Shown: positions 1 through 64,000 of the stretch, piece by piece
Layout of the letters: every line of letters begins with the position of its first letter
Position numbering within the stretch: the stretch's first letter is position 1
Source of the DNA: Escherichia phage AV111
Sequence record: OR352941.1
Length of the DNA: 64,000 nt
Direction: 5' to 3' (one strand)
Notes under the pieces: generated by a model
The model's input: the letters and a program-made list of their open reading frames with translations, nothing else
Told to the model about the DNA's origin: nothing
The model's database searches: none
Position numbers and translations under genes: made by a program

Positions 1-2314
<2,314 letters not shown>

Positions 2315-2344
2315 ATAAAATAAAGCAAATTAAGAGGAATTAAA

Positions 2345-4327
2345 ATGGCACTTCTCTCTCCGGGCGTTGAGCTCAAAGAAACTACCGTACAGAGTACTGT
2401 AGTTAATAACTCCACTGGTACTGCTGCCCTGGCTGGAAAATTCCAATGGGGACCGGCATTCCAGATTAAACAAATCACTGATGAAGTTGCATTAGTTGAT
2501 ATGTTTGGTACTCCTAATACGGATACAGCAGATTATTTCATGTCTGCTATGAACTTCCTTCAATATGGTAACGACCTTCGTGTTGTACGCGCAGTCGATC
2601 GTGATACTGCTAAGAACTCATCTCCTGTAGCAGGTAATATTGAATTCACAATCTCTGCCACTGGTAGTAACTATGCGGTTGGTGATAAAATTATCGTTAA
2701 GTATTTGACCGAAACTGTTGAAGCAGATGGTTATGTCACTTCAGTTGATGTTGATGGTAAAATTCTTAACATTTATATCCCAACTGGTAAAATTATTGCT
2801 AAAGCGAAAGAAATCGGCGAATATCCTGAATTAGGTTCTAACTGGACCGCCGAAGTTGCCAGTTCTTCTTCTGGACTCTCTGGCGTTATTACAATTGGTT
2901 CTATCGTAACCGATTCTGGTATTCTGTTAACTGAAGTTGAAACTTCTGAAGAAGCTATTACTTCTCTAACTTTCCAAGAATCTATTAAAAAATATGGCGT
3001 CCCGGGCGTAGTTGCTCTTTATCCTGGTGAACTTGGCGACCAGCTCGAAATTGAAATCGTATCTAAAGCAGAATATGACAAAGGTGCTTCGGCCCAGTTA
3101 AAAATTTATCCTGACGGTGGCACTCGTGCATCTACTGCTAAAGCAATCTTTGGGTATGGTCCACAGACTGATGACCAATATGCAATTATCGTTCGTCGCA
3201 ACGACGCGGTAGTCCAGAGCGTAGTTCTTTCTACTAAACGTGGTGAACGCGATATTTATGGTAGCAATATCTTCATTGATGATTTCTTTGCTAAAGGCGC
3301 AAGCAATTATATTTTCGCTACGGCACAAGGTTGGCCAAAAGGTTTCTCTGGTGTAATCAAACTGAATGGTGGCTTATCATCTAATGAAACGGTTGAAGCC
3401 GGTGATTTAATGGAAGCTTGGGATTTGTTTGCTGACCGTGAATCGGTTAATGCACAGTTGTTTATTGCTGGTTCTTGTGCTGGTGAATCTTTAGAAGTTG
3501 CTTCTACAGTTCAGAAACATGTTGTAGCAATTGGTGATTCTCGTCAAGATTGCTTGGTTCTTTGCTCACCGCCACGTGCAACTATAGTCGGTATTCCTGT
3601 TAATCGTGCAGTTGATAATCTGGTTGATTGGCGTACAGCGTCAGGAACTTACACTGATAATAACTTTAATATAAGTTCTACTTATGCTGCTATTGATGGT
3701 AACTATAAATATCAATATGACAAATATAACGATGTGAATCGTTGGGTTCCATTAGCTGCTGATATCGCCGGTCTTTGTGCTCGAACAGACAATATTTCTC
3801 AGCCTTGGATGTCTCCAGCCGGTTATAACCGTGGACAAATTCTTAACGTTATTAAGCTTGCAATTGAAACTCGTCAACCACAGCGTGATCGTTTGTATCA
3901 GGAAGCTATTAACCCTGTTACTGGTACCGGTGGTGATGGGTATGTTCTGTACGGTGATAAAACTGCCACTTCTGTTCCTTCACCATTTGACCGTATTAAC
4001 GTTCGTCGTTTGTTCAATATGGTTAAAACGAACATTGGTTCAGCATCCAAATATCGCCTGTTTGAATTGAACAACGCATTTACCCGTTCTTCTTTCCGTA
4101 CAGAGACTTCTCAATATCTACAGGGTATTAAAGCTCTCGGTGGTGTATATAACTTTAAAGTTGTTTGTGATACTACCAATAACACCCCAGCAGTTATCGA
4201 CCGTAATGAATTTGTAGCTACTTTCTACTTACAACCTGCCCGCTCGATAAATTATATTACGTTGAACTTTGTAGCAACAGCAACTGGTGCCGATTTCGAC
4301 GAACTGATTGGTGCTGTAGGTGGTTAA
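2345..4327 (+). CDS. 18: Tail sheath protein gp18
   Basis: 660 aa ORF in T4 position after gene 17, preceded by late promoter TATAAATA at 2310-2317; length matches T4 gp18 (659 aa). Confidence 0.9.
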   Translation: MALLSPGVELKETTVQSTVVNNSTGTAALAGKFQWGPAFQIKQITDEVALVDMFGTPNTDTADYFMSAMNFLQYGNDLRVVRAVDRDTAKNSSPVAGNIEFTISATGSNYAVGDKIIVKYLTETVEADGYVTSVDVDGKILNIYIPTGKIIAKAKEIGEYPELGSNWTAEVASSSSGLSGVITIGSIVTDSGILLTEVETSEEAITSLTFQESIKKYGVPGVVALYPGELGDQLEIEIVSKAEYDKGASAQLKIYPDGGTRASTAKAIFGYGPQTDDQYAIIVRRNDAVVQSVVLSTKRGERDIYGSNIFIDDFFAKGASNYIFATAQGWPKGFSGVIKLNGGLSSNETVEAGDLMEAWDLFADRESVNAQLFIAGSCAGESLEVASTVQKHVVAIGDSRQDCLVLCSPPRATIVGIPVNRAVDNLVDWRTASGTYTDNNFNISSTYAAIDGNYKYQYDKYNDVNRWVPLAADIAGLCARTDNISQPWMSPAGYNRGQILNVIKLAIETRQPQRDRLYQEAINPVTGTGGDGYVLYGDKTATSVPSPFDRINVRRLFNMVKTNIGSASKYRLFELNNAFTRSSFRTETSQYLQGIKALGGVYNFKVVCDTTNNTPAVIDRNEFVATFYLQPARSINYITLNFVATATGADFDELIGAVGG

Positions 4328-4439
4328 TAAGACGCCTGATGGGCTATTTCGGTAGCCCATATAAATATACTATATCGTTTAAAAATTAATTCTATGGGCA
4401 TCAGGTTAATCCTAAGCCCATATTACTACAGAGGCTAAT

Positions 4440-4931
4440 ATGTTTGTAGATGACGTAACTCGTGCCTTCGAATCAGGTGATTTCGCTCGCCCTAACCTGT
4501 TCGAAGTAGAAATCTCTTATCTTGGGCAAAACTTTAGCTTCCAGTGTCGTGCTACGGCTCTTCCTGCTGCGATTGTTGAAAAGGTTCCTGTTTCTTATAT
4601 GAACCGTAAAATTAACGTGGCAGGTGATCGTACATTCGATGATTGGACTATTACAGTAATGAACGATGATGCTCATAGCATTCGTCAGAAATTTGTTGAT
4701 TGGCAAGGTATTGCAGCAGGACAAGGTAATGAAATTACCGGTGGTAAACCTGCTGAATATAAAAAGTCTGCTATCGTTCGTCAATTTGCCCGTGATGCTA
4801 AAACGGTCACTAAAGAAGTTGAAATTGTCGGCTTGTGGCCTACTAACGTTGGCGAAGTATCTCTTGACTGGGACAGCAATAACGAGATTGAAACGTTCGA
4901 AGTAACTCTTGCTCTTGATTGGTGGGAATAA
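4440..4931 (+). CDS. 19: Tail tube protein gp19
   Basis: 163 aa, same length as T4 gp19; synteny; late promoter at 4360-4367. Confidence 0.9.
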   Translation: MFVDDVTRAFESGDFARPNLFEVEISYLGQNFSFQCRATALPAAIVEKVPVSYMNRKINVAGDRTFDDWTITVMNDDAHSIRQKFVDWQGIAAGQGNEITGGKPAEYKKSAIVRQFARDAKTVTKEVEIVGLWPTNVGEVSLDWDSNNEIETFEVTLALDWWE

Positions 4932-5015
4932 TCTGGTTGGGGAGAAATCCCCAGCTTCCCGTGATGACGGAGAAGTCCATATAAATATAACTATAATTCC
5001 CATTCGGAGAATACA

Positions 5016-6587
5016 ATGAAATTTAATATCTTAAGTTTGTTTGCTCCATGGGCAAAAATGGACGAACGTGATTACAAAGACCAAGAAAAAGAAAATTTAG
5101 AATCTATCACCACACCAAAATTAGACGACGGCGCTAAAGAATACGAAGTATCTGAAAATGAAGCACAGCAAACATATAATGCTATGTTTCAGAGAATGTT
5201 CGGTAGTCAAGAACCAGGGCTCAAATCAACCCGTGAATTAATCGATACGTATCGAAATTTGATGACGAACTATGAAGCGGATAATGCAGTCTCTGAAATA
5301 GTTTCTGATGCTATCGTATATGAAGATGATACAGAAGTCGTTTCTATAAATTTAGACAACACAAAATTTAGTCCAAATATAAAATCAATGATGTTGGATG
5401 AATTTAACGAAGTGTTGAATCATTTATCTTTCCAACGTAAAGGTTCAGACCATTTTAGGCGTTGGTATGTAGATTCTCGAATTTTCTTCCATAAAATTAT
5501 TGACCCTAAACGCCCTAAAGAAGGTATTAAAGAGCTTCGTCGTTTAGACCCACGTCAAGTTCAATATGTCCGTGAAGTTATTACAACCACTGAAGCCGGT
5601 GTTAAAATAGTCAAGGGTTATAAAGAATATTTCATTTATGACACATCACACGAATCTTATGCTTGTGATGGCCGCATATATGAAGCTGGCACAAAAATAA
5701 AAATCCCTAAAGCCGCGATTGTTTATGCCCATTCTGGTTTAGTTGATTGTTGTGGTAAAAATATCATCGGTTATTTGCATCGGGCTATTAAGCCAGCGAA
5801 CCAATTAAAACTTCTTGAAGATGCCGTTGTAATTTATCGTATTACTCGTGCTCCCGATCGTCGTGTATGGTACGTTGATACAGGTAATATGCCTTCAAGA
5901 AAAGCAGCAGAACATATGCAACATGTTATGAATACGATGAAAAACCGTATTGCATATGATGCTACTACAGGCAAGATTAAAAACCAGCAGCATATTATGT
6001 CGATGACCGAAGATTATTGGTTACAACGACGTGATGGTAAAGCAGTAACAGAAGTTGATACATTACCGGGTGCAGATAATACCGGAAATATGGAAGATGT
6101 ACGTTGGTTCCGTAATGCGCTTTATATGGCTTTACGTATTCCTATTACCCGTATTCCAAGCGACCAAGGTGGTATACAGTTTGATGCTGGTACTTCTATT
6201 ACACGAGATGAATTGTCATTTGGTAAATTTATTCGTGAGCTGCAACATAAATTTGAAGAGATATTCCTAGACCCGCTTAAAACTAATTTAATTCTTAAAG
6301 GAATTATTACAGAAGATGAGTGGAATGATGAAATAAATAATATTAAGATAAAATTTCATCGGGATAGTTATTTCTCGGAATTAAAGGATGCTGAGATTCT
6401 GGAGCGTCGTATTAATATGCTTCAGATGGCCGAACCATTTATTGGTAAATATATTTCTCACAGAACAGCTATGAAAGATATTCTTCAGATGTCTGACGAG
6501 GAAATTGAACAAGAGGCTAAGCAAATTGAAGAAGAGTCGAAAGAGGCTCGTTTCCAAGACCCCGACCAAGAACAAGAGGATTTTTAA
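5016..6587 (+). CDS. 20: Portal vertex protein gp20
   Basis: 523 aa (T4 gp20 524 aa); synteny; late promoter TATAAATA at 4980-4987. Confidence 0.9.
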
Positions 6588-6802
6588 TGGACGATTTAAT
6601 TCAAGCTATTAAATCAAACGACCTCGTTGCTACTCGAAAGTTTTTTGAAAGTGCAATGGCAGAAAAAACGGTTCGTTTGATTGAAGCACGCAAAGCAGAA
6701 ATCGCTTCTCAATTTTTGATTGAAGGCGAAGAACCTGAAGAAGAAAAGAAAGCTAAAGCTTCGGAAGACGACGCTGATGAAGATGATGAGGACGATGAAT
6801 AA
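6587..6802 (+). CDS. 67: Prohead core protein gp67
   Basis: 71 aa acidic C-terminus ([11 protein letters not shown]), position between 20 and 68 as in T4. Confidence 0.8.
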
Positions 6803-7227
6803 TGTATCTTATCCCTGAATCTTATGAATTGGTACTCGAAAATGTCGAAGCACTTATTCCTGAAGCACAGGGCCGAATCGATGCATTGTCTTCTGCTCTC
6901 GATATTGACGATATAAATACTATTATCGAGAACATGCTTGAAACTGAAACGGATTTAGCTGTTGCAATGGCTTCCATTATTAATGAAGAACAGTTAAATG
7001 AGTTTATCGTTAAACATGTTTCTTCTCGTGGTGAAGTCACCCGCACTAAAGACCGTAAAACTCGTGAACGTAACGCGTTCCAAACCACCGGTCTTTCTAA
7101 AGCAAAACGTAGACAAATCGCTCGTAAGGTCGTTAAAGCTAAAAAAGCTAACCCTTCAGGCCAAGTTAAAGGCTTGCGTAAGCGTAAAAAGGCTCTTAAA
7201 CGTCGTAAAGCATTAGGATTAAGCTAA
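6802..7227 (+). CDS. 68: Prohead core protein gp68
   Basis: 141 aa, same size as T4 gp68; basic C-terminal tail; synteny. Confidence 0.8.
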
Positions 7228-7868
7228 TGAATAAACCCGAGTTACTTATTGAAACTTGGGGTCAACCCGGTGAGATTATTGATGGCGTTCCAATGTTGGA
7301 ATCTCATGATGGAAAAGATTCTGGCTTAAAACCAGGGCTTTATATAGAAGGTATTTTTCTTCAGGCAGAGGTTGTTAACCGAAATAAACGTTTATATCCT
7401 AAACGTGTTTTGGAAAAAGCCGTAAGCGACTATATTAAAGAACAAGTCGCAACCAAACAAGCCCTTGGAGAATTAAATCATCCACCTCGTGCAAATGTTG
7501 ACCCTATGCAAGCCGCTATCATTATTGAAGATATGTGGTGGAAAGGAAACGATGTATATGGACGTGCTAGAATTATTGAAGGTGACCATGGTCCCGGCGA
7601 TAAATTAGCTGCTAATATACGAGCTGGTTGGATTCCAGGTGTTTCCTCTCGTGGTCTTGGTTCTTTAACCGACACCAATAAAGGGTACCGTATCGTGAAC
7701 GAAGGATTTAAATTAACCGTCGGCGTAGATGCCGTATGGGGACCTTCTGCTCCAGATGCTTGGGTTACTCCTAAACAAATATCAGAATCAGAAAATTCGG
7801 TGGAAACCACCAAAAACAGTGCTGATGAAGCATTTAAAGCTCTCGCAGAGAGTTTAAAAGCATTATAA
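7227..7868 (+). CDS. 21: Prohead core scaffold protease gp21
   Basis: 213 aa (T4 212 aa); synteny between 68 and 22. Confidence 0.88.
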   Translation: MNKPELLIETWGQPGEIIDGVPMLESHDGKDSGLKPGLYIEGIFLQAEVVNRNKRLYPKRVLEKAVSDYIKEQVATKQALGELNHPPRANVDPMQAAIIIEDMWWKGNDVYGRARIIEGDHGPGDKLAANIRAGWIPGVSSRGLGSLTDTNKGYRIVNEGFKLTVGVDAVWGPSAPDAWVTPKQISESENSVETTKNSADEAFKALAESLKAL

Positions 7869-7901
7869 ATAATAATGTAATCTAAACCACAGGACACTAA
7901 A

Positions 7902-8714
7902 ATGATCAAAGAACAACTTTTGAAAGAAGCTCAGAACATCGAGACTTCAGTTGCTCTTAATAGTGTTTTCGAATCAGTAGAACTGTCTCCGGACGTTAAA
8001 GCTAATTTCAGCACTGTATTCGAAGCCACCGTTAAGCAGGAAGCAGTCAAACTGGCTGAATCTCATATCAAAGCCATCGCCGAAAAGGCCGAAGAAGAAG
8101 TTGAAAAGGCTAAAGAAGATGCTGAAGAGAAAGCTGATAAAAAATTGGCTGAACAAGCTTCTAAATTCCTAGACCATCTTGCAAAAGAATGGCTCGCAGA
8201 AAACCAAATCGCAGTTGATAAAGGCATTAAAGCTGATTTGTTCGAATCCATGCTTGGTGGTCTGAAAGAACTGTTTGTTGAACATAACGTTGTTGTTCCA
8301 GAAGAATCTGTAGATGTTGTAGCAGAAATGGAAGAAGAGCTGGCCGAACATAAAGAAGAAACCGCTCGTTTGTTCGAAGAAGTTGCCAAACGTGATGCAT
8401 ATATCAATTACGTTCAGCGTGAAACCGCTATTAATGAAAGCGTAAAAGACCTGACTGAATCTCAGAAAGAAAAAGTTATTGGCCTGGTTGAAGGTATGGA
8501 TTATTCTGACGCATTTGGTACTAAGTTAACTGCTATTGTAGAAATGGTTAAAGGTTCTACTAAAGAAGAAGCCGCTATTACCGAAAGTATAAATACAGTT
8601 GACAATGACGCTGCCGGTCTTAATTTTGTTGCCGAAGCAGTTGACACTACCACAACTCAGGTAGAACAGAATTCTAATGTAAGTTTATATGCGAAAGTCG
8701 CATCTCGTTTCTAA
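7902..8714 (+). CDS. 22: Prohead scaffold protein gp22
   Basis: 270 aa highly acidic coiled-coil-like protein (EEEVEKAKEDAEEKADKK); T4 gp22 269 aa; late promoter at 7864-7871. Confidence 0.88.
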   Translation: MIKEQLLKEAQNIETSVALNSVFESVELSPDVKANFSTVFEATVKQEAVKLAESHIKAIAEKAEEEVEKAKEDAEEKADKKLAEQASKFLDHLAKEWLAENQIAVDKGIKADLFESMLGGLKELFVEHNVVVPEESVDVVAEMEEELAEHKEETARLFEEVAKRDAYINYVQRETAINESVKDLTESQKEKVIGLVEGMDYSDAFGTKLTAIVEMVKGSTKEEAAITESINTVDNDAAGLNFVAEAVDTTTTQVEQNSNVSLYAKVASRF

Positions 8715-8731
8715 TTTAAAGGTTAACACAA

Positions 8732-10300
8732 ATGACTACTATCAAAACTAAAGCTCAGCTCGTAGACAAATGGAAAGAACTGCTGGAAGGTGAAGGCCTG
8801 CCGGAAATCGCTAATAGCAAGCAGGCTATTATCGCTAAAATCTTCGAAAACCAGGAAAAAGATTTCGAAGTATCCCCTGAATATAAAGACGAGAAAATCG
8901 CTCAGGCATTTGGTTCTTTCTTGACCGAAGCTGAAATTGGTGGTGACCATGGTTATAATGCTCAGAACATCGCAGCAGGTCAAACCTCTGGTGCAGTAAC
9001 CCAAATTGGGCCGGCAGTTATGGGTATGGTTCGTCGTGCTATTCCTAATCTGATCGCTTTTGATATTTGTGGTGTTCAGCCTATGAACAGCCCGACCGGT
9101 CAGGTATTTGCTCTCCGTGCAGTATATGGTAAAGACCCTATCGCTGCTGGCGCTAAAGAAGCTTTCCATCCGATGTATGCCCCAGACGCGATGTTCTCTG
9201 GTCAGGGTGCTGCTAAGAAATTCCCAGCTCTGGCTGCTAGCACACAAACCACTGTAGGTGATATCTATACTCACTTCTTCCAGGAAACTGGTACTGTATA
9301 TCTGCAAGCTTCTGTTCAAGTAACAATCGATGCTGGTGCAACTGATGCAGCTAAATTAGATGCAGAAGTTAAGAAACAAATGGAAGCTGGTGCACTGGTA
9401 GAAATCGCTGAAGGTATGGCTACTTCTATCGCTGAACTCCAGGAAGGTTTCAACGGTTCTACCGATAACCCATGGAATGAAATGGGCTTCCGTATCGATA
9501 AACAAGTTATCGAAGCTAAATCTCGCCAGCTGAAAGCTGCTTACTCTATCGAATTAGCACAAGACCTCCGTGCAGTACACGGTATGGATGCTGATGCTGA
9601 ATTGAGCGGTATTCTGGCTACAGAAATTATGCTAGAAATCAACCGTGAAGTTGTTGATTGGATTAACTACTCTGCACAGGTTGGTAAATCTGGTATGACC
9701 CTGACTCCGGGTTCTAAAGCTGGTGTATTTGACTTCCAGGACCCGATTGATATCCGTGGTGCTCGTTGGGCCGGTGAAAGCTTTAAATCTCTGTTGTTCC
9801 AGATTGATAAAGAAGCAGTTGAAATTGCTCGTCAAACCGGTCGTGGTGAAGGTAACTTCATTATCGCTTCCCGTAACGTAGTTAACGTACTGGCTTCAGT
9901 TGATACTGGTATTTCTTACGCTGCACAGGGTCTGGCTTCTGGTTTTAATACCGACACTACTAAGTCTGTATTTGCCGGTGTACTTGGTGGTAAATACCGC
10001 GTATACATCGACCAGTATGCTAAACAGGATTACTTCACCGTTGGTTACAAAGGCGCTAACGAAATGGATGCAGGTATTTACTATGCTCCTTACGTTGCAC
10101 TTACCCCACTGCGTGGTTCCGATCCTAAGAACTTCCAGCCGGTAATGGGCTTTAAAACTCGTTACGGTATCGGTGTTAACCCGTTTGCTGAAAGTTCCCT
10201 GCAGGCTCCAGGTGCTCGCATCCAGTCCGGTATGCCGTCTATCCTGAACAGCCTTGGTAAGAACGCTTACTTTAGACGTGTGTATGTCAAAGGCATCTAA
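8732..10300 (+). CDS. 23: Major capsid protein gp23
   Basis: 522 aa (T4 521 aa); paralogous to downstream gp24; followed by hairpin terminator at 10325-10342. Confidence 0.95.
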   Translation: MTTIKTKAQLVDKWKELLEGEGLPEIANSKQAIIAKIFENQEKDFEVSPEYKDEKIAQAFGSFLTEAEIGGDHGYNAQNIAAGQTSGAVTQIGPAVMGMVRRAIPNLIAFDICGVQPMNSPTGQVFALRAVYGKDPIAAGAKEAFHPMYAPDAMFSGQGAAKKFPALAASTQTTVGDIYTHFFQETGTVYLQASVQVTIDAGATDAAKLDAEVKKQMEAGALVEIAEGMATSIAELQEGFNGSTDNPWNEMGFRIDKQVIEAKSRQLKAAYSIELAQDLRAVHGMDADAELSGILATEIMLEINREVVDWINYSAQVGKSGMTLTPGSKAGVFDFQDPIDIRGARWAGESFKSLLFQIDKEAVEIARQTGRGEGNFIIASRNVVNVLASVDTGISYAAQGLASGFNTDTTKSVFAGVLGGKYRVYIDQYAKQDYFTVGYKGANEMDAGIYYAPYVALTPLRGSDPKNFQPVMGFKTRYGIGVNPFAESSLQAPGARIQSGMPSILNSLGKNAYFRRVYVKGI

Positions 10301-10324
10301 TCTTAATTGATTAAATCTTATTTT

Positions 10325-10342
10325 GGGAGACTTCGGTCTCCC
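10325..10342 (+). terminator. Stem-loop gggagaCUUCGgtctccc followed by T-run; terminator after gene 23
   Basis: Perfect 7-bp GC-rich stem with UUCG-type loop, then atttttgg on plus strand. Confidence 0.7.
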
Positions 10343-10352
10343 ATTTTTGGTT

Positions 10353-10622
10353 TTATTTCTGTGCAATTTCGATGTAAGTTTTCAAAATATTTTGCCAATT
10401 AGGCATACCTTCTTGGACATATGCTGGAGAACCGTCTTTGTTTTTGAATGATGCAAGTTTATCAGTAGCCCAATAGCCTTTAGCTCGAGCTTCAGAATCA
10501 ACTTTCATCCATACTTTGTTGAAGGCATTACCATTAACTTTTGCACCATATTTTTCTACTAACTTAACTGCTTCAGCTTCCAGAACTTTTAAAGTATCTC
10601 TTAAGAAACGTGCTTTAGTCAT
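10353..10622 (-). CDS. Hypothetical 89-aa protein, antisense to the late capsid operon
   Basis: ORF MTKARFLRDTLKVLEAEAVK...; T4-early-type promoter directly upstream at 10653-10682; no family recognised. Confidence 0.6.
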   Translation of the reverse strand: MTKARFLRDTLKVLEAEAVKLVEKYGAKVNGNAFNKVWMKVDSEARAKGYWATDKLASFKNKDGSPAYVQEGMPNWQNILKTYIEIAQK

Positions 10623-10652
10623 TTTGTTTACTCCTCTGTAGTTGATAAGTTT

Positions 10653-10682
10653 ATAGTATCACGTACCAAATACGTTGTAAAC
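10653..10682 (-). promoter_or_regulatory. T4-early-type sigma70 promoter (GTTTAC -35, TACTAT -10) for the 89-aa ORF
   Basis: Minus-sense reads GTTTAC-N17/18-gTGATACTAT; same architecture recurs upstream of many minus-strand early genes in this window. Confidence 0.6.
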
Positions 10683-10688
10683 AATCTT

Positions 10689-10696
10689 TATAAATA
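10689..10696 (+). promoter_or_regulatory. T4 late promoter TATAAATA upstream of gene 24
   Basis: Exact TATAAATA 28 nt before the gene 24 start codon. Confidence 0.75.
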
Positions 10697-10723
10697 ATCT
10701 ATATCACATAAGGAAAAAATGCA

Positions 10724-12007
10724 ATGAGTAAAATCCAAAAATTATTGCGTGAATCTACAACGTCTACTAGCAACTCAATTGGTCGCCCAAATCTCGTTGC
10801 TTTGACTCGCGCTACGACTAAATTAATATATTCTGACATTGTAGCAACACAAAGAACTAATCAACCTGTTGCTGCTTTTTATGGTATCAAATATCTTAAC
10901 CCAGATAACGAATTCACATTTAAAACTGGTGCTACTTATGCAGGCGAAGTTGGATATGTAGACCGAGAAAAAATTACCGAACTCACAGAAGAATCAAAAG
11001 TCACACTAAATAAAGGTGATTTTTTCAAATATAATAATATCGTCTATAAGGTGTTAGAAGATACACCGTTTGCAGATATTCAGGAAAGTGATCTAGAATT
11101 AGCTCTTCAGATTGCGGTCGTTCATTTAAAGGTACGGTTATTTTCGGATGCAGCGGTAACAAGCAAATTTGAAAGCTCTGGTAGCGAAATTTCTGATGCA
11201 AGATTCCAGATTAATAAATGGCAAACTTCAGTCAAATCTCGTAAACTTAAAACCGGCCTCACGGTTGAATTAGCGCAAGATTTAGAAGCGAATGGATTTG
11301 ATGCCCCTAACTTCTTAGAAGATTTGCTTGCTACTGAAATGGCTGATGAAATTAATAAAGATATTCTTCAGTCTTTAATTACTGTATCAAAACGTTATAA
11401 AGTTACTGGAATTACTGACACCGGATTTATTGACTTGAGCTATGCGTCTGCTCCAGAAGCAGGTCGTTCATTATATCGAATGGTGTGTGAAATGGTATCA
11501 CACATTCAAAAAGAGTCAACTTATACTGCAACGTTTTGCGTAGCTTCAGCTCGTGCAGCTGCTATTCTTGCTGCTTCTGGTTGGTTAAAACATAAGCCGG
11601 AAGATGATAAGTATCTTTCACAAAATGCTTATGGATTCTTGGCAAATGGATTACCTCTTTACTGCGATACCAACAATCCGTTAGATTATGTTATTGTGGG
11701 TGTTGTAGAAAATATCGGCGAAAAAGAGATTGTAGGGTCTATCTTTTATGCTCCATACACTGAAGGAGTAAATTTAGATGACCCGGAACATGTTGGTGCA
11801 TTTAAAGTTGTAGTTGATCCAGAAAGCTTGCAACCGTCTATCGGATTATTGGTTAGATATGCTTTATCAGCAAATCCTTACACAGTAGCAAAAGACGAAA
11901 AAGAAGCGAGAATAATTGATGGCGGGGACATGGATAAAATGGCGGGACGTTCAGACTTGTCTGTTTTATTAGGTGTTAAATTGCCTAAAATTATTATAGA
12001 TGAATAA
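10724..12007 (+). CDS. 24: Capsid vertex protein gp24
   Basis: 427 aa (same as T4 gp24), gp23 paralogue. Confidence 0.92.
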   Translation: MSKIQKLLRESTTSTSNSIGRPNLVALTRATTKLIYSDIVATQRTNQPVAAFYGIKYLNPDNEFTFKTGATYAGEVGYVDREKITELTEESKVTLNKGDFFKYNNIVYKVLEDTPFADIQESDLELALQIAVVHLKVRLFSDAAVTSKFESSGSEISDARFQINKWQTSVKSRKLKTGLTVELAQDLEANGFDAPNFLEDLLATEMADEINKDILQSLITVSKRYKVTGITDTGFIDLSYASAPEAGRSLYRMVCEMVSHIQKESTYTATFCVASARAAAILAASGWLKHKPEDDKYLSQNAYGFLANGLPLYCDTNNPLDYVIVGVVENIGEKEIVGSIFYAPYTEGVNLDDPEHVGAFKVVVDPESLQPSIGLLVRYALSANPYTVAKDEKEARIIDGGDMDKMAGRSDLSVLLGVKLPKIIIDE

Positions 12008-12015
12008 ACGAAAAA

Positions 12016-12031
12016 GGGACCTTACGGTCCC
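12016..12031. terminator. Bidirectional hairpin terminator between gene 24 and rnlB
   Basis: gggaccttacggtccc flanked by A-run upstream and T7 run downstream, so U-runs on both strands. Confidence 0.75.
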
Positions 12032-12039
12032 TTTTTTTG

Positions 12040-13039
12040 TTATGATACTAATTCAATCCATGCAGGACGCAGAACATCTTGCACCATTCGGACTAATTCT
12101 TTCTTAACAAGATTCGGATTATCAGATGATGTTAATACAATACCTTCACGAGAAGTTTCTTCCAGAATATCTTGAACAGTCAATCCCATCACTTTGCCAA
12201 AATCTTTTGGCGTTACAGTCCCAATCTTAGAAATAACATTATTAACACGGTTTAATGTAACATAACAAGCTAGGACATCAAGCAAGTTTTTGTCAATTTC
12301 GGTTAATGGAACCTGAGTTTTTAATAGGCTTATCAGACTTTTTCTTTTCACTGAATTTAGAGTTCTTACACTTAATAGCTACACGAGTACCGTTTGGCAG
12401 CCATTTAGGGAAACAAGGCTTCAGAACATAACCTTCTGCCGTATTATCGCCAATAACATTAGCATCAAATACACAATTATTTGCTTCTACAAGGTCTTCT
12501 GACGCAGTAGCATTATAAGCGGCTAAAACGGAATCAAGGTCATTTGGAATCGTGATAAGAGCATCAAATGTGCCACGTCCAAGCACTGGTGCCATTTTAA
12601 AACCGAATTCATTACAGAAATCTTGCATTTCGTAATCGGTCAAATACGTATTATCACCACTTTCTGTATTGATAAGGATATCGAACACATAAAAATCTTT
12701 TTCACCGTAGTCAACACCTTTCTGGATTCCACCACCAGCGAATTCACCAAAGACCTGATATGATACAGCTCGAGAACTACCCATTACTTCTTGAACGTTT
12801 TTAATAGCCTTATCATACTTCTTGAGTACAATTTCATAACCATAAAAATCTTCTGCTGGAAGAATAGGGCCTGTGCGCTTGGCGCATGTGACGTTGTCAC
12901 GTTCAATTATTAACGAGAAGTTAGTCCCATGGATTTTCTCACGTGCTACCCAAACACCAGTAGTCAAACCATTAGTGTAGAGTTTTTCAATAAACTTAGA
13001 GTTGTAGTGGTTTTCAAGACTGCTGTATTTCTTAAACAT
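12040..13039 (-). pseudogene. rnlB: RNA ligase 2 (rnlB) interrupted by a +1 frameshift; two ORFs of 248 aa (12293-13039) and 103 aa (12040-12351)
   Basis: N-part [16 protein letters not shown]...[10 protein letters not shown] (ligase KxHG motif) and C-part ...LACYVTLNRVNNVISKIG...RPAWIELVS each match remembered T4 Rnl2 (334 aa); the frames meet at an A5 run (T5 on plus strand, 12318-12322). Confidence 0.8.
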
Positions 13040-13158
13040 AAATCACCATTATAAATAATAATATCAAAATAATTAGCAGAGACTCTGTCTCTGACCAGAT
13101 GTTTAATTTGAATGGATAGAACCTAGATTCATTATACCATCAAAAAATGTAAAGCATA

Positions 13159-13410
13159 TTAGAACTTGATTTCTATCCAATGACCATCACGCTGGTCGTG
13201 ATTAATTTTGTACTGAAAGCCATTATCACGAAGCCATTGACCGACTTGTTCAGTTATAGTTAAATCGTTCTTTGACGGGTAGTACGTGAATTGTGTCTGG
13301 CCTTTGTCAGCGGCTTTCTCTGCCATCGCAGAGAAGTTAGTAATAAAATCACTCAACAAATTAGCTTTAGTGGCCAGAGCCCTTTCTCTTAATTCCTGTG
13401 CAAAACTCAT
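13159..13410 (-). CDS. Hypothetical protein (T4 24.x-like)
   Basis: 83-aa ORF between rnlB and hoc, position of T4 24.2/24.3. Confidence 0.55.
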   Translation of the reverse strand: MSFAQELRERALATKANLLSDFITNFSAMAEKAADKGQTQFTYYPSKNDLTITEQVGQWLRDNGFQYKINHDQRDGHWIEIKF

Positions 13411-13607
13411 TTCTTCACCTTTTTGTTAATCAAACGTTTACGGTATACAACTTTTTCTTTTGCTTTAAACTTTGACCGAGCTGTCTCGGCTTTAGTCCAT
13501 AGTAATCCAACTTCTTTAGGTTGTAAACCAATTTTTTGAGCAATTTCTACGAATGAAAATCCCGCCTCATGTAATGTATAAACTTCAACTTCAGCTCTCA
13601 TAATCAA
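13407..13607 (-). CDS. Hypothetical small basic protein with possible helix-turn-helix
   Basis: 66 aa; segment FSFVEIAQKIGLQPKEVGLLWTKAE resembles an HTH; basic C-terminal tail. Confidence 0.5.
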   Translation of the reverse strand: MIMRAEVEVYTLHEAGFSFVEIAQKIGLQPKEVGLLWTKAETARSKFKAKEKVVYRKRLINKKVKK

Positions 13608-13702
13608 TCCCGTATTATTTGGTTTGTGCCATTATATACATCAATCTCAAGTTGTGTTTTGTATGCTTTAAAAACGAAGAAAGGGGCCGAAGCCCCTTAC
13701 GA

Positions 13703-14551
13703 TTATGGATATGTATAGATGATACCAGTTTCCAAAGCAGTTTTATGGATGATGTATCCGTTACGTGATTCTTGAACATCAACTTCCGGATAGTCTTTCA
13801 TCATCTTCTGAAGAGTGTAACGATGCAGGTAGTATTTACTATCTGGATCTTCAGTTTTCCAATCTTTACCTTCTTCAGTCATTTTTTGGATTTCATCCAT
13901 AACCCACCAACCGCACCAGATGTAAGCTGAAGTACGATGTGGAAGAGGATGAACATAAGGTAATTCACCTTCTGGTTCCGGAGCAACTTTATCAGTTACC
14001 TGAACTTGACCTTCTGCTGTAATAGTTTTGCTATCGTAATCAGTTGCAGTTACTTGGGCTACACATTTAATTCTTTTTACTCCACTTGTAGTTGGAGTAT
14101 AGCTAAATGTGGAGTTAGTTTCTCCACCAACCTGTGAATCATCTACATACCACTGATACGTAGCAGACGCTCCAGCTGGTTGAGAAGCTAAGGCAGCAGT
14201 AAATTGAACTGGGGTTCCAATTACTCCAGCTGAAGGACTATTGGGAGTTACAGCTAAGGTAGTCGTTTGTGTCTTGTTTTGAACTGTGATGGTTGTAGAA
14301 GCTTCTGCTGTTTCAGCTTCAGCTTCTGGAACTGTATTTGTTGCAACTACTTTAATAGTCTTTTGACCGGCAGGTCCTTTTAGTACATAACTAAAAGTTG
14401 CTTCAGCTCCATCTTGCGGAACATCATCTACAGACCAAGCATATGTAATAGTTCCACCTCCAGTTTCACCACCGGGAGTAGCAGTAAACTGCTTAGTCTC
14501 ATCTATAACTCCAGTAGGTGTTTTAGGAGTTATATCAACTGTAAAAGCCAT
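13703..14551 (-). CDS. hoc: Hoc, highly immunogenic outer capsid protein (shortened, 282 aa)
   Basis: N-terminal Ig-like domains and C-terminal capsid-binding segment (APEPEGELPYVHPLPHR...GIIYTYP) match remembered T4 Hoc; about 94 aa shorter than T4 Hoc (376 aa). Confidence 0.9.
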   Translation of the reverse strand: MAFTVDITPKTPTGVIDETKQFTATPGGETGGGTITYAWSVDDVPQDGAEATFSYVLKGPAGQKTIKVVATNTVPEAEAETAEASTTITVQNKTQTTTLAVTPNSPSAGVIGTPVQFTAALASQPAGASATYQWYVDDSQVGGETNSTFSYTPTTSGVKRIKCVAQVTATDYDSKTITAEGQVQVTDKVAPEPEGELPYVHPLPHRTSAYIWCGWWVMDEIQKMTEEGKDWKTEDPDSKYYLHRYTLQKMMKDYPEVDVQESRNGYIIHKTALETGIIYTYP

Positions 14552-14560
14552 AAGTTATCC

Positions 14561-15229
14561 TTATTTTAATGTTACGAAAGAAGAATTACGAGTTTCACGA
14601 ATTAGAACTGATCCATCGCGATTAATATAATAAATTAAGCTAAATAATGTTTGGTGAGCAGAAGCGTGCACAAAACTGGTTGGACGAGATTTCCAATCTG
14701 GGGTTTCGGCTATCCATTGATAAATCCACCAAGGAACAGTAACATATCCTGGGCCTTTGCCTAATTTAATGAGTGTAGGACTAAAATTTTCAGGCAGAAC
14801 AAAATTTACTTCTTTATTTACCTCTGTCTCAGGCTCTTTTTCGGATTCAACAACCTGAGTAATTGCTTCTTCGAATTTATCATGGTCGAATTCTTTTTCT
14901 TGTTCGACAACTTCTAATACTTCAACTTGTTCTGTTGGAGAATCAAACAACAGAATAGCTTCTTCTTTAACTTCTTCGTTGGTGAAATTAACACCGTCTA
15001 CATCATCTGCGGCAGTAATTAAATCGGTGATAGATAATCCATCAGTTTCGGGTAACGGTTCATCAGCCAGTGCGTTAAGAGCTTCTTCGATATCAATAAC
15101 AATATTATCGAATGATTTTGTTTTCTTAACACTAATGCCAAATTGTTCCGCATATTCAAACAGTTTAGCTTTGGCTTCCTTTTTATCAGAAAGAGCACGT
15201 AACTCTTCAATATAGTCTTTATCGATCAT
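14561..15229 (-). CDS. inh: Inh, inhibitor of prohead protease (packaged internal protein)
   Basis: 222 aa acidic protein in the T4 inh position between hoc and uvsW (T4 Inh 226 aa). Confidence 0.75.
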   Translation of the reverse strand: MIDKDYIEELRALSDKKEAKAKLFEYAEQFGISVKKTKSFDNIVIDIEEALNALADEPLPETDGLSITDLITAADDVDGVNFTNEEVKEEAILLFDSPTEQVEVLEVVEQEKEFDHDKFEEAITQVVESEKEPETEVNKEVNFVLPENFSPTLIKLGKGPGYVTVPWWIYQWIAETPDWKSRPTSFVHASAHQTLFSLIYYINRDGSVLIRETRNSSFVTLK

Positions 15230-15242
15230 GGTATTTCCTCAT

Positions 15243-15250
15243 TATAAATA
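15243..15250 (+). promoter_or_regulatory. T4 late promoter TATAAATA upstream of uvsW
   Basis: Exact TATAAATA about 30 nt upstream of the uvsW ATG. Confidence 0.7.
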
Positions 15251-15279
15251 TAACTATATTTATTACATGGTAATTTGAC

Positions 15280-16794
15280 ATGACTGACATTAAAGTACAT
15301 TTTTATGATTTTAGTCACGTGCGCATTGAATGCGACGAAAGTACGTTTTACGAACTTCGTGACTTTTTTAGCTTTGAAGCCGATGGATACAAATTCAACC
15401 CGCGTTACAAATATGGGAACTGGGACGGTAGAATTCGACTTTTAGATTATAACCGTTTGTTACCATATGGACTTGTAGGACAAATAAAAAAGTTCTGTAA
15501 CAATATGAGTTATTCTGTATGGATTGACCCTAAAATCTTTGAGACAGAAGACCTTACCAGGGAAGATTTTGACGCATGGCTTTCTAAACAAGAAATTTAT
15601 TCGGGCAATTCCAAAATCGAACCACATTGGTATCAAAAAGATGCAGTATATGAAGGACTAGTTAATCGTCGTCGAATTTTAAACCTTCCGACATCAGCAG
15701 GTAAATCACTAATCCAAGCACTTTTAGCTCGATATTATCTAGAGAACTATGAAGGTAAAATTCTCATTATCGTCCCTACAACAGCATTGACAACCCAGAT
15801 GGCTAATGATTTTGTTGATTATCGCTTGTTTAGTCATTCGATGATTAAGAAAATTGGCGGTGGTGCTGATAAAGCAGACAAATCTAAAAACGACGCTCCA
15901 ATTATTGTTGGCACATGGCAAACGGTAGTTAAGCAGCCTAAAGAATGGTTCTCTCAGTTCGGTATGATGATGAACGATGAATGCCACTTAGCAACAGGCA
16001 AAAGTATTTCTTCAATCATCTCAGGATTAAATAATTGTATGTTTAAATTCGGTTTATCTGGCTCATTAAGAGACGGAAAGGCCAATGTAATGCAGTACGT
16101 AGGCATGTTCGGCGAAATCTTCCGTCCTGTTAGCACGTCTAAATTAATGGAAGATGGACAGGTAACTGAGCTTAAGATTAATAGTATTTTCCTTCGTTAT
16201 CCAGACGAATTCGCCACCAAATTAAAAGGTAAAACATACCAAGAAGAAGTTAAAATTATTACCGGACTAAAACGACGTACAAAGTGGATTGCTCAACTTT
16301 CAGTCAAATTGGCTAAGAAAGACGAGAACGCTTTTGTAATGTTTAAACACGTTACACACGGTAAAGAAATATTTGAAGCTATTAAAGAGCTTGGATACGA
16401 AAAAGTTTATTACGTATCAGGTGAAGTTGATACTGAAACACGTAACGCGCTTAAAGTCATGGCAGAAAATGGTAAAGGCATTATTATTGTCGCATCATAT
16501 GGAGTATTCTCTACTGGTATTTCAGTCAAGAATCTTCATCATGTTATTTTTGCCCATGGTGTTAAATCAAAAATTATCGTACTTCAAACCGTAGGTCGCG
16601 TGCTTCGCAAGCATGGTTCTAAATCTGTTGCTACAGTTTGGGATCTCATCGACGATGCAGGTGTAAAACCTAAATCATTAAATACTAAAAAGAAGTATAC
16701 TCATCTTAATTACTTGTTAAAACACGGTATTGATCGTATCCAACGTTACGCTGATGAGAAATTTAACTATGTAATGAAAACAATTAATTTATAA
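15280..16794 (+). CDS. uvsW: UvsW, SF2 DNA helicase (recombination/repair)
   Basis: 504 aa; helicase motifs (LPTSAGKS Walker A, DECH box); N-terminus MTDIKVHFYDFSHVRIE matches T4 UvsW. Confidence 0.93.
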   Translation: MTDIKVHFYDFSHVRIECDESTFYELRDFFSFEADGYKFNPRYKYGNWDGRIRLLDYNRLLPYGLVGQIKKFCNNMSYSVWIDPKIFETEDLTREDFDAWLSKQEIYSGNSKIEPHWYQKDAVYEGLVNRRRILNLPTSAGKSLIQALLARYYLENYEGKILIIVPTTALTTQMANDFVDYRLFSHSMIKKIGGGADKADKSKNDAPIIVGTWQTVVKQPKEWFSQFGMMMNDECHLATGKSISSIISGLNNCMFKFGLSGSLRDGKANVMQYVGMFGEIFRPVSTSKLMEDGQVTELKINSIFLRYPDEFATKLKGKTYQEEVKIITGLKRRTKWIAQLSVKLAKKDENAFVMFKHVTHGKEIFEAIKELGYEKVYYVSGEVDTETRNALKVMAENGKGIIIVASYGVFSTGISVKNLHHVIFAHGVKSKIIVLQTVGRVLRKHGSKSVATVWDLIDDAGVKPKSLNTKKKYTHLNYLLKHGIDRIQRYADEKFNYVMKTINL

Positions 16795-16819
16795 GGGCTT
16801 CGGCCCTTAGGAGATAAAA

Positions 16820-17050
16820 ATGGTACTTGAATTTAAACAATTTTTATACGAAGCATCTATTGACGAATTCATGGGTAAAATTGCTAGTTGTCATACCCTA
16901 GAAGGGCTTGAAGAATTGGAAGCTTATTATAAGAAACGTATAAAAGAAACGGAATTAAAAGATACAGATGATATTTCTGTCAGGGATGCCTTAGCAGGTA
17001 AGCGTGCCGAACTTGAAGGCGATGATGAGGATGTGGAAGAAGACTTCTAA
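16820..17050 (+). CDS. uvsW.1: UvsW.1
   Basis: 76-aa acidic ORF immediately after uvsW, same size as T4 UvsW.1. Confidence 0.8.
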   Translation: MVLEFKQFLYEASIDEFMGKIASCHTLEGLEELEAYYKKRIKETELKDTDDISVRDALAGKRAELEGDDEDVEEDF

Positions 17051-17108
17051 TTAAAAAAAGGCCCGACCTTTTTGGAAGGGCCAAAAACCATAGGCAAAAA
17101 AGGTAACA

Positions 17109-17276
17109 CTATAGTAAAAGTTGGGTTTCGTTCAATTGCTCTTCTGAACTTTCTGAAACCGGCAATTGTTGGACATAGTTATAACAAGGACCAGGATGTG
17201 CTGGACCTTTGTCTGTTTCAACAACCAATGCAGAATCGATTGGAGTTTTACAGACAACACAAATCTTATCTGACAT
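17109..17276 (-). CDS. uvsY.-2: uvsY.-2-like small Cys-containing protein (55 aa)
   Basis: Hand-translated minus-strand ORF MSDKICVVCKTPIDSALVVETDKGPAHPGPCYNY..., preceded by SD GAGGAG and late-promoter-like TATAAATA (plus 17302-17309); below the 60-aa cutoff of the ORF track. Confidence 0.65.
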   Translation of the reverse strand: MSDKICVVCKTPIDSALVVETDKGPAHPGPCYNYVQQLPVSESSEEQLNETQLLL

Positions 17277-17399
17277 GATTGTCTCCTCTGAATTATATAT
17301 CTATTTATAACCCCATCTTAAAACGCATTTCTTGTACACGCTTTAAACATGCTTCCATTTCTGCTAAAAGTCTAAATACTTCTTTATAATTTGTCATAT

Positions 17400-17627
17400 T
17401 TACCCCATATCTCTCATATGCATATCAATGCCCATATCTTTAGAATAAAAATATTCATCAAGATATCCGGCAAATTTTCCTTTAATATAAAGGACATCTT
17501 CACCACACGGGTGGTCTGCCAGTATACGAATATCCTGACGACGTAGACGATACCTTTCCATTAAGAATTTAATTTCAGTTTCAAATTCTTCGTCATTATT
17601 AAAGGCATCTTCAATTGAATAACGCAT
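17400..17627 (-). CDS. uvsY.-1: uvsY.-1-like protein
   Basis: 75-aa ORF immediately downstream of uvsY on the same strand. Confidence 0.7.
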   Translation of the reverse strand: MRYSIEDAFNNDEEFETEIKFLMERYRLRRQDIRILADHPCGEDVLYIKGKFAGYLDEYFYSKDMGIDMHMRDMG

Positions 17628-18040
17628 TATTGCCCCGCTTCAAATTCTCGCATATCCTGGATATGTTTAAGTGCAAAACTACGAGACTTAACTGCGTCAA
17701 GTGCACCACTACAGAACTCAAGTAAAATTCCCCAGTATTGTAAAGTAGTCTCTATTTTAAGCACATCTTTATCTGCAGCCAGGACAGTCTTCATTTCAGA
17801 TTTCTCGTATCGGTCCATACTGAATTCATCACCGTCACCTCGTCCCGAGTAGTAGTCTAATCTTGCTTTTAGAGCAGTTTTCTTCTGAGTCTCTATACGC
17901 AACATTTCTTTACGAATAAATGAGTGCTTACGTAGCCATTTGCTGTATAACTTAACATTATTCGCTGTCTCATATTGCAACTTTGTCATATCAATAGCTA
18001 AGTCTGCGTCTAACTCTTCCTGTAAATCTTCCAGCTTCAT
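17627..18040 (-). CDS. uvsY: UvsY recombination mediator
   Basis: 137 aa, identical length to T4 UvsY; N-terminus MKLEDLQEELDADLAIDMTKLQYE. Confidence 0.92.
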   Translation of the reverse strand: MKLEDLQEELDADLAIDMTKLQYETANNVKLYSKWLRKHSFIRKEMLRIETQKKTALKARLDYYSGRGDGDEFSMDRYEKSEMKTVLAADKDVLKIETTLQYWGILLEFCSGALDAVKSRSFALKHIQDMREFEAGQ

Positions 18041-18119
18041 AATGTTCTCTCTTTAACTAATAATCTCCCGGCTGTATCGGAAGGACCTAAAACCATTATA
18101 CATAGTTTGCCTTGAAGCA

Positions 18120-18518
18120 TTACACTCTATTGCTTGACGCTAACTGAAGTTTAATTTGTTCAATATCGTCAGGGTTGTCTACGACCGAAAATCTAATCTC
18201 TACTATAACCGTATAGTCATCATATACTGGCGTTACACTTACAGAAAGTTTGTCGATGCGTGGCTCATAGTTACGAACAGCTGCCTGGATATTACGCTCA
18301 ATCGTATCGGTTGTAAGTGGTGTCATGTTCTCGAAAAGTTCGTCGACCAAATCGCATCCAAATTCAGGGTCGAAGGGGCGTGAGCCTTTTCTAGTTGTCA
18401 CTATGCCAAGAAGACTATTTTTAATAGAACGAAGTCCTACAGAACGAGCAACGTCCTTGTTCCAATCCATACGCATTTCTGGGTCGATATCTGAATAAAG
18501 TTTATTGATATTAGACAT
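18120..18518 (-). CDS. 25: Baseplate wedge protein gp25
   Basis: 132 aa; ...NINKLYSDIDPEM..IEQIKLQLASSNRV matches T4 gp25. Confidence 0.93.
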   Translation of the reverse strand: MSNINKLYSDIDPEMRMDWNKDVARSVGLRSIKNSLLGIVTTRKGSRPFDPEFGCDLVDELFENMTPLTTDTIERNIQAAVRNYEPRIDKLSVSVTPVYDDYTVIVEIRFSVVDNPDDIEQIKLQLASSNRV

Positions 18519-19144
18519 TATAGTAACTCAAAGAATTCTTTGAGGCCTCGTATTGTGTGAACGTGTGACGCCCCACATTTGGGACATTTAATAGGGGTTG
18601 CCAGATAAATTGATGGCGACACCAAAAGATTTTTAATATTGATCATGTCATCTTCTGTTATAAGGCCGTAAAGGTCGTTTATTTCTGCTTCAGTTAAATC
18701 TTCAACAGGGATGGACTCTCCATTGACAAAAATGGCCTCAATACATGAAGCAATCATTAATGCGATATTTTTATCGTCAAATAATTTAGGTTGACGGAAC
18801 TTAATTTTAATACCACTAAACGAATACCAGGGATCGGCCTGTTCATCTAATTGAGTGTGCAATAAATTCATATAGACTTGAAATGAATGCCCACAGGAAC
18901 AATTCCAGGTGTGTTCTTGATTCACTTCACCTAATGAATGTGCCCACAGATTTACCAACAATAGCTCGGCTTCTTGTTTAGTCAAGTTTTTAGCGTTAGA
19001 GCAATTAGTGATAATATTGTTCACTGCTGATTCAATAGTACCGGTAGCCCGTGCACCTATGAGTCCTAAATATTCTTTTAAAGTAAAGGCTCTACAATTC
19101 ACTTCTTTATCGCCTAAACGTACGGTAAACGTATATTTGTACAT
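18518..19144 (-). CDS. 26: Baseplate hub protein gp26
   Basis: 208 aa as in T4; synteny, divergent from gene 51. Confidence 0.85.
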   Translation of the reverse strand: MYKYTFTVRLGDKEVNCRAFTLKEYLGLIGARATGTIESAVNNIITNCSNAKNLTKQEAELLLVNLWAHSLGEVNQEHTWNCSCGHSFQVYMNLLHTQLDEQADPWYSFSGIKIKFRQPKLFDDKNIALMIASCIEAIFVNGESIPVEDLTEAEINDLYGLITEDDMINIKNLLVSPSIYLATPIKCPKCGASHVHTIRGLKEFFELL

Positions 19145-19162
19145 GTTAACTCCTTTATTGTG

Positions 19163-19174
19163 TATTTATAAATA
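19163..19174. promoter_or_regulatory. Overlapping divergent late promoters (TATTTATAAATA) for genes 26/25 (minus) and 51 (plus)
   Basis: tatttata (19163-19170, TATAAATA on minus) overlaps TATAAATA (19167-19174, plus) in the 47-nt 26/51 intergenic gap. Confidence 0.65.
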
Positions 19175-19191
19175 ATAGAAAAGGAGTAATT

Positions 19192-19944
19192 ATGGCTAAT
19201 ATAATTCGTTGTAAATTACCGGACGGTGTTCATCGTTTTAAGCCGTTCACTGTGGCGGATTATAGAGACTTTTTACTAGTTAGAAATGATATCGAACATC
19301 GTTCGCCACAAGAACAAAAAGAAATAATTGCCGATCTGATTGATGATTATTTTGGCGAGTACCCTAAAACATGGCAACCATTTATATTCCTGCAAGTTTT
19401 TGCAGGCTCTATAGGCAAAACAAAAGTTCCCGTTATTTTCACTTGCCCTAAATGCTCTAAAGAAAAAACTGCACCATTTGAGATATATCAAAAAGAACTA
19501 GTCGAACCTGAACTTGATGTTGCTGGTATAAAAATACGTTTTTCTTTCCCTGAAAAGTTTTATGACAACAAGGCATTAATGATAAGTGAAAACATAAAAG
19601 AAATATATTATAATGACGAATGGTACCCATGGAATGATTTGACTGAAGAGAACCAAATCCAAGTAATAGAAGCAATAGACATTGACTCGCTCGAGAAGGT
19701 TATTGCTTCTATGAACCCTATTAATTTGACCCTTAGATTAGGTTGTTGTGAACGACATGTTAAAACATATACTGATATCTTAGAGGTTTTTAAATTGTTA
19801 GTTAACCCTGATGAGATTTTTACATTCTATCAGATAAACCATTCACTAGTAAAGAGTCAATACACATTGGATTCTATTATGCAAATGATTCCTGTTGAAC
19901 GTGGTATTGCTTTAACATTAGTAGAAAAGGACCATAAAAAATGA
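19192..19944 (+). CDS. 51: Baseplate hub assembly catalyst gp51
   Basis: 250 aa (T4 249 aa); synteny. Confidence 0.85.
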
Positions 19945-21113
19945 CAGTATTCCAACGTCCAGGATATCCTAACTTAAGCGTTAAATTATACCAAGATTAT
20001 TCGGCTTGGCAAGAAAATAGATACGTTGAACTCGCGGCAACAATAACAACTTTAACCATGCGAGATTCGCTATATGGAAGAAATGAAGGGATTCTTCAAT
20101 TTTATGACACTAAAAACATCCACACTAAAATGGACGGTAGACAGATAGTTCAAATCTCTGTTTCAAATTCAAACACGCCTCTCCAAGTTAGAACTCGAAT
20201 TTATGGATGTAGACATTATTCTGTGTCTGTGGACTCAAAAGGTGACAATATTATTGCAATTGAGCTTGGAACAATACATTCTATAGAGAACCTTAAATTT
20301 GGGCGTCCATTCTTCCCGGACGCAGGCGAATCTATACGTGAAATGTTAGGTGTCATATACAAAGACCGTGCGTTAATTACTCCGCCAATAAACACTATTA
20401 ATGCTTATGTTCCTGATATCCCTTGGACAAGCACATTTGATGATTATTTGGCATATGTCAGAGAATTAGGACTTGCTACTGCGAGTGATAAGTTCGTATT
20501 CGTATGGCAAGATATTTTAGGCGTAAACATGATTGACTACGATACTCTTATTGGTCAGGAAGGCATTAAGATGATTGTAGGTGAGCCAAATACTGTAGGT
20601 CAGTATATTCAAGAGCTTGAGTATCCATTAGTATGGGATTTTACCTGGATGACTAAAGCCAACCAATTTACAAGAGACCCTATTAAAAACGCCACAATAT
20701 TCGCCCATTCATTTTTAGATACATCTATTCCGGTTATTGTTACTGGCGATGGTGATAATGCTATTCTTGTGTCAAGATCCGGTGGATATTCCGAAATGAC
20801 CTATCGTAATGGATTTGAAGAAGCAAGTCGTCTTCAGACAATGGCTCAATATGACGGATATGCTAAATGCACTACTACAGGTAATTTTAACATAACGCCT
20901 GCTACTAAAATTATATTTGTTGACCAAAAGAACCAATTCAAATCCGAATTTTACGTGGATGAAGTTATTCATGAGTTATCAAATAACAACTCACAAACTC
21001 ATCTGTACATGTTTACCAACTCAATGGTGTTAGAACCTGTTAACCCAGTTAAGGTTAAAAATGAACTTAAATCTGATTCTACCTCTAAAGAAAATAATTC
21101 TACCACAGTCTAA
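19941..21113 (+). CDS. 27: Baseplate hub protein gp27
   Basis: 390 aa (T4 391 aa); synteny. Confidence 0.88.
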
Positions 21114-21594
21114 TAAAAAGGTAATGATTCCTAAATTAGGGCTCAAACATTATAATCTTTTAAAGGACGTTAAAGGCCCTGATGAAAACATGAAAATCTT
21201 AGCTGATTCTATTTGTAAAAATATGAGTCCCGCAGATTTTGATTTTGCATGTCTACACATATTGGAATTTAATAACAAACTTAAGTCTGAAGTTGAAAAA
21301 GATGGATTCACTTATAAACTAGATGACGTCTATGTATGCCAACGAACAGAATTCCAATTTCAAGGTAATACTTTTTATTTTAGACCCCCAGGCAAATTTG
21401 AACAATTCGCTACAATCAGTGAAATGCTATCAAATTGCTTAATAAAAGTTAATGACGAAGAGAAAGAAATTTCTTTCCTTGAGATGCCTGCTTTTGTAAT
21501 CAAATGGGCAGAAGACCTTTCGACAACTATTGCTATTCCGGGCCCTAATGGTCCTATTAAGGGTATAGCAGAAATTATTGGATTGCTTGAATGA
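21061..21594 (+). CDS. 28: Baseplate hub distal subunit gp28
   Basis: 177 aa as in T4; overlaps the 3' end of gene 27. Confidence 0.85.
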
Positions 21595-23363
21595 AACCTG
21601 AAGAAATGAAATCCATGCGTAGAAATAAGGTCATTGCCGATAATAAACCACAAAAAGTAGCTGCAACAGCAGCTACCGATTCATTAGAAGCATTGAATGA
21701 CATTTCATCAAAACTAGACGATGTCCAAGCCGCGTCTGAACTCACATCACAAAGTGTAGAAGATAAAGGCAATGGAATTATTGAATCAATTGGAGACTTA
21801 AAGAATTCGACAGATAATACTGCTGAAGGCACAGAGCTTATCGCAGAAGTTATTGAAAAACAAACTGAAGTCACTAAAGGTATAAACGAAGTTTCTAGTG
21901 CAATAAGCTCTAAGTTAGACCGATTAGCTACATTATTAGAGCAAAAATTACAAACATCTACCGCTATTCAAAATACAGGAGGCACCTCTCTTGAAGTAAT
22001 TGAGAACGCAATACCTGTTAAAGTGGTTGAGAATGAAACTTCTGATGAGTTGTTTAAAGCATTCCCTACACCTGAAAAGATTGATAATAAGCCAGACGAA
22101 GATTTCTTCCCAGCACCGGTTCAAGAAAGTGCTAATTCTACTTCCGATTCTAAAGGCGGAATTAGCTTTAAATTGAGCGATAAAATTGCAATGCTCACCA
22201 AAACAGTTCAAACCGGGTTTAATAAATCAATATCAATTTCAGACAGAATTGCTGGAATGCTTTTCAAATACACTATAACGGCTGCTATTGAAGCAGCAAA
22301 AATGGCCGCACTTATTCTTGGTATTGTTATCGGTATTGATTTATTGATAGTCCATTTCAAATATTGGACAGACAAGTTCACTTCTGCCTGGGATTTATTT
22401 GATGAAAACTTTACTAAATTCTCCGATGAAGCTAAAGAGTGGGGTAAATTCTTAAGCGATATATTCACTTCTATTGACTCGATAAAACAATTGTGGGAAG
22501 CTGGAGACTGGGGTGGTTTAACCGTTGCTATTGTCAAAGGTGTAGGAACAGCATTAATGAACTTAGGTGAACTAATTCAATTAGGAATGGCTAAACTCTC
22601 CGCGTCTATATTGCGTGCTATAGGTTTTGGTGATACCGCGGACGAAATAGAAGGACGTGCTTTAGAAGGATTCCAAGAAACTACTGGGAACAAATTAAAG
22701 AAAGAAGACCAAGAGAAAGTCGCTAAATATCAAATGAAGCGTGACGATGGGGAATTAGGAACCGTTTCTAAAGGTCTTGATATGTTACAACGCGGCAAAA
22801 CATTCGTTACTAACTGGGTTCGTGGTAATGACAATAAAGAAGAGTTTAGTACAAGCGATGAGCGTGCTGCGGAATCAGCAAAATTAAAAGAGTTACCTGA
22901 AGAGGAGCGTAAAGAGGCGTATATAAAAGCTAATGAAACTCGTGCGGCGCTGGTTAGATTTGAGGATTATATCGATAAAATCGATATGACTAATCCGGAA
23001 AATGCTAAAAACGTCGAGAAGTCTTATGCTGATTTAAGTAAACTTATTAAAGACCCTGAACTTAATAAAACTCCTGTTGTTAAAAAGGAAATAGATGCTA
23101 GATTTGAAAAGCTAAATAATAAAATGGCTGAAGCTAAAAAGGCTCAGACTACAGTTAAGCCTGAATCTTCGTCTAAATCTCCGGAAGCAAAACAAGTTCA
23201 GTCAATAGAGAAAGGACGTGCTTCTGAATCTAAACAACAGCAACCGGTAGCGGCGATTAGTAACACAAATAATGTCGTCAAAAAGAATACCGTAGTCCAG
23301 AATATGACCCCTGTAACAAGTACAACGGCTCCTGGAATTTTCCATGCCACCGGTGTTAATTAA
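21591..23363 (+). CDS. 29: Baseplate hub / tail length determinant gp29
   Basis: 590 aa, same length as T4 gp29. Confidence 0.88.
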   Translation: MKPEEMKSMRRNKVIADNKPQKVAATAATDSLEALNDISSKLDDVQAASELTSQSVEDKGNGIIESIGDLKNSTDNTAEGTELIAEVIEKQTEVTKGINEVSSAISSKLDRLATLLEQKLQTSTAIQNTGGTSLEVIENAIPVKVVENETSDELFKAFPTPEKIDNKPDEDFFPAPVQESANSTSDSKGGISFKLSDKIAMLTKTVQTGFNKSISISDRIAGMLFKYTITAAIEAAKMAALILGIVIGIDLLIVHFKYWTDKFTSAWDLFDENFTKFSDEAKEWGKFLSDIFTSIDSIKQLWEAGDWGGLTVAIVKGVGTALMNLGELIQLGMAKLSASILRAIGFGDTADEIEGRALEGFQETTGNKLKKEDQEKVAKYQMKRDDGELGTVSKGLDMLQRGKTFVTNWVRGNDNKEEFSTSDERAAESAKLKELPEEERKEAYIKANETRAALVRFEDYIDKIDMTNPENAKNVEKSYADLSKLIKDPELNKTPVVKKEIDARFEKLNNKMAEAKKAQTTVKPESSSKSPEAKQVQSIEKGRASESKQQQPVAAISNTNNVVKKNTVVQNMTPVTSTTAPGIFHATGVN

Positions 23364-23371
23364 GGATTATT

Positions 23372-24481
23372 ATGATTAGTGTAAAAGAAATAGTAGTAGA
23401 TGCAAAGGATTTAAATAAAGCAATCCCAGTCTCAGAAAGTGCTGGGCAAAGCACTAAAACCGAAACAACTACTAAAACTTATGTTGCTCAATTTCCTACA
23501 GGAAGAGCAGCCGGAAATGACTCCACAGGAGACTTCCAGGTAACAGACCTTTATAAGAATGGATTATTATTTACCGCGTACAATATGTCTGCACGCGATT
23601 CAGGATCCCTCAGGAATTTACGTCCGGCGTATGCCGGGACTTCGTCTAATGGTATCATATCAGATTTAACTGATAACGTGAAAGATGCAGTGACTAAATT
23701 CTCAAATGGATTGCTTCCTGCCGGAGCTAATAAGTCTACTATAAACAAAACTCCTGTTGCTAATATACTTTTGCCACGTTCCAAATCTGACGTCGATACA
23801 ACTTCACATCGTTTTAATGATATCGGTGATAGCCTTATTACTAAAGGTGGAGGTACTGCTACGGGTGTTTTAAGTAACATTGCTTCTACTGCAGTTTTTG
23901 GTGCATTAGATTCTATTACTCAAGGGCTTATGGCTGATAATAACGAACAGATTTATACGACTTCTCGTAGTATGTATGGTGGTGCTGAGAACCGTACTAA
24001 AGTCTTTACATGGGATTTAACTCCACGTTCAACTGAAGACCTTATGGCTATTATAAACATTTACCAGTATTTTAACTATTTCTCATATGGTGAGACCGGT
24101 AAATCACAGTACGCCCAAGAGATTAAAAGTTATTTAGACGAATGGTACCGTTCAACGTTTATTGAGCCTATGACACCGGACGATGCAGTAAAAAATAAGA
24201 CATTGTTTGAAAAGATTACTGCGTCATTAACAAATGTATTAGTTGTAAGCAACCCTACGATTTGGATGGTTAAAAACTTTGGACACACATCTAAATTTGA
24301 CGGGTTAACTGATGTATTTGGCCCATGTCAAATTCAAAGCGTACGTTTTGATAAAACTCCAAATGGACAATTTAATGGTCTTGCTGTTGCTCCTAACTTA
24401 CCGTCAACATTTACGTTAGAGATAACAATGCGAGAAATTATTACATTAAACCGTTCTTCACTTTATGCGGGGACTTTCTAA
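23372..24481 (+). CDS. 48: Baseplate tail tube cap gp48
   Basis: 369 aa; synteny 29-48-54. Confidence 0.85.
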   Translation: MISVKEIVVDAKDLNKAIPVSESAGQSTKTETTTKTYVAQFPTGRAAGNDSTGDFQVTDLYKNGLLFTAYNMSARDSGSLRNLRPAYAGTSSNGIISDLTDNVKDAVTKFSNGLLPAGANKSTINKTPVANILLPRSKSDVDTTSHRFNDIGDSLITKGGGTATGVLSNIASTAVFGALDSITQGLMADNNEQIYTTSRSMYGGAENRTKVFTWDLTPRSTEDLMAIINIYQYFNYFSYGETGKSQYAQEIKSYLDEWYRSTFIEPMTPDDAVKNKTLFEKITASLTNVLVVSNPTIWMVKNFGHTSKFDGLTDVFGPCQIQSVRFDKTPNGQFNGLAVAPNLPSTFTLEITMREIITLNRSSLYAGTF

Positions 24482-25443
24482 TGTACTCTTTAGAAGAATT
24501 TAATAACCAAGCTATAAATGCAGATTTCCAACGAAACAATATGTTTAGTTGTGTATTTGCTACTACACCGTCGACCAAATCGTCTTCACTAATTTCGTCA
24601 ATTGGTAGTTTTGCTTATAATAACTTAGGGTTGGATTCTGATTGGTTAGGATTAACTCAAGGTGATATCAATCAGGGCGTAACAACCCTGATTACAGCAG
24701 GAACACAGAAATTAATTCGAAAATCAGGTGTAAGTAAATATTTGATTGGAGCAATGAGTCAACGTACGGTACAGAGTTTGTTAGGCGAATTCACAGTAGG
24801 ATCTTATCTAATAGACTTCTTCAATATGGCATATAACAATACAGGTTTAATGATTTATTCTGTAAAAATGCCTGAGAACCGATTATCTTATGAAACGGAT
24901 TTCAACTATAACTCACCGAACATCCGAATTACCGGTCGTGAAATGGACCCGTTAGTAATAAGCTTTAGAATGGATTCTGAAGCATCTAACTTTAGAGCAA
25001 TGCAAGACTGGGTAAACTCGGTCCAAGACCCTGTAACAGGTCTTCGCGCTTTACCACAAGACGTCGAAGCGGATATTCAGGTTAATTTACATGCACGAAA
25101 TGGTTTACCACATACCGCTGTCATGTTCACTGGATGTATTCCTGTTAGTGTCTCTTCTCCTGAGTTAACATATGATGGTGATAATCAAATAACAGTTTTT
25201 GACGTAACATTTGCTTATCGCGTTATGCAATCAGGTGCTGTAAATAGACAGGCTGCTTTAGAATGGTTAGAATCAGGACTTATTAGTAGTGTTTCAGGAA
25301 TGTTTGGAAATAATCAGAATGATTCTGGTCTAGGAAGTGCAGTATCAAGACTTTCTAGATTAGGTGGGACTGCTGGAGGTGTGTCTAATATAAACACATT
25401 GACAGGTGTGGTGAATTCTGCGTCAAGAGTTTTAGGACTATAA
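24481..25443 (+). CDS. 54: Baseplate tail tube initiator gp54
   Basis: 320 aa as in T4 gp54; gp19/gp48-like tube fold family by position. Confidence 0.85.
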   Translation: MYSLEEFNNQAINADFQRNNMFSCVFATTPSTKSSSLISSIGSFAYNNLGLDSDWLGLTQGDINQGVTTLITAGTQKLIRKSGVSKYLIGAMSQRTVQSLLGEFTVGSYLIDFFNMAYNNTGLMIYSVKMPENRLSYETDFNYNSPNIRITGREMDPLVISFRMDSEASNFRAMQDWVNSVQDPVTGLRALPQDVEADIQVNLHARNGLPHTAVMFTGCIPVSVSSPELTYDGDNQITVFDVTFAYRVMQSGAVNRQAALEWLESGLISSVSGMFGNNQNDSGLGSAVSRLSRLGGTAGGVSNINTLTGVVNSASRVLGL

Positions 25444-25449
25444 GAAAAA

Positions 25450-25466
25450 GGGAGACAACGTCTCCC
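25450..25466. terminator. Hairpin gggagacaacgtctccc between convergent gene 54 and the alt-region genes
   Basis: 7-bp GC stem identical to the repeated gggagac stem family; T-rich flank. Confidence 0.5.
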
Positions 25467-25475
25467 TTTAGGGGT

Positions 25476-25769
25476 TTATTTACGGAATGAAAGGAATGCT
25501 GGTGCTCGGAATGGAGTATCATCTTTAGAGTATTTAACTAATACGACCATTGGTACCTCTGTTTCTAAATGTCCTGTCAATACACCGATAAAAATTTGAT
25601 CAGTGTGCTCAGGGTCACGAAAGTTTTTAAGAGGTTCCATAGCAATATGGAATGCACCTGGGAATACTCGATTCAATTCGTCAATCACAGCTTCGTTAAA
25701 AACATCATCTGCCGGGATAACATCTTCAACTACTAGTTCTTGACCATTAAAGCGAAGCATAGATTTCAT
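25476..25769 (-). CDS. Hypothetical protein (alt.-x-like); start placed at internal Met with SD
   Basis: ORF track gives 121 aa from 25841, but the N-terminal 24 codons overlap an early-type promoter (25798-25828); SD gaggaaaacg precedes MKSMLRFNG... Confidence 0.5.
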   Translation of the reverse strand: MKSMLRFNGQELVVEDVIPADDVFNEAVIDELNRVFPGAFHIAMEPLKNFRDPEHTDQIFIGVLTGHLETEVPMVVLVKYSKDDTPFRAPAFLSFRK

Positions 25770-25827
25770 AACGTTTTCCTCATGTTGTTGATGGGATGAT
25801 AGTATCACACATCCATGTGTTTGTAAA

Positions 25828-27915
25828 CTATCCTTGGACAAATTTAAACGGAACTGATTCTAAATCCATTAAAGATGCTAACAATTTCAAACCTTTAGGT
25901 GCACTAGTTTTTTCTACAAATGAGGAGAACGATACCGGCTCATCCGATTCGATTTCACCCGTCATAGCAACCACCTCGCCTGTTTCCATGAGAACATCAC
26001 CATCATAAATGACGGCTTCATCCAACTGGTCTGAGGACATGACTTCAGCTTGAATAAATTTAAGGTTGGATTCTAAACCTGCACCGGTGTCAGATGACGC
26101 ATCTGTAATTTTATTTATCTGCAAGAGAATGCCTCTAGGCAAAATAATTTCTTGCTCATTAGGGTGATTACTCAACTGTCCTGGATAAATCACGTTAACT
26201 TTATGGGCGCCATCGATAGCCCATCCAACGTTAACACGGATTTGTTCTGGTGCATGCATAGCTGTTCTTACTTGACTAGGAGAAATAGTAACACCTTCGT
26301 CATTATTGTCAATGTTAAGCTCTTTGCGAACTTCTTCAGGAGCAAGTCCAAGGGCAACGTTCTCTTTAAACCCACCAAAAATAATAGGAGCTAATGAAGT
26401 AGAAACATAGTTTCTGAAGTAGAATACCTTATTTTTAACCATTGCTTCGTAAATAGGCATTCTGATAGACTGAGCTCTATATAACGTTAGTCCTTCAGGT
26501 AAACGGTCTCCATTTAAAAACGCCGAATCAAGACCATCAATAGCGCGTTTAACTTCATCTTCATCCGCAACATCGTAAAAATCTGGTTTATAACGACCTA
26601 ACAACATATTATTGATATCTATATATGCAGAAGAGGCATATTCACGAATAGCTCGTTTTTCAGCAACAGAGTATTGTTTAGGGTCCCGATTCATTGTTAT
26701 ATTAAAGGTGCCTCTAGCCGATTCTCGGGCATAAGTATACATCACATTAGACAAGAACGCTGATTTACGTTGTTTCCAAGTTCTTTCAGATACTTCAGCT
26801 AAAACGTCGTCAGGCAGTTGGAAATTATCACGTCTAAAATCTTCAAACCATTCGTCTTTAATAGAGTCTGCAATTTCATTTGCAGCTTCAACAAAAGCAG
26901 CTAATGCTTTAACAGATGTTGTTTTTTCAGTTTTAATTTTCTTAGCAAACTTTTCTAAAGTTGGCTTAATAACACTACCATAAGAAACTTCATCAGCAAA
27001 TCTAAAGGATTCATCAATACGATTATAAATCTTATTTTCGATATCAGCAACTAAAGTGCCTTTTGCTGTGGATGATGCTTGGGCTAGTACGATTTCATAT
27101 GCTTCAGGAAGTAATTCGGCTGTAGCCGGGCCACTAACTTCTTTAGCAGAATTTTCGTATTTCTGGAATAACTCACCTTCTTGGCGGTCAGCTTCTAAAG
27201 ATTGGCTTGCGGCAATAGCGCGCCGAGAAATTTTAGTACGAGCAATAACAGGCTTATCTTTACGTTTTTCTTCTACAGCAGCAATAGAACCAGCGATAGC
27301 CGTTTCTTTGGTGACCTTTTCACCAGTCTTTTTACTCACATAAACTTCGCCAACATCAGAATCTACTTTCGTGTACAACTCTGTGTTAATGTTAGGGATG
27401 CCTTTAATATCTTCAATGTTGGCATTTTTACGAACCATCATCACATAGGTGTGTTTACCTGTGAATTGATACATTGCCGACAATACTTTAAAACGACCAC
27501 CGGTTTTAGTAGAAACTAAACGAGCAAGAAGAGTTTGAAGCTGATGTCCACGTCCTTTCAATTTCTTGGTAGGGAACCGGAACAGAACTGCATCCATACG
27601 AAGAGCTTTAACCTGTTCATATACTGTATTGAAAATAGTGTTGATTGCATCAATAGGAGCAGGACCAAGGCCATTTTTCAATTCAGCGAGATTACCCTTT
27701 TCAGACAGACTCATAATAACAACATGAGCGTATTTGTCGCCAAGTTTAACTTGTTTTACAGCGTCGCCTTCGGAAAGGTAAGAGAATAAACGAACTACGA
27801 TGTTTGTATCGATATCACCAATTTTCCAGACTTGTGGAACTTTAGCTTTAGGGTTCAAATTGACGACAGGAAGACTGCCTTCAGATTCAAACACTTCATT
27901 TAATTGTTCAGACAT
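25828..27915 (-). CDS. alt: Alt-like mono-ADP-ribosyltransferase (packaged, modifies host RNA polymerase)
   Basis: 695 aa; C-terminal ART motifs YRAQS..(R), VSTSL (STS) and E-containing loop; T4 Alt is 682 aa at this locus. Confidence 0.85.
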   Translation of the reverse strand: MSEQLNEVFESEGSLPVVNLNPKAKVPQVWKIGDIDTNIVVRLFSYLSEGDAVKQVKLGDKYAHVVIMSLSEKGNLAELKNGLGPAPIDAINTIFNTVYEQVKALRMDAVLFRFPTKKLKGRGHQLQTLLARLVSTKTGGRFKVLSAMYQFTGKHTYVMMVRKNANIEDIKGIPNINTELYTKVDSDVGEVYVSKKTGEKVTKETAIAGSIAAVEEKRKDKPVIARTKISRRAIAASQSLEADRQEGELFQKYENSAKEVSGPATAELLPEAYEIVLAQASSTAKGTLVADIENKIYNRIDESFRFADEVSYGSVIKPTLEKFAKKIKTEKTTSVKALAAFVEAANEIADSIKDEWFEDFRRDNFQLPDDVLAEVSERTWKQRKSAFLSNVMYTYARESARGTFNITMNRDPKQYSVAEKRAIREYASSAYIDINNMLLGRYKPDFYDVADEDEVKRAIDGLDSAFLNGDRLPEGLTLYRAQSIRMPIYEAMVKNKVFYFRNYVSTSLAPIIFGGFKENVALGLAPEEVRKELNIDNNDEGVTISPSQVRTAMHAPEQIRVNVGWAIDGAHKVNVIYPGQLSNHPNEQEIILPRGILLQINKITDASSDTGAGLESNLKFIQAEVMSSDQLDEAVIYDGDVLMETGEVVAMTGEIESDEPVSFSSFVEKTSAPKGLKLLASLMDLESVPFKFVQG

Positions 27916-27956
27916 AGTGTTTTCCTTTTAGTAATAATTTATATTTATGCCAAAAA

Positions 27957-27970
27957 GAGCCCGAAGGCTC
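27957..27970 (-). terminator. Hairpin gagccUUCGggctc plus U-run (minus sense) downstream of alt
   Basis: Stem-loop with UUCG loop in the minus-strand sense, followed by UUUUG. Confidence 0.5.
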
Positions 27971-28159
27971 TTAATCCACAATCGGGAGCAAAGTACGATA
28001 AACTTCAAAATTAGGGCCTTTTTCGTACCCATTAACGTTATCTACGAAAACCCGATACGAATTTTCATTAGGAAAATCTAATATAATCTGAGAGCAAGAG
28101 GTGGAAACATCTCCACCATCCTTCTTAGCTACAATAACTGTTTCTAAATAAGCTTTCAT
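27971..28159 (-). CDS. Hypothetical small protein
   Basis: ORF track 69 aa; probable start MKAYLETV overlapping the gene 30 stop. Confidence 0.45.
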   Translation of the reverse strand: MKAYLETVIVAKKDGGDVSTSCSQIILDFPNENSYRVFVDNVNGYEKGPNFEVYRTLLPIVD

Positions 28160-29652
28160 TATAAACCTGTCTGGGACCACGGTCCAAATACGTCTTCAAA
28201 CGAATCCGCTTCTGTTTTATCAAAACGGAACCCTTTAATAATTGGAAGGAAAATACCTACAGTACCTTCACGGCCTTTAGAATGAACCCAACCATTACAT
28301 TCACAATCAGCGATACGTCCAATTAATTTACCTTCACGAGCTTCGGTCATTAATCGTTCACGGTCTAAATCATGACGCTCGTCTAAAGGAATAAGAACCT
28401 TTACACCGTCAACTGTTTTATGAGTTGTATCTTTAAAACCTGAACCGCAATCGGTTGTAATACGACGACAACGTGATACGAGTTCGACACCACCTAATTT
28501 GTTAGGGTCTTTAGAGTGTTCATAGTATCCTACAACTTCTAAAGCGATATCAATAACTTCTTTAAATTTAATTAGGTTCTTAGAACGTTTGTTTTCCCAA
28601 TATGAATCACGGTTTTTAAGGATAATACCTTCAAGACCTTGGTCAACATATTTTTTATAAACCACTTTAGCTTCGTCAAGATTACGAACTAACTGATTTT
28701 CAATTGGCTCAATTCGTTTAAAGCCTTCAGCCATATTTTCAAGAGCAGCAAAACGAACATCGTATTTCTGACCTTTAATTTTGCCATCAGAATAGACTTC
28801 ATCTAAAGGAACATAGTCCCAGGCTTGAAGAACCATACCTTCAGCTTCTTTAGGAGAAATAGTCCCTTGAAGAGATTTATTTGCTAAACCGTTTGAAGTG
28901 CTACGGTCCGCAACTTGTACTTCTTCGGATTCTTCATTATCACCAAATAAGAACGACAGGTCATTTCCTGAGCTCACAGCCTTTTTAATATCAAATGAAT
29001 GGTAAACTAATTCACCGTCGATTAAAACCCCATTAGGGTGTCTTTCACGAGCTTCTTTAGTCATTTCCATTAGTTCATCCGCTAATAGGGTAAGACCATG
29101 GTATTCATTACCAGCACGAGAAAAGAATTGAACACCATCATCGCGAACTTCAGCGAAACAACGAGCGCCATCGGCTTTTAATTGAGCAAATGCAGGCCAT
29201 TTAATATTTTTAGTAATCAATTTCTCATCATATGCAGATGCTAACATCTGTGGTTGCAATTGAATAAGTCCAGGCCACACCTTATTCGCGATAGACACTG
29301 AAGCACCTACTTCAAGGTCGCGCATCATTACACGACGAAGGACTTCTACATCATCAGGTTTACCGTCAGCGATATAACCCATGAGCTCTTTAATTGCAGC
29401 ATTACCAGTGAGTTTACGAGTGGCTAATGTGAACTCAATAAAATCCAACATGTCATCTAATTCAAGAAGACCATACGCTTGAGACCTTTCACCTGGTCCT
29501 GGCCATTTCTTAATATAATACTGGATACCACGTGCATATGTTAAACGATACACACGTTCAAGTAATTTGTTGTCCTTATTTTTCTTAAGGATTTCCTGTT
29601 TTGTTTTAGTAGAACCGATCGCAGCTATTTGGTTTAAAATATCTAAAATCAT
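28159..29652 (-). CDS. 30: ATP-dependent DNA ligase gp30
   Basis: 497 aa; adenylation motif KADGAR; N-terminus MILDILNQIAAIGSTKTKQEIL matches T4 DNA ligase. Confidence 0.93.
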   Translation of the reverse strand: MILDILNQIAAIGSTKTKQEILKKNKDNKLLERVYRLTYARGIQYYIKKWPGPGERSQAYGLLELDDMLDFIEFTLATRKLTGNAAIKELMGYIADGKPDDVEVLRRVMMRDLEVGASVSIANKVWPGLIQLQPQMLASAYDEKLITKNIKWPAFAQLKADGARCFAEVRDDGVQFFSRAGNEYHGLTLLADELMEMTKEARERHPNGVLIDGELVYHSFDIKKAVSSGNDLSFLFGDNEESEEVQVADRSTSNGLANKSLQGTISPKEAEGMVLQAWDYVPLDEVYSDGKIKGQKYDVRFAALENMAEGFKRIEPIENQLVRNLDEAKVVYKKYVDQGLEGIILKNRDSYWENKRSKNLIKFKEVIDIALEVVGYYEHSKDPNKLGGVELVSRCRRITTDCGSGFKDTTHKTVDGVKVLIPLDERHDLDRERLMTEAREGKLIGRIADCECNGWVHSKGREGTVGIFLPIIKGFRFDKTEADSFEDVFGPWSQTGL

Positions 29653-29918
29653 TTGATGTCCTCGATTTTGGTTACGGTTCTATTATAAGCCACTTCATCT
29701 AGAAGCGATTTCAGCGTTTTCTGATAAGTTGTAATCCATTTACCGAGTCCTTCAACATAGTATTCTGAAATGTAGATGAACCCTTGTTCAACACACTCTT
29801 TAAATATTTCTGCGTCTTTTACTGAACGAAACAATGACCAGTCTCGAAAGAACATGTTAACGTGACCGTAGTCACGTGTGGTATTTTTGCCATCTGTAAT
29901 ATCATGAACTACAAACAT
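29649..29918 (-). CDS. Hypothetical protein (30.1-like)
   Basis: 89-aa ORF immediately upstream of gene 30, translationally coupled. Confidence 0.6.
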   Translation of the reverse strand: MFVVHDITDGKNTTRDYGHVNMFFRDWSLFRSVKDAEIFKECVEQGFIYISEYYVEGLGKWITTYQKTLKSLLDEVAYNRTVTKIEDIK

Positions 29919-29927
29919 AATTAACCC

Positions 29928-30752
29928 TTAACAATTTATAGACCAAGTCCATTTAGACGAATCTAAAGGAAAGTTTTGAATCGTCCACCACGGCTGCATA
30001 TCAGTTGGTCCTGGGGTTCGCCAGGTATATGGAGTACGTGTTGTCGAGGGGCCACCAATTTGATTAGGCCATGCACCTGGACTTGTTGCACCAGATTCTT
30101 TAAGCAAATCCGCCAATCGTTTTAAAAGGTCTTCACGATCTGAATCTGAATTATTCTTAGGCAGAACCAAACGAGATTCAATATCATCCCACGTGTGTAC
30201 ACGTTGTGCAGTACGAGGAATGGCATCACGTTCACCACGAGCCAACCAATAAATCGGTACATTAAGAATTTCTGCCGCATGGTCACAATGATGAGCTAAA
30301 TCGTCAACGTAACAAATTACGTTATATTTTGTTTTAGCTAGTTCGAATAATTGTTCCTTTGAAGAATCATGACCACACATCATTACTTCAGAGAAAGCGC
30401 CTGGGAACAAAGCATTCAAATTAAATTGTCTATTCAATCGAGCATCAATTGAATCACCTAGCGCCGTCACGGCTACAAAATTATAGTCTTCTTTTAGTTT
30501 ATTGATAACTCGAAGAGCATCAGAATAAGGCGCTAAGTAACGAATAAAATCAGAGCTATTATATTTTTCTATTAATTGTTTACCAAGGTTATCGTCGGTA
30601 TTGAACAGTTTACCAGGAGAAATAAATTTTTCGTCCTGAATCATTTTTAAAATATGTTCTAATGGAAGATTATATTTTTGGGCAAAATAAGGAAGTCCAG
30701 ATTGCCAGCTTAAACATACACCATCAATATCAGTTAAAATAGTAGGCTTCAT
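29928..30752 (-). CDS. HAD-like phosphatase/nucleotidase family protein (30.2-like) with unusual Pro/Trp-rich C-terminal tail
   Basis: N-terminal HAD motif I LTDIDGV; C-terminal ~55 aa low-complexity (SPGAWPNQIGGPSTTRTPYTWRTPGPTDMQPWW). Confidence 0.6.
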   Translation of the reverse strand: MKPTILTDIDGVCLSWQSGLPYFAQKYNLPLEHILKMIQDEKFISPGKLFNTDDNLGKQLIEKYNSSDFIRYLAPYSDALRVINKLKEDYNFVAVTALGDSIDARLNRQFNLNALFPGAFSEVMMCGHDSSKEQLFELAKTKYNVICYVDDLAHHCDHAAEILNVPIYWLARGERDAIPRTAQRVHTWDDIESRLVLPKNNSDSDREDLLKRLADLLKESGATSPGAWPNQIGGPSTTRTPYTWRTPGPTDMQPWWTIQNFPLDSSKWTWSINC

Positions 30753-31216
30753 AAAGAGTCTCTTAATAGGTTTAACACATCAATAAATTCAGCTTCGGTT
30801 AGTATTGTATCATCTTTTGTTAGACCACTAGCCATGCTGTGCTTCAAAACTTTTCCTTTCGAGGCTTGTAATGCATCACGAAAGCCCTTGTTTTGGATCG
30901 CTGCTTCAAAATATGCATTTGTGTATAATTCTTTCCACGCCGCGGAGTATCTTGAAAACGGAACTCCAAGCCAAAAGAGGGTCCCACGGTCCTGAGCTCT
31001 AGCATAAGACCTTCCAGCTTGTTGGGCGGCAAGCCCGGATAACCCAAATATACGACGTTGTTGTTCAACATTTTTCACCTTACACCCTTGGAGGAATCCT
31101 TCAAGACCTCCGAATTGAATACCATCCATAACAAAAGGCCATTGGGCGAAATTACTTAATGCACATGACGGCCACTTGAAATTACTTCTTATTTCTAATT
31201 CAGACATCTTTAACAC
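30749..31216 (-). CDS. NADAR (YbiA/DUF1768) family protein, putative ADP-ribosyl-nucleic-acid hydrolase (30.3-like)
   Basis: 155 aa; NADAR-like segments SNFAQWPF, GIQFGGLEGFLQGCK, WKELYTNAYFEAAIQNKGFRDAL. Confidence 0.7.
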   Translation of the reverse strand: MLKMSELEIRSNFKWPSCALSNFAQWPFVMDGIQFGGLEGFLQGCKVKNVEQQRRIFGLSGLAAQQAGRSYARAQDRGTLFWLGVPFSRYSAAWKELYTNAYFEAAIQNKGFRDALQASKGKVLKHSMASGLTKDDTILTEAEFIDVLNLLRDSL

Positions 31217-31418
31217 TTATAATTTCAACATCAGCCCAATGACCGTAACTAGGCAGACGGTCTTCAATGGATAAACCACCGTCATTTTTAAGCATTTTAA
31301 TTGACGTAATGTATGGTTCTAAACGGTTTTCTGCATAATATGGAAAAACGTCTGTTACACGATAAGTAACTTCGATCATTTCCGTACCAAACAATTTCTG
31401 GATTAATTTATTCAACAT
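31200..31418 (-). CDS. Hypothetical protein (30.x cluster)
   Basis: 72-aa ORF in a tightly packed same-strand array. Confidence 0.5.
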   Translation of the reverse strand: MLNKLIQKLFGTEMIEVTYRVTDVFPYYAENRLEPYITSIKMLKNDGGLSIEDRLPSYGHWADVEIISVKDV

Positions 31419-31605
31419 GTTTCAACCCTTTAATAGGAGATAACTCTTTACCCATACGTATATCGGAAGTCCCATCAACCCATTGAACAGCATACGCTTC
31501 ATTGATAATTCCAGCAGTGGTTTTAAATTCATGGAGAACTTTAAAAATCATCCCAGGGATTCCAACACCTTTTAATTGGACTGTTTGTGCTATTAAAAAT
31601 TTCAT
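31408..31605 (-). CDS. Hypothetical protein (30.x cluster)
   Basis: 65-aa ORF overlapping neighbours by a few nt. Confidence 0.5.
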   Translation of the reverse strand: MKFLIAQTVQLKGVGIPGMIFKVLHEFKTTAGIINEAYAVQWVDGTSDIRMGKELSPIKGLKHVE

Positions 31606-31659
31606 ATTTTTCCACTTACTAAAGAAATCATTATACTCTAATCCGTTCTTGGATGTACA

Positions 31660-32274
31660 CTACTTAATGAAATTAATTTCTACCGGATGAACAACAGGTT
31701 GAGCAGTGATATATTGAGTAATTGCTTTCATGACTAGAGCTTCAGAACCAGGATTTTTCTCAACGAATTCACGTGCTAGGTTATGAGCTTCGAGTTCACT
31801 CAATAAACCGGAACGCTGGCATCCACGGTCTTGAGTACCCTGTTCAGATAAAAGGACTACTACATATTTTTCATCGTCGTAGGGCTTAGCCAGTTGAGCA
31901 AATGTTCCTTTACTTCCAAAAGGAGAGTTATGTCGCCACATCACGCCGTGAGGAGTTTCAACCTTCGTATATTCGTGCGGTCCATTTTTCTTAGTTTCTT
32001 GATGTGGAACTTCATAAACCTTAGGGTTAGGACATTCAATAAAATGCTCATCTAAATCGGTCGAGAATATTAAAGTAAAACAATTACTGAATTTACCAAC
32101 ACCGGCCTGATAAATTTTACCTTCAGAAGTTCTAATTTCACAAACTGAGCCGGCATCAGTAACTTCTAAAACTTCAAAAGGCTCAATAAGGTCATATGAG
32201 AACATGTTTTTAAGGCGTGGAGTAATATCCCCATTTTTAAAATTCATTTTATAAAAAGTATTAACTTTAAACAT
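31660..32274 (-). CDS. Hypothetical protein (30.x cluster); start moved to internal Met after SD
   Basis: ORF track 214 aa from 32304; the first 10 codons lie in hairpin gggagcUUCGgccccc (32286-32302); SD GAGGA precedes MFKVNTFYKM. Confidence 0.55.
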   Translation of the reverse strand: MFKVNTFYKMNFKNGDITPRLKNMFSYDLIEPFEVLEVTDAGSVCEIRTSEGKIYQAGVGKFSNCFTLIFSTDLDEHFIECPNPKVYEVPHQETKKNGPHEYTKVETPHGVMWRHNSPFGSKGTFAQLAKPYDDEKYVVVLLSEQGTQDRGCQRSGLLSELEAHNLAREFVEKNPGSEALVMKAITQYITAQPVVHPVEINFIK

Positions 32275-32309
32275 AATTTCCTCAGTGGGGGCCGAAGCTC
32301 CCAATTAAT

Positions 32310-32675
32310 TTAGATATCAAATTCGTTAAGAACTACATCAAAGATTGCTTCGAGATGTTCAGGTTTAGCTCGGTTACTCAGGATATGACGAATCCAAGTT
32401 TTAACCAGAAGTTTACGATTAACACCATTCCAGCAAGGATGAGTACCTAAATCACGCTGACGGAAATCATCATCTAATGCAATTTTAAAATTTGAACCTT
32501 CCATCGTGATTGAAACCGTGATACCATTTTCAAATCGCATATAAACGTAATTAGGAGTCATGCACTGTTCGATTTCACAAACTGTACCGTTTTCGTGTTT
32601 CCATAAGCAAATAACTTCAGAAGAACCAGCAATACCGTTAGAAACATATTTACGTTCGAAGTTGGTGTAGTTCAT
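32310..32675 (-). CDS. Hypothetical protein (30.x cluster)
   Basis: 121-aa ORF with its own early-type promoter at 32717-32745. Confidence 0.55.
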   Translation of the reverse strand: MNYTNFERKYVSNGIAGSSEVICLWKHENGTVCEIEQCMTPNYVYMRFENGITVSITMEGSNFKIALDDDFRQRDLGTHPCWNGVNRKLLVKTWIRHILSNRAKPEHLEAIFDVVLNEFDI

Positions 32676-32749
32676 TTTATTCTCCAGATGTTTAAGTTGT
32701 TTGTTGGTACAGGTCTATAATAACATAACCTGTACCAAAGTAAACTGTT

Positions 32750-33118
32750 TTATGCAACTTTAATCCAATTGTCTAAATTTAAAACACCTTTGGCTTTCAT
32801 TTTTTCTATCAGGTTATCTGCTGTAATGCGTCCATTTTGATACCATGTAACATCTTCAGAGTAACCAGTTTCTTCGTCAACATATGTTTCTGAGCGAATT
32901 TTACCGGTAATAATAGTTTTTAATTCGTATGTGTCACCCGTGAAAAAGTTTGCTAACACAATTTTCCAAGAGAAATCATCAGAAGGACCTTCAGGGGTCA
33001 TACAACTTACGATCTCAAATTGCTCTTTGTATAACATCCACTGGAATTCTTTAATTTCGATAGCTTTATAACCATCGTGGTCTTTACATTTGATGTATGA
33101 GTTCAGATTGATTTTCAT
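32750..33118 (-). CDS. Hypothetical protein (30.x cluster)
   Basis: 122-aa ORF with early-type promoter at 33161-33189. Confidence 0.55.
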   Translation of the reverse strand: MKINLNSYIKCKDHDGYKAIEIKEFQWMLYKEQFEIVSCMTPEGPSDDFSWKIVLANFFTGDTYELKTIITGKIRSETYVDEETGYSEDVTWYQNGRITADNLIEKMKAKGVLNLDNWIKVA

Positions 33119-33225
33119 TTTGTTCTCCAGGTTGTTTTATTGATTAGATGGTACAAGTCTATAGTAACACATCCTACAGGAGAGTAAACATCTTTTTAAA
33201 CTTTTTCTGCCCTAAACGCACAAAA

Positions 33226-33243
33226 GGGAGACCGAAGTCTCCC
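33226..33243 (-). terminator. Hairpin gggagaCUUCGgtctccc (minus sense) plus U-run downstream of the 58-aa basic ORF
   Basis: Same 18-mer as at 10325 and 49988, in the opposite orientation so the UUCG loop is in the minus-strand transcript. Confidence 0.6.
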
Positions 33244-33248
33244 TAAAA

Positions 33249-33425
33249 TTATGCAACAACCTTTCCAAAACGAGAAGCATCATCTCGAAGAACTGCACGT
33301 GCTCTGCGCATGATCTTCTCAACAGTTTGATTGATACGAGAGTTCGACCCACGCTTGTAGCCAGCGCGTTTAGAATCACCAACTTTCTTTTCAACTGCTT
33401 TCTTTGCTTTAACTTGTTTTGCCAT
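33249..33425 (-). CDS. Small lysine/arginine-rich protein (58 aa, 30.9-like)
   Basis: Hand-translated MAKQVKAKKAVEKKVGDSKRAGYKRGSNSRINQTVEKIMRRARAVLRDDASRFGKVVA; below the ORF-track cutoff; the plus-strand ORF 33212-33394 is its antisense artifact. Confidence 0.6.
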   Translation of the reverse strand: MAKQVKAKKAVEKKVGDSKRAGYKRGSNSRINQTVEKIMRRARAVLRDDASRFGKVVA

Positions 33426-33722
33426 TATAAATTCTCTTTAAATTAAAATGCAGGACTTATTGACATTGCCTGCGCAAGCCCTCAAGGGGAACATAGGTTT
33501 TTGGATATTTAACGACCAGGATAACCATAAACCCGTCATCATACCAACCACGACTTAGACAGATAACCTTTTTCTGACGCGTGATAGTACAAAATACATT
33601 CAAGAGGTACACCGTAAAACTGCCGTGGTCTTAAAACTATAATGATTCGCAAATCATTAATCAGACAGTTCGACGGCTCCTCGATTTTCTAGCCGCACTT
33701 AAGGTAGCGAATCACCTAAAAC

Positions 33723-33971
33723 TTATTTAAGGGTAATAACAAAATGACGTACTGCTTTACGAGCTGCAGAAGCCAAAGGCTTAGCATATTTCAGTTCATC
33801 TTTTGCTTCCAGTTCAGAGGCCAAAGCTGCCTGTACCGGGTTCAGATGTTTGAAATAATGCAGGATTTCCAGTGCTTCGGCTTCAACATCAATAGATGCG
33901 CCATAGTTTTCATGACCATTATTCCATGCGTTTCGTTGCAGTTCAAGAGCGTGTTGTAATTGTTTAATCAT
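33723..33971 (-). CDS. rIII: rIII lysis inhibition accessory protein
   Basis: 82 aa, same length as T4 RIII; synteny next to gene 31. Confidence 0.8.
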   Translation of the reverse strand: MIKQLQHALELQRNAWNNGHENYGASIDVEAEALEILHYFKHLNPVQAALASELEAKDELKYAKPLASAARKAVRHFVITLK

Positions 33972-34095
33972 TTTAAATTCTCAATTCGAGATAATATTTA
34001 GTAGCCACGTTCGTCTGAATTTCACCTTCTTTCGACAAGTCTCTCAGTTGTAGGCTACCGCTTAGAAGAGTGTTCTCTTCATATAGTTATTTATA

Positions 34096-34428
34096 TCACT
34101 TATAAAGACACGGAATAGCTTTATAGTGGCATGTTACGAATTTCTGTTTAATTTCTTTAGGTTGTTTAAGTCCCAAAGCCACAAATGGATGTGGAACATT
34201 TCGAATTTGTCCAACTGGTAGTGGAGTCAAATCACCGACTTCAACAAAACCTTCAGGAACATCAGGACCTACAGAATGAACTACACATAGTTCAGGAACT
34301 TCACCTTGAACACGTTTACCAATCACAAGTCCTGATTCGGTAACTTCTTCATCACCCGCTTGAGCGGGTTCAGAAACCAGAATGACATATTCACCAACAG
34401 CACGAATTGGGAGTTGTACTTCAGACAT
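34096..34428 (-). CDS. 31: gp31 co-chaperonin (GroES analogue needed for gp23 folding)
   Basis: 110 aa; [34 protein letters not shown]...[15 protein letters not shown] nearly identical to remembered T4 gp31. Confidence 0.95.
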
Positions 34429-34454
34429 CTTATTTCCTTGTTGTTTGACGATAG

Positions 34455-34483
34455 ATTAATAATACCATACTATTCGTAAAGCA
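34455..34483 (-). promoter_or_regulatory. Candidate MotA-dependent middle promoter for gene 31
   Basis: Minus-sense aTGCTTTAc (MotA box) followed 12 nt later by TATTAT (TAnnnT), about 30 nt upstream of the gene 31 ATG. Confidence 0.5.
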
Positions 34484-34485
34484 TA

Positions 34486-34794
34486 TTACATAAGAAGCAA
34501 ACGTTCTACCGGAGTACCATCAACCGAAATTACTTTATCAAGGCGGAAAGAACGCCACTGGCCTAACTTGGTATCGAATGCTCGAACTGATTCACGAGGT
34601 TCATAACGAACTTCTGTTGCCGGATTGTTATTTTCATATTTGACTTCAAGTTCATCGCGGGAGGCAAACATCGTACGAACATCACCGTTAGCCTTTTCAA
34701 ATACAACACAATGAACGCCTACAGACAGAATAGTTTTAATACGTTCACGAAGAACCATAGTTTCTTGTTCAGTTAAAATCATATTATTCACCAC
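34486..34794 (-). CDS. Hypothetical protein
   Basis: 102-aa ORF between cd and gene 31. Confidence 0.55.
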   Translation of the reverse strand: MVNNMILTEQETMVLRERIKTILSVGVHCVVFEKANGDVRTMFASRDELEVKYENNNPATEVRYEPRESVRAFDTKLGQWRSFRLDKVISVDGTPVERLLLM

Positions 34795-35365
34795 AAAAGT
34801 TTCGGATTTGTTCCCAATTCAGAGAACGAAGATTATTACGAGAGTACTGAATTACTTCAATACCGGCTTGTTTTAGAATGTCTGCCCAATTTTCAGGAGA
34901 TCTGTCATATAATTCTGCGTATACAACCTTTTTAATACCTGACTGTGTAATAGCTTTAGTGCAATCAGGACATGGAGAAAGCGTCGTATACAACGTAGCA
35001 CCTTCAATAGAATTACCTTTACGAGCTGCAAACAAAATTGCATTCAGTTCCGCATGGATTTCATTATTAGCAGACCATGCACTATGAGCGGCCCGATGTT
35101 CTTTAGCCAAAACAAAATTATCTGCCCGTCCAAATGCTGTAGTGCCTTCTTTATGCCCAGCAACGATGACCGGGCTTGGTTTATTCTTCAACCAACCGTT
35201 TTCGGATGCATGTTCACAACAGTTAACACCACCGGCCGGGCTACCGTTATACCCAGTAGAAATAATGCGCCCATCTTTTTCAATGACTGCGCCAACTTTC
35301 CATGAACAACATTTTGATTCTTGAGAAATCAGATATGCAATCTGAAGGTATGTGCTAGCTTTCAT
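34784..35365 (-). CDS. cd: dCMP deaminase
   Basis: 193 aa (T4 Cd 193 aa); cytidine/dCMP deaminase zinc motifs HAE and PCxxC. Confidence 0.92.
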   Translation of the reverse strand: MKASTYLQIAYLISQESKCCSWKVGAVIEKDGRIISTGYNGSPAGGVNCCEHASENGWLKNKPSPVIVAGHKEGTTAFGRADNFVLAKEHRAAHSAWSANNEIHAELNAILFAARKGNSIEGATLYTTLSPCPDCTKAITQSGIKKVVYAELYDRSPENWADILKQAGIEVIQYSRNNLRSLNWEQIRNFCGE

Positions 35366-36357
35366 TATTGAACCTTATTAATATAAGTTAACAGCTCTTT
35401 AGTTTGTTCCCAACTGATGCACGCATCGGTAACGGAAACGCCATAGGACATATTATCAGAAATTTTTTGATTTCCTTCATGTAGGAATGATTCTATCATA
35501 ATTCCTTTGACCAAATCATTAGCTGCTAAATTTTTACCAATACCAATTTGATTGCTATAATGCCCAGCAGCGTTTGCATGGCTACAGTCAACCATTACAT
35601 AATGATTCAGACCTACTGCACTTGCTTTGTTAGAAGCTTCTTGAATATCAGAAGAATGATAGTTCGGGCCGTTGGTCCCGCCACGCAATACGATATGCGT
35701 ATTCTGATTACCTTCAGCTTCAACAATGCCTACAGTACCATCGACGTCCATACCCATATACCGATGTGGCCAGGCGGCACTATACATCGCGTCTGTAGCT
35801 ACTTTAATAGAACCATTGGTTGCGTTCTTAAAGCCTACGCACATCGGTAGACCTGAAGCAATTTCACGATGTGTCTGACTTTCAGTCGTACGGGCTCCAA
35901 TAGCAACCCATGAGAAAATACCAGAAAGATACTTAATCGTGAATGGGTCTAATACTTCAGTTGCTAATGGAAGTCCCATACGTAGAAGTTTACGACACAA
36001 TGTTCGTGCAACTATAAGACCGTGGTTCATATCAAAACTTCCGTCAAGATATGGATCATTTACAAGACCTTTCCAACCTACGGTAGTTCGAGGCTTTTCA
36101 AAATAAACGCGCATCACTAACAGAACATTAGGAAGACGAGTTTGAAGTTCAGCCAGACGTTTGCCGTATTCAACAGCAGCAATAGGGTCATGAATTGAAC
36201 AAGGACCTACAACAATAAGTTTGCGTGGGTCTTCACCGTTCATAATCGAATTAACTTGTTCGCGATGAGAAGCCACTTGTGATGCGTAAGCTTCCGACAA
36301 AGGAATAATCTCAGCCAGTTCTTTTGGAGAAATAAGTTTTCTGACGACAGGTAACAT
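35365..36357 (-). CDS. 3-deoxy-D-arabino-heptulosonate-7-phosphate (DAHP) synthase, class I (AroG/AroF/AroH-like)
   Basis: 330 aa; collinear with remembered E. coli AroG over its whole length (LIVVGPCSIHDP, VMRVYFEKPRTTVGWKGL, AIGARTTESQ.HRE.ASGL, GFKN, ILRGG); stop overlaps the cd start (TAATG). Confidence 0.88.
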   Translation of the reverse strand: MLPVVRKLISPKELAEIIPLSEAYASQVASHREQVNSIMNGEDPRKLIVVGPCSIHDPIAAVEYGKRLAELQTRLPNVLLVMRVYFEKPRTTVGWKGLVNDPYLDGSFDMNHGLIVARTLCRKLLRMGLPLATEVLDPFTIKYLSGIFSWVAIGARTTESQTHREIASGLPMCVGFKNATNGSIKVATDAMYSAAWPHRYMGMDVDGTVGIVEAEGNQNTHIVLRGGTNGPNYHSSDIQEASNKASAVGLNHYVMVDCSHANAAGHYSNQIGIGKNLAANDLVKGIMIESFLHEGNQKISDNMSYGVSVTDACISWEQTKELLTYINKVQ

Positions 36358-36477
36358 AACAATCCTTAGGAGATATAAACAGATTCTGATTCAACAATAC
36401 CTTTAACCGGATTAGACAGGCTAAGTTGGTAGTGCTCAGATTTATGACCATTCTCGATAGTAATGAGATAGCTCTCA

Positions 36478-36714
36478 TTATAGTGTTCCATATACTCGAG
36501 TTGCTTCAACAAGACCATCACTGCCTAATTTAAGATTAGTAATTTGGTCACCATCTTTAGGATTAACGATTATGAGAAAAGAACGTGGAGATTCTTGAAT
36601 AACTCGTAATGTTGCATCTTGGAAACGTTCAGACACTTTATTGATGAGTGCTTGAGCAAATTCTTTTACTTTAATCTGAAATTCGTGTACTGTAATTGGG
36701 TTTTCACTTAACAT
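36478..36714 (-). CDS. Hypothetical protein (cd.x cluster)
   Basis: 78-aa ORF with early-type promoter at 36741-36770. Confidence 0.5.
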   Translation of the reverse strand: MLSENPITVHEFQIKVKEFAQALINKVSERFQDATLRVIQESPRSFLIIVNPKDGDQITNLKLGSDGLVEATRVYGTL

Positions 36715-36740
36715 TCTGTTTTCCTCATTTTGGTAGAGTT

Positions 36741-36770
36741 ATAGTATCACAACTCCACCGCGTTGTAAAC
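36741..36770 (-). promoter_or_regulatory. T4-early-type promoter
   Basis: Minus-sense GTTTAC-N18-TACTAT. Confidence 0.55.
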
Positions 36771-36772
36771 CA

Positions 36773-37048
36773 TTAAATTGCTTTGCATTCAATTTTTTGT
36801 GTACCGAAATTGATATCACATTGGATAACTAAATCGCCGTCAAGATCAAATACCACGATGGCGTGTGCAGACCCAGGGAGAAGAGTAATAGCAATAGAAT
36901 CTACTTGGTCTGGGAGCAAAGCATTGAGTACATGAGTTAGTTGAGCATGAACTCTGAGTTCGGCCGCATTATCAAGCACTTCAAACATATTATTAGCAAT
37001 AATCTGACTGAAGACTACCTTTACAATTTCAGAATAAGTTGGGAACAT
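36773..37048 (-). CDS. Hypothetical protein (cd.x cluster)
   Basis: 91-aa ORF. Confidence 0.5.
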   Translation of the reverse strand: MFPTYSEIVKVVFSQIIANNMFEVLDNAAELRVHAQLTHVLNALLPDQVDSIAITLLPGSAHAIVVFDLDGDLVIQCDINFGTQKIECKAI

Positions 37049-37055
37049 AATTACC

Positions 37056-37280
37056 TCAGTGCACAGTATTTACTTTAACTCGAACAACAAATCGCTCGGT
37101 TGGTTCACCTACAGGAACAAACTCTACATGATATTCACCTTTGTAACGAGTATTCAGATCATTACGAATTCCTGCGAGTTTGTTGATTAATGTAGGACTC
37201 ATATTAAGTCCCACTAGTTCACGAAGCATTTTGTATGCTTCATCTTCGATTTCATGATGTTTATCGTACATAGTTTTCAT
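37056..37280 (-). CDS. Hypothetical protein (cd.x cluster)
   Basis: 74-aa ORF. Confidence 0.5.
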   Translation of the reverse strand: MKTMYDKHHEIEDEAYKMLRELVGLNMSPTLINKLAGIRNDLNTRYKGEYHVEFVPVGEPTERFVVRVKVNTVH

Positions 37281-37451
37281 TTAACCATTCAATTGCCTGG
37301 TCGACGTTATCAAATATACCGCCGACCAAACGTTCTTCATGCTCATAGTCCAGCACATCAATACCGAACTGTCCATTTACTAAAGGCCAGGCTACAAACA
37401 AATATTCTTTATGCTGTTCGATGGCCTCAATCACTTCATATAATCGTTTCA

Positions 37452-37452
<1 letters not shown>
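37261..37452 (-). CDS. Hypothetical protein (cd.x cluster)
   Basis: 63-aa ORF immediately downstream of pseT. Confidence 0.5.
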
Positions 37453-38538
<1,086 letters not shown>

Positions 38539-38539
<1 letters not shown>

Positions 38540-38838
38540 TATTTGATTCCTAAGAAAGCTTCAAGAATACGAATGTTGAGTTCGCGCCGGTCTTTATTAA
38601 TTTCAGCAACGTTTTTATTAATTGACGTACTTCTAACGTTTGAAGAAATAAATTTAATCATATGACTTTTGAGTTGTTGCAAATCCAACCCTTTTTCTTT
38701 AGCAGCTTTACGAAGAGCTTTACCTGCTTCATCTAGTGCCTTTGCTGCATCTTTGTCATAATTGCCAGGTGACATTCCACGACAGATATCAACATACTCA
38801 TCAGACCGTTTGATGTAATTCTCTAGTAATGTTTTCAT
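38539..38838 (-). CDS. Hypothetical protein (pseT.x)
   Basis: 99-aa ORF with early-type promoter (GTTTAC-N18-TATAAT) at 38866-38896. Confidence 0.5.
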
Positions 38839-38895
38839 TTAGATTTCCTCAATTATCCATAGGAGCATTATACTCTGCTCCTGAGAGTTTGTAAA

Positions 38896-39120
38896 CTATT
38901 TTACTAAAGATTCAATATACTCGTGAAGAGTTTTAGTCGCTACTGCCCACTTATTCTGATATTCATTTTTCAGATTAGCACGAGACTGAACTAACAATCG
39001 GTCATTAGTCGGAGGCAAAGATTCTAATCGTTGAATCTGGCGCCCATAAATCATAGCCGCCATTTCAGATTCATAGATAAGCCCTTTAATGTATTCATGC
39101 TGTTCTTTAGTCATTGGCAT
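38896..39120 (-). CDS. Hypothetical protein
   Basis: 74-aa ORF. Confidence 0.5.
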   Translation of the reverse strand: MPMTKEQHEYIKGLIYESEMAAMIYGRQIQRLESLPPTNDRLLVQSRANLKNEYQNKWAVATKTLHEYIESLVK

Positions 39121-39401
39121 TTTTCCTCTTTTAAACCACTACGATAATAACATAACATAGTCTTCTGGTCATGTATATATCTTTTTACGTCGTTTAACCA
39201 GATACGAAATTCTTGAGAGTCTTCAAATGGCATTCCAACCCACGGATTACCATCAATAACCTTTACTTGCCATTTCTGGTTATATTCGGAAATAGGCGTA
39301 GGCCATGAAGGATGTAAAGTTTCTTTAGGGCTTACTGGCACATCCTGAGTACATCCAACTAGGAGACCAATAGATAATACAGCCACAGTTAATTTAATCA
39401 T
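39111..39401 (-). CDS. Outer-membrane spanin lipoprotein (o-spanin, pseT.2-like)
   Basis: 96 aa; signal peptide with lipobox LLVGC; directly follows and overlaps the i-spanin-like gene. Confidence 0.7.
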   Translation of the reverse strand: MIKLTVAVLSIGLLVGCTQDVPVSPKETLHPSWPTPISEYNQKWQVKVIDGNPWVGMPFEDSQEFRIWLNDVKRYIHDQKTMLCYYRSGLKEEKCQ

Positions 39402-39754
39402 TCTGAGAGCTTCCTGAGGTCTTCTGCAAAGGAATCGAAGGACCTGTTGATTTGTTTTTCGACCAATCCTGGCTTACTTGCCACCACGTTCTTCTTCTTC
39501 GAATCCTTACGGAGCTTTTCATTTTCAGCCTTAAGTTGGTCAACTAAAACACGGTTCTTATAAGTCATTTCTTCGATTGACTGATATTGAATCTTGAAGT
39601 CGTCTAATACTTTAGCATTGTTTTTAGCAGTCTCTTTAACAGAAGCCAATTCAGTATTCAGCGAATCAACTTTGTTGTTTAAGACAACTATTGTTATAGT
39701 AGAAACTAGAGCAAAAGCTGTTACTATAGCATAAATCGGATTTACTTTAAGCAT
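39398..39754 (-). CDS. Inner-membrane spanin (i-spanin, pseT.3-like)
   Basis: 118 aa; N-terminal transmembrane helix (IYAIVTAFALVSTITIVVL) followed by coiled-coil-like periplasmic domain. Confidence 0.7.
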   Translation of the reverse strand: MLKVNPIYAIVTAFALVSTITIVVLNNKVDSLNTELASVKETAKNNAKVLDDFKIQYQSIEEMTYKNRVLVDQLKAENEKLRKDSKKKNVVASKPGLVEKQINRSFDSFAEDLRKLSE

Positions 39755-40242
39755 GTTTTAATAATCTCAATGATTTCATCTCGGGATAATCCATTGATAA
39801 GAACGGTTTTCAAACCATCACACTGGATTTTGTATGATTCAAACAATACACACAACTCTTCTGCTGTATGATATGGACTTGAAATTCCGAGGCGGTTGAA
39901 TTTGTCGGTAAGAGGGTCGCAAATAATATAGAATTTGATACCTGCGATATGTACGTTTGGTTGACTAATATTAATGAACACATTAGCGTCATATTTAGTC
40001 AAATTGTTTTGAAGAAATTCTACCATAGCATTAACTGCTTCTGGCATCGCTTCGCGTTTCTCTTCAGCGTATCGGGTTGAATACTCTTTTTGTTTTACTT
40101 TCTTTTTAAGATTTTTGGCCAGTGTAACACGTAGGTCAGTAAGATAACCAACTGGACGTCCTTTCTTAAAGACCCGGATTCCGTCAGTTGTGTCTCCAAA
40201 AGCGTTTACGACCATATCGTTAGTAATCAATTGCATATTCAT
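39742..40242 (-). CDS. alc: Alc, host transcription termination/unfolding factor (167 aa from internal start)
   Basis: SD GAGGAG 6 nt before ATG of MNMQLITNDMVVNAF...; 167 aa matches T4 Alc length; early-type promoter at 40272-40301. Confidence 0.8.
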   Translation of the reverse strand: MNMQLITNDMVVNAFGDTTDGIRVFKKGRPVGYLTDLRVTLAKNLKKKVKQKEYSTRYAEEKREAMPEAVNAMVEFLQNNLTKYDANVFINISQPNVHIAGIKFYIICDPLTDKFNRLGISSPYHTAEELCVLFESYKIQCDGLKTVLINGLSRDEIIEIIKTCLK

Positions 40243-40303
40243 AATTTTCTCCTCGTGTTGTTGATAAACCCATAGTATCACCATCCTTGGTGTTTGTAAA
40301 CCG

Positions 40304-41437
<1,134 letters not shown>

Positions 41438-41483
41438 TCAGTTAGTTTTTTTAAATTGTACCACAATCCTTGTGGTATGTAAA

Positions 41484-41894
41484 CTACTTTTTCTTATGTT
41501 GGATATTCCAAGGCGGGTTGAACTTTTTGATAAAAAGTGGTTCTTCAAGGTCCATTGTTGCGATGGTCATTGAACCAAGTTCGTTGGTGACTGAAAGGTC
41601 AAAACATTGGCGGGCCCAGAATTCAACCTTTTTGCCTTGCATTAAGGCATCCAAAATCATAAGTGATTTTCTTGAATCTGAAGTCTGGTCTTTTCGATTT
41701 ATGGCTGTTCGATAATAGTTAATGCGTTTCTTTAAATTCTTGGTTTTACCAATATACACGAGTTCGTCATCTATAGCAATAGCATATATGACATTTTTCT
41801 TATTAGGGACATCAACTGTTTTAATTGTTGCATCTTCTAATAGCTCCAATTCTGTATATTTAATAAAGGAATATTCGGCGGCGATATCTTTCAT
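41484..41894 (-). CDS. denA: Endonuclease II (GIY-YIG family, host DNA degradation)
   Basis: 136 aa (T4 EndoII 136 aa); GIY-YIG-type motif VIYAI...VYIGKT; position between rnlA and nrdB. Confidence 0.85.
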   Translation of the reverse strand: MKDIAAEYSFIKYTELELLEDATIKTVDVPNKKNVIYAIAIDDELVYIGKTKNLKKRINYYRTAINRKDQTSDSRKSLMILDALMQGKKVEFWARQCFDLSVTNELGSMTIATMDLEEPLFIKKFNPPWNIQHKKK

Positions 41895-41920
41895 AATAAA
41901 GTGGGACCGAAGTCCCGTCC

Positions 41921-42430
41921 TTAGAAATATTTTTTGTATGAATTGATTACATTTTGGTCTACATCATTATCAATTTGTGCGACAAGATAAGAACTGATTT
42001 CAACTTCTTGTGGGGCTGCTTGAACCAAATCAGAGTTCAAATACTCACGAATCCATGGAATAGGATGACGAGTTGATACGTCTTTAAGAGGACATGGCAG
42101 ACCACAACTACGCATACGAGACACGGTAAGATAATCCACAAATTCACTTAGGATTTTAACATTTAGACCTGGAAGAGCACCATCTTTAAACAAGTGTTCA
42201 GCCCATTCTTTTTCTTGAGCGTTAACTTCCATGAAAATATCAACTGCTTCTTGTTCACACTCTTGAGCAATTTTGACCCATTCATCACCGTCTTCGCCAT
42301 CTTGTAAAGCACGAATAATATATTGAGTGCCCTTGAGGTGAAGCTGTTCATCACGAGCAATGAACTTCATAATCTTGGCATTACCTTCCATGATTTCCAT
42401 GTTCTTATGGAAGTTAAAGGTACCGTTATG
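41921..42430 (-). CDS. nrdB: Ribonucleotide reductase small subunit NrdB, 3' exon (approximate 5' boundary)
   Basis: Translation ...MEIMEGNAKI..FIARDE.LHL.GTQ...VSSYLVAQIDN corresponds to the C-terminal half of class Ia NrdB; upstream boundary estimated by alignment to E. coli NrdB. Confidence 0.8.
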   Translation of the reverse strand, partial: HNGTFNFHKNMEIMEGNAKIMKFIARDEQLHLKGTQYIIRALQDGEDGDEWVKIAQECEQEAVDIFMEVNAQEKEWAEHLFKDGALPGLNVKILSEFVDYLTVSRMRSCGLPCPLKDVSTRHPIPWIREYLNSDLVQAAPQEVEISSYLVAQIDNDVDQNVINSYKKYF

Positions 42431-43512
42431 TTCGATTGAGCTCGCTAATTCTCAACCCGTTCTCTTATGAACTGCTACATATTACTATGCAGACCAGACT
42501 ATATCACAATCCCGGAGGGATTCTCCCCATTTCGAGTCGCTTGACCCTACGTCCGAAGACTAGTCGTTGAACCTTGCTTTGCAATTGTCGCCGTGCCATC
42601 GTTTATATGTTGATGGTGATAAATCTTTCTTATCACAATATGGACAATTCAATTGAATTCTATTTGGATTTAATTTACATCTGTCATTATGTTTTAGATA
42701 AAATCCAGGACCTTTACCAATGTGACCACAGAAATCACATGTGATTTCTTTTTGTGCAGGATGGGTCCCGTTCTTAACCATTTCTAATGTTTTTGCTGAT
42801 GTTCTTTTCTTATGGTCTTCTGATAAGAAATGATGTGAACCGTCATTTACCCGTTTTGATTGAGTTTCTGACTGCATTTTACCACCGCAAAATACATGAG
42901 TACCTTCTTTTATAGCTGCAATATTACGTTCTTTGACTTTTGCAACATGCTCAGCTTGTTGAAAATTATGTATACCTAATGCAACTCTATTTAAATTAGA
43001 TTTACGTTGTATTTCACCACCTAAAAGATGAAATGTACCATTTTCTATCTTAGATTTAATAGAGGCAATATTTTTAGCTCGTACTTCAGGGATATTAAAA
43101 ATCTGGATTTCTCTAGATTTTGCGGCTTTAGAAGCTAATTCAGAAATTTCTTCAGGAGAATATTTCATTCTAAGCTTTATAGCATGACAAGCCTGGTAAT
43201 CTTTTTGAGCTAAATGTATATCATAATGTTCCTGTATAGAAAGGCACATCAAATTATCTAAATCATTATTTTCACGGTTACCGTCTTTATGATGGATTTC
43301 GTATGTTCTTCCATCAGAATCTTTAGGTATAGGTCCGTTAGCATCTATCCAAATTTTTCTATAGTTCAATTGTGCATCCTCTTAAAAGTATAATCATATT
43401 TATATTATACTAATTAAAGGTGCAAGCAAAACCTTGGCTGCTAGTTTTCCTATAAAGGACTTTCCAGCAATTAAAGGAGTTTTCGATAAACGTTACCGTT
43501 TAAAGGCGCATT
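42431..43512 (-). mobile_element. Probable group I intron in nrdB carrying an HNH homing endonuclease gene (boundaries approximate)
   Basis: About 1.1 kb separates two halves of a conserved NrdB at the FYVSFA / ELMEGN junction; ~145 and ~160 nt of noncoding sequence flank the endonuclease ORF, as in the T-even nrdB intron. Confidence 0.7.
42560..43369 (-). CDS. HNH homing endonuclease, I-TevIII-like (intron-encoded)
   Basis: 269 aa; HNH motif EIHHKDGNRENNDLDNLMCLSIQEHYDIH; C-terminal Cys-rich zinc-finger-like segments (CDFCGH...C, CPYCDKK...C); same length as I-TevIII. Confidence 0.8.
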   Translation of the reverse strand: MNYRKIWIDANGPIPKDSDGRTYEIHHKDGNRENNDLDNLMCLSIQEHYDIHLAQKDYQACHAIKLRMKYSPEEISELASKAAKSREIQIFNIPEVRAKNIASIKSKIENGTFHLLGGEIQRKSNLNRVALGIHNFQQAEHVAKVKERNIAAIKEGTHVFCGGKMQSETQSKRVNDGSHHFLSEDHKKRTSAKTLEMVKNGTHPAQKEITCDFCGHIGKGPGFYLKHNDRCKLNPNRIQLNCPYCDKKDLSPSTYKRWHGDNCKARFND

Positions 43513-44190
43513 TTACGCAAAAGATACATAAAAACGAATTGCTTCTAAGGCATTAATAACGTGCAAACAGAGGTAAAGAGATTTCATTAGCTCACGCTTC
43601 CAATATGTCTCATGCTCAATAGCATCTTCAATAACGTCTTCGTCTGCATTAATTTCTTTTTGGTATTCGATATCAGCTTTAGCGTTTTCCCAATAACGAG
43701 CTTTAACCAGAACATCATCATAATATCGTCCGATAGATTCGGCACGCTTCATAATAGCTTCATCTAATACAATCTCATCAAACACCTTCGATGGATCTGT
43801 ATAAAGATTTCGCATAATATGAGTATATGAACGAGAGTGAATAGTTTCACTGAAAGTCCATGTAGCAACCCATGTATCTAATGAAGGGTCTGAAAGCAAT
43901 GACATAAGTACCGCAGATGGTGCTCTACCTTGGATAGAATCTAATAATGATTGATACTTAAGGTTGTTGGTAAAGATGTCCTGTTGGAACTGTGGAAGCT
44001 TATTAAACTGGGCCGAATCCAACATCAAGTTTACTTCCTCGGGACGCCAAAAGAACGAGAGCTGCTTTTCGATAAGCTCTTCAAAAACTTTATGACGCTG
44101 AATATCATACCGTGCGAGGCCAAGACCAGAACCAAAGAACATCGGTTCATTCAAAACATCGACTTGTTGTGTGTTAAAAACTGTACTCAT
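43513..44190 (-). CDS. nrdB: Ribonucleotide reductase small subunit NrdB, 5' exon
   Basis: 225 aa ending ...LCLHVINALEAIRFYVSFA then stop (stop lies in the insert). Confidence 0.85.
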   Translation of the reverse strand: MSTVFNTQQVDVLNEPMFFGSGLGLARYDIQRHKVFEELIEKQLSFFWRPEEVNLMLDSAQFNKLPQFQQDIFTNNLKYQSLLDSIQGRAPSAVLMSLLSDPSLDTWVATWTFSETIHSRSYTHIMRNLYTDPSKVFDEIVLDEAIMKRAESIGRYYDDVLVKARYWENAKADIEYQKEINADEDVIEDAIEHETYWKRELMKSLYLCLHVINALEAIRFYVSFA

Positions 44191-44245
44191 TATATTTTCT
44201 CACCTAGTTATTAACTCATCCATGAGTAAATTATAATAAAAAGTC

Positions 44246-45235
44246 TTAAAGCTTACAAGCAGAACAATCTTCTGCTTTAGGTGTTTCTAATTCATAGTCG
44301 TCTGTACCAGACCCATCACGAGTGTTATGATAGTAGAGGTTTTTTCCGCCAAAGTACCAGAAGTAAAGCAGATCGTCAAGCATTACTGACATTGGCACTT
44401 TACCTTTCTCAAATACTGCAGGGTCATAGTAAGTATTAGCAGAAGCAGATTGGCACACCCATTTCAACATGATAGCAACTTGGGTCAAATAAGGTTTATT
44501 ACCTTTCTTAGCAAGTTTCCACGCGTAGTCGTAAAGACTCATGTTATGTTCTATATTAGGAACAACCTGACGGAAGTTGCCTTCTTTAGATTCTTTAATA
44601 CTTACTGGACCACGTGGTGGCTCAATCCCGTTTGTAGAGTTTGATACTTGACTGCTTGACTCACAAGGCATGAGTGCAGACAACGTTGAGTTACGAATTC
44701 CATGTTCTTTGAGTTCAGCTCGAAGTTCTTCCCAGTCACAGACGTAGTTCGGGGCTGCGATTTGGTCAATCTTTTTATTGTACCAGTCGATAGGTAATTC
44801 GCCTCTAGACCATTTAGTGTCTGAATAATACTCGCAACATCCTTTTTCTTTGGCGAGTTTGATTGATGCTTTGATAAGGCCATATTGCAATCTCTCAAAC
44901 AATTCATGAGTCAAATCGTTAGCGTCTTCATATGAAGCAAAGTTAGAAGCTAACCATGCGGCATAGTTCGTCACACCAACACCGAGGTTTCGACGCTTTT
45001 TAGCTTTTAAAGCTTCTGGAACCGGATAATCTTGATAGTCTAACAGGTTATCAAGTGCACGTACTTGTACTTCAGCAAGTTCATTAATTTTATCTTGGTC
45101 TTGCCAATCAAATTTATCTAATACAAAAGCAGATAATGTGCAAAGGCCCACTTCACCTTTGTTTTCAATAACTTGTATTGTTGTATACTCATCATCTTCG
45201 TAAAATTCATCTACAAATTCATAATCAATATTCAT
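44246..45235 (-). CDS. nrdA: Ribonucleotide reductase large subunit NrdA, C-terminal piece (NrdA-b-like)
   Basis: 329 aa; GEVGLCTLSAF...ALDNLLDYQDYPV...NSTLSALMP.ESSSQ.SN.TNGIEPPRG...C-terminal CxxC tail, collinear with E. coli NrdA residues ~455-761; own ATG overlaps the stop of the upstream HNH gene. Confidence 0.88.
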   Translation of the reverse strand: MNIDYEFVDEFYEDDEYTTIQVIENKGEVGLCTLSAFVLDKFDWQDQDKINELAEVQVRALDNLLDYQDYPVPEALKAKKRRNLGVGVTNYAAWLASNFASYEDANDLTHELFERLQYGLIKASIKLAKEKGCCEYYSDTKWSRGELPIDWYNKKIDQIAAPNYVCDWEELRAELKEHGIRNSTLSALMPCESSSQVSNSTNGIEPPRGPVSIKESKEGNFRQVVPNIEHNMSLYDYAWKLAKKGNKPYLTQVAIMLKWVCQSASANTYYDPAVFEKGKVPMSVMLDDLLYFWYFGGKNLYYHNTRDGSGTDDYELETPKAEDCSACKL

Positions 45236-45935
45236 TTAATTCTTCTACCTTTTTTCGAGATATTCCTAGAGCTTTAGATGCTCGATGTATTGATTGATAT
45301 TCTATACCGTTTATTTTTACAGCAATTAAGTTATGGGGTTTTAATCCCTTTGGATGAGGTTTACTGACGTATTCTTGATTATCGTTTTCAGAGATATTAT
45401 CAAGCTTTCGACACTTAAAGCCTTTATGTTGAGACCTTTTGCCTTTGCATACGGCCGACATTGCCGAAGCATTGAGTGAATGTAGTTCGCAAAATTCTCT
45501 TAGGCCTTTATGGATTTCTTCATGACCGTCCGGGAAAGTAAATACCCAAGTTGTTTGAAGTTTTTCTCTATGCTCGTCAGTTACCGGAATACCTTTGTTC
45601 CAAGCTGGTTTGCCTTTATTATTTTCAGATACAGAAATAGCCAATTTTCTTCTAAGCCACCCATGGCGTTTATTGGTGTTCTTTCGTTCAATATTATCTT
45701 CAGAATAAACACACATCATATTAGCGGCAAATACCAATTTATGATTATCTGGATATATCTTTACTAATAATTGATGAGCTATGTAATGCTCTTCGGGTGT
45801 CAAATCTACCAGGTTTTCCTTTGTATCAGAACCACCAATACACAGAGGTATAATATGGTGTGATTCGGTATAGCAATCTAATTTTCTGTTCTTAGCTTTA
45901 GAAATAAGGTTATTGTAAATTTTAGAATAATCCAT
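45225..45935 (-). CDS. HNH homing endonuclease (MobE-like) inserted within nrdA
   Basis: 236 aa; HNH motif ESHHIIPLCIGGSDTKENLVDLTPEEHYIAH; C-terminal basic DNA-binding-like region; lies between the two nrdA pieces. Confidence 0.85.
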   Translation of the reverse strand: MDYSKIYNNLISKAKNRKLDCYTESHHIIPLCIGGSDTKENLVDLTPEEHYIAHQLLVKIYPDNHKLVFAANMMCVYSEDNIERKNTNKRHGWLRRKLAISVSENNKGKPAWNKGIPVTDEHREKLQTTWVFTFPDGHEEIHKGLREFCELHSLNASAMSAVCKGKRSQHKGFKCRKLDNISENDNQEYVSKPHPKGLKPHNLIAVKINGIEYQSIHRASKALGISRKKVEELNEY

Positions 45936-45980
45936 AACTTTTCCTCTTGTTATGGATTATTTATTAACGGCCTGTGTACT
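45225..45980 (-). mobile_element. Homing-endonuclease insertion splitting nrdA (free-standing HEG or ORF-containing intron)
   Basis: NrdA homology stops after the SNLCCEIAIPTNDVN active-site segment and resumes at GEVGLCTLSAF in a separate ORF; the intervening 0.75 kb is almost entirely the HNH ORF. Confidence 0.75.
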
Positions 45981-47405
45981 TTATTTGCTTTGAATTATAC
46001 CGCCAGGATTAGCTTCATAAAACTTAGCTACATCCGACTTCTTAATTTTGATTAAACGGGTTTGTTGGCTATTCACATCATTAGTTGGAATAGCGATTTC
46101 ACAACATAAGTTACTTTGACGAATTGGAGCTTTTTCACGAATAAATGGAGTGTAGTTATTCGTGTTATCAACAAACTGCGGATAAATTCGAGCAGTGCCA
46201 GAACGTTCAGTCATGAACAATTCAAAGAGTTCTAGTGCTTTGATTCTTTTCTTTCTGATTGTTGGGTCTTTTTCAGCTTTCTCATAAAGCTCATGGAATT
46301 TATCTTGATCTTCAAAGAACGAGTAGTATAGTTCGCCTGACATTTCGTGAGGGCTAAATAAAGTAATATAATCATTTTTACCAAGGCGTTCCATCATAAG
46401 GTCATTAATCTGAATTCCGTAGTCCATATGTCGAATACGGTTTTCATCTACGCCTTTGTTATTTTTCAGAACTAATAGGTTCTCTACTTCTAAGTGCCAC
46501 ATTGGATAATACGCTGTAGCAGCACCACCACGAATACCACCTTGAGAACAAGATTTTACTGCAGTTTGGAAATGTTTCCAGAATGGAATAACACCCGTAT
46601 GTCGAACTTCACCCATACCGATCTTAGAACCTTCTGCACGAAGCATACCAACGTTGATACCGATACCAGCTCGTTTAGAAATATATTCAATAATTGATGC
46701 TGAAGTTTTGTTAATAGATTTTAACGAATCACCGGCTTCAATAACTACACAACTAGAGAACTGGCGAGTCGGAGTACGAGCACCTGCCATAATTGGAGTA
46801 GGCAATGAAACTTGATGAGTAGAAACGGCATCATAAAAACGAATAATATGTTTCAAACGGTTATGAGTTTCGTCTTGGTGTAAGGCCATACCAATAGCCA
46901 TGATAGCAAACTGGGGAGTTTCATAAATCTTCCCAGTTGTTTTATCTTTAACTAGATATTTTTCTTTAAGCTGCATAGCACCAGCATAAGTCAGGTCAAA
47001 GTCTCGGTCATGTTTAATCTGTGAATCGAGATAAATGATTTCTTCTGCTGAATATTGAGACAACAGCTCAGGGTCATATTTGCCTTCATTAACACAGTAA
47101 GAAATATGGTCGATAAAAGCAGGCGGTTCAAACTGCCCGTATACATCTTTACGAAGTGCAAACATTAGCCCTTTGGCGGCGACATACTGATAATCAGGTT
47201 CTTCGACAGAAATCAAGTTAGCTGCAACTTTAATACAAATCTTCTGAATATCTTTGGTGCTCATCCCATCGACAAGATGGGTCTTAATTTCTTCGTACAA
47301 TTCATATGGGTCAATTTGTGTTCCTTCACATTGCCAAGTTAAGACTTTAATAATTTTCTGTGCATCAAAATTTTGGGATACACCACTGCTCTTATTTACT
47401 TGCAT
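45981..47405 (-). CDS. nrdA: Ribonucleotide reductase large subunit NrdA, N-terminal piece (NrdA-a-like)
   Basis: 474 aa; ATP-cone N-terminus, catalytic SNLCCEI motif near the C-terminus, then 29 non-homologous residues and stop. Confidence 0.88.
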   Translation of the reverse strand: MQVNKSSGVSQNFDAQKIIKVLTWQCEGTQIDPYELYEEIKTHLVDGMSTKDIQKICIKVAANLISVEEPDYQYVAAKGLMFALRKDVYGQFEPPAFIDHISYCVNEGKYDPELLSQYSAEEIIYLDSQIKHDRDFDLTYAGAMQLKEKYLVKDKTTGKIYETPQFAIMAIGMALHQDETHNRLKHIIRFYDAVSTHQVSLPTPIMAGARTPTRQFSSCVVIEAGDSLKSINKTSASIIEYISKRAGIGINVGMLRAEGSKIGMGEVRHTGVIPFWKHFQTAVKSCSQGGIRGGAATAYYPMWHLEVENLLVLKNNKGVDENRIRHMDYGIQINDLMMERLGKNDYITLFSPHEMSGELYYSFFEDQDKFHELYEKAEKDPTIRKKRIKALELFELFMTERSGTARIYPQFVDNTNNYTPFIREKAPIRQSNLCCEIAIPTNDVNSQQTRLIKIKKSDVAKFYEANPGGIIQSK

Positions 47406-47492
47406 ATATTCCTCAGTATAGGTTGATAGACATTACTCCAAACGGGATAGTATTTATCCCGTTAATTTATTATACACTTTTAAACTGAAGCG

Positions 47493-47747
47493 TTAATTAT
47501 CCTCAGCAATAATTTCTTCGTATTCTTTAGGTGTCAAGACTGTGATATCGAAATAAACCAACGGTTCTTTTTCCATACCGTAACCACCACAGAATTCACG
47601 ATATTCATAAATTCGTTCATGTGAATAACAAATGAATCGTTCACCTTTAACTGTGATTTCACTATTCGGTGAAGGGATATCCAGTTCGGTAGGATTTTTC
47701 ATTTCAAAAATTGTGGTGCCATATGAATTAATAAAACGTAAAATCAT
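47493..47747 (-). CDS. Hypothetical protein
   Basis: 84-aa ORF between nrdA and td. Confidence 0.5.
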   Translation of the reverse strand: MILRFINSYGTTIFEMKNPTELDIPSPNSEITVKGERFICYSHERIYEYREFCGGYGMEKEPLVYFDITVLTPKEYEEIIAEDN

Positions 47748-47748
47748 T

Positions 47749-48609
47749 TTATACCGCCATTTTAGCTTTGATAGCTGGATGAGATTCGTAATTTTTAAGA
47801 ACGAAATCAGAATGTGTCATCGTTCCAGTAACCCAGTCCATTTGGATTTTTGTAGGCCAATTCTCAAAATTACTAGGCCAATTAATTTCAAGAGAACATA
47901 ACTCTTTAGGTTCACGACGAAGAACTTCTTTGCATTGTTCTACATGATTGCTGTAGATATGCGTGTTGCCGCCTGAGAACACTAAATCACCTGGAATAAG
48001 GTTACACATCTTCGCTACAATATGCGTTAAGGCAGCGTACGAGGCGATGTTGAACGGCAGGCCCAAGAAAACATCTACACTGCGTTGATACCATTGTAAA
48101 TCAAGATGTCCATTACGCACATTAAATTGATAGAACATATGACAAGGAGGAAGAGCCATTTGGTCAATTTCGGCTGGGTTCCATGCAGAAACTATTTGAC
48201 GACGATCATTAGGAAGAGCTTTAATACGGTCGATAGTTTTGACCAATTGGTCTACACCACCAAAATCACGCCATTGCTTACCATAAATAGGACCAAGTTC
48301 GCCGCTATGATATCCAAGGTCTTTTGCCTGATTTTCATAGTTGTCGTCCCAAATAGTTTTACCTTCAATTAGACTGCCATGAGTACGAATACGCAAATCA
48401 TTAACATTGGTAGAACCAGACATGAACCACAGTAACTCGGCAATACAAGCTTTCCATGCTAATTTCTTAGTTGTTACTGCAGGGAATCCTTTAGTCAGAT
48501 CCCATCGTAATTTAGTTCCGAACAGAGCAATAGTGCCGGTACCTGTACGGTCGTCTGTTTCGTAGCCATTTTCTAAGATATCTTTAATCAGGTATTGGTA
48601 TTGTTTCAT
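47749..48609 (-). CDS. td: Thymidylate synthase (intronless)
   Basis: 286 aa uninterrupted; TS motifs (LPPCH.F.QF, DLGPIYG); same length as spliced T4 TS. Confidence 0.93.
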   Translation of the reverse strand: MKQYQYLIKDILENGYETDDRTGTGTIALFGTKLRWDLTKGFPAVTTKKLAWKACIAELLWFMSGSTNVNDLRIRTHGSLIEGKTIWDDNYENQAKDLGYHSGELGPIYGKQWRDFGGVDQLVKTIDRIKALPNDRRQIVSAWNPAEIDQMALPPCHMFYQFNVRNGHLDLQWYQRSVDVFLGLPFNIASYAALTHIVAKMCNLIPGDLVFSGGNTHIYSNHVEQCKEVLRREPKELCSLEINWPSNFENWPTKIQMDWVTGTMTHSDFVLKNYESHPAIKAKMAV

Positions 48610-49193
48610 TTATAAACGCTCTCAGTAATTTCGGTGAGTTCATCGATTCTGTAGTAATGAGATTCTACCATAGAACGTTGAAGCATAATATCTTGGACGA
48701 AATCTTTATCAAGTTGAACATCAGAATTAACACGACATTTCTTAATGATTTTAGTCATCACGATTTCATCGGCATAAGGCAGTGCTTGTTTTAATAGAGC
48801 AGGGCCACCAATAACAGATACATCAACATGTTCAGTAGAAAGTTTAAACGGTACGTCAGTTGCAGGGCTAAACAGGTTAATTTCACCACCCATTACCAAG
48901 GTAATAAATTCAGATTGGGCGATATAGAACCGTGCAAGTTCGTTGGTTTTGGTCCTAGGCAGTTTTCTGGCCATATCAGTGACAACCACATGAGTACGAT
49001 CTGGGAGTAGACGAGGTAATGATGCAAAAGTCTTAGCACCCATAACCATTACAGTGTTTTTAGTGCGAGCAACAAAGTTACTCATATCTTGTTTGATATG
49101 CTTCCATGGAAGTCCATCACCTAATCCAAAAGCATATTCCAGTTTATCATCAACTGTTTTAGTCGGAGCACATGCGAATACTAATTTAAGCAT
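48606..49193 (-). CDS. frd: Dihydrofolate reductase
   Basis: 195 aa; ...KLVF...PTKTVD...AFGLGDGLPW...VIGGPALL...ESVYK matches T4 Frd. Confidence 0.92.
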   Translation of the reverse strand: MLKLVFACAPTKTVDDKLEYAFGLGDGLPWKHIKQDMSNFVARTKNTVMVMGAKTFASLPRLLPDRTHVVVTDMARKLPRTKTNELARFYIAQSEFITLVMGGEINLFSPATDVPFKLSTEHVDVSVIGGPALLKQALPYADEIVMTKIIKKCRVNSDVQLDKDFVQDIMLQRSMVESHYYRIDELTEITESVYK

Positions 49194-49195
49194 TT

Positions 49196-49459
49196 TTATT
49201 TCCTCAGATTTTTCTTAACAACTTTCCAATCAGCTTTAAACGATTCAACATCAGAGTGGTGAATCCAGAATCCTGCACTTTCACCATCTTCGTAGAGTGG
49301 ACATCCATCACATTCTTCGTTCCAACCCATTTCACGTAAAGCTTCTTCAGCTTGTTCAAGGAGTTCAGCGTCTTTACCAACGATGTTGAAGTACCATTTA
49401 CCTCTAACTTCAGAATCTTTGATGCTCTGGCGTTGCAATCTCATTTTATTCTCCTTCAC
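49196..49459 (-). CDS. Hypothetical protein (frd.x)
   Basis: 87-aa ORF. Confidence 0.5.
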   Translation of the reverse strand: MKENKMRLQRQSIKDSEVRGKWYFNIVGKDAELLEQAEEALREMGWNEECDGCPLYEDGESAGFWIHHSDVESFKADWKVVKKNLRK

Positions 49460-49505
49460 TTTTATTTGATAGGGCTACTATAACATAACCCTATCTGATT
49501 GTACA

Positions 49506-49898
49506 CTACTTTTTAAAGGTTTTTTGCAAAAGTTCGATGATTTCGTCGACGTTGGTTTCATCTACGATACAATGGATTTTTGTTACACCTAAAGCTATAC
49601 CTTCGTTAGTAGGTTGAGGCTTTACTAAATCTACCTCAGTAAAGTATTTGAACTCGTCAGGATAAATCTCAAAATAAGTTTCAATTCCACCAGAGTCAGA
49701 ACATACAGTACCATCTTCCATAGTTACACTTACTACGTTTGGCGTATCGCTATCATAATCAGGTTCCATTCTGTTTACAACAAAACTAGGCCCGTGGAGT
49801 TCAATCAATTTTAACATCTTAGCATTATTGTGTGGTGCTTCTTGAACAAAGTCGTCTTTAAATAAAGGGTTAATGATATAAGATTTTCCGATTTCCAT
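49506..49898 (-). CDS. Hypothetical protein (frd.x / 32.1-like)
   Basis: 130-aa ORF with early-type promoter at 49928-49956. Confidence 0.5.
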   Translation of the reverse strand: MEIGKSYIINPLFKDDFVQEAPHNNAKMLKLIELHGPSFVVNRMEPDYDSDTPNVVSVTMEDGTVCSDSGGIETYFEIYPDEFKYFTEVDLVKPQPTNEGIALGVTKIHCIVDETNVDEIIELLQKTFKK

Positions 49899-49987
49899 TT
49901 TGATTTCCTCATGTTGTTGATAGGTCTATACTAACACATCCAGGGAAGAAGTAAACAACCTTTTCAGTAATTTACAGATACTCAAAA

Positions 49988-50005
49988 GGGAGACCGAAGT
50001 CTCCC
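49988..50005 (-). terminator. Hairpin gggagaCUUCGgtctccc plus U-run (minus sense) after gene 32
   Basis: Same 18-mer as at 33226; UUUUG follows in the minus sense. Confidence 0.65.
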
Positions 50006-50011
50006 GATTTA

Positions 50012-50914
50012 TTATAGACCGGCTAACAGATCATCGAGGTCGCCATCATCAGAGGATGAGGTAGAGCTCATGAAGTCATCTTCAGTTTTTGCAGAACTAA
50101 AGGCTTCCATGTCTTTATCAAAATCGTCGAGGTCAGAAGCAACTTTATCTGCAACAGAAGCTGCGGCAGCTGCTGCACCACCAAGAGCGGCAGTACCAAG
50201 AACCTTAGCGAAAGATTCATTTAATTTTTCAAAGGATTTGAACTGGTCTTTAGCTGTCAAAGTAGTAAGGTCTACCATCTGGTCATATAGTTCTTTCTGG
50301 AATGCTTCGTCATTAATACGAGGAATTTCAGATTGACCCAAGAATTTAGATTCGTCATAGTTGCTAAAACCAGAAACCTGCTTAGCTTTCAGAACGAAGT
50401 TAGCACCTTCAAACGGACAAGTAACATCAACTGGAGTTTCACCCATTTCGGTATCAACTGCAATCATTGCATTGATTTTGTCCCAAATCTTTTTACCGAA
50501 ACGATATTTAAATACTTTACCTTCGTTATCTGGAGCTTGAGGGTCTTTAACAACCAGAATATTAGCCCAATAAGAAGTTTTACGTTTCAGTTGAGAATAT
50601 TCATTTTTGTTGGTATTGTACAGGTCATTTTTACTAATGTACTGACATACAGGACAAGAGTCGTAATCACCGTGTGTAGAAGAGCAATTTTCAATATACC
50701 ATTTACCATTTTTCTTGAAACCGTGGTTAACAAGAATTGCAAATGGAAGTGCGTCATCTGTTTTTGCCGGCAGGAAACGAATTACCGCTTGACCATTACC
50801 GGATGCATCGAGTTTCAGCTTCCATTCACCTTTCTCTTCTGAAGAGAAACCTTTGTTACCATTCAGTTTAGCCATTTGAGCAGCGAGGTCAGCAGTAGAT
50901 TTACGTTTAAACAT
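50012..50914 (-). CDS. 32: Single-stranded DNA-binding protein gp32
   Basis: 300 aa; [46 protein letters not shown]...acidic C-terminus, matching T4 gp32 (301 aa). Confidence 0.95.
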
Positions 50915-50959
50915 TATATTTACCTTTATTTAGATTATTTAATTTATTTACAGTTGGTT

Positions 50960-50983
50960 GCTACGACACTTATACCTCGTAGC
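50960..50983 (-). promoter_or_regulatory. Hairpin in the gene 32 leader, candidate translational operator element
   Basis: Minus-sense GCUACGA-N10-UCGUAGC stem-loop followed by an AU-rich leader; late-promoter-like TATAAATA upstream (plus 50994-51001). Confidence 0.45.
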
Positions 50984-51030
50984 TGGTATGTTTTATTTAT
51001 AAAGTAATTTTAACACACAAGAAATAAAGC

Positions 51031-51684
51031 TTAATACTTACATGATTTGATTGTTTCTATGAACAATTTCTTAGCAGCATTTCCATCGATTTGAAGTATT
51101 TTTCGATATGCCTTTAATTTGGTAGAATAATTTTGCCAGACTAAATTGTCGGTAAGTTCGTCATGCTTATCTATAATATTCAAGAATGAATCTAACAACA
51201 AAAAGGTTTCAAATGAAATTATATTGCTTTGTAGCAATTTAAATATGTAGCTCGACTGAACTTTATTATTATAATCAAATATCTCTTGAAGCGCACTAAC
51301 TTCCACTTTCTTACTGAAATAGTAGATGTTACGTACGTCTTCAGCAAACGTCTCCTTGGCTTGTTTGAGACGTCCAATATATTCCCTATAGAAAACTAAT
51401 GCATCAGCGTCTGATATCTCACCAATCCATGCGTCTTGGTTAGCAACTAAGTTGCTTATGAATATCAAGGTGAGTTCCTTCAATTTATATTTCTCTGCTA
51501 GTTTTTCAAAGAAATATTTATCTCGGCGTTTTTGATACGCGTTATCCGAAACACGCATGCACCAGTTATATTTGATTACGTCATACCGACCACCAAAATG
51601 GTTTTTGCACATCAAGTATAGTTTATATACCGATTTTCCATTAATATAACGTTCTCCATCAGGAGGCATGCGTATTTTAATCAT
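51031..51684 (-). CDS. 59: gp59 helicase loader
   Basis: 217 aa; near-identical to remembered T4 gp59 (..GKSVYKLYLM.K.H..G.YDVIKYNWCMRVSD.AYQKRRDKYFF..). Confidence 0.95.
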   Translation of the reverse strand: MIKIRMPPDGERYINGKSVYKLYLMCKNHFGGRYDVIKYNWCMRVSDNAYQKRRDKYFFEKLAEKYKLKELTLIFISNLVANQDAWIGEISDADALVFYREYIGRLKQAKETFAEDVRNIYYFSKKVEVSALQEIFDYNNKVQSSYIFKLLQSNIISFETFLLLDSFLNIIDKHDELTDNLVWQNYSTKLKAYRKILQIDGNAAKKLFIETIKSCKY

Positions 51685-52019
51685 AATAAGAAATCTAACG
51701 TATTAGTTTTTTCGCCACGAGCAACTGATGGGCGAAGCATGTTTTCGTCAATTGCTTCGCTTGTAATTTTTTCAACAATTCCTGTAGGAATAAATTTAGC
51801 AAATTGTGTTTCTGGAATAGAATTTTCTTCCAAGAAAGCAGTTGTTGCTTCTAAATAAGACATACCAAATTGTTCAACCATGGATTCGATAATGAATCCG
51901 TTTTCTTGTCGGTCAAGCAATTTAGCGATATCATCTTTATCGTGTTTTACTGCTAATTCTTGTTCAGATAAACCGGCCTCATCAACCGGTTTAATATCAC
52001 TTAGTGAAAACTGTGTCAT
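51681..52019 (-). CDS. 33: gp33 late transcription co-activator
   Basis: 112 aa as in T4 gp33; synteny 59-33-dsbA. Confidence 0.85.
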   Translation of the reverse strand: MTQFSLSDIKPVDEAGLSEQELAVKHDKDDIAKLLDRQENGFIIESMVEQFGMSYLEATTAFLEENSIPETQFAKFIPTGIVEKITSEAIDENMLRPSVARGEKTNTLDFLL

Positions 52020-52266
52020 AAAGCTCGACTACCTCTTCGTTTTCAGCTTCAAATTGGTCACGAGCGTCTTTATGATAAAGAGCTAACAAACGATTAAACA
52101 TTTTTCCATCGACGCCAAGCTCTTCTTTAGCACGAGTACGAATGTCTTTAATCAGTTCATTATAACCAGAAATTTTAAGTTTGTTATCAGAAGCTTCCTT
52201 GACTAGTTTAGCCAGTTCTTCACCATGCACATCTTGATTAAATTCAACTGCTTCTTTCTTAGCCAT
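51997..52266 (-). CDS. dsbA: DsbA double-stranded DNA binding protein
   Basis: 89 aa from MAKKEAVEFNQ (the ORF track adds 6 upstream codons overlapping rnh). Confidence 0.75.
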   Translation of the reverse strand: MAKKEAVEFNQDVHGEELAKLVKEASDNKLKISGYNELIKDIRTRAKEELGVDGKMFNRLLALYHKDARDQFEAENEEVVELYDTVFTK

Positions 52267-52273
52267 GTTTACC

Positions 52274-53191
52274 TCAGAATTCATTAATTACACTTGTTAA
52301 TTTAGAAAGACCAGATTTTACAAAGTATGAATAAATCTTGCCTTTAGGTTGTTGTTTATATGAGTTATAATACTCTATAATGGTTGAAGCAATATTATCA
52401 GGGATATAATCAAAATCAATGAGAACCAAATTTTCTTGATACCGTTTATATTCTTCTGCACTTAATAATACTTCAGCTTGAGAACGGTCATTGGCAATTG
52501 CTTCAATAATCGATGTTTTCATACTCGGAGTTCGTTCACCATCAACTCTGGTAAACCAGAAGTCGCCACGAACTCGAACAGATGCAACACCATCCTTACG
52601 GTCACCTTTAAGAATTTTAGTCATGCAATCAATTTCAGCAGAACCATTCTTAATTTTAACCCATTTTTTCTGTGGTGGCGACCACTGTTTAACGTTAGGA
52701 TATTTGTGTAATTGTGTAAAGTCACCATCTGATGCAACAATACATACTTTATGTCCAGCTAATGACAAATATTTAGTTAATACACCGATATGGTCATCCG
52801 CTTCATACTTGTCAATATCCATTACAACGTATGGCATGTATTTCTTAATCTCATCAACAACTTGATGGAGTGCAGTAAAATATCCTTCCCAATCCCACTT
52901 TGAAGCTTCACGATCGGTTTTACGATTTTTCTTGTAATAGTAAGCAAAATCACGTCGCCAATAACCTGAAGTAGCATTATCCATACACAATACAAATTTT
53001 GTATAGCCTTGCTTACGGAACATCACTACGTTTTTACGAATTGAATTCAAGATTACATGGCGAACCATCGGAACAGTAATTTTATCGCCGTCTTCAAAGT
53101 TGTTTAATGCGGCTGCCAACGCAATGTTACTAAAGTCGGCAAGTGCAATACCTTCTTTGTAATCTTCATCCAACATCATTTCTAAATCCAT
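52274..53191 (-). CDS. rnh: RNase H (5'-3' exonuclease, FEN-1 family)
   Basis: 305 aa; MDLEMMLDEDYKEG...near-identical to remembered T4 RNase H. Confidence 0.95.
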   Translation of the reverse strand: MDLEMMLDEDYKEGIALADFSNIALAAALNNFEDGDKITVPMVRHVILNSIRKNVVMFRKQGYTKFVLCMDNATSGYWRRDFAYYYKKNRKTDREASKWDWEGYFTALHQVVDEIKKYMPYVVMDIDKYEADDHIGVLTKYLSLAGHKVCIVASDGDFTQLHKYPNVKQWSPPQKKWVKIKNGSAEIDCMTKILKGDRKDGVASVRVRGDFWFTRVDGERTPSMKTSIIEAIANDRSQAEVLLSAEEYKRYQENLVLIDFDYIPDNIASTIIEYYNSYKQQPKGKIYSYFVKSGLSKLTSVINEF

Positions 53192-53223
53192 ATGAACCTC
53201 TTGTTCAGTTAGTCAACTTGTCT

Positions 53224-53264
53224 ATAGTAACACACTCATTTGAAAGCGTAAACTGGTATAAATA
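53224..53264. promoter_or_regulatory. Back-to-back promoters: early-type for rnh (minus) and late TATAAATA for gene 34 (plus)
   Basis: Minus-sense GTTTAC-N18-TACTAT (53224-53253) and plus-strand TATAAATA at 53257-53264. Confidence 0.6.
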
Positions 53265-53294
53265 AGTATTATTGAAACAATAAAGGAAAAACGA

Positions 53295-56200
53295 ATGGCC
53301 GACATCAAACGTAAGTTCAGAGCCGAAGACGGTCTGGACGCCGGTGGCGACAAGATTGTTAACGTAGCATTAGCCGACCGTACAGTAGGTACTGATGGCG
53401 TAAACGTTGACTTCCTGGTACAAGAAAACACCGTTCAAGTATATGATTCTACGCGTGGATATAACAAAGGATTTGTTGTTCTTTATGACAACCTTTTATA
53501 TCAAGCAATAAATGATATCGTGTCTCCTTCCGGGGCATTTAACCTTTTACAATGGCGTGCAGTTCGTACTGATGCACAATGGATAACTGTCGCTTCTGGG
53601 ACTTATCAACTTTCTTCAGGTGAATCGATTTCGGTTAACACTGGGGCCGGCAATGATATGGTTTTCACGTTGCCGAATACGCCGGTTGATGGCGATACTG
53701 TTGTTTTGGCTGATATTGGCGGAAGAACCGGGACAGTTAAAGTACAGATTAACGCGTCTGTGCAGAGTATTTTAAACTTTAGAGGTGAACAAGTTCGTAC
53801 AGTTTTAATGACGCGCCCACGTTCACAACTATTGTTTGTGTTTAGTAATCGTTTGTGGCAGATGTATATTACCGATTATGGTAAAGAATCAATCACTGTT
53901 ACACCAGCGTCACCATATCAAGCACAAGCAAATGATTTTATCGTTCGTCGTTTTACTAGTGCAGCACCAATCAACATTACACTTCCACGTAATGCTAACA
54001 ATGGTGATATAATCAGCCTAGTCGATTTAGATAAATTAAACCCACTGTATCATACAATTGTTAAAACATTTGATGATACAACGTCTATTGGTGAAGTCGG
54101 GACTCATATTGCCGAAGGCAGAAATGACTCTGACGCGTTTTTTGTTTTTGATGCTGCAAGTAGTTTATGGCGTATATGGGAAGGCGACCAGAAATCGCGT
54201 CTTCGTATTATCCGTGCGGATTCAAATATTCGTCCAAATGAAGAAGTTCTTATTTTTGGCACAAATAACGCTACAGCCGGAACTATTAATCTTACACTGC
54301 CTACCGGAATTTTGAGTGGTGACACTGTTAAAATTTCAATGAACTACATGCGTAAAGGCCAAACAGTAAAAATTAAAGCTGCCGAAGGTGATACAATTGC
54401 TTCTTCTGTTGCATTGCTTCAGTTCCCTAAACGTTCTGAATATCCACCTGATGCTCAATGGGTCTCTGTTACTGAACTAGAATTCAATGGCACTACTTCA
54501 TATGTTCCTGTATTAGAATTAGCGTATATCGAAGACACCGTTGCTGGTACAAGTTATTGGGTTGTTCAACAAAACGTCCCAACTGTAGAACGTGTCGATG
54601 CATCGAGCAATACAACTCGAGCTCGTTTAGGTGTTATTGCTCTTGCTTCTCAAGCGCAAGCAAATGTTGATTTAGAGAATACTCCAGCTAAAGAAGTGGC
54701 TATTACTCCTGAAACGTTGGCAAATCGTACAGCAACTGAATCTCGACGTGGTATCGCTAAAATTGCTACAACAGCACAAGTTAACCAGAATTCCACAGCA
54801 TCATTTGTGGACGATACTATTGTTACGCCTAAAAAACTAAATGAGCGTACAGCAACTGAAACTCGTCGCGGTCTTGCTGAAATTGCTACTCAGGCCGAAA
54901 CCGATGCTGGTCTTGATGACACAACGATTATTACACCTAAGAAATTGCAGGCACGTCAGGGCTCTGAAACACTATCTGGTATAGTTAAATATGTATCAAC
55001 TACTTCTGCTACTCCTGCTGAAACTCGTGGGGCCGCAGGCACTAACGTTTATAATAAAACCGTAAATAATTTAACTATTTCTCCTAAAGCCCTTGACCAA
55101 TATAAAGCAACTTATGCTCAACAAGGTGCAGTAATTTTAGCTGTTGATAGTGAAGTAATTGCTGGTCAATCCCAAGCAGGTTATTCTCACGCTGTAGTAA
55201 CTCCTGAAACACTACATAAGAAAACTTCTACTGATGGACGTATTGGTTTAATTGAAATTGCTACGCAAGCAGAAACTAATGCTGGGACTGATTATACACG
55301 TGCAGTAACGCCTAAGACGTTAAATGATAGGAAAGCTACGGAAGGATTATCCGGCATAGCCGAACTTGCTACGCAAGTTGAATTTGATACTGGAACTGAT
55401 GATACTCGTATCTCGACTCCACTGAAAATTAAAACTCATTTTGATTCTTCTGACCGTACCAGTGTTAATTCTGATTCCGGACTTATTGAAGAAGGAACCT
55501 TGTGGAACCATTATACTCTTGATATTTCTAAAGCAAATGAAACACAACGCGGTACACTTCGCGTAGCGACCCAGGCAGAATCTAATGCAGGAACTTTAGA
55601 TGATGTTCTTATTACTCCTAAAAAGCTTTTAGGGACTAAGTCCACTGAAACGTCTGAAGGTGTAATTAAGGTTGCTACTCAAGATGAAACTGTAACGGGA
55701 ACTTCCACTAATACTGCTGTATCTCCTAAGAATTTAAAATGGATTGTCCAGTCTGAACCAACATGGGCTGCTACTACAGCAATTCGCGGATTCGTTAAAA
55801 CTTCATCCGGTTCTATTACATTTGTTGGTAATGATACAGTTGGTTCAACACAACCTTTAGAATCATATGAAAAAAATAGCTATGCTATATCTCCATATGA
55901 ATTAAACCGTGTACTTGCTAACTATTTGCCATTAAAAGCAAAAGCTGCTGATAGTAATTTGTTAGATGGTCTAGATTCTCTTCAGTTCATCCGTAGAGAC
56001 ATCGACCAGACGGTTAATGGTTCTTTAAGTCTTACTAAACAGACCAACCTGAGTGCTCCTTTAGTATCTACAAGCACTGCTTCTTTTGGTTCCGAAGCAT
56101 CTGTTACTCGTAGATTAACTCTTAATGACTCTAGCGGTTCCGAAATAATTTTCACTAAAGGAACCCAATCTCTTAGTAATAAAGAGAATTTCGTTGTTAG

Positions 56201-57128
56201 AGCATGGGGTAATAGCGCTACAGATGGTGCCCGTGATACAGTATTTGAAGCGGGTGACGAAACCGGATACCATTTCTATTCTCAGCGCGCTGCTGATAAT
56301 AAAGTATCATTTAATATTAATGGAACACTTTATTCAACAGGTATTGTTTCTACAAATGGATTAAATGTTACGGGTGTTTCTACCTTTACCGGGCCTATTA
56401 GTGCTACAGGCGAAATTGTTTCTAGTTCTCCTATTGCATTCAGAGCTATTAACGGTAACTATGGTGTTATGCTTTATAACGCTGGTAACAGTTCTTATAT
56501 TGCATTAACTAACTCAGGTGACCAGACCGGGACGTTTAATAACTTACGCCCGATCACGATTAACAACGCCACAGGCTTAGTTCGTCTTGACAATGGTGTT
56601 CAAATCACAAGTGGTGCAACAATAACTACCGGCGGGTTAACTGTAAATAACAGAATTATTTCTAACGGCGTTAAAACTGCCACGGTTTATACCGATAAAC
56701 CAACAGCTTCTACTGTAGGTTTTTGGTCTATTGACATTAACGATTCTGCTGTATATAGCCAATTCCCTGGATACTGGACGCGTGATAACAAAGGTAACCG
56801 TGACCAAGAAATTAAATATCCTGGTACTTTGACTCAATTCGGCAATAGCTTAGATTCGCTTTATCAGGATTGGATTTGTTATCCTACGGGTGCAAATGGT
56901 GGTAGTATTCGTTATACTCGTACCTGGCAGAAAAATAAAGATGCTTGGACTTCATTTGCAATGGTATTTGATAGTGGCAACCCACCTTCACCTAGCGATG
57001 TCGGTGCTATCCCATCTGATAATGCTGTTATTGGAAACCTTACTATTCGAGACTTCTTACAATTAGGAAATGTGAGAATTGTTCCGGACCCGGTTAACAA
57101 AACAGTTAAATTTATATGGGTTGAATAA
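53295..57128 (+). CDS. 34: Long tail fiber proximal subunit gp34
   Basis: 1277 aa; MADIKRKFRAEDGLDAGGDKIVNVALADRTVGTDGVNVDFL...collinear with remembered T4 gp34 (1289 aa). Confidence 0.95.
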   Translation: MADIKRKFRAEDGLDAGGDKIVNVALADRTVGTDGVNVDFLVQENTVQVYDSTRGYNKGFVVLYDNLLYQAINDIVSPSGAFNLLQWRAVRTDAQWITVASGTYQLSSGESISVNTGAGNDMVFTLPNTPVDGDTVVLADIGGRTGTVKVQINASVQSILNFRGEQVRTVLMTRPRSQLLFVFSNRLWQMYITDYGKESITVTPASPYQAQANDFIVRRFTSAAPINITLPRNANNGDIISLVDLDKLNPLYHTIVKTFDDTTSIGEVGTHIAEGRNDSDAFFVFDAASSLWRIWEGDQKSRLRIIRADSNIRPNEEVLIFGTNNATAGTINLTLPTGILSGDTVKISMNYMRKGQTVKIKAAEGDTIASSVALLQFPKRSEYPPDAQWVSVTELEFNGTTSYVPVLELAYIEDTVAGTSYWVVQQNVPTVERVDASSNTTRARLGVIALASQAQANVDLENTPAKEVAITPETLANRTATESRRGIAKIATTAQVNQNSTASFVDDTIVTPKKLNERTATETRRGLAEIATQAETDAGLDDTTIITPKKLQARQGSETLSGIVKYVSTTSATPAETRGAAGTNVYNKTVNNLTISPKALDQYKATYAQQGAVILAVDSEVIAGQSQAGYSHAVVTPETLHKKTSTDGRIGLIEIATQAETNAGTDYTRAVTPKTLNDRKATEGLSGIAELATQVEFDTGTDDTRISTPLKIKTHFDSSDRTSVNSDSGLIEEGTLWNHYTLDISKANETQRGTLRVATQAESNAGTLDDVLITPKKLLGTKSTETSEGVIKVATQDETVTGTSTNTAVSPKNLKWIVQSEPTWAATTAIRGFVKTSSGSITFVGNDTVGSTQPLESYEKNSYAISPYELNRVLANYLPLKAKAADSNLLDGLDSLQFIRRDIDQTVNGSLSLTKQTNLSAPLVSTSTASFGSEASVTRRLTLNDSSGSEIIFTKGTQSLSNKENFVVRAWGNSATDGARDTVFEAGDETGYHFYSQRAADNKVSFNINGTLYSTGIVSTNGLNVTGVSTFTGPISATGEIVSSSPIAFRAINGNYGVMLYNAGNSSYIALTNSGDQTGTFNNLRPITINNATGLVRLDNGVQITSGATITTGGLTVNNRIISNGVKTATVYTDKPTASTVGFWSIDINDSAVYSQFPGYWTRDNKGNRDQEIKYPGTLTQFGNSLDSLYQDWICYPTGANGGSIRYTRTWQKNKDAWTSFAMVFDSGNPPSPSDVGAIPSDNAVIGNLTIRDFLQLGNVRIVPDPVNKTVKFIWVE

Positions 57129-57136
57129 GAGGTTAT

Positions 57137-58261
57137 ATGGAAAAATTTATGGCAAGGTTTGGACAGGGATACGTCCAAACGCCGTTTTTATCGGAAAGCA
57201 ATTCAGTTAGATTTAAGCTAAGTATAGCGGGTTCATGCCCGCTTTCAACAACTAATCCGTATATTTTGTTCCAAAACGAGCCTTTAGGGTTGCAGTCTTT
57301 TGGTATTGGACTAAATGTTAGGGTGATAAATCCGGAAAATGGAACTATAGTTGATAGTAAATTATACAATTTTGCGCCTACAAATAATGCAACTTCGGCC
57401 GCGTTTATTTCGTTTGTTAATACATACGCGGATAATTTCATTTTCGCATTTATTTCTAATAACAAATTTAATTTGCCGCCAGAAATAATTGAATGGTTTA
57501 AAGCTGCTGGGAGTTCAGTTATACCGTCAATTGAAGTTGCTAGTCTTGTTGATATTTCATATTCAGCGTTTTATGTTTCAGGTAAAAATACTATTGCATT
57601 AGAACACATAAAATACAGTAATAAGAAAACAATTTCTGATTACGCAACTCCATTAGATATTGTATATGACTCTATTGCTGATATAGGTGCTACCGGCTAT
57701 CCTAGACGTACATATGAAGCTCTAGAAACGTTTTTATCTCCTGTTGAAGGAACTAACAATGAAATAAAAAGGATGCCTACATCATCCCTTGTTACTCCTA
57801 TCGCAAACTATGGATTAAAGCCTACAGATTTTCTTTATTTGAAATTTCAATTAATGGCTGATGAAGAATTATTAGAGGAAGGAACCACAAGACTTTCAAT
57901 TCGTTTCTTTAAGTCTCCATCTAGCTCTCCTATATCATCTAAAGATATAAACTTTGATGGAACTGCCGGGGAGTGGAAGCTATATGAAGAATACGTTGAA
58001 ATACCAGCTGAAGCTGATGGCTTTACAGTATATTGTTACCGTACGGCCCCAGTCGGTCAAGGTGGACTAAGAAATGTTATTTTCACTGAAGTATCATGTA
58101 ACGGAAGTATAGCAAAACCAGCCGAGTTTGGTATAAACGGTATTCGTGCTAATTACATCGATGAATCATTAACCGGTAATGATATAATGGACTTGCCTAC
58201 TCAGTTATCTAACGACACAGGTAAGGTATTTGGGCAGGAATTTAAAGAGTACACAGAATAA
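57137..58261 (+). CDS. 35: Long tail fiber hinge connector gp35
   Basis: 374 aa (T4 372 aa); synteny. Confidence 0.85.
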   Translation: MEKFMARFGQGYVQTPFLSESNSVRFKLSIAGSCPLSTTNPYILFQNEPLGLQSFGIGLNVRVINPENGTIVDSKLYNFAPTNNATSAAFISFVNTYADNFIFAFISNNKFNLPPEIIEWFKAAGSSVIPSIEVASLVDISYSAFYVSGKNTIALEHIKYSNKKTISDYATPLDIVYDSIADIGATGYPRRTYEALETFLSPVEGTNNEIKRMPTSSLVTPIANYGLKPTDFLYLKFQLMADEELLEEGTTRLSIRFFKSPSSSPISSKDINFDGTAGEWKLYEEYVEIPAEADGFTVYCYRTAPVGQGGLRNVIFTEVSCNGSIAKPAEFGINGIRANYIDESLTGNDIMDLPTQLSNDTGKVFGQEFKEYTE

Positions 58262-58262
58262 A

Positions 58263-58278
58263 GGAGACTTCGGTCTCC
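58263..58278 (+). terminator. Hairpin ggagaCUUCGgtctcc plus T-run after gene 35
   Basis: UUCG loop in plus sense, followed by ttttcg. Confidence 0.6.
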
Positions 58279-58286
58279 TTTTCGCG

Positions 58287-58294
58287 TATAAATA
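58287..58294 (+). promoter_or_regulatory. T4 late promoter TATAAATA upstream of gene 36
   Basis: Exact TATAAATA 27 nt before the ATG. Confidence 0.7.
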
Positions 58295-58320
58295 CTTTAA
58301 TATTAATAAGGAGACACGAA

Positions 58321-58977
58321 ATGGCCGATTTAAAAGCCGGAAGTACAGTTGGTGGTTCCGTCATATGGCATCAAGGCAATTTTCCTTTAATGCCAGCTGG
58401 CGATGACATCCTATATAAAACATTTAAATTATACACCGAATATAACAAGCCAAAAGCGGCTGATAACGATTTCGTATCTAAAGCAAATGGTGGGACATAT
58501 CTCAAAAAGGTAATCTTTAACGAAGGTGTTGCAGTCAAAACAGCAGATGACCAAACGAATGGTATTTTTTCTGGTGGTGGTGACGCCGCGACATTTGACC
58601 AAACAAACATGGATATTGTTTCATGGTATGGTATTGGGTTTAAATCATCTCAAGGTACAGGTGAAAGAACTGTTGTAATTGATACTCGCACCGGTAATAT
58701 AAGTTCTAAAGGCGTTATTGAAGCATCTCAATTCAGAGCCACAACGTTAGCACCTTTAAATAATTACGACCTTACTCGCAAAGATTATGTTGATAGTCAA
58801 ATAAATACAGTTAATGCTAATGCAAACAGTCGTGTACTCCGTTCAGGAGATACGATGACCGGCGCGCTAACCGCCCCAAACTTTTTCTCACAGAATCCTG
58901 CATCTCAACCCTCGCATGTTCCACGATTTGACCAAATTGTTATTAAGGATTCTGTTCAAGATTTCGGCTATTATTAA
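58321..58977 (+). CDS. 36: Long tail fiber distal connector gp36
   Basis: 218 aa (T4 221 aa); synteny. Confidence 0.85.
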   Translation: MADLKAGSTVGGSVIWHQGNFPLMPAGDDILYKTFKLYTEYNKPKAADNDFVSKANGGTYLKKVIFNEGVAVKTADDQTNGIFSGGGDAATFDQTNMDIVSWYGIGFKSSQGTGERTVVIDTRTGNISSKGVIEASQFRATTLAPLNNYDLTRKDYVDSQINTVNANANSRVLRSGDTMTGALTAPNFFSQNPASQPSHVPRFDQIVIKDSVQDFGYY

Positions 58978-58985
58978 GAGGACTT

Positions 58986-61900
58986 ATGGCTACTTTAAAA
59001 CAAATACAATTTAAAAGAAGCAAAACTGCAGGAGCACGTCCTGCCGCTTCAGTATTAGCCGAAGGTGAATTGGCTATAAACTTAAAAGACCGTGTACTTT
59101 TTACTAAAGATGACCAAGGAAATATTATTGATCTGAGTTTTGCTAAAGGCGGTAGTATTGACGGGAATGTTATTCATACAGGTAATTATAACCAAACCGG
59201 CGATTATACTTTAAATGGCACCTTCACTCAGACAGGTAATTTTAATTTAACTGGTATTGCTCGAGTAACTCGTGATATTATTGCCGCTGGGCAGATTATG
59301 ACTGAAGGCGGTGAACTTATTACAAAAAGTTCAGGTACAGCACATGTTCGTTTTCATGATTCAGCTGACCGTGAACGTGGAATCATTTTTTCTCCTGCTA
59401 ATGACGGATTAACTACACAAGTTCTTAATATTAGAGTTCAAGATTACAAAGCCGGTTCAGAAAGCACTTTCGCTTTTAATGGAAATGGTTTGTTTTCTTC
59501 ACCAGAAGTTTTTGGGTGGAAATCTGTATCAACTCCGGTAATTTATACCAATAAAGTTATTACTAATAAAAAGGTTAAAGGTGATTATGACATCTATTCG
59601 TTGGCTGACAACACTCCTTTAACCGAAAGCGAAACAGCAATTAATCATCTTCGTGTCATGCGTAATGCAGTTGGTTCGGGTATTTTCCATGAAGTTAAAG
59701 ATAATGACGGTATCTCATGGTACGCTGGTGATGGGCTTGACGCATATCTTTGGTCGTTTACCTGGTCCGGTGGATTGAAAGCAGGCCATTCTATTTCTGT
59801 TGGTACTCCTGGTGGCAATAAAGGATACTCTGAATTAGGGACTGCTTCAATTTCTCTTGGTGATAATGATACTGGATTTAAATGGCATCAGGATGGATAT
59901 TTCCATACAGTAAACAACGGAACAAGAACTTTCATTTACGGTCCTGCGGAAACACAAAGCCTTAGAAAAATGGTTATGGGTTATTCTCCGGATGGTGTTC
60001 TTATGACAACGCCACCGACAGAAAACTATGCCCTGGCAACTGTAGTTACTTACCACGATAATAACGCGGTTGGAGATGGTCAAACTCTTTTAGGATATTA
60101 TCAAGGTGGAGCATACCACCACTATTTTCGTGGTAAAGGCACTACAAACATTAACACCGCGGGTGGTTTGTTAGTTACTCCAGCCAATATCGACGTGATT
60201 GGCGGTTTAATTAATATCGACGGTCGCAGTAATGCTTCAACCTTACTGTTTAGTAGCTATACGTCCGGTCAAAGCTCTGTCGATAATATGAATATACGCG
60301 TTTGGGGCGATACTTTTACTACTGTAGGTGGTACTCGCAAAAACGTAATGGAAATATCTGATGCCACTAGCTGGATGCAATATATTCAACGAACAACTGC
60401 AGGTAAAGTCGAATCGGTTCTAAACGGCACCCAGATTGTTAATGAAAACTTGACCGTAGTAAAAAATGCTACATTTGATGGTACAATCAGCGCAGCAGGT
60501 GAAATCGCAACAAATGCAGTAAATGGTCTTCGTATTTGGAACAACGATTACGCCGCTATTTTCCGTCGTTCAGAAGGAAGTCTTCATATTATTCCAACTG
60601 CCTTTGGCGAAGGCAAAAATGGTGATATCGGCCCACTTCGTCCATTTAGTTTGGCTTTAGATACTGGTAAAGTTACTATTCCAGATTTACAATCAAGTTA
60701 CAATACGTTCGCAGCAAACGGATATATTAAATTTACCGGTCACGGCGCTGGTGCAGGTGGTTATGCTATTCAGTATTCGCAAGCAGCTCCTATTTTCCAG
60801 GAAATTGATGATGACGCAGTAAGTAAATATTATCCTATTGTTAAACAAAAATTCTTACAAGGAAAGGCTGTTTGGTCTTTAGGTACTGAAATTAATTCTG
60901 GTACTTTTGTTTTGCATCATTTAAAAGAAGATGGAACTCAAGCTCATACCTCAAGATTTAATGCCGATGGTACAGTTAACTTCCCGGATAACGTCCAAGT
61001 TGGTGGTGGTGAAGCTACTATTGCTAAAAATGGCAATATTTTCTCTGATATTTGGAAAACATTTACTTCAGCTGGCGATGTAACTAATATTCGAGACGCT
61101 ATTGCTACCCGTGTTGCCAAAGAAGGTGATACGATGACCGGCCGCTTAACCCTTAAAACCAACTCAGATGCTGTTGTTATCGATTATCCGGCAGATGAAG
61201 CGGGTTATGTTAAGGGTAAAAAAGGTGGTGTTGATAACTGGTATGTAGGTAATGGTGGTGCTGATAACGGTTTAGCTTTCTGGAGCTTCCAATCCCAAGG
61301 TGGTATTAATATCAACCCGAACGGTGAAGTTATTCTGGCGCCGCAAGGTGTTGCAATAGTCAATATAAACCGCGACCGTATTCATATGAATGGTTCCAAC
61401 TGGATTGCACATAAATCTGGTGCATGGGGTGACCAATGGGGCTTAGAAGCACCTTATTTCCTTGATTTTGGTAGCGTTGGTGAAGATAGTTATTATCCTA
61501 TTATTAAAGGCCGTTCTGTAATTACCGGTCAAGGATATACTACTTCTGTTGACCTTGGTATTAGACGTACACCCCAACAATGGGGACAAGCTATAATTCG
61601 AGTAGGTAATGCTGAACGAGCTGACGGCCCTGTAGGTATTTTTGAATTCCATTCGTCTGGACTATTCTATAGCCCTACTATGGTTCAAACTCCGGCAATT
61701 GGTGTTGGTACTGTTAACGGATTAGGTGCTCCGAGTATTGCAATCGGTGATAATGACACTGGCTTATCACATGGCGGTGATGGTCGAGTTAATATGGTTG
61801 CTAACGGGATGCATATTGCATCTTGGTCTAGCTCTTACCATATCCATGAAGGTCTTTGGGATACCACTGGTGCTTTGTGGACCGAAACAGGAAGAGCTAT

Positions 61901-62306
61901 TATTTCTTTTGGTCATTTAGTCCAACAGAGTGATGCCTATTCCACATTTGTTCGAGATGTTTATGTCCGTTCTGATATTCGTGTTAAAAAAGACCTTGTT
62001 AAATTTGAAAATGCTTCTGAGAAGCTTTCTAAAATTAACGGTTACACTTATATGCAGAAACGTGGAACTGACGAAGAAGGTAATCAGAAATGGGAACCTA
62101 ACGCTGGTTTGATAGCTCAAGAAGTTCAAGCTATTTTACCGGAATTAGTTGAAGGCGACCCTGATGGTGAAGCTTTACTTCGTTTGAACTATAACGGTGT
62201 AATTGGTTTAAATACAGCTGCAATCAATGAACATACTGCAGAAATTGCAGAACTTAAGTCAGAGATTGAAGAGCTTAAAAAATTAGTTAAATCATTGTTA
62301 AAATAA
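58986..62306 (+). CDS. 37: Long tail fiber distal subunit gp37 with C-terminal S74-type intramolecular chaperone domain
   Basis: 1106 aa; N-terminus [34 protein letters not shown] as T4 gp37; C-terminal ~120 aa carry SDIRVKKDL...[15 protein letters not shown]...coiled coil. Confidence 0.93.
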
Positions 62307-62337
62307 TAAGAGGGGCTTAGGCCCCTTGGAGGTTTAT

Positions 62338-63132
62338 ATGGCAGTTGAAGGACCGTGGGTTGGATGGTCTGCGAGGGTACAAACTGGAGATCCTTGGATG
62401 GGTGGTGCTGCGCAGAGATTGAGAATGGGAATTCCGTTTTGGATGAGTAATATGATAGGTCGATCTGTTGAAATAATTCACACGCTTGGAGCAGACCATA
62501 ACTTCAATGGTCAATGGTTCCGAGATAGATGTTTTGAGGCAGGTAGTGCGCCTATAGTGTTTAATATTACAGGTGATTTAGTGTCTTATAACAGGGACGT
62601 CCCGTTATTCTTTATGAATGGAGATACGCCTAATGAATACGTTACTTTGAATATTCACGGCGGAGTTCACATGTGGGGCCGCGGTGGCCAAGGTGGTTGG
62701 ACACACTCAGGCGGTGACGGTAACGGGCAATGGGGCGGTGATTGTATTGTTAACCATATAGGCACCCGTTTACGTATATGGAACTACGGTGTTATCTGTG
62801 GCGGCGGTGGCGGCGGCGGTGGTATCGCTTATCGTCCTCACTCTGGTGCTAACTGGCAGGATATTGGCGGTGGCGGCGGAAGACCATTTGGCCCAGGAGG
62901 TGGAGGTGGCTATTCTGGTGGTGGAGCTTCTTATGAAGGCCCGGGTGGTGGATATAACTACGGTAACGCTCACTCTGGGCATGGTGGCGATGCAGGCGGC
63001 GCAGGTCAAAACGCCTGGCAAGATGGCGGGAAAGCGCTTAAAGTAGGAGCAGGTGGCGGTTCTGGTGCAGCTGTTGCAGTGTCATCCCCGATGTGGGGAG
63101 CAACAGGTACTATCTATGGCCCATGGCTATAA
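62338..63132 (+). CDS. 38: gp38 receptor-recognising adhesin, T2-type with glycine-rich motifs
   Basis: 264 aa from ATG after SD GGAGG (the ORF track starts at an upstream TTG); N-terminal gp37-attachment-like region then poly-Gly motifs ([18 protein letters not shown]). Confidence 0.85.
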
Positions 63133-63148
63133 TACGAAAGTATTAAAT

Positions 63149-63156
63149 TATAAATA
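63149..63156 (+). promoter_or_regulatory. T4 late promoter TATAAATA upstream of holin t
   Basis: Exact TATAAATA 18 nt before the ATG. Confidence 0.7.
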
Positions 63157-63174
63157 TCTTTAAAGGAGAAAAGT

Positions 63175-63828
63175 ATGGAACCAAAAGTAGGATTTTCATT
63201 AACAGACCTACTTTTTGGACTTCTTGATAGAATTTTTAAAGATACTACTTCCGGGAAAGTAGTTTTTTCCCGGGTCCTAGTCGTAATATTATTGTTCTTT
63301 ATGACATTGATTTGGTATAAAGGCGAGTATATTCTAAACTTTTATAAAGAGACTACTTATGCCTCTTATACTGAAATGATTAGACAAGACCAGGACAATA
63401 GATTTAAAATTGCGGCTATCGAGCAGCTCCGAATAGTGCATTCTTCTTCAGGCGCAGACTTCACAGCGGTATATTCTTTTAGACCTACCAACATGAATTA
63501 TTTTGTGGATATGGTGGCTTATGAGGGTAAATTACCGGAAACGGTAGACGCAAAAAATACGGGAGGGTTTCCGATTGACAAAACGTCAGTAGAGTATATG
63601 GCAGGTGTTAACGGGAACTATTTTGAATCCACTACAGAAACTGTGTTCCTTCCTACAAAGAAGAAAACACAATTCACGTATATGTTTTCATGCCCGTTTT
63701 TTAATTTGGATAACGTCTACGCCGGCTCGATATCATTATACTGGTATGATATCAAACCGGATTTAGGATTTCCTAGACTTTCGTCTATGTGTGGTCAGGC
63801 CGGGAGGACATTAGGTCGAACTCGTTAA
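63175..63828 (+). CDS. t: Holin T
   Basis: 217 aa; ..DLLFGLLDRIFKD..GKV..SRV.VVILLF...periplasmic domain, matching remembered T4 holin (218 aa). Confidence 0.93.
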   Translation: MEPKVGFSLTDLLFGLLDRIFKDTTSGKVVFSRVLVVILLFFMTLIWYKGEYILNFYKETTYASYTEMIRQDQDNRFKIAAIEQLRIVHSSSGADFTAVYSFRPTNMNYFVDMVAYEGKLPETVDAKNTGGFPIDKTSVEYMAGVNGNYFESTTETVFLPTKKKTQFTYMFSCPFFNLDNVYAGSISLYWYDIKPDLGFPRLSSMCGQAGRTLGRTR

Positions 63829-64000
63829 AAATTGGAGGTATACATCATTAAGTAACGGTGTATATCTTCATACCCTTCATTAAATTGCTCAATAAGAGTA
63901 TCACGTTCATCTTCAGTTAAAGACTTAAAGAGTTTATTAAAAGATAGACCATTAAGTTCCTTTCCATGTTCATTACGAATACCTAGCTCGTTCAAAAAGG
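63825..64000 (-). CDS. asiA: AsiA anti-sigma-70 factor, 3' portion only (truncated by window edge)
   Basis: Hand translation of the minus strand gives ...ELGIRNEHGKELNGLSFNKLFKSLTEDERDTLIEQFNEGYEDIHRYLMMYTSNF, matching the T4 AsiA C-terminus; convergent with t, 4-nt overlap. Confidence 0.8.
   Translation of the reverse strand, partial: FLNELGIRNEHGKELNGLSFNKLFKSLTEDERDTLIEQFNEGYEDIHRYLMMYTSNF

What the first reader, a model, noticed from the sequence alone, without database searches (positions are those of the whole stretch)
10321..10696. Antisense early-expressed 89-aa ORF wedged between the major capsid gene 23 and vertex gene 24
Inside an otherwise unidirectional late structural operon, a minus-strand ORF (10353-10622) has its own T4-early-type promoter (GTTTAC-N18-TACTAT, 10653-10682) and ends at the hairpin that also terminates gene 23. 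T4 carries the homing endonuclease segD at this junction; here a small, unrecognised, lysine-rich protein with no transmembrane segment or cysteine motif sits there instead. Small early genes at hypervariable junctions in T-even phages are often host-takeover or anti-defence factors. Its transcript would be antisense to late-gene read-through.
Basis: partly seen in the sequence, partly recalled or inferred. Interest (0 to 1): 0.55.

Follow-up and report, generated by a model that had tools for sequence, protein, structure and literature searches.

The report
Small early phage gene, function unknown
The 89-codon reverse-strand ORF between the capsid genes of this RB69-like T-even phage is a real, conserved, probably early-expressed accessory gene. 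It is already annotated as a hypothetical protein in over 200 phage genomes, and its function is still unknown.

Summary
ORF 10353-10622 (-) encodes a basic 89-aa soluble protein with no cysteines. It has a strong Shine-Dalgarno sequence and a T4-early-type promoter (GTTTAC-N18-TACTAT with TG). It abuts the gene 23 terminator hairpin.

The window is a Mosigvirus. The protein is PHROG 6003, of unknown function. It is 95-100% identical in about 120 Mosigvirus records. Homologues at 31-38% identity sit in the same slot and orientation in Dhakavirus, Gaprivervirus and metagenomic T4-likes. It is under purifying selection.

The promoter motif occurs 8 times in the window, always on the minus strand, against about 1 expected. 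Two of those sites precede rnlA and rnh. The RB69 equivalent was already predicted as early promoter Pe:109605 in 2006.

The 23-24 junction is an exchangeable slot. It is empty in some T-evens, holds segD-type endonucleases in T4 and MHG19, and holds this family elsewhere. The promoter-like element and hairpin are kept in all seven cargo-bearing junctions aligned.

Related genes sit among small-gene arrays and at module junctions of unrelated phages. None was found in a scan of representative bacterial genomes.

A confident AlphaFold model (pLDDT 94) has no structural relative. No function can be assigned. An early binder of a host or competitor molecule is the best guess.

This is an ordinary uncharacterised accessory gene of modest interest.

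The parts
8732..10300 (+). Gene 23, major capsid protein (522 aa), the upstream late gene
   Evidence: ORF list. 96% aa identity to T4 gp23. Annotated as major capsid protein in matching Mosigvirus records.
10324..10343 (+). GC-rich hairpin (UGGGAGAC-UUCG-GUCUCCCA) followed by a T-run at 10344-10353. It is the intrinsic terminator of gene 23. The minus-strand ORF transcript also meets it, but without a U-tract on that strand.
   Evidence: Terminator scan found it on the + strand only. Folding gave -14.4 kcal/mol (+) and -13.5 (-), z-scores -4.1 and -6.0. Annotated as a terminator in G2285. A gene 23 terminator was predicted in all six T4-like genomes compared in PMC1524935.
10353..10622 (-). 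89-aa ORF, PHROG 6003, a basic soluble protein of unknown function (10.1 kDa, pI 9.6)
   Evidence: dN/dS is 0.06-0.17 against the closer alleles. AlphaFold2 model has pLDDT 94.3 with helices at 3-25, 31-48 and 76-88 and a beta-hairpin at 52-70.
10631..10636 (-). Shine-Dalgarno sequence GAGGAG, 8 nt upstream of the ATG
   Evidence: Read directly from the sequence and the Shine-Dalgarno context listing.
10646..10682 (-). Predicted T4-type early (sigma-70) promoter. The -35 GTTTAC is at 10677-10682, TG at 10660-10661 and the -10 TACTAT at 10653-10658. The inferred transcription start is near 10646.
   Evidence: Conserved upstream of the cargo gene in seven T4-like loci (alignment A5). Corresponds to RB69 'Pe:109605' (109555-109605, minus strand) of Nolan 2006. 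The start site is inferred, not measured.
10689..10696 (+). Late promoter TATAAATA of gene 24, back to back with the early -35 element
   Evidence: Read from the sequence. Invariant in alignment A5. RB69 late promoter 'Pl:109573' was predicted at the equivalent place.
10724..12007 (+). Gene 24, capsid vertex protein (427 aa), the downstream late gene
   Evidence: ORF list. 94.8% aa identity to T4 gp24. Annotation in matching records.

Best explanation
This is a genuine, non-essential accessory gene of an RB69-like T-even phage (Mosigvirus). It occupies an exchangeable cargo slot between capsid genes 23 and 24.

The slot has two boundary signals that are kept wherever cargo is present. One is a sigma-70 early promoter placed back to back with the gene 24 late promoter. 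The other is the gene 23 terminator hairpin. Different lineages hold different cargo between them: nothing, a SegD-type GIY-YIG homing endonuclease, or this 89-aa gene family.

Host RNA polymerase would transcribe the gene in the first minutes of infection, from a start near 10646. The short-leader mRNA has a strong Shine-Dalgarno sequence. It encodes a soluble, basic 10-kDa protein made of a three-helix bundle with a beta-hairpin.

The following steps are inferred, not shown. With no catalytic motif, cysteines or membrane segment, the protein most likely acts as a stoichiometric binder. Given its conserved positive charge, the target would be a nucleic acid or an acidic host or competitor protein. 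The likely role is host takeover, counter-defence or inter-phage competition, not capsid assembly.

Confidence that it is a real early accessory gene is about 0.9. Confidence in the binder mechanism is about 0.35. The overall figure of 0.55 blends the two.
For: **Real gene**
- Full-length match to PHROG 6003, E 2e-45.
- 239 phage records carry it, and 237 of them cover at least 80% of the protein in one piece.
- It sits in the same slot and orientation in Gaprivervirus VR20, Dhakavirus JS10 and metagenomic T4-likes, at 31-70% aa identity.
- pS exceeds pN in every pair. dN/dS is 0.06 against G2285 and 0.17 against P0006.

**Early expression**
- GTTTAC-N18-TAnnnT occurs 8 times, all on the minus strand, against 1.08 expected.
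- The same motif, at the same 27-33 nt distance from a start codon, precedes rnlA and rnh. These are early genes in T4 (established knowledge).
- The -35 and -10 elements are conserved at fixed spacing in 7 loci, and the TG in 6 of them.
- RB69 early promoter Pe:109605 was predicted at the equivalent place.
- No MotA box (TGCTT) is visible in the upstream region (sequence).

**Exchangeable slot**
- Empty in Bas41, Roth20 and Melville.
- SegD-type gene on the minus strand in T4 and MHG19.
- Endonuclease on the plus strand in Olmo.
- Small ORFs in a Krischvirus.
- ORF allele classes do not track flank divergence. L013 has flanks as diverged as VR20, but its ORF is 61% identical against 35% for VR20.

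**Accessory nature**
- Family members lie among co-oriented small-gene arrays of Acinetobacter phage ABPH49 and related large contigs, after a primase-helicase gene in a contig of about 50 kb, and after a gpJ-like tail gene in a siphovirus-like contig.
- No copy of the non-T4 subgroup was found in one genome per species of 185,579 bacterial and archaeal species.
- The gene is broken in RB69, mogra and 310Ecol104PP.

**Protein properties**
- pI is 8.0-9.9 in all 23 members and at least 9.17 in 22 of them. Net charge is +1 to +9. Cysteines number 0 or 1 per member.
- The fold prediction is confident, pLDDT 94.3.
Against: - There is no experimental transcript, protein or phenotype.
- Positive charge alone does not prove nucleic-acid binding.
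- Edgell et al. 2010 found no segD-specific promoter at the T4 equivalent of this site. The T4 version starts ATTTAC, so the promoter-like element may not be active in every lineage.
- Loss of the gene in RB69 and its absence from T4 show it is not needed on laboratory hosts.
Confidence: 0.55

Rival explanations
1. The protein serves the phage's own programme. It would be a small basic nucleic-acid-binding factor that tunes phage transcription, translation or DNA metabolism early in infection, not one that targets host defences.
For: Basic pI is conserved across the family. Expression is predicted to be early. One homologue lies next to a primase-helicase gene and another lies near helicase and exonuclease-like genes, on the opposite strand.
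Against: The gene is absent from T4 and many other T-evens that run the same programme. It is broken in RB69. It diverges much faster than its flanks. No known DNA- or RNA-binding fold was detected.
Confidence: 0.2
2. The functional unit is the early antisense transcript, not the protein. Transcription from the conserved early promoter would run antisense across the 23-24 junction and into gene 23. It would damp premature or read-through sense expression, or occlude the gene 24 late promoter, and the ORF would be incidental cargo.
For: The promoter-like element is kept whatever the cargo, whether segD or this ORF, and a -35 remnant persists in the empty Melville slot. In this phage the hairpin has no U-tract on the minus strand, so transcripts could continue into antisense gene 23. 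The early -35 and upstream region overlaps the late promoter. Anti-late RNA is known in T4 (established knowledge).
Against: The ORF is under clear purifying selection at the protein level and has a strong Shine-Dalgarno sequence. In VR20 the hairpin is followed by TTTTTATTT on the ORF strand, so read-through is not a conserved feature. Bas41 has neither promoter nor cargo. The same protein family occurs in other phages with no capsid genes nearby.
Confidence: 0.1
3. It is an effectively neutral passenger. The gene would be carried along by recombination or homing-endonuclease traffic at this junction, have no current benefit to the phage, and be slowly decaying.
For: Disrupted copies exist in RB69, mogra and 310Ecol104PP. 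The slot is empty in several lineages. It shares the slot with a selfish endonuclease gene.
Against: 237 of 239 records cover at least 80% of the protein in one piece. dN/dS is well below 1. Seven residues are invariant across all 23 family members. The promoter and Shine-Dalgarno sequence are retained.
Confidence: 0.1
4. It is a capsid-related factor, for example an assembly chaperone or a minor head component, as its position between genes 23 and 24 might suggest.
For: Position only. There is also a very weak PHROG match to 'internal virion protein' (phrog_8765, E 0.09).
Against: It lies on the opposite strand with an early, not late, promoter. It is absent from T4 and broken in RB69, both of which build normal heads. 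Homologues in other phages mostly lie outside structural modules.
Confidence: 0.05

Closest known systems
PHROG 6003 / RB69ORF188c+189c / VR7ORF190c / JS10 EpJS10_0170 (hypothetical proteins of Mosigvirus, Gaprivervirus and Dhakavirus)
   Same: This is the same gene family. The match is full length (E 2e-45). The copies sit at the same 23-24 position in the same antisense orientation, next to the same kind of hairpin, and VR20 carries the same promoter-like element.
   Different: Nothing essential differs. The window's copy is intact, whereas the RB69 reference copy is split by two indels. No member of the family has an assigned function.
T4 segD (free-standing GIY-YIG homing endonuclease between genes 23 and 24)
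   Same: It occupies the same slot on the same strand. It lies between the same promoter-like element (A/GTTTACA-N17-TAnnAT with TG, next to the gene 24 late promoter) and the same type of hairpin.
   Different: The protein is unrelated. The 89-aa protein has no GIY-YIG or other nuclease domain. SegD is 223 aa. The literature reports no identifiable segD promoter in T4.
Small early accessory ('moron' or host-takeover) genes of T-even phages driven by early promoters upstream of novel ORFs (Nolan et al. 2006)
   Same: It is a short ORF with its own early promoter, a short leader, patchy distribution, fast divergence and dispensability.
   Different: It sits alone and antisense inside the late head-gene block, not in the long early-gene arrays. 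Its target and activity are unknown.

Membership tests
PHROG 6003 (phage protein family of unknown function) | Significant full-length match to the family profile | tested here: met
   E 2.1e-45, 153.6 bits, residues 1-89 against profile positions 1-90 of 90.
T4-type early (sigma-70) promoter | -35 GTTTAC, spacer of 17-18 nt, -10 TAnnnT, with an extended -10 TG | tested here: met
   GTTTAC-N18-TACTAT with TG at 10653-10682 on the minus strand. The motif family is enriched 8-fold and confined to the minus strand.
T4-type early (sigma-70) promoter | Placed upstream of an ORF in the right orientation, as at known early genes | tested here: met
   31 nt from the -10 element to the ATG. The geometry is the same at the sites preceding rnlA and rnh. 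The RB69 equivalent was predicted as Pe:109605.
T4-type early (sigma-70) promoter | Transcript 5' end detected in the first minutes of infection, independent of phage protein synthesis | not testable with these tools
   No transcriptome data for a Mosigvirus was found.
Intrinsic terminator acting on the ORF's own (minus) strand | Stable GC-rich hairpin immediately followed by a U-tract on that strand | tested here: not met
   The hairpin is present (-13.5 kcal/mol) but is followed by AAAAUAAGAUUU. The scan reports a terminator on the + strand only. VR20 does have a T-run on the ORF strand.
SegD / GIY-YIG homing endonuclease | GIY-YIG catalytic domain | tested here: not met
   No Pfam match to any nuclease domain above threshold for the window protein or the 22 relatives. 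At 89 aa the protein is too short.
DUF4859 (PF16151) | Score at or above the Pfam gathering threshold of 22.6 bits | tested here: not met
   17.9 bits, E 0.0029. Only 2 of 23 family members match. Treated as noise.
Known anti-phage defence proteins (PADLOC) | Match to a PADLOC defence-system model | tested here: not met
   0 families at E up to 1.
Known anti-defence proteins (Ocr, Arn, IPI, Acb, Tad and similar) | Sequence or fold similarity to a characterised inhibitor, or demonstrated inhibition of a defence system | tested here: inconclusive
   There is no dedicated anti-defence library among the tools. PDB sequence, PDB fold and BFVD searches found no characterised relative. The functional assay cannot be run here.

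The most novel reading that the evidence does not exclude
The family is a previously uncharacterised class of early phage effector with a fold that has no solved relative. It would inhibit a host defence or takeover target, or act in competition between co-infecting T-even phages. Alternative cargoes (this protein or a SegD endonuclease) would be swapped in a fixed early-promoter and hairpin cassette inside the head-gene block.
Probability: 0.3. Interest if true: 0.55.

Novelty: already known. Interest (0 to 1): 0.3.

Why it matters
As it stands the finding matters little. The ORF is identical to deposited 'hypothetical proteins', and its early promoter was predicted in RB69 in 2006.

Two points have some value.

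First, the 23-24 junction behaves as a fixed early-promoter and hairpin cassette whose cargo is exchanged among T-even lineages. The cargo can be absent, a SegD-type endonuclease, or one of two allele classes of this protein. This suggests that T4 segD, reported to lack a promoter, sits behind a degenerate copy of the same early promoter.

Second, the protein is a compact, confidently modelled, basic fold with no solved relative. It is spread among unrelated virulent-type phages. That makes it a reasonable, cheap candidate for anti-defence or host-takeover screens in BASEL Mosigvirus isolates.

Tried and rejected
**Searches that gave no functional lead**
- Pfam, NCBIfam and PADLOC scans of the protein and of 23 relatives. 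Only sub-threshold, inconsistent hits appeared: DUF4859, Ca_bind_SSO6904 and DUF5380.
- A profile search of PDB sequences gave only E > 0.2 noise.
- An exhaustive HMMER search of 1.84 billion representative proteins gave 8 hits. All were family members, apart from a spurious repeat match to a cytochrome-b5-like protein (P0013).
- Two further profile searches of 5.8 billion proteins found about 25 clusters and no annotated relative.
- Rfam found nothing in the whole window.
- A genome-contig scan for prophage copies of the non-T4 subgroup found none.

**Literature that led nowhere**
- Searches for PHROG 6003, Mosigvirus transcriptomes, JS98 g23/g24 and accessory-gene screens found nothing on this gene.

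**Ideas rejected**
- The first shallow-alignment AlphaFold model (pLDDT 63) was discarded in favour of the 23-sequence model.
- A capsid-related role, because of the early promoter and the non-structural contexts elsewhere.
- A DNA mimic, because the protein is basic, not acidic.
- A membrane or superinfection-exclusion protein, because it has no hydrophobic segment.

Full report
**What is there**

The window is a Mosigvirus, an RB69-like T-even phage. The 601 bases around the finding are 98-99% identical to many Escherichia and Shigella Mosigvirus genomes. Its gp23 and gp24 are 96% and 95% identical to those of T4.

On the minus strand, an 89-codon ATG ORF runs from 10622 down to 10353. It has a GAGGAG Shine-Dalgarno sequence 8 nt upstream of the start codon.

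Thirty-one nt upstream of the ATG lies TACTAT (10653-10658). It is preceded by TG (10660-10661) and, after an 18-nt spacer, by GTTTAC (10677-10682). Six nt beyond that, on the plus strand, is the gene 24 late promoter TATAAATA (10689-10696).

Ten nt past the ORF's stop codon is the hairpin at 10324-10343. Its folding energy is -14.4 kcal/mol on the + strand and -13.5 on the - strand. Its T-run is on the plus strand only, so it is the gene 23 terminator and not a canonical terminator for the ORF.

The protein has 13 lysines, pI 9.6, no cysteine and no hydrophobic segment.

**Is it more than chance?**

A generic sigma-70 scan of this kilobase is not above background: 2 sites found against 2.6 expected. 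The specific motif GTTTAC-N18-TAnnnT behaves differently:

- It occurs eight times in the 64-kb window, every time on the minus strand. The shuffled expectation is 1.08, and 0 of 100 shuffles reached 8.
- Several sites share GTGATACTAT.
- Five of the eight sites sit 27-33 nt upstream of a minus-strand start codon with a Shine-Dalgarno sequence.
- Two of these genes are RNA ligase 1 (rnlA) and RNase H (rnh). Both are early genes in T4 (established knowledge).

Nolan et al. 2006 built an early-promoter HMM for RB69. Their supplement lists 'Pe:109605' (109555-109605, minus strand, score 29.9), which maps exactly onto window 10646-10696. It also lists a late promoter 'Pl:109573' for gene 24. So the early-promoter call is well founded, and it is not new. 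It remains a prediction, because I found no transcript data for a Mosigvirus.

**Is it a gene?**

Yes.

- It matches PHROG 6003 over its full length, E 2e-45.
- tblastn finds it in 239 phage records, and 237 of them cover at least 80% of the protein in one piece. About 120 records are 80-100% identical (117 of them at 95% or above) and 119 are below 60% identical.
- The distant copies lie in the same place and orientation, between genes 23 and 24. This holds in Gaprivervirus VR20, Dhakavirus JS10 and three metagenomic T4-like contigs.
- Synonymous differences exceed non-synonymous ones in every comparison. dN/dS is 0.06 against G2285 and 0.17 against P0006, and dS is saturated in several others.
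- Seven residues are invariant across 23 diverse members: M1, K3, F6, G31, N32, N35 and Q70.

The gene is dispensable at least in some isolates. In the RB69 reference, two indels split it into ORF188c and ORF189c. Truncated copies exist in phages mogra and 310Ecol104PP.

**The slot**

The 23-24 junction varies among T4 relatives:

| Content of the junction | Phages |
|---|---|
| Empty (about 80-95 bp intergenic) | Tequatrovirus Bas41, Klebsiella phage Roth20, Gelderlandvirus Melville |
| SegD-type GIY-YIG gene, minus strand | T4, Yersinia phage MHG19 |
| Homing endonuclease, plus strand | Klebsiella phage Olmo |
| Several tiny ORFs | a Krischvirus |
| The 89-aa family | Mosigvirus, Dhakavirus, Gaprivervirus, metagenomic T4-likes |

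I aligned the region from the gene 24 start to the cargo start in seven genomes (alignment A5):

- The late promoter is invariant.
- A -35-like GTTTACA is present in five of the seven. T4 has ATTTACA and L013 has GTGTACA.
- The -10 TAnnAT keeps fixed spacing in all seven, and TG is present in six.
- This holds whether the cargo is the 89-aa gene or segD.

The hairpin at the other end is likewise kept. Melville's empty slot retains TTGTTTTACA next to TATAAATA.

The 89-aa alleles do not track flank divergence. L013 and VR20 have equally diverged gp23 (83-84% identical to the window) and gp24 (about 70%). Their ORFs are 61% and 35% identical to the window's.

I read this as a fixed promoter and hairpin cassette with cargo exchange by recombination. 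One side consequence concerns T4 segD. Edgell et al. 2010 state that no segD-specific promoter could be found. segD in fact sits behind a slightly degenerate copy of this element.

**Distribution outside T4-likes**

The family is small. It comprises about 25 clusters at 90% identity among 5.8 billion proteins. An exhaustive HMMER scan of 1.84 billion representatives gave 8 hits, one of them spurious.

It is not confined to T4-likes:

- Acinetobacter phage ABPH49 (Vequintavirinae) and similar large contigs carry it within long arrays of co-oriented small ORFs.
- A contig of about 50 kb carries it just downstream of a primase-helicase gene.
- A siphovirus-like contig carries it after the gpJ-like tail gene, at the junction with the replication genes.
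- A scan of one genome per species of 185,579 bacterial and archaeal species found no copy of the non-T4 subgroup.

These are typical positions for accessory genes, not for structural ones.

**What the protein is**

No Pfam, NCBIfam or PADLOC family matched above threshold. The DUF4859 hit, at 17.9 bits, is below the 22.6-bit cutoff and is seen in only 2 of 23 members. A profile search of PDB sequences gave nothing.

With a 23-sequence alignment, AlphaFold2 gives a confident model (mean pLDDT 94.3, pTM 0.80). It has two long antiparallel helices (3-25 and 31-48), a beta-hairpin (52-60 and 66-70) and a C-terminal helix (76-88).

Fold searches gave no specific relative:

- Foldseek against the PDB returned nothing better than E 0.39.
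- BFVD returned only a family member of 88 aa at 31% identity.
- AFDB50 could not be searched.

The one family-wide property is charge. pI is 8.0-9.9, and at least 9.17 in 22 of 23 members. Net charge is +1 to +9, and each member has 0 or 1 cysteine.

**How it most likely works**

*Shown or strongly supported:* this is a protein-coding accessory gene with an early-type promoter in an exchangeable slot.

*Inferred:*

- Host RNA polymerase transcribes it immediately after infection, from a start near 10646.
- The protein has no catalytic signature, so it probably acts by binding.
- Its conserved positive charge points to a nucleic acid or an acidic protein as the partner.
- Its patchy distribution, rapid divergence, dispensability and association with accessory regions point to host takeover, counter-defence or inter-phage competition, not to core phage functions.

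I put about 0.9 on 'real early accessory gene' and about 0.35 on the binder and host-directed mechanism.

**Rival explanations**

| Rival | Confidence | Main counter-evidence |
|---|---|---|
| Phage-directed nucleic-acid-binding regulator | 0.2 | Absent from T4 and other T-evens that run the same programme; broken in RB69 |
| Role for the antisense transcript, not the protein | 0.1 | Protein-level selection; VR20's T-run after the hairpin; empty slots without a promoter |
| Neutral passenger | 0.1 | 237 of 239 copies cover at least 80% of the protein in one piece, and dN/dS is well below 1 |
| Capsid-related role | 0.05 | Early promoter, opposite strand, non-structural contexts in other phages |

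The antisense rival draws on two observations. The promoter is kept regardless of cargo, and in this phage there is no U-tract on the minus strand.

**Comparison with the known, and verdict**

The feature is a member of PHROG 6003. It is the intact form of RB69ORF188c/189c. Its promoter corresponds to the published RB69 prediction Pe:109605. It is not related to SegD, whose slot it shares.

It belongs to the familiar class of small early genes with their own promoters that Nolan et al. described for novel ORFs in T4-like genomes. Gene and promoter are therefore already known as annotations, and the function is unknown.

The anatomy and the variable junction are right. The anti-defence or host-takeover idea is neither supported nor excluded.

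Interest is modest, at 0.3. The most novel reading not excluded is a new fold and family of early effector in a swappable cassette. I give it a probability of about 0.3 and an interest of about 0.55 if true.

Noticed in passing
window 12040-13039 (-), insertion near 12322: The rnlB (RNA ligase 2) gene carries one extra A in an A-run compared with G2285 and RB69. This splits it into a 248-aa ORF and a 103-aa ORF. It is either a homopolymer sequencing error or a real pseudogene.
   Followed up: partly
L004 (T4) 4734-4790 (-); L019 (MHG19) 3019-3075 (-): T4 segD and the MHG19 segD-like gene are preceded by the same promoter-like element as the 89-aa gene (A/GTTTACA-N17-TAnnAT with TG, next to the gene 24 late promoter). 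The literature states that no segD-specific promoter could be identified in T4 (PMC2988022).
   Followed up: partly
L018 (Salmonella phage Melville) 2340-2375: The 23-24 slot is empty but retains TTGTTTTACA next to TATAAATA. This looks like a leftover -35 element after loss of the cargo. Bas41's empty slot has no such remnant.
   Followed up: no
window minus strand: 13499, 25799, 36741, 38867, 40272, 41455, 53224 (each + 29 nt): There are seven further GTTTAC-N18-TAnnnT early-promoter-like sites, all on the minus strand. The site at 41455 precedes rnlA and the site at 53224 precedes rnh. The 53224 site also abuts a TATTTATA, which may be another divergent early/late promoter pair.
   Followed up: partly
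L005 (RB69 NC_004928) 6292-6532: The RB69 reference copy of the gene is split into ORF188c and ORF189c by a 1-nt deletion, a 1-nt insertion and a cluster of substitutions. Phages mogra and 310Ecol104PP also carry truncated copies.
   Followed up: yes
L002 (VR20), L034 (JS10), L010, L013: Dhakavirus, Gaprivervirus and two metagenomic T4-likes carry two tandem gp24 (vertex protein) paralogues next to the slot. The window, T4 and RB69 have one.
   Followed up: no
L013 versus L002, relative to the window: ORF allele classes do not follow flank divergence. L013 and VR20 have equally diverged gp23 and gp24, yet their ORFs are 61% and 35% identical to the window's. This suggests cassette exchange within the slot.
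   Followed up: partly
P0006, P0032, P0013 (database proteins): JGI names the family member P0006 'NADPH-dependent curcumin reductase CurA', which is an evident misannotation. P0032 is a chimeric 701-bp contig product. P0013, a protein with cytochrome-b5-like repeats, matched the profile only through a short 'NGxNGQPAY'-like motif.
   Followed up: no

Follow-up and report, generated by a model that had tools for sequence, protein, structure and literature searches.

UUCG-capped hairpins as probable RNA-level punctuation in a T4-like coliphage genome

Twelve short, G+C-rich hairpins dispersed over the DNA of Escherichia phage AV111 very probably serve as RNA-level punctuation of this T4-type phage, most of them as transcription terminators or 3'-end stabilizers, two of which would be bidirectional. 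The window, meaning the whole stretch of 64,000 nucleotides that was analysed (OR352941.1), comes from a T4-like coliphage of the RB69 type (Mosigvirus) and is ~98% identical to its closest relative, vB_EcoM_G2469 (MK327934). The anatomy, position, orientation, covariation and allele pattern of the hairpins were observed directly. Termination and stabilization in vivo would follow from this anatomy and from the published work on T4-type phages. An earlier reading, made from the sequence only, had proposed that the hairpins act on the RNA as intrinsic terminators or 3' stabilizers, and this is well supported by their orientation, the covariation of their stems, the pattern of loop flips and the public annotation, in which the sites in MK327934 carry terminator labels on the corresponding strand.

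Results

Anatomy of the hairpin set

The sequence-only reading had listed twelve hairpins in the window, and a sequence check located all of them (12/12), the last one running from 62311 to 62326 instead of starting at 62313. They are given below with two predicted early-type promoters, which were spotted by eye in the printed downstream sequence.

10324-10343, plus strand: predicted terminator after gene 23 (major capsid protein); UGGGAGAC-UUCG-GUCUCCCA, then UUUUUGGUUUU
12011-12036, both strands: predicted bidirectional terminator between convergent gene 24 (plus) and rnlB (minus); A5-GGGACC-UUAC/GUAA-GGUCCC-U5+
13681-13698, minus strand: predicted terminator after hoc; AAGGGGC-UUCG-GCCCCUU, then UCUUCGUUUUU
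16792-16809, plus strand: intercistronic hairpin uvsW/uvsW.1; UAAGGGC-UUCG-GCCCUUA, no U-run
25447-25469, both strands: predicted bidirectional terminator between convergent gene 54 (plus) and alt.-3 (minus); AAAGGGAGAC-AAC/GUU-GUCUCCCUUU, triloop
27955-27972, minus strand: predicted terminator after alt.1; AAGAGCC-UUCG-GGCUCUU, then UUUGG
32285-32302, minus strand: intercistronic hairpin after 30.7 (30.7/30.6); GGGAGC-UUCG-GCCCCC, one A·C mismatch, no U-run
33225-33244, minus strand: predicted terminator after 30.9; AGGGAGAC-UUCG-GUCUCCCU, then UUUGUG
33161-33189, minus strand: predicted early-type promoter downstream of the 30.9 hairpin; GTTTAC-N17-TACTAT, PeSL-like arrangement
41903-41916, minus strand: hairpin nrdB/denA; GGGAC-UUCG-GUCCC, SD-like AAGGA on one side and the denA AUG (41894-41892) on the other
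49988-50005, minus strand: predicted terminator after gene 32; GGGAGAC-UUCG-GUCUCCC, then UUUUGAG
49928-49956, minus strand: predicted early-type promoter downstream of the gene 32 hairpin; GTTTAC-N17-TAGTAT, PeSL-like arrangement
58260-58281, plus strand: predicted terminator, genes 35/36; AAAGGAGAC-UUCG-GUCUCCUUU, then UCGCG
62311-62326, plus strand: intercistronic hairpin after gene 37; AGGGGC-UUAG-GCCCCU, no U-run, then GGAGG and the gene 38 start

Nine of the twelve listed hairpins carry on the RNA strand a C(UUCG)G loop with a C-G closing pair. It is absent from those at 12011 (UUAC/GUAA), 25447 (AAC/GUU) and 62311 (UUAG), two of which, at 12016 and 25450, sit between convergent genes. 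The first of these two reads GGGACC-TTAC-GGTCCC, with UUAC on the plus strand and GUAA on the minus strand; the second, GGGAGAC-AAC-GTCTCCC at 25450-25466, has a loop of three nucleotides. The CUUAGG of the gene 37 hairpin is given a special-loop bonus by the energy model.

One gggagac stem had been proposed to recur at five places. Its exact UUCG form is found at three of them, 10325-10342 (TTCG on the plus strand), 33226-33243 and 49988-50005 (CGAA on the plus strand and hence UUCG on the minus strand), but the copy at 25450 carries the AAC triloop, and that at 58263-58278, GGAGAC-TTCG-GTCTCC, is one G-C pair shorter, with A-U pairs extending its stem to 58260-58281. The shorter relatives likewise all exist, with true C(UUCG)G loops at 13683, 16795, 27957 and 41903, but those at 12016 and 62313 lack UUCG and that at 32286 is mismatched.

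The number of UUCG hairpins in the window is not due to chance. Eight perfect CTTCGG hairpins with a stem of at least 5 bp are present, whereas 300 dinucleotide shuffles averaged 0.06 and never exceeded 2, and exact GGGAGAC-N4-GTCTCCC has three matches in the window where 0.01 are expected. The G+C-rich stem-loops of the set have stems of 5-11 bp and calculated hairpin energies of -6.6 to -16.4 kcal/mol, and in the energy model the UUCG strand comes out 0.9 kcal/mol more stable. In a search of the whole window no Rfam family reached its gathering score, nor were any tRNAs detected.

At least four U residues directly follow the stem at about 8-9 of the 12 sites, in line with the proposal that most of the hairpins precede a U-run: those at 10324, 12011 (both strands), 13681, 25447 (clearly on the minus strand), 27955, 33225, 49988 and 58260. 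Directly after the stem there is no U-run at 16792, 32285 or 62311, and that at 41903 is distal and interrupted. These four hairpins adjoin the Shine-Dalgarno (SD) sequence or ribosome-binding site of the next gene. Because four of the twelve lack a proper U-run, they cannot all be classical terminators, and the set is functionally non-uniform. At several other sites termination is probably partial, since the U-runs there are short (4 U).

The surroundings of the individual sites differ. A terminator is annotated after gene 23 at the equivalent place in MK327934, and the hoc-site hairpin is identical in T4 and the window. The uvsW/uvsW.1 hairpin, which some lineages carry and others lack, contains the stop codon within its stem, with GGAG and AUG immediately 3'. 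GAGGAA and AUG follow the 30.7 hairpin, which is perfect in G2469 and conserved with covarying stems. The alt.1 site is kept across lineages with varying stems, and a late-promoter-like CATAAATA lies 3' of it, upstream of alt. At the 30.9 site the identical stem is present in distant lineages. Other lineages have hairpins orthologous to that of gene 32 and also the GTTTAC box 3' of it. The gene 35 hairpin is followed by a late promoter, TATAAATA at 58287-58294, that is conserved across lineages.

Orientation of the loop

The stem of these elements is a DNA palindrome, so that the loop alone is asymmetric, and selection for UUCG in the RNA would set the orientation. The claim that UUCG always faces the transcribed strand stands for every UUCG site in the window but has no bearing on the three listed hairpins without UUCG. 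The nine sites (eight perfect, plus the imperfect one at 32286) are all intergenic, three on the plus strand and six on the minus strand, and in 9/9 UUCG is in the sense of the preceding gene, whose end either overlaps the hairpin by up to 2 nt or lies as much as 24 nt upstream of it. The scan of orientation against gene strand that had been proposed as a check gave a clearly non-random result, with all 21 sites in the whole genome of the closest relative obeying the rule. T4 gave 13 of 13 in the sense orientation. Across ~40 T4-like genomes or fragments, 166 sites were sense, 1 was antisense-only and 2 were neither, counts that are not phylogenetically independent. For this census a crude caller based on the longest ORFs assigned the gene strands; a few of its errors in the window (e.g. 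gene 19, gene 28) were corrected by hand against the MK327934 annotation. Unrelated viral contigs with the same stems gave sense UUCG:CGAA ratios of 49:1 and 32:2.

These observations bear on whether the palindromes act as DNA, for example as cruciforms, recombination hot spots or nuclease/packaging signals, with their placement after genes being incidental. They are perfect DNA palindromes, and PeSL motifs have been proposed as recombination sites (PMC4122927, PMC2839356). A DNA palindrome, however, has no reason to hold its loop in one orientation relative to the transcribed strand, and here the orientation is essentially invariant and the placement is linked to stop codons and U-runs. We consider this DNA-level reading, already disfavoured, to be very improbable.

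Covariation and loop inversion

Stems covary at orthologous sites across lineages. In a single-site ungapped alignment of the hairpin after gp23, five of the eight pairs are changed on both sides and 97.9% of the cells are paired. The conserved property is the structure. Covariation suits pairing in DNA equally well and cannot by itself tell an RNA hairpin from a DNA cruciform; it is the orientation of the loop that makes this distinction.

At both bidirectional sites the loop is inverted between phages that are 98% identical. The gene 24/rnlB site has its loop and flanks inverted relative to G2469, and the gp54/alt.-3 loop is flipped in G2469 and L104 relative to the window. Among GenBank phages the gp54/alt.-3 loop occurs as AAC in 62 records and as GTT in 76. 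At the unidirectional gp23 site, the UUCG-sense allele is found in 121 GenBank records and the flipped allele in none. Because the flip is polymorphic at the bidirectional site (62 versus 76) and absent at gp23 (121 versus 0), selection acts on loop orientation. The inversions do indicate that the arms interact as DNA at some rate, but the absence of the flipped allele at a unidirectional site, when it is common at a bidirectional one, again speaks against a DNA-level role. This allele pattern is the best new evidence of the present analysis.

Origin of the shared stem

The near-identity of the stems had been taken to suggest spread by recombination or gene conversion, and this part of the sequence-only reading was not established: homology does not extend into the flanks, the stem occurs in distant lineages and in more than 120 viral contigs, and the excess of identical stems is modest. 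A more specific version would be that the GGGAGAC hairpins form a true repeat family, in which short-patch gene conversion, template switching or PeSL-type recombination has carried a unit of ~18-20 nt from one intergenic site to another, with the result that terminator stems evolve in concert within a genome. Such copying would be additional to the terminator function and would not replace it.

The Mosigvirus genome has six copies of the GGGAGAC stem and T4 has none, and the favoured stem differs by lineage (GGAGAC, GGAGCC or GGGACC). Identical stems at non-orthologous sites within a genome number 18 pairs, against 9.1 by column-wise permutation (P≈0.002), although the excess is driven by two or three lineages, and stem identity is 14.4% within a lineage versus 7.1% between lineages. 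The copies at 33225 and 49988 each precede similar predicted early promoters. For T4-type phages, published work describes both stem-loop consensus sequences that are specific to a lineage and recombination at motifs that combine terminator and promoter (PMC4122927, PMC2839356). Against this, when the five GGGAGAC copies were aligned with ~40 nt of flank each, similarity was confined to the ~20-nt stem-loop and the T-run. The same stem-loop is also found at the same sites (after gp23, 30.9, gp32 and gp35) in lineages whose ligase is only ~64% identical, which fits old conservation or convergence. The exact stem is present in more than 120 diverse viral contigs, and ~45/120 among the matches listed have at least three T4-like proteins nearby. 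Finally, the 5' arms are nearly always polypurine, so that few stable stems are possible and coincidences are likely. The within-genome excess is modest, spread by gene conversion is not established, and we regard the repeat-family explanation as unlikely.

Two further candidates were rejected. A mobile element or larger duplicated cassette would require alignable flanks, which the five GGGAGAC copies lack; REP/MITE-like homology through the flanks (terminal repeats, target duplications) was not found in these copies and their ~40-nt flanks. A stem private to this lineage is excluded by its presence after gp23, gp32 and gp35 in distant T4-like contigs, as well as in the >120 diverse viral contigs.

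A possible split initiation region at denA

The hairpin at 41903 has a layout of its own. Over 41892-41925 the order is AAGGA, a single nucleotide, the hairpin (14 nt), 8 nt and AUG. The SD-like AAGGA, which overlaps the nrdB stop, is the sole SD-like sequence; it lies 5' of the hairpin, ~23 nt from the denA AUG. This SD-hairpin-AUG layout is kept in ~18 lineages with GGGC, GGGGC, GGGCC or GGGAGAC stems. The hairpin, GGGAC-UUCG-GUCCC, includes the classic model hairpin GGAC(UUCG)GUCC. T4 genes 38 and 25 have split translation-initiation regions (reviewed in PMC3014915), and as in these, a stable hairpin at nrdB/denA stands between SD and AUG, where it would shorten the ~23 nt to a functional spacing. 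From this arrangement, the 41903 hairpin appears to be a split initiation region and not a terminator. The comparison applies to one of the twelve hairpins, and a split region at denA is not described in the sources examined.

Another possibility would be that the hairpins as a whole are mainly translational, masking, presenting or spacing a downstream ribosome-binding site or uncoupling cistrons, and are not terminators. At 16792, 32285, 41903 and 62311 a usable U-run is missing and the hairpin lies immediately next to the SD or AUG of the following gene; the 41903 layout is conserved in many lineages and matches the T4 gene 38/25 regions (PMC3014915); and the gene 36 SD region at 58308 has the same sequence as the 5' arm at 58261 (AAGGAGAC). 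Most hairpins, however, have U-runs and precede promoters or convergent genes, with no coupled cistron, and at the two bidirectional sites no gene lies downstream that could be regulated. A translational role suits a subset that the punctuation model already covers, and as a general explanation we find it improbable.

Discussion

The hairpins, their loop, their restriction to the sense strand and their positions are already known textbook features of T4-type phages, and UUCG-capped hairpins of this kind have been described since 1988. CUUCGG hairpins are abundant in the intergenic regions of T4 (Tuerk 1988, PNAS 85:1364, in the summary given by PMC8948821), and self-complementarity flanks CTTCGG only at its sense-strand occurrences (PMC7165471). 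The present set shares with them the loop, the C-G closing pair, the short G+C stems, the mostly intergenic location and the sense-strand restriction, whereas this lineage favours the GGGAGAC stem (six copies genome-wide), which T4 does not have.

Rho-independent terminators predicted by TransTerm are conserved among T4-like genomes including RB69 (Nolan 2006, PMC1524935). That paper describes the gene 32 terminator as conserved and the genes 35/36 terminator as present in all six genomes. The positions match ours after 23, at 35/36, after 32, upstream of alt and in the bidirectional case after uvsW.1; the text examined gives positions and leaves aside which loop is present, its orientation and the sequence of the stem.

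PeSLs are composite motifs in which T4-type phages combine a terminator with an early promoter (Arbiol 2010, PMC2839356; Comeau 2014, PMC4122927), and those of their stem-loops that were tested in lacZ fusions terminated effectively (PMC2839356). The 33225 and 49988 sites appear to share their layout of stem-loop terminator, sigma-70-like early promoter, SD and ATG, and a lineage-specific stem consensus with a G-rich 5' arm is common to both sets. A PeSL-type early promoter was seen by eye at these two of the twelve sites and is absent from the other ten. Unlike PeSLs, most of the present hairpins lie in conserved structural or replication modules and precede late promoters, convergent genes or an SD, and homology between copies covers only ~20 nt.

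The REP/BIME elements of E. coli are also dispersed intergenic palindromes at gene 3' ends, able to stabilize the upstream mRNA. REPs are longer and imperfect, have a consensus common to the family and are associated with RAYT transposases. In the present set the stem-loop is all that the copies have in common, and the flank alignment has no mobility signature.

In the explanation that we favour, each hairpin lies a few nucleotides past a stop codon and consists of a short G+C-rich stem with a C-G closing pair and, on top, the UUCG tetraloop with its unusual stability. At the sites with U-runs (after 23, hoc, alt.1, 30.9, 32 and 35, and the two between convergent genes), the hairpin in the nascent RNA would cause Rho-independent termination by the host RNA polymerase and, after release, would block 3'-to-5' exonucleases from the 3' end. 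Those without a U-run (uvsW/uvsW.1, 30.7/30.6, 37/38 and nrdB/denA) would most likely be stability or insulation elements inside a polycistronic RNA, and at denA the hairpin would pull the distant SD sequence near the AUG. A search of the accessible literature found no T4 3'-end mapping or Term-seq study.

The discovery value of these sites is small; the closest public genome already lists them as terminators. Their practical use lies in annotation, where eight or nine would mark the ends of transcription units and four should not be named terminators. That loop inversion is frequent at palindromic terminators and filtered by RNA-level selection is of some wider interest, as a clean natural experiment showing that UUCG is selected and not merely a stable stem. 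Tentatively, and with low confidence, short-patch conversion or template switching at palindromes may drive a concerted evolution that gives each lineage its 'house' stem (GGGAGAC here) together with continual loop inversion; selection on the RNA would then purge inverted UUCG from unidirectional sites, and at bidirectional sites both loop orientations would persist as a balanced flip-flop polymorphism.

Hairpins of the window

All of the hairpins listed between 10325 and 62326 by the sequence-only reading are found in the window, and they stand far above chance. Unbiased censuses of perfect G+C-rich hairpins and of every CTTCGG word returned 30 CTTCGG words, 8 of them with a perfect stem of at least 5 bp, whereas 300 dinucleotide-preserving shuffles averaged 0.06 and never exceeded 2. 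The GGGAGAC stem, said to recur at five sites, is exact at three (GGGAGAC-N4-GTCTCCC; 0.01 matches expected). The fourth copy, at 25450, keeps the stem around a 3-nt AAC loop, and the fifth, at 58263, has a shorter stem, GGAGAC-UUCG-GUCUCC, extended by A-U pairs. UUCG had been assigned to every member; three listed sites lack it.

Ninth UUCG hairpin and non-UUCG hairpins (plus-strand positions)
32285-32302: ninth UUCG hairpin; one A·C mismatch in the window, perfect in the closest relative, vB_EcoM_G2469 (hereafter G2469)
12011-12036: UUAC on the plus strand, GUAA on the minus strand; between convergent genes (gene 24/rnlB)
25447-25469: AAC/GUU loop; between convergent genes (gp54/alt.-3)
62311-62326: UUAG loop

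Intergenic hairpins beyond the listed twelve lie at 4339-4360, 4938-4953 and 17053-17087. The hairpin after gene 18 precedes TATAAATA and has a UUUCGG loop of 6 nt; that after gene 19 has a GAAA loop and no U-run. In the one after uvsW.1 (GGCCC...GGGCC), only the minus strand has a U-run; Nolan 2006 places a conserved 'bidirectional' terminator at this position (PMC1524935).

Genome setting

Over bases 8000-20000, more than 150 T4-like coliphages match at 95-99% identity, the top matches (about 98%) being phages of the genus Mosigvirus (RB69 type) such as G2469 (MK327934). The window opens with terminase genes, then the head genes gp23, gp24 and hoc, then baseplate genes, and continues with alt, ligase, the 30.x genes, nrd, td, frd, gene 32 and the tail-fibre genes 34-38.

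The RNA ligase 2 gene, rnlB (12040-13039, minus), carries an extra A at 12322 (AAAAA versus AAAA in G2469), a frameshift that splits it into ORFs 12040-12351 and 12293-13039; the extra base reflects a sequencing error, or else rnlB is a pseudogene. The hoc product (13703-14551, minus) has 282 aa, versus 376 aa in G2469 and T4, and is roughly one domain shorter than theirs. The nrdB gene is in two pieces, 41921-42400 and 43513-44190, flanking an ORF at 42560-43369, and 42475-42715 (minus) gave an Rfam group I intron match below threshold (33.8 bits versus a gathering score of 50, E=1.4e-6). The td gene (47749-48609) appears uninterrupted; in G2469, td is interrupted by an intron that carries an endonuclease gene.

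Orientation of the UUCG loop

All eight perfect UUCG hairpins of the window are intergenic, with UUCG on the strand of the gene that has just ended, whose stop codon overlaps the hairpin by up to 2 nt or precedes it by up to 24 nt. A genome-wide scan of orientation, proposed in the earlier reading, bore out its rule: in the complete G2469 genome, 21 of 21 intergenic UUCG hairpins are sense (5 plus-strand hairpins after plus genes, 16 minus-strand after minus genes), and UUCG accounts for 21 of the 34 sense tetraloops. T4 follows the rule in 13 of 13 cases. Among about 40 T4-like genomes or fragments (IMG/VR), we counted 166 cases as sense and 1 as antisense-only, with 2 in neither class. In 120 diverse viral contigs sampled for each stem, the sense loop was UUCG rather than CGAA by 49:1 for GGGAGAC-N4-GTCTCCC and by 32:2 for AAGGGACC-N4-GGTCCCTT. 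Across these counts, in which genomes share ancestry and gene strands come from a simple ORF-based caller, the sense direction of UUCG is unambiguous.

The sole unidirectional site with a sense-strand CGAA in the family-wide census is the hoc site of contig L018 (IMGVR_UViG_650627040). Its close relatives L015, L016 and L022 keep UUCG on an identical stem, so that the L018 loop is probably a recent inversion.

Predicted terminators and a mixed family

As the earlier reading had stated, most members are followed by a U-run: in eight or nine, the stem runs straight into four or more U. These hairpins sit where transcription units end; late-promoter-like TATAAATA boxes come next after genes 35, alt.1 and 18, and early promoters (GTTTAC-N17-TAnTAT) after 30.9 and gene 32. 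We read them as predicted Rho-independent terminators that would also protect the released 3' end. The proposed action at the RNA level is right for most members. The family is functionally mixed, and four members differ.

Members set apart from the U-run hairpins
16792: uvsW stop codon within the stem; GGAG and AUG immediately after
32285 and 62311: no U-run; Shine-Dalgarno (SD) sequence and start codon next
41903 (examined over 41892-41925, minus): sole SD-like sequence, AAGGA, overlaps the nrdB stop codon, 5' of the UUCG hairpin

The denA AUG lies 8 nt 3' of the 41903 hairpin. About 18 T4-like lineages, whose stems covary, share this SD-hairpin-AUG layout, which is similar to the split initiation regions known from T4 genes 38 and 25 (PMC3014915).

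In general, the polypurine 5' arms resemble SD sequences, and the 3' arms are rich in pyrimidines. In the gene 35/36 hairpin, the 5' arm (58261-58268, AAGGAGAC) has the same sequence as the gene 36 SD region (58308-58315), which in read-through RNA could thus pair with the 3' arm.

Conserved structure and shared stems

After gene 23, UUCG-loop stems read GGGAGAC, GGGAACC, GGGACC or GGAGCC according to lineage, and some lineages have a GGGAGCC stem with a GCAA loop. Among six distinct sequences at this site, both sides changed in 5 of 8 pairs and 97.9% of cells pair, while none of the slid registers of the alignment came near the pairing of the true one. Sites after gene 32, gene 35, alt.1, 30.7, 30.9 and nrdB behave equally. 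What is conserved at a given site is thus structure, not sequence.

The near-identity of stems had been taken to suggest spread by recombination or gene conversion. The GGAGAC stem does have six copies in this lineage and none in T4, and column-wise permutation yields about half as many pairs of identical stems between sites of one genome as are observed (9.1 versus 18, P≈0.002), although two or three lineages carry that signal. However, the copies share no homology outside the hairpin of about 20 nt and its T-run, lineages with no more than about 64% ligase identity have the same stem at the same sites, and this stem is widespread among diverse viral contigs, many without T4-like genes nearby. 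Moreover, almost all 5' arms are polypurine, so that the range of possible stable stems is small. Gene conversion is judged a possible but rather unlikely source of the GGAGAC-type stems.

Loop inversion and prior knowledge

Since the stems are DNA palindromes, their covariation fits pairing in either nucleic acid, and it is the loop that can tell RNA from DNA. At both bidirectional sites, 12011-12036 and 25447-25469, the window carries the reverse complement of the loop found in G2469, a phage 98% identical to it (TTAC versus GTAA, AAC versus GTT). We searched GenBank phages for alleles with loop-centred probes of 51-52 nt, a design in which every 28-nt seed includes the loop. At gp54/alt.-3, both orientations are common in Mosigvirus-like phages (62 versus 76 records). 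At the unidirectional gp23 site (10324-10343, plus), the UUCG-sense allele occurs in 121 records and an artificially flipped allele in none of the GenBank phage records. Inversion thus readily occurs, and only hairpins reached by transcription on both strands tolerate it. The energy model places the UUCG strand ahead of its complement by 0.9 kcal/mol. The behaviour of the loop indicates that selection acts on the RNA.

The phenomenon itself is already known. A summary within PMC8948821 refers to a 1988 description of CUUCGG hairpins in T4 intergenic regions, and a T4 scan found flanking self-complementarity around CTTCGG limited to sense-strand occurrences (PMC7165471). The MK327934 annotation places terminators at these hairpins, with matching strands; a whole-window Rfam scan at the gathering threshold returned no family for them. 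Promoter-early stem-loops, composite terminator-promoter motifs with lineage-specific G-rich stems, ended transcription in reporter assays and have been proposed as recombination sites (PMC2839356; PMC4122927). The contrast between loops that flip at bidirectional sites and a loop that keeps its sense at a unidirectional one is the single result of the present work that adds to this knowledge.

Follow-up and report, generated by a model that had tools for sequence, protein, structure and literature searches.

The DNA analysed here is a 64,000-nucleotide stretch (the window) of Escherichia phage AV111, a Mosigvirus with a genome of 172,602 bp (OR352941; PMC10844046). Recovered from wastewater with E. 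coli ESBL158 as host, the phage has a broad host range and has been proposed for biocontrol of ESBL E. coli (PMC10844046). It belongs to the RB69 group of Mosigvirus. Two overlapping open reading frames (ORFs) were identified on the minus strand between positions 12040 and 13039 of the window. The first starts with an ATG at 13037–13039 and codes for 248 amino acids (12293–13039), and the second codes for 103 amino acids (12040–12351) from a GTG start that is purely mechanical. The two frames overlap by 83 nt (gene nt 662–744). The ORF of gene 24 ends at 12007 and the ORF of gene 24.2 lies at 13159–13410, giving the same order of gene 24, rnlB, 24.2, 24.3, and hoc as in annotated relatives. 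The AV111 gene therefore occupies the position of T4 RNA ligase 2 (Rnl2; gp24.1, rnlB; PDB 2HVQ/2HVR/2HVS) and RB69 RnlB, convergent with gene 24 and downstream of 24.2, 24.3, and hoc.

Pfam searches placed an RNA_ligase domain (PF09414) at residues 30–223 of the first ORF (E value 1.4e-24) and the T4_Rnl2_C domain (PF18043) in the second (E value 5.4e-24). Both Pfam domains of T4 Rnl2 and RB69 RnlB are thus encoded in AV111, but the frame is broken at codon 240/241, which separates the two domains. The all-helical, Rnl2-specific PF18043 domain is encoded in the +1 frame after a premature stop, and so is not fused to the first domain in one polypeptide. Deleting a single A produces a 332-amino acid protein, of which residues 1–332 align to residues 2–335 of 2hvq_A with an E value of 1.6e-169. 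Over its full length, this restored protein shares 76% identity with T4 Rnl2, and its identity to Mosigvirus orthologues is ~96%; judged from the alignment, its match to T4 Rnl2 is far beyond chance. The original prediction, that the 248- and 103-amino acid ORFs jointly reproduce T4 Rnl2 and that removing one A restores a continuous frame, is borne out by the exact ORF coordinates, by the division of the Pfam domains between the two ORFs, and by the end-to-end alignment of residues 1–332 to T4 Rnl2.

The frame is broken within a run of five A residues on the coding strand (minus strand, 12318–12322; T5 on the plus strand). The coding strand around this run reads GATAAGCCTATTAAAAACTCAGGTTCC, with the five A's at 12322–12318. 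As translated from the rnlB start, the codons here are AAG CCT ATT AAA AAC TCA, followed by GGT TCC ATT AAC CGA AAT and a TGA. This premature TGA (12293–12295, minus strand) is the first stop in frame 0, at gene nt 745, and lies 8 codons past the insertion in the shifted frame. Residues 1–240 of the 248-amino acid ORF are the native nucleotidyltransferase domain (T4 residues 1–242), and the remaining eight residues, NSGSINRN, are read out of frame. The insertion was placed at codon 240/241 of AV111 rnlB. What follows (12040–12317, minus strand) is the out-of-frame remainder of rnlB, which codes for the Rnl2-specific C-terminal domain (T4 residues 243–334), as delineated by the ORF, the PF18043 match, and T4 alignments, and which extends to the native TAA at 12040–12042 on the minus strand.

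Aligned to T4 Rnl2, the frame break after Lys240 corresponds to T4 Lys242 and falls at T4 K242/A243, in the inter-domain linker. The expectation of a product with the nucleotidyltransferase domain but no C-terminal domain agrees with this position, since the break at T4-equivalent residue 242/243 is the domain boundary. The 248-amino acid product still has K35, the lysine of motif I (KxxG), and both lysines of motif V (T4 K225/K227), and the segments EKIHGTN and AIKCKNSKF are conserved with T4 Rnl2. The 248-amino acid product is identical to WPK34128.1, which is annotated as an 'RNA ligase' of AV111.

Signals for expression were found on the upstream side of the gene. A Shine-Dalgarno-like GGTGA (13043–13047, minus strand) lies 3 nt before the rnlB ATG, and is intact and identical in relatives, where it occupies invariant alignment columns. 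Just past the gene 24.2 stop codon, a putative MotA-type middle promoter (aatATGCTTTAcattttttgatggTATAATg; 13131–13156, minus strand) was read by eye. Its two elements, TGCTTTA-N13-TATAAT at 13156–13131, fit the consensus for T4 MotA-dependent middle promoters. A sigma-70 scan of the minus strand identified no promoter upstream of rnlB, and a MotA-type element would go uncalled in such a scan because promoters of this kind have no −35 hexamer. Between the putative promoter and the ribosome-binding site, the rnlB leader contains a 7-bp hairpin, CAGAGAC-AGA-GTCTCTG (13077–13093, minus strand), which was flagged by the terminator scan. A clean T run is absent after this hairpin, and its 3′ arm and the sequence that follows are conserved in relatives over the aligned part.

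At the other end of the gene, the terminator scan identified a GC-rich hairpin of 11 pairs (12011–12036) between the convergent gene 24 (plus strand) and rnlB (minus strand), and relatives annotate a terminator at the same junction. No further gene follows rnlB on its strand ahead of this terminator, which gene 24 shares, and the frameshift is therefore not expected to have polar effects. In the terminator region (12009–12036), the T run on the rnlB side of the hairpin is T5 followed by C, compared with T7–T9 in relatives, and the base before the A run is A, not G. The T-run difference is natural homopolymer-length variation in an intergenic terminator. Restart sites for the C-terminal domain were also considered. 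Its separate expression is unlikely, as the GTG at 12351 has no Shine-Dalgarno sequence and the only nearby restart after the TGA is a TTG that has none either.

Identity between this region and many Mosigvirus (RB69-group) genomes is 96–98.6%. In relatives, rnlB is annotated as one gene of 999 bp, and the C-terminal domain is in frame in all relatives inspected. A DNA alignment with mobillu, NicPhage, vB_EQ1, and RB69 revealed that all four read ATT-AAAA-CTCAGG and that the fifth A occurs in the window only (column 761). Genome alignment likewise placed an insertion of length 1 in the window at ~12318 relative to both NicPhage and mar005P1. A 71-nt query centred on the A5 site was then searched among 50,697 phage records. 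None of these records contained a full-length match at 100% identity, and the query was covered with one base fewer in 12 of 12 top matches and in 14 of 14 full-length matches from a sample spread across the whole ranking. T4-type phages have A3 at this site because the next codon there is GCT. The original prediction had placed the frame switch within the A5 run and had suggested comparison with the closest relatives; the switch can be seen in the sequence, and all relatives inspected have A4 where the window has exactly one A more. With A4 in every relative inspected, the window carries a lineage-specific +1 insertion (A4 to A5).

Almost all of the 120 listed cluster representatives of the Rnl2 family are 330–337 amino acids long and contain both domains. 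In a collection of 15 billion proteins, the exact 248-amino acid product was found on one contig only, and the restored 332-amino acid sequence was absent. Exact-pattern scans of IMG/VR did not recover a 27-mer containing A5, but the 26-mer control with A4 was also absent, making that collection uninformative here.

AV111 was sequenced from Nextera XT libraries on an Illumina MiSeq (2 × 250) and assembled de novo in CLC (PMC10844046). We aligned the window to NicPhage, mar005P1, JK45, G2469, and LF82-1, listed all indels whose length is not a multiple of three, and checked them against the CDS tables. Over positions 1–50 kb, where identity to NicPhage, mar005P1, JK45, and G2469 is ~98%, the indel at 12318 is the only uncompensated frame-breaker in a conserved gene. 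Other indels of this kind in the same interval lie between genes, are compensated only a few bases away, are confined to a single relative, or sit at an alignment edge at an in-frame deletion in hoc. A single frame-breaking indel in ~50 kb makes a real mutation likelier than homopolymer error, and we consider it likely that the extra A is a genuine recent mutation in the sequenced AV111 stock.

The alternative that survives best, although we judge it unlikely, is that the fifth A arose as an error of assembly or consensus calling, or represents a minority variant taken up in the assembly, and that the real phage has A4 and an intact 332-amino acid Rnl2. A one-base change in homopolymer length is the classic form of a sequencing artefact, and the vB_EQ1 record, which also has a homopolymer frameshift in rnlB, indicates that such calls occur in deposited genomes. 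The AV111 data are from MiSeq, however, and not from 454, Ion Torrent, or Nanopore, and consensus indel errors at 5-base homopolymers are very rare on MiSeq at normal phage coverage. The window contains 295 homopolymer runs of at least 5 bases, and a systematic error of the pipeline would therefore have left several traces among them rather than one frame-breaker in a conserved CDS in ~50 kb. The rnlB gene of phage AV109, whose genome was produced in the same laboratory with the same pipeline, is intact at 999 bp.

Three further observations fit an error in the record: the A5 allele is unique among all relatives inspected, the exact 248-amino acid product is known from a single contig, and the remainder of rnlB is free of decay. 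On the last point, alignment with mobillu, NicPhage, vB_EQ1, and RB69 identified no window-specific changes in rnlB downstream of the frameshift. Going by this alignment, an event that has left no pseudogene decay downstream would be either very recent or artefactual. Two amino acid differences from the closest relatives were found: V in place of M at residue 152, where T4 has L, and T in place of M at residue 163. The T at residue 163 also occurs in three intact homologues (P0002, P0003, and P0005). These two differences were considered as a sign of relaxed selection that would mark a pseudogene, and gave no signal either way.

If the mutation is genuine, its consequences can be extrapolated from the T4 enzyme. 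The N domain of T4 Rnl2 (residues 1–243) is needed and sufficient for step 1, ligase adenylylation, and step 3, phosphodiester formation; the C domain (residues 244–329) is dispensable for both and takes part in step 2, the transfer of AMP to the 5′-PO4 (PMC3149579). Rnl2(1–249) is widely used as a "truncated" ligase (PMC3149579), and PDB entry 1s68 is its structure. The fragment predicted for AV111 is almost equivalent to this commercial 'T4 RNA ligase 2, truncated' (PDB 1S68), but arises by natural frameshift and not by design. It ends at T4-equivalent residue 242 with the tail NSGSINRN, and so would be 7 native residues shorter than T4 Rnl2(1–249), with an 8-residue foreign tail.

The sequence of events that we propose begins at codon 240/241 of AV111 rnlB (T4 gene 24.1), where a single A was recently inserted in this lineage alone, extending A4 to A5. 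The gene would presumably still be expressed, with its ribosome-binding site kept and a likely promoter upstream. Translation would leave the native frame after Lys240, add eight foreign residues, and stop, and the resulting protein would consist of only the nucleotidyltransferase domain, truncated at the linker that leads to the C-terminal domain. By inference from T4 Rnl2, the fragment could carry out step 1, forming ligase-AMP, and step 3, ligating a pre-adenylylated 5′ end to the 3′-OH of an RNA, and would be defective in step 2, the transfer of AMP to a 5′-phosphate. With step 2 defective, it would probably be unable to seal an ordinary 3′-OH/5′-PO4 RNA nick and would be a functional null for RNA repair. 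AV111 would then be in effect an rnlB loss-of-function mutant, and the loss would appear to be tolerated, with Rnl2 not needed for growth under the conditions of isolation.

The allele could instead be a functional variant rather than a null, which we regard as improbable. The fragment would then be a stable stand-alone adenylyltransferase domain with partial activity in vivo, the natural equivalent of the Rnl2tr reagent, or rare +1 slippage would keep a low level of full-length ligase. Partial activity might consist, for example, of joining pre-adenylylated RNA ends or of acting with a separately re-initiated C-terminal fragment.

Programmed frameshifting is the most improbable of the readings. 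Here the A5 run would be a recoding site, at which a +1 slip of tRNA-Lys from one AAA to an overlapping AAA, or transcriptional slippage, would yield truncated and full-length Rnl2 in a set ratio. The geometry allows such a shift, as the frames overlap by 83 nt and a +1 slip on A-AAA-AC gives back exactly the ancestral ...PIKTQVPL..., and trace slippage is conceivable on any A5 run. However, neither the site nor the two-frame arrangement is conserved: inspected relatives have a single frame and A4, T4-type phages have A3, and all 26 full-length matches listed for the 71-nt query are one base shorter. Without conservation, the site is not an evolved feature. The flanks of the shift site are identical in relatives that do not frameshift. 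Known +1 sites, such as those of prfB and Ty1, have a stop or poorly decoded next codon and/or a stimulator, either a Shine-Dalgarno-like element upstream or a structure downstream. At the AV111 site, the A-site codon AAC is neither a stop nor rare (23.2 per 1000 in the long ORFs of this phage), and no Shine-Dalgarno-like (GGAGG-like) element occurs in the 20 nt upstream. The site therefore resembles E. coli prfB-type +1 sites only formally, in that full-length protein could be made only through a +1 shift, and differs from them in conservation, in the A-site codon, and in the upstream Shine-Dalgarno-like stimulator. Appreciable RNA polymerase slippage or ribosome sliding is also known from runs much longer than A5, and a scan of the whole window against Rfam at gathering thresholds produced no matches, indicating no known RNA element at the site. 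Programmed frameshifting is effectively excluded. The original prediction had left true mutation, sequencing error, and programmed frameshift side by side; these can now be ranked, with true mutation the most likely, assembly error less likely, and programmed frameshift unsupported.

Disrupted rnlB alleles were also identified in other records. Like AV111, vB_EQ1 (PQ516281.1) has a one-base homopolymer insertion in rnlB, but at a different site: the C run of TTTCCC is longer by one base (C3 to C4) at codon ~211, which leads to a 211-amino acid product. MRostami-2023e (OQ031495.1) also has an rnlB product of 211 amino acids. That these two Iranian Mosigvirus records share the cause of their truncation is only a guess, and the truncations may reflect either sequencing artefacts or one real allele common to both. 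Among truncated products from Logan, one (P0026) has a frameshift near residue 270 and two (P0035 and P0064) are missing the N-terminus. The A5 allele is absent from vB_EQ1 and from all three of these, and the sites differ. These examples come from a sample of T-even-type genomes. Occasional loss of a dispensable accessory gene would be expected to leave such sporadic disruptions at other sites.

A genuine A5 allele would make AV111 a natural rnlB knockout and would show that Rnl2 is dispensable on wild E. coli hosts. To our knowledge, the physiological role of Rnl2 is still unsettled, and comparison of the A5 phage with an A4 revertant would offer an isogenic handle on it. A literature search returned nothing relevant linking Rnl2 loss to escape from defence systems, and the paper describing AV111 does not mention RNA ligase (PMC10844046). 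For annotation, the locus is better marked as a frameshifted rnlB pseudogene than as a 248-amino acid "RNA ligase". The allele is an ordinary one-off inactivating frameshift in a known non-essential gene, of an already known kind and with no new mechanism. It is mildly notable only in that the break coincides with a domain boundary and reproduces the biotechnological "Rnl2 truncated".

Elsewhere in the window, nrdA (the large ribonucleotide reductase subunit) occurs in two pieces on the minus strand (44246–47405). The first piece codes for 474 amino acids (45981–47405) and contains the ATP-cone, the all-alpha domain, and barrel profile positions 1–221; the second codes for 329 amino acids (44246–45235) and contains barrel profile positions 219–523. 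Between them lies an ORF of 236 amino acids (45225–45935) with an I-HmuI-like NUMOD domain and an HNH-like motif. The insert is ~915 bp long (~45156–46070) and is absent from JK45 and G2469. Phage JM17 appears to share it, because NrdA alpha is annotated twice there. The Rfam scan of the whole window at gathering thresholds identified no group I intron at nrdA. Aeromonas phage Aeh1 reportedly has a 'genes-in-pieces' nrdA that is split by a free-standing homing endonuclease, and the endonuclease gene splitting nrdA in the window resembles that arrangement.

The gene for the head outer capsid protein, hoc, is intact in the window (13703–14551, minus strand) and codes for 282 amino acids, compared with 376 for the NicPhage and mar005P1 genes. 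An in-frame loss of 282 bp accounts for the 94 missing amino acids, roughly the length of one Ig-like repeat. NicPhage has ~740 bp between inh and uvsW (15567–16310 in NicPhage) that are absent from mar005P1 and from the window, where the corresponding position is 15230–15280. A 744-bp CDS for a hypothetical protein is annotated within this additional NicPhage DNA, which probably represents a mobile or accessory gene.

Follow-up and report, generated by a model that had tools for sequence, protein, structure and literature searches.

A full-length, T4-like AdfN allele in an RB69-like phage is predicted to counter the DarTG1 defence

The closest described relative of the protein considered here is gp30.3 (AdfN) of phage T4, which in vitro strips ADP-ribose (ADPr) from DNA modified by DarT1 and is inactivated by the E36A substitution (Johannesman et al., Nat Commun 2025, PMC11825919). 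T4 and T2 phages that have lost adfN form no plaques on DarTG1 cells, RB69 is rescued by adfN supplied ectopically, and AdfN activity is lowered when the C-terminal helix is missing (Nat Commun 2025, PMC11825919); resistance to DarTG1 requires AdfN, and AdfN suffices to confer it (Nat Commun 2025, PMC11825919; Toxins 2024). Among 17 Tevenvirinae, full-length 30.3 alleles go together with resistance to DarTG1 in all of the T-even phages tested. Guanine-ADPr hydrolysis by the T4 protein has been shown independently in vitro, and the NADARs tested are active on guanine-ADPr DNA and inactive on thymidine-ADPr. In the published T4 Tn-seq rows, 30.3 has a log2FC of −7.25 on DarTG1; without DarTG1 the gene is non-essential, with 27 of 28 TA sites disrupted. 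Full T4 AdfN activity is reported to need a further T-even factor.

Other relatives frame the comparison. RB69 gp30.3 is a naturally inactive AdfN allele, in which an extra T at gene nt 411 causes a frameshift and removes the last 15 residues, that is, the C-terminal helix. DarG1 and the other DarT1-associated NADAR antitoxins (E. coli C7; Geobacter lovleyi, PDB 8BAT) form a second group of relatives, and E. coli YbiA (PDB 2B3W), which is linked to hydrolysis of riboflavin intermediates, and Phytophthora NADAR (PDB 8BAU) share ~20% sequence identity with phage AdfN. NADARs use a catalytic Glu and a phosphate-binding Lys (PnNADAR E43/K50; E. coli C7 E88/K95), and the literature assigns a His to the phage NADAR clade and a Glu to the YbiA family. 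A comparative-genomics review has already noted the Alt–NADAR neighbourhood, placing NADARs near ADP-ribosyltransferases (ARTs) in T4-like phages.

The window analysed here is a 64,000-nucleotide stretch of Escherichia phage AV111 (OR352941.1). The flagged region, all 5.4 kb of it, is 98% identical to sequenced Mosigviruses, with matches far beyond chance, and judged by its sequence the source is a Mosigvirus, an RB69-like T4-type phage. On the minus strand, the window carries alt, alt.1, 30, 30.1, 30.2 and 30.3 in the T4 gene order, and the order of the ligase region is common to the window, T4 and RB69; the window and RB69 also share their genome backbone at genus level. Specifically, alt (25828–27915) encodes a 695-aa protein, alt.1 (27971–28159) a 62-aa protein of the Phage_blade family (Pfam PF24647, E 1.7e-28), gene 30 (28159–29652) an ATP-dependent DNA ligase (Pfam DNA_ligase_A_M, E 1.9e-26), 30.1 (29649–29918) a DUF3045 protein (Pfam PF11243, E 1.6e-25), 30.2 (29928–30752) a HAD-fold putative phosphatase, and adfN (T4 gene 30.3; 30749–31207) a 152-aa NADAR-family protein predicted to be a DNA ADP-ribosyl-glycohydrolase. 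Gene 30.4 (31200–31418, minus strand; 72 aa, PHROG 2042) shares its last 8 nt with the start of adfN, the start of 30.2 overlaps the adfN stop (ATGA), and alt.1 begins at the ATG at 28159, in an overlap with the stop of the ligase gene (TAATG). The alt, HAD-like and NADAR genes picked out by a sequence-only reading of this DNA are all present on the minus strand; that reading placed the NADAR gene three genes from alt, and the intervening genes number four (alt.1, 30, 30.1 and 30.2).

The window gp30.3 matches the Pfam family Phage_30_3 (PF08010) with 232.8 bits (E 1.4e-69; cut-off 36). The protein alone gives no match to Pfam NADAR (PF08719) at E ≤ 0.1 and none in a direct sequence search of the PDB, and an NCBIfam search returned nothing useful; Pfam NADAR weakly matches 9 of 60 Phage_30_3 family members, with a best E of 1e-4. 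The NADAR membership of the window protein rests on its modelled fold and on profile–profile comparison. In particular, the structure model contains the NADAR alpha+beta fold, the Phage_30_3 family profile matches YbiA in the PDB (E 0.004), and hhalign aligns the same profile with YbiA at 94.5% (E 8e-8). Residues E36 (codon 31102–31100) and K43 (31081–31079) align with the YbiA Glu and Lys by both HMM and hhalign, while the phage-type H123 (30841–30839) directly follows the last strand (residues 120–122) of the model, in an hhalign register that is not exact but lies no more than one residue from the YbiA catalytic Glu. Across 60 diverse Phage_30_3 members, N19, E36, H123 and T137 never vary, and conservation of K43 is at least 90%. 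The fold, the hhalign match and the retention of E36, K43 and H123 bear out the earlier assignment of a NADAR-family gene to 30749–31216, apart from its start. The ATG at 31207 (152 aa), rather than the alternative GTG at 31216 (155 aa), is most likely the start codon, because it agrees with the annotated 152-aa T4 gp30.3, the starts of homologues, and the published E36/K43 numbering.

AdfN of the window and of T4 are equal in length and identical at 149 of 152 residues, the three substitutions being K11/R, A89/P and M125/I. The two alleles have E36, K43, H123 and the C-terminal helix (aa 138–151 in the window model) in common, and the gene lies in the same place, between 30.4 and 30.2, with the same start and stop overlaps. 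Unlike the DarT1-associated antitoxins, the window NADAR has no adjacent DarT gene and no N-terminal extension and carries a His in place of that clade's Asp, and the T4 allele fails to neutralise DarT1 toxicity in uninfected cells. The YbiA family differs in having a Glu where the phage family has the His. On these comparisons we estimate a probability of about 0.9 that 30749–31207 encodes an intact AdfN that would counter DarTG1. The present analysis establishes the fold, the catalytic residues, the complete length, the 98% identity to T4 AdfN and the gene order; activity and phenotype have been published for the T4 orthologue, and we infer that they would transfer to the window allele. The anti-DarT role that the sequence-only reading had proposed has been demonstrated experimentally for the 98%-identical T4 AdfN, and is thus already published.

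The adfN gene, when searched alone, has its best database matches in Tequatroviruses (97.2–97.6%). As a minor new point, the alignment identifies it as a natural mosaic, in which a ~300-bp T4-type (Tequatrovirus) patch (30850–31151, minus strand) with Mosigvirus-type flanks sits in a Mosigvirus backbone, unlike T4 adfN. Across alignment columns 79–400 the window is identical to T4 at 317 of 322 positions, versus 293 of 322 for PhAPEC2 or moha; in the 5′ 78 columns it is identical to PhAPEC2 at 78/78 and to T4 at 58/69. The 126-aa 30.3 product of PhAPEC2 was considered as a truncation and rejected, since its DNA is intact and only the annotated start differs. The 3′ end of the window adfN also contains the sequence of the middle promoter PM30.2 (30804–30829, minus strand), which is identical in T4, agrees at all 26 nt with the promoter annotated in X53848, and would drive 30.2.

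The gp30.2 protein comprises a Rossmannoid HAD fold (aa 1–~195) with all four motifs I–IV (DxD, T/S, K, DD), a helix (aa 202–219), and a Pro/Trp/Thr-rich tail (aa ~225–274) that is predicted to be disordered; the last ~80 residues contain 9 Pro, 9 Thr and 6 Trp. Its HAD membership rests on the fold and motifs, because the score against Pfam HAD_2 (16 bits) is below the gathering cut-off of 23.8. Compared with HAD-superfamily phosphatases such as the 5′(3′)-deoxyribonucleotidase-like 3BWV, gp30.2 adds this clade-variable tail, which the homologues of Acinetobacter and Shewanella phages lack. An HAD-like protein with a Pro/Trp-rich C-terminus had been recognized in the sequence-only reading, together with the suggestion that its terminus (29928–30110) is frameshifted or fused. 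We reject a frameshift or fusion, because the tail is in frame, is conserved in relatives, and has no open alternative frame. Specifically, the TWRTPG / P-x-W-Y pattern is conserved in the same frame in T4, RB69 and relatives at 45–78% identity, the RB69 tail differs from that of the window by an in-frame 3-codon deletion, the other two frames across the tail are closed, and the 'GIEY...NRQPT' motif of other homologues is absent from those two frames. A role for gp30.2 as a partner of AdfN was likewise rejected: T4 30.2 insertions are neutral on DarTG1 in the Tn-seq rows listed (log2FC −0.12), 30.2 lies beside the ligase gene without 30.3 in Shewanella phages, a 136-aa gene separates 30.3 from 30.2 in another T4-like phage, and no HAD-like protein is encoded by the gene adjoining a distant AdfN homologue. 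The 30.2 gene is more closely tied to the ligase gene than it is to adfN, and its product would be a HAD-type putative phosphatase that functions independently of its neighbours.

Alt matches Pfam ADPrib_exo_Tox (PF03496) with 96.5 bits (cut-off 23.4) and, over its full length, PHROG 802 'Alt-like RNA polymerase ADP-ribosyltransferase' (E 2.5e-261); a direct sequence search of the PDB gave no matches. T4 Alt, a virion-packaged RNA polymerase ADP-ribosyltransferase, is a full-length homologue but only 43% identical. The RB69 alt sequence shows apparent paired frameshifts. The R-S-E motifs noticed earlier are confirmed by alignment as an R-S-ExE signature conserved with T4 Alt (R480 in LYR, S505-T-S507 and E587-Q-E589). 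The position of alt after gp54 and alt.-3 is common to T4 and the window, but the alt.-1 and alt.-2 duplication remnants of T4 are absent from the window. Between alt.1 and alt lies an intrinsic terminator (27952–27972, minus strand) with a 7-bp stem, a UUCG loop and a T run (−14.2 kcal/mol, z = −3.0), and the PhAPEC2 annotation has an ARNold terminator at this position. A late-promoter-like element, TATAAATT (27936–27943, minus strand), matches the T4 late-promoter consensus TATAAATA at 7 of 8 positions and ends 21 nt upstream of the alt ATG; we infer that it acts as the late promoter of alt. Exact copies of TATAAATA are enriched in the window (19 found versus 7.3 expected). A sigma-70 promoter scan was not above background (33 found versus 24.7 ± 5.6 expected) and failed to pick up the alt.1/alt hairpin; its output was not used. 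Alt would be packaged in the virion and would modify host proteins as an arginine ADP-ribosyltransferase, its gene forming a late transcription unit of its own.

The proximity of the two genes invites the reading that the NADAR protein erases or tunes the work of the phage ADP-ribosyltransferases Alt, ModA and ModB, as writer and eraser of one toolkit. The two genes lie less than 3 kb apart in T4, RB69, the window and an Acinetobacter T4-like phage, in line with the association drawn in the review, but we consider this reading highly improbable. The alt gene is set apart from the 30.x genes by the terminator and late-promoter-like element, the Acinetobacter phage has alt inverted relative to 30.3, and the R-S-ExE signature is typical of ARTs specific for arginine in proteins, whereas the substrate of the NADARs tested is guanine-ADPr DNA. 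Moreover, T4 30.3 is dispensable without DarTG1, and in the rows listed for the DarTG1 Tn-seq neither alt (log2FC −0.01) nor modA (+0.11) nor modB (+0.13) has an effect, which speaks against tuning of the phage's own ADP-ribosylation. The proposed toolkit is better described as conserved T4 gene order without a functional unit, in which neighbours with independent functions would be kept together. The same Tn-seq rows include 30.4 as the only gene besides 30.3 that is significantly depleted on DarTG1 (log2FC −1.79, adjusted p 0.014), 30.2 and alt not being depleted. The window gp30.4 is 53% identical to that of T4 and 85% identical to that of RB69, and two more distant T4-like phages have no recognisable gp30.4 homologue next to adfN. 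It is unlikely that gp30.4 is the T-even factor needed for full AdfN activity; a polar effect of the insertions on adfN expression is the simpler reading.

Two further readings concern AdfN itself. Its substrate could be a small molecule, either through a YbiA-type N-glycosidase activity on riboflavin intermediates or through degradation of soluble ADPr-derived immune signals. This is very unlikely, given that direct DNA de-ADP-ribosylation and a DarTG1-specific phenotype have been demonstrated for the 98%-identical T4 protein, that the phage family has a His in place of the YbiA-family Glu, and that DarT1-associated NADARs are reported as its closest relatives. The RB69-like Mosigvirus backbone and the many truncated or fused 30.3 products in databases would fit a decayed, non-functional copy. 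However, the window frame is full length without an indel relative to T4, the RB69-type T insertion is absent, the catalytic residues and C-terminal helix are retained, and full-length alleles track resistance in all T-even phages tested, so that a decayed copy is exceedingly improbable.

According to the preferred reading, that of an intact AdfN, the protein would be a stand-alone glycohydrolase with a NADAR fold, produced early or midway through infection. Host DarT1 would place ADP-ribose on guanine of phage DNA, AdfN would cut the N-glycosidic bond between ADP-ribose and guanine, and removal of the modification would restore replication and allow the phage to resist the DarTG1 toxin–antitoxin defence. 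The gene, fold, enzymology and anti-DarTG1 role were published in 2023–2025 and carry little weight as discovery; the value lies in annotation and prediction, most database records labelling adfN as "hypothetical protein". The T4-type patch is the equivalent in nature of the T2/T4 × RB69 chimeras, made in the laboratory, by which adfN was found, and it shows that this counter-defence allele passes between genera through recombination. We predict that the window phage, unlike its relative RB69, should be DarTG1-resistant.

All genes in the 25.4–33.1 kb part of the window lie on the minus strand, and their order, alt.-3, alt, alt.1, 30 (DNA ligase), 30.1, 30.2, 30.3, 30.4 and onward, is that of T4 and RB69. 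Genomes of Mosigvirus, such as PhAPEC2 and moha (RB69-like T4-type phages), share 98.2% identity with the flagged 5.4-kb stretch. The Pfam and PHROG assignments agree for the flagged genes, with family matches to ADPrib_exo_Tox / PHROG 802 (alt), Phage_blade (alt.1), DNA_ligase_A_M (30), DUF3045 (30.1) and Phage_30_3 (30.3). An ORF of 204–214 aa (31660–32304, minus strand; PHROG 17531, no Pfam match), also found in phage moha, occupies the position of 30.6 in T4, RB69 and PhAPEC2; this position is a variable accessory slot.

Two starts are possible for gp30.3, a GTG at 31216 (155 aa) and an ATG at 31207 (152 aa), of which the ATG agrees with the T4 gp30.3 annotation, the starts of homologues and the published residue numbering. 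The window protein matches Pfam Phage_30_3 with 233 bits and does not reach the Pfam NADAR threshold on its own. An exhaustive profile search of the gp30.3 family gives 1,377 cluster representatives at E ≤ 0.001. Across 60 aligned family members, N19, E36, H123 and T137 never vary and K43 rarely does; nine of the 60 match Pfam NADAR weakly. Furthermore, the family profile matches E. coli YbiA in the PDB (E 0.004), and hhalign aligns the family with YbiA at 94.5% probability (E 8e-8), placing E36 and K43 opposite the Glu and Lys of YbiA. Membership in the NADAR family, as proposed by the sequence-only reading, is therefore supported by the fold, the profile-profile comparison and the catalytic residues. 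Also conserved in the window is 30.3′ (75 aa, 30844–31071, minus strand), which the T4 annotation lists as an out-of-frame product encoded within gene 30.3; some database 'proteins' are 30.3/30.3′ frame hybrids.

The function of this gene is already published. T4 gp30.3 has been named AdfN, for anti-DarT factor NADAR (PMC11825919), and was discovered through RB69 × T2/T4 chimeras selected on DarTG1 cells (PMC11825919 and others). Specifically, T4 and T2 require AdfN to plaque on DarTG1 cells, and AdfN suffices for RB69 to do so; the protein strips ADP-ribose from DarT1-modified DNA in vitro, the E36A variant being inactive, and does not counter the thymidine-specific DarTG2 (PMC11825919 and others). 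RB69 is DarTG1-sensitive because a T insertion at nt 411 of its 30.3 truncates the last 15 residues (PMC11825919 and others). A separate, independent study showed guanine-ADP-ribose hydrolysis by T4 gp30.3 and described the 'gp30.3 proteins' as a phage NADAR clade in which a His takes the place of the last-strand Glu or Asp. A transposon screen of T4 confirms that 30.3 is conditionally essential on DarTG1 (log2FC −7.25 in the underlying table). The sequence-only suggestion that the NADAR protein counters DarT-type DNA ADP-ribosylation was thus correct. Window gp30.3 is identical to T4 AdfN at 149 of 152 residues, E36, K43, H123 and the C-terminal helix are all kept, and the DNA alignment shows that the RB69 insertion is absent; on these sequence grounds AdfN is predicted to be active and the phage to resist DarTG1.

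The window Alt (695 aa) matches T4 Alt over its full length with 43% identity and keeps R480 (LYR), S505-T-S507 and E587-Q-E589 within the Pfam ART match, confirming the R-S-E motifs noticed earlier. Compared with window 25828–27915, the RB69 reference alt (NC_004928; 5310–7397 of L003) lacks 1 nt near codon 472 and regains the frame through a 1-nt insertion near codon 529, so that about 57 codons, including the catalytic R and S-T-S, are out of frame; the cause is a sequencing error, or else the Alt of RB69 is inactive. The adjacency of Alt and NADAR was already noted in a 2022 survey; the sequence-only reading took it for an ADP-ribosylation toolkit. Several observations speak against this. 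A hairpin with a T run (27955–27972; 7 bp, UUCG; −14.2 kcal/mol, z = −3.0) lies 3′ of alt.1, where a terminator is annotated in PhAPEC2, and a late-promoter-like element, TATAAATT, lies upstream of the alt ATG. An Acinetobacter T4-like phage carries alt on the strand opposite to 30.3-30.2-ligase. In the parts of the T4 DarTG1 table covered here, alt (−0.01), modA (+0.11), modB (+0.13) and adfA/61.2 (−0.34) are neutral. Alt and NADAR are neighbours through conserved gene order, and nothing links them functionally.

Residues 1 to about 195 of gp30.2 are strongly conserved, with D8-x-D10, K132 and D150-D151 invariant and T96 nearly so; its Pfam HAD_2 score is below threshold. Its Pro/Trp-rich tail, suspected of being frameshifted or fused, proved to be in frame with the other frames closed, and its TWRTPG and P-x-W-Y-like motifs are common to T4, RB69 and relatives of 45–78% identity. 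The tail is predicted to be disordered, carries an in-frame 3-codon deletion in RB69 and is missing entirely from some homologues. We rejected gp30.2 as a partner of AdfN, because in Shewanella phages 30.2 adjoins the ligase gene without 30.3, and because T4 30.2 is neutral (−0.12) in the same parts of the DarTG1 table. A sequence identical to the T4 middle promoter PM30.2 lies inside adfN (30804–30829). In a metagenomic T4-like contig (L013, 2431–3266), 30.2 may be split, its position being taken by a pair of ORFs (170 and 107 aa).

Besides 30.3, the only gene depleted in the two parts of the T4 DarTG1 table covered here is 30.4, modestly but significantly (log2FC −1.79, adjusted p 0.014), a small new observation. 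Polarity on adfN is the probable cause of this depletion, a helper role for 30.4 being the alternative. Within these parts of the table, 30.4 (window 31200–31418) is the only non-essential candidate seen for the postulated T-even potentiating factor.

A second small new observation is that the window adfN is a natural mosaic. Its core of about 300 bp (30850–31151) is T4-type, identical to T4 at 317 of 322 positions vs 293 of 322 for Mosigviruses, and is flanked by Mosigvirus-type sequence. Of 50,697 phage genomes, none matches the gene above 97.6%; the best matches are Tequatroviruses. PhAPEC2 30.3 (6422–6802 of L004) is annotated as 126 aa, yet its DNA encodes a full 152-aa AdfN, the annotated start being too far downstream. 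In many sequenced T-even phages and contigs, adfN is truncated or fused to the N-termini of gp30.7 or gp30.8 (homologues P0007, P0011–P0017 and P0019), and several of these products lack E36/K43. Unless these are assembly errors, phages carrying truncated or fused adfN are predicted to be DarTG1-sensitive.

Follow-up and report, generated by a model that had tools for sequence, protein, structure and literature searches.

The closest described relatives of the enzyme presented here are the DAHP synthases of Escherichia coli, AroF (PDB 6AGM) and AroG (1KFL), with which it shares the family, fold, chemistry and the residues binding metal, PEP and erythrose-4-phosphate (E4P). For these bacterial enzymes, several changes that relieve feedback inhibition have been described. 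P150L and changes of Q151 make AroG feedback-resistant (PMC9529685, PMC5791370), resistance has also been published for S180F and F209A/S (PMC9529685), and AroF becomes insensitive to Tyr after a change of Gln152 or the deletion of Ile11 (PMC5791370). In phages, a DAHP synthase domain has been mentioned in passing in one genome paper (PMC8022965). The gene itself is already known, as it has been deposited and named in more than 100 phage genomes and falls into PHROG 5045, whose Mosigvirus enzyme is the same gene, with no sequence difference, the records giving a name only. This name is often DAHP synthase, aroF or AroG and also "phospho-2-dehydro-3-deoxyheptonate aldolase", and no functional study of a phage DAHP synthase was found by full-text searches of the literature.

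The phages that carry this gene have glycosylated 5-hydroxycytosine in place of cytosine. In RB69, the DNA contains arabinosyl-5-hydroxycytosine, which is made by an O2/FMN-dependent enzyme (PMC13326640). A comparable modification of RNA is known from E. coli, where the pyrimidine C5 hydroxylases RlhA and TrhP require prephenate and act without O2; an O2-dependent alternative exists alongside, namely TrhO in E. coli and the FMN/O2-dependent ThyA-like enzyme in the phage (PMC5727448, PMC6599085). Even in the case of TrhP, prephenate may be either the stoichiometric donor of the oxygen or a mere cofactor (PMC6599085).

The DAHP synthase gene and its locus

The original prediction of a 330-aa class I DAHP synthase at positions 35365–36357 was confirmed, as exactly this ORF was found on the minus strand of the window (the whole 64-kb stretch of DNA that was analysed); all features described below lie on the same strand. 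The product matched PF00793 (E=7.4e-75; 251.8 bits vs cutoff 25.5), the NCBIfam models TIGR00034 (aroFGH; 427.4 bits vs cutoff 173.2) and NF009395 (455.7 bits vs cutoff 343), PHROG 5045 (E=5e-182) and the E. coli AroF structure 6AGM (E=1e-104). The cutoffs of the AroG equivalog NF006723 (364.9 vs 568) and the AroH equivalog NF009396 (385 vs 463) were missed. Global identity was 51% to AroF, 49% to AroG and 44% to AroH, and a Gly at the position of AroG S211 is a further AroF-like feature. The ORF is an AroF-like type I-alpha DAHP synthase by its catalytic residues, not by its regulatory site.

An in-frame stop precedes the start codon of the ORF with no other possible start in between and, therefore, the N-terminus is no longer than that of the 330-aa product. 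A Shine-Dalgarno sequence read in the DNA, AAGGA (36363–36367), is located 5 nt 5' of the ATG and overlaps the stop of an upstream 41-aa ORF (36366–36491). This ORF and a cd.2 homologue (36478–36714) are the two small upstream ORFs (36366–36714) that form one transcription unit with the DAHP synthase gene. Some 385 nt before the gene start, a consensus scan detected an early-promoter homologue (36741–36769) consisting of GTTTAC, a 17-nt spacing and TACTAT with an upstream TG. Compared by eye, this stretch aligns base for base with the T4 early promoter Pe133295, located between cd.3 and cd.2. No terminator-like site was found on the gene's strand between the promoter homologue and cd. The number of sigma-70 promoter-like sites near the gene was not above that of shuffled sequence, and the promoter assignment therefore uses no other site than the homologue of the T4 promoter. 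These features suggest that the gene is expressed early, from a T4-type early promoter. A search for tRNA genes and Rfam families found none in the 64-kb window.

The gene is placed in the frd-td-nrdAB-pseT-cd region, i.e., among early nucleotide-metabolism genes, as had been proposed, and at a position where T4 has only cd.1–cd.5 between pseT and cd. Its presumed absence from T4 also held, and no match from Tequatrovirus was obtained, since the Escherichia matches fell only in the identity bands of at least 95% (Mosigvirus) or 60–80% (EcS1). Downstream lies the gene of the 193-aa dCMP deaminase (cd, 34784–35365), whose ATG (35365–35363) overlaps the TAA of the DAHP synthase gene (35367–35365), forming TAATG (35363–35367). 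The translational coupling of the two genes, deduced earlier from this overlap, was upheld only in part: the overlap is real, but it reflects ordinary T4-style packing rather than a conserved functional coupling, because cd.1 and cd of T4 overlap in the same manner and because DAHP synthase and cd are not adjacent in other genera, where small ORFs or a homing endonuclease lie between them.

Catalytic and allosteric sites

All 12 catalytic and substrate-binding residues were invariant across 28 phage-clade sequences of 55–99% identity, in agreement with the earlier view that the enzyme is catalytically intact at the residue level. The GPCSIHD motif (aa 51–57; 36187–36207), identified by alignment, was present in 28/28 phage-clade and 98/98 cellular sequences and contains Cys53, the metal ligand corresponding to AroG Cys61. 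The KPRT motif (aa 88–91; 36085–36096), equivalent to AroG K97–T100, binds PEP and the phosphate of E4P. The other metal ligands (35425–35580) are His260 (35578–35580), Glu289 (35491–35493) and Asp311 (35425–35427), which align with AroG H268, E302 and D326, so that the Cys, His, Glu and Asp ligands are all retained. Likewise, the residues contacting PEP and E4P, which are R92, K97, P98, R99, T100, R165, K186 and R234 in AroG numbering, were all identical in the phage enzyme. The AF2 model (pLDDT 94.2) showed a (beta/alpha)8 barrel with a TM of 0.96 and an rmsd of 1.3 A to the NmeDAH7PS and AroG structures, and the beta6a/6b hairpin was kept (strands 198–203 and 209–214).

While the catalytic site was untouched, the allosteric site was found to be rebuilt. 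An unbiased scan of the columns conserved in both the phage clade and the cellular enzymes showed that 6 of 104 differ between them: P150I, Q151K, D155G, S180P, F209Y and T223A in AroG numbering. In the phage enzyme, these are Ile141, Lys142 and Gly146, which form one segment (35920–35937), and Pro171 (35845–35847), Tyr200 (35758–35760) and Ala214 (35716–35718), together spanning 35716–35847. Positions with published feedback resistance account for four of the six columns (hypergeometric P=1e-4; PMC9529685), and the inhibitor-contact residues P150, Q151, S180 and F209 are replaced by I, K, P and Y. Within the phage clade, the six positions (I, K, G, P, Y, A) were 96–100% conserved. Moreover, the N-terminus (36328–36357) is 9–10 residues shorter than those of AroF and AroG and, according to the alignment, lacks the arm bearing AroG D6/D7 (AroF N7/N8). 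The catalytic Cys is preceded by 48–52 residues in all phage members and by at least 58 in all 98 cellular homologues.

Given the loss of the N-terminal arm and the six residue switches, the phage enzyme is probably insensitive to Tyr, Phe and Trp. The phage substitutions occupy the same positions as those of the engineered variants AroG P150L, S180F and F209A and AroF Q152I and delta-Ile11 (PMC9529685, PMC5791370), and the same effect, with carbon entering the shikimate pathway unchecked, is therefore predicted. Unlike the engineered variants, the phage enzyme combines several of these changes with the N-terminal deletion, and the combination is fixed across the whole clade. However, the conservation of the switched residues also fits a new effector site instead of a simple loss of regulation.

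Distribution and evolution among phages

The window comes from a Mosigvirus (RB69-like) genome, and the DAHP synthase gene is about 99% identical (99–100%) in some 140 deposited Mosigvirus genomes. Kanagawa-, Marfa-, Winkler-, Kagamiyama- and Bragavirus carry genes 58–77% identical to it, likewise at the pseT-cd locus, the synteny being kept across at least four genera. The dN/dS ratio between genera was about 0.14–0.19, which indicates purifying selection. Unlike aroF and aroG, the gene is encoded by a lytic phage and is fully adapted to phage codon usage. Its GC3 was 0.287 vs a phage mean of 0.294 and 0.50 for E. coli aroF, and the RSCU correlation with phage genes reached 0.895 vs 0.29 for aroF. 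These values agree with the proposal that the gene was not acquired very recently. In the NJ tree, the phage enzymes were monophyletic (93/100). The tree supports this monophyly only and points to no donor lineage, as the nearest cellular sequences were 52–55% identical and belonged to mixed phyla.

In the isolate G53, a 55-bp duplication causes a frameshift in the DAHP synthase gene, which is therefore dispensable in culture. Among the other phage matches, the gene of Aeromonas phage HJ05 is genuine and was acquired independently, and neither a U32 nor a chorismate mutase gene was found within 5 kb of it. Two other groups of matches were rejected: faecal contigs named "Bacteriophage sp." look bacterial (BCCT transporter, choline-binding and Wzz genes), and short contigs of "Acinetobacter phage MD-2021a" carry bacterial-type genes.

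Peptidase_U32, chorismate mutase and the proposed role of the enzyme

Among T4-like phages, the DAHP synthase gene was confined to those that also encode a Peptidase_U32 protein. The host-name profiles of the two genes were nearly equal, with 221 records for U32 and 212 for DAHP synthase (U32/DAHP synthase: Klebsiella 26/25, Proteus 7/7, Enterobacter 4/4, Providencia 3/3, Edwardsiella 3/3, Serratia 7/6), and both genes were present in the same genome in Entb_45, PEi26, EcS1, PhiKpNIH-6, R3_1, phiP4-3 and PSTRCR_127; this co-occurrence rests on related phages, with few independent gains and losses beneath it. In Mosigvirus, the PF01136 protein (E=7e-11) is encoded outside the 64-kb window, one ORF away from the 5hodCMP synthase, and in three genera the PF01136 scores were 42–45 bits vs a cutoff of 22.4. 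The hhalign comparison of the phage U32 protein with RlhA, UbiU and UbiV gave E=1e-5, and the essential RlhA residues E161, C169 and C176 (PMC5727448) aligned with phage E186, C203 and C209. The phage protein has diverged from these, as its motif contains a 10-residue insertion and it bears a Cx4Cx3Cx2C tail of its own, and a phmmer search of it against PDB sequences gave nothing significant.

The ORF beside U32 encodes a chorismate mutase in other genera (PF01817, 41–45 bits). The chorismate mutase gene was found in 51 genomes, always adjoining the ThyA-like gene, and in these other genera it overlaps both the U32 and the ThyA-like (5-hydroxy-dCMP synthase) genes in an operon-like arrangement. 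In Mosigvirus, this slot is occupied by a 79-aa ORF for which Pfam, NCBIfam, BLASTP and hhalign showed no similarity, and no chorismate mutase is recognisable in this genus. In Dhakavirus JS10 and Acinetobacter phage KARL-1, the 5hodCMP synthase is present, and U32 and chorismate mutase are absent from the cluster. No U32 was found in Acinetobacter phages, and the DAHP synthase matches included neither T4-like Acinetobacter phages nor Dhakavirus. Tegunavirus (Yersinia) has U32 and chorismate mutase without DAHP synthase at the pseT-cd locus; DAHP synthase is therefore at most an optional booster.

Two other associations were rejected. Tracking of the 5hodCMP synthase alone is too broad, as Dhakavirus and the Acinetobacter phages have this synthase and no DAHP synthase. 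A link to arabinosylation through arabinose-5-phosphate isomerase failed in both directions: in Klebsiella and Proteus phages, DAHP synthase occurs but the isomerase does not, and 57 Acinetobacter phage records contain the isomerase but no T4-type DAHP synthase.

Of the two roles considered in the original prediction, a supply of aromatic precursors fits these data better than a drain on PEP and E4P, and the relevant precursor is likely to be prephenate and not the amino acids. The explanation that we favour, and to which we give about an even chance, is that a working, feedback-free DAHP synthase supplies chorismate and prephenate to the phage U32 protein for the production of 5-hydroxycytosine DNA. 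The enzyme, made early in a tightly packed unit with cd, would convert PEP and E4P to DAHP whatever the level of Tyr, Phe or Trp and would reopen the host shikimate pathway. The remaining steps of this pathway, not otherwise phage-encoded, would be supplied by the host, and chorismate and prephenate would then feed the U32 protein, a member of the RlhA and TrhP family. As in these E. coli enzymes, a U32 protein and prephenate would yield a 5-hydroxypyrimidine without O2; unlike in E. coli, the components are encoded by the virus, and the modification is proposed to act on deoxycytidylate or DNA throughout the genome. Prephenate-driven hydroxylation would serve the phage in anoxic hosts, because the known cytosine hydroxylase needs O2. 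The complete route, leading from DAHP synthase through host AroB–AroC and, in most genera, the phage chorismate mutase to O2-free hydroxylation of cytosine C5 by the U32 Fe-S protein, is put forward more tentatively, at somewhat below even chances. It would run parallel to the FMN/O2-dependent ThyA-like enzyme, as TrhP parallels TrhO. A role of prephenate is countered by Dhakavirus, which infects E. coli, a facultative anaerobe, without U32. RB69 gp48 and a dNMP kinase suffice for aerobic 5hodC formation (PMC13326640), and the U32 protein is therefore not needed under air.

The main rival to the use of prephenate in DNA modification is a general auxiliary metabolic gene that boosts aromatic amino acids (and folate or quinone precursors) for the synthesis of phage proteins and nucleotides once host gene expression is shut off and has no link to DNA modification. 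We consider this unlikely, at perhaps one chance in four, although the enzyme is intact and probably feedback-insensitive, engineered strains are normally given a feedback-resistant DAHP synthase for higher shikimate flux (PMC5879953, PMC9529685), the gene lies within the frd-td-nrdAB-pseT-cd region, and PHROGs classes it as an auxiliary metabolic gene. A general need for amino acids leaves unexplained the restriction of the gene to U32-carrying T4-like phages, its absence from numerous Tequatrovirus, Dhakavirus and Acinetobacter T4-like phages with equal protein-synthesis needs, and the tight linkage of a chorismate mutase gene to that of the cytosine hydroxylase in many of the same phages.

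It is improbable that the rebuilt pocket binds another effector, such as a nucleotide or an intermediate of a phage pathway, which would place the enzyme under phage-relevant control instead of that by Tyr, Phe or Trp. Within the clade, the six switches are conserved and not drifting, and the model retains the hairpin forming the site; however, the arm with which the neighbouring subunit closes this site has been lost, the conservation could equally reflect structural packing, and no result indicates a candidate ligand. Still less probable is an irreversible E4P/PEP sink that shifts pentose-phosphate flux to ribulose-5-phosphate for nucleotides and DNA arabinose, with DAHP as waste. The location among nucleotide-metabolism genes and the need of Mosigvirus for UDP-arabinose derived from ribulose-5-phosphate (PMC13326640) would suit such a sink. 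Nevertheless, the phages noted above with DAHP synthase and no isomerase (Klebsiella Marfavirus and Proteus Bragavirus), as well as the Acinetobacter records with the converse pattern, speak against it, and, by reasoning only, a drain on E4P loses carbon from which the non-oxidative branch would make pentoses.

A shift of substrate (e.g., arabinose-5-phosphate and PEP to a KDO8P-like octulosonate) or a decaying passenger gene is very improbable: KDO8P synthase (KdsA) is likewise a PF00793 TIM-barrel aldolase using PEP, one isolate is frameshifted and several lineages lack the gene, but the phage enzyme, unlike KdsA, has the KPRT motif for the E4P phosphate and the Cys metal ligand of DAHP synthases, all AroG residues for E4P, PEP and metal are invariant, the score exceeds the aroFGH equivalog cutoff with no NCBIfam KdsA model matching at E<=0.001, and the gene is under purifying selection in a syntenic position.

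The phage enzyme is a natural DAHP synthase that combines changes which metabolic engineers introduce singly, and it is a candidate feedback-free enzyme. The distribution of its gene suggests that the virus takes over the shikimate pathway for a DNA base and not for amino acids, and that 5-hydroxycytosine phages may possess a second hydroxylation route which needs no oxygen and would suit the gut. Should this be true, a central metabolic pathway would be linked to phage DNA hypermodification and anti-restriction, the phages would offer a tractable system for the chemistry of U32 hydroxylases, and a function would be assigned to RB69 gp50, the homologue of the U32 protein, for which the current guess is a "sugar or heterocycle reductase".

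The phage DAHP synthase and its place in the genome

The minus-strand ORF of 330 aa (35365..36357) uses the earliest start codon available past an in-frame stop, so no longer N-terminus is possible. The protein carries GPCSIHD (aa 51-57) and KPRT (aa 88-91), matches the Pfam profile PF00793 proposed as a check (E=7.4e-75), and scores 427 bits against NCBIfam TIGR00034 aroFGH (cutoff 173) and 456 against NF009395 (cutoff 343), while falling below both the AroG and the AroH equivalog cutoffs of NCBIfam. The closest solved structure is E. coli AroF (6AGM, E=1e-104), and the AlphaFold model (pLDDT 94.2) gives a TM of 0.96 on solved type I-alpha DAH7PS structures. On these profiles and the predicted fold, the family assignment is unambiguous. 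The class I DAHP synthase (DAHPS) gene of the original prediction is real and correctly identified, yet it is already annotated in RB69-like phages.

The window genome belongs to Mosigvirus (RB69-like). DNA at least 95% identical to the DAHPS gene occurs in 139 deposited phage records, and many records name the product phospho-2-dehydro-3-deoxyheptonate aldolase, DAHP synthase, aroF or AroG. The protein matches PHROG 5045 (E=5e-182), and tblastn retrieved 212 records. Outside Mosigvirus, copies with 58-77% identity are present in Kanagawavirus (Enterobacter, Edwardsiella), Marfavirus (Klebsiella), Winklervirus (Serratia), Kagamiyamavirus (EcS1), Erwinia phages, Providencia and Morganella phages and Bragavirus (Proteus). 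The locus is the same in Mosig-, Marfa-, Braga- and Kanagawavirus, with pseT and small cd.x ORFs on one side and the dCMP deaminase gene (cd) on the other. As predicted, T4 lacks DAHPS here, and cd.1 occupies the slot. A full-text literature search found no functional study of phage DAHPS, and one genome paper just lists the domain. No other shikimate enzyme is annotated in the reference Mosigvirus genome.

The DAHPS gene of phage vB_EcoM_G53 (MK327943) contains a 55-bp tandem duplication (columns 693-747) causing a frameshift, annotated as a misc_feature in the record; this is a natural knockout unless it stems from faulty assembly. Aeromonas phage HJ05, a 79-kb phage outside the T4-like group, encodes an independent 387-aa DAHPS of 39% identity (L010:4899-6546). 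Immediately downstream of it is an Acb2/Tad1-hairpin anti-defence gene, and genes for a methyltransferase and an asparagine-synthase-like ATP-pyrophosphatase are close by. Two DAHPS-bearing faecal contigs labelled 'UNVERIFIED Bacteriophage sp.' (MT837466, MT838377) also have genes for a BCCT transporter, choline-binding repeats, Wzz and GH25, and look more like pieces of bacterial chromosome than phage.

An early-promoter-like site (GTTTAC, 17 nt, TACTAT, with an upstream TG) was found by consensus scan and T4 comparison at 36741-36769 (minus), and by eye it can be aligned at each base with the region annotated in T4 as early promoter Pe133295, in the cd.3-cd.2 interval. From it the cd.2 homologue, a 41-aa ORF, DAHPS (Shine-Dalgarno AAGGA, 36363-36367, minus) and cd follow without gaps, and no terminator-like site lies on this strand between the promoter-like site and cd. 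The DAHPS stop codon (35367-35365) overlaps the start of the 193-aa dCMP deaminase ORF as TAATG. The overlap behind the predicted translational coupling is thus present, but it represents ordinary T4 packing, because T4 cd.1 and cd also overlap, and it is not kept across genera: in Marfavirus an HNH homing endonuclease separates the two genes (in Klebsiella phage P545 an HNH/NUMOD3 ORF, L007:5980-6549), and in Bragavirus two small ORFs do. A 99-aa ORF upstream of pseT (38539-38838, minus) bears the label 'putative homing endonuclease' in the record of Bas47, which is collinear. Over the whole window, the MotA-box-like pattern TGCTTNA-N11-13-TANNNT was found 13 times where 4.0 occurrences were expected, and 12 of the 13 lie on the minus strand, which fits T4-type middle promoters.

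The codon usage of DAHPS is entirely phage-like, in agreement with the predicted composition: GC3 is 0.287 (phage mean 0.294, E. coli aroF 0.50), and the RSCU correlation with phage genes is 0.895 (aroF 0.29). Between genera, dN is 0.18-0.40 and dS 1.3-2.1, which is saturated. The proposed phylogeny placed the 28 phage sequences in a monophyletic clade (NJ bootstrap 93/100), to which AroF is the nearest of the three E. coli enzymes. The nearest cellular proteins reach just 52-55% identity and are spread over mixed phyla, so they point to no one donor lineage.

Catalytic and regulatory sites

The phage clade was aligned with 98 cellular homologues (E. coli AroF/G/H and 95 others). All phage sequences share the twelve AroG residues binding metal, PEP and erythrose-4-phosphate (C61, R92, K97, P98, R99, T100, R165, K186, R234, H268, E302 and D326), as expected of the intact enzyme originally proposed. 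A function-blind scan for columns at least 90% conserved within each group found six of 104 that differ between cellular and phage proteins: P150I, Q151K, D155G, S180P, F209Y and T223A. Four of the six are sites of laboratory AroG feedback-resistance substitutions (PMC9529685); the chance of at least four such positions is 1e-4. Q151 and S180 contact the inhibitor, and D155 is described as a stabiliser of the inhibitor site (PMC9529685). Moreover, the phage proteins lack the N-terminal arm (AroG D6/D7), since just 48-52 residues precede the catalytic Cys, against at least 58 in all cellular proteins. AroF loses Tyr sensitivity upon a change of Gln152 or deletion of Ile11 (PMC5791370).

The suggested check of feedback residues thus revealed an intact catalytic site beside a rebuilt regulatory one. 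We infer from the sequences that phage DAHPS no longer responds to Tyr, Phe or Trp. It is possible that the rebuilt site answers to a new effector, because the six replacement residues are themselves conserved across the phage clade.

Co-occurrence with genes of the cytosine hydroxylase cluster

RB69-like phages carry arabinosylated 5-hydroxycytosine in place of cytosine; a ThyA-like FMN- and O2-dependent enzyme puts the hydroxyl on dCMP, and the RB69 product gp48 by itself is enough under aerobic conditions (PMC13326640). The Mosigvirus cluster with this hydroxylase also encodes a 386-aa Peptidase_U32 protein (PF01136, E=7e-11), located outside the window (within Bas47 MZ501056, 95397-96793, minus; L011:5398-6794, a stretch that also takes in the neighbouring ORF). 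The RB69 homologue, gp50, is labelled just 'sugar or heterocycle reductase', and the same paper mentions neither U32, prephenate, chorismate nor DAHP (PMC13326640). The E. coli U32 proteins RlhA and TrhP form 5-hydroxycytidine in 23S rRNA and 5-hydroxyuridine in tRNA, respectively, independently of O2 and requiring shikimate-pathway prephenate, and an O2-dependent enzyme backs up TrhP (PMC5727448, PMC6599085). For TrhP, prephenate may serve as a stoichiometric oxygen donor or just as a cofactor (PMC6599085). In a profile comparison the phage U32 protein matched RlhA/UbiU/UbiV (E=1e-5); its E186, C203 and C209 align to RlhA-essential residues, and its C-terminus has a conserved Cx4Cx3Cx2C.

In Kanagawavirus and Winklervirus a chorismate mutase ORF (PF01817, 41-45 bits) lies between the U32 and ThyA-like genes and overlaps both, so that the three form an operon (Entb_45 L016:3489-5592; LC53 L017:3492-5697). 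By tblastn, the mutase was found in 51 genomes from nine host genera, each time beside the ThyA-like gene. It was not detected in Mosigvirus, where the Bas47 slot (L011:5398-5637, minus) holds an unrelated 79-aa ORF of no detectable family. U32 identity across genera (82-89%) exceeds that of DAHPS (58-77%).

The ThyA-like enzyme, U32, chorismate mutase and DAHPS occur together in Kanagawa-, Marfa-, Winkler- and Kagamiyamavirus and in Providencia/Morganella phages. Mosigvirus and Bragavirus (ThyA-like: PMC13326640) have the same set with the mutase not detected, Tegunavirus of Yersinia (ThyA-like: PMC13326640) has all but DAHPS, and Dhakavirus JS10 and Acinetobacter T4-likes (KARL-1) have the ThyA-like gene and none of the others. 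The U32 gene is present in 221 records with a host-name profile nearly the same as that of DAHPS (U32/DAHPS: Klebsiella 26/25, Proteus 7/7, Enterobacter 4/4, Providencia 3/3, Edwardsiella 3/3, Serratia 7/6, Escherichia 136/124), counts that take in related phages and few independent events. Both genes are found in Entb_45, PEi26, EcS1, PhiKpNIH-6, R3_1, phiP4-3 and PSTRCR_127, and no T4-like phage with DAHPS but without U32 was seen among those examined. A direct link to arabinose was rejected: arabinose-5-phosphate isomerase is missing from DAHPS-bearing Klebsiella and Proteus phages, and 57 Acinetobacter phage records have the isomerase without a T4-type DAHPS. The U32 association fits the distribution much better, and among T4-like phages the association of DAHPS with the prephenate-dependent hydroxylase type is exclusive.

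Proposed role

Deregulated DAHPS, with an unregulated chorismate mutase in most genera, would push carbon to prephenate, and this flow would persist even with the host enzymes repressed and inhibited by aromatic amino acids. With this prephenate the U32 protein would hydroxylate cytosine under anoxic conditions, e.g., in the gut. By our rough figures, with ~64,000 cytosines per genome and a burst of 100-200, the hydroxylations in one cell would number on the order of 10^7, which is a considerable share of the usual prephenate flux. In the CmoA reaction prephenate ends as phenylpyruvate (PMC5727448); if it does so here, AroG and PheA would be shut off by the Phe that forms, which would account for a need for insensitive enzymes.

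Against the necessity of DAHPS, Tegunavirus bears U32 without it, and against that of U32, Dhakavirus infects E. coli without it. Also weighing against the proposal are the sufficiency of gp48 in air (PMC13326640), the lack of a recognisable mutase in Mosigvirus, the frameshifted DAHPS gene of G53 and the small number of independent events behind the co-occurrence. Yersinia phage TG1 (Tegunavirus; L024:16336-18809), which has U32 and chorismate mutase but whose pseT-cd interval holds four small ORFs only and no DAHPS, serves as a natural point of comparison for the pathway proposed here. The rebuilt feedback site of phage DAHPS and its tie to the prephenate-dependent type of hydroxylase make the gene worth following up.
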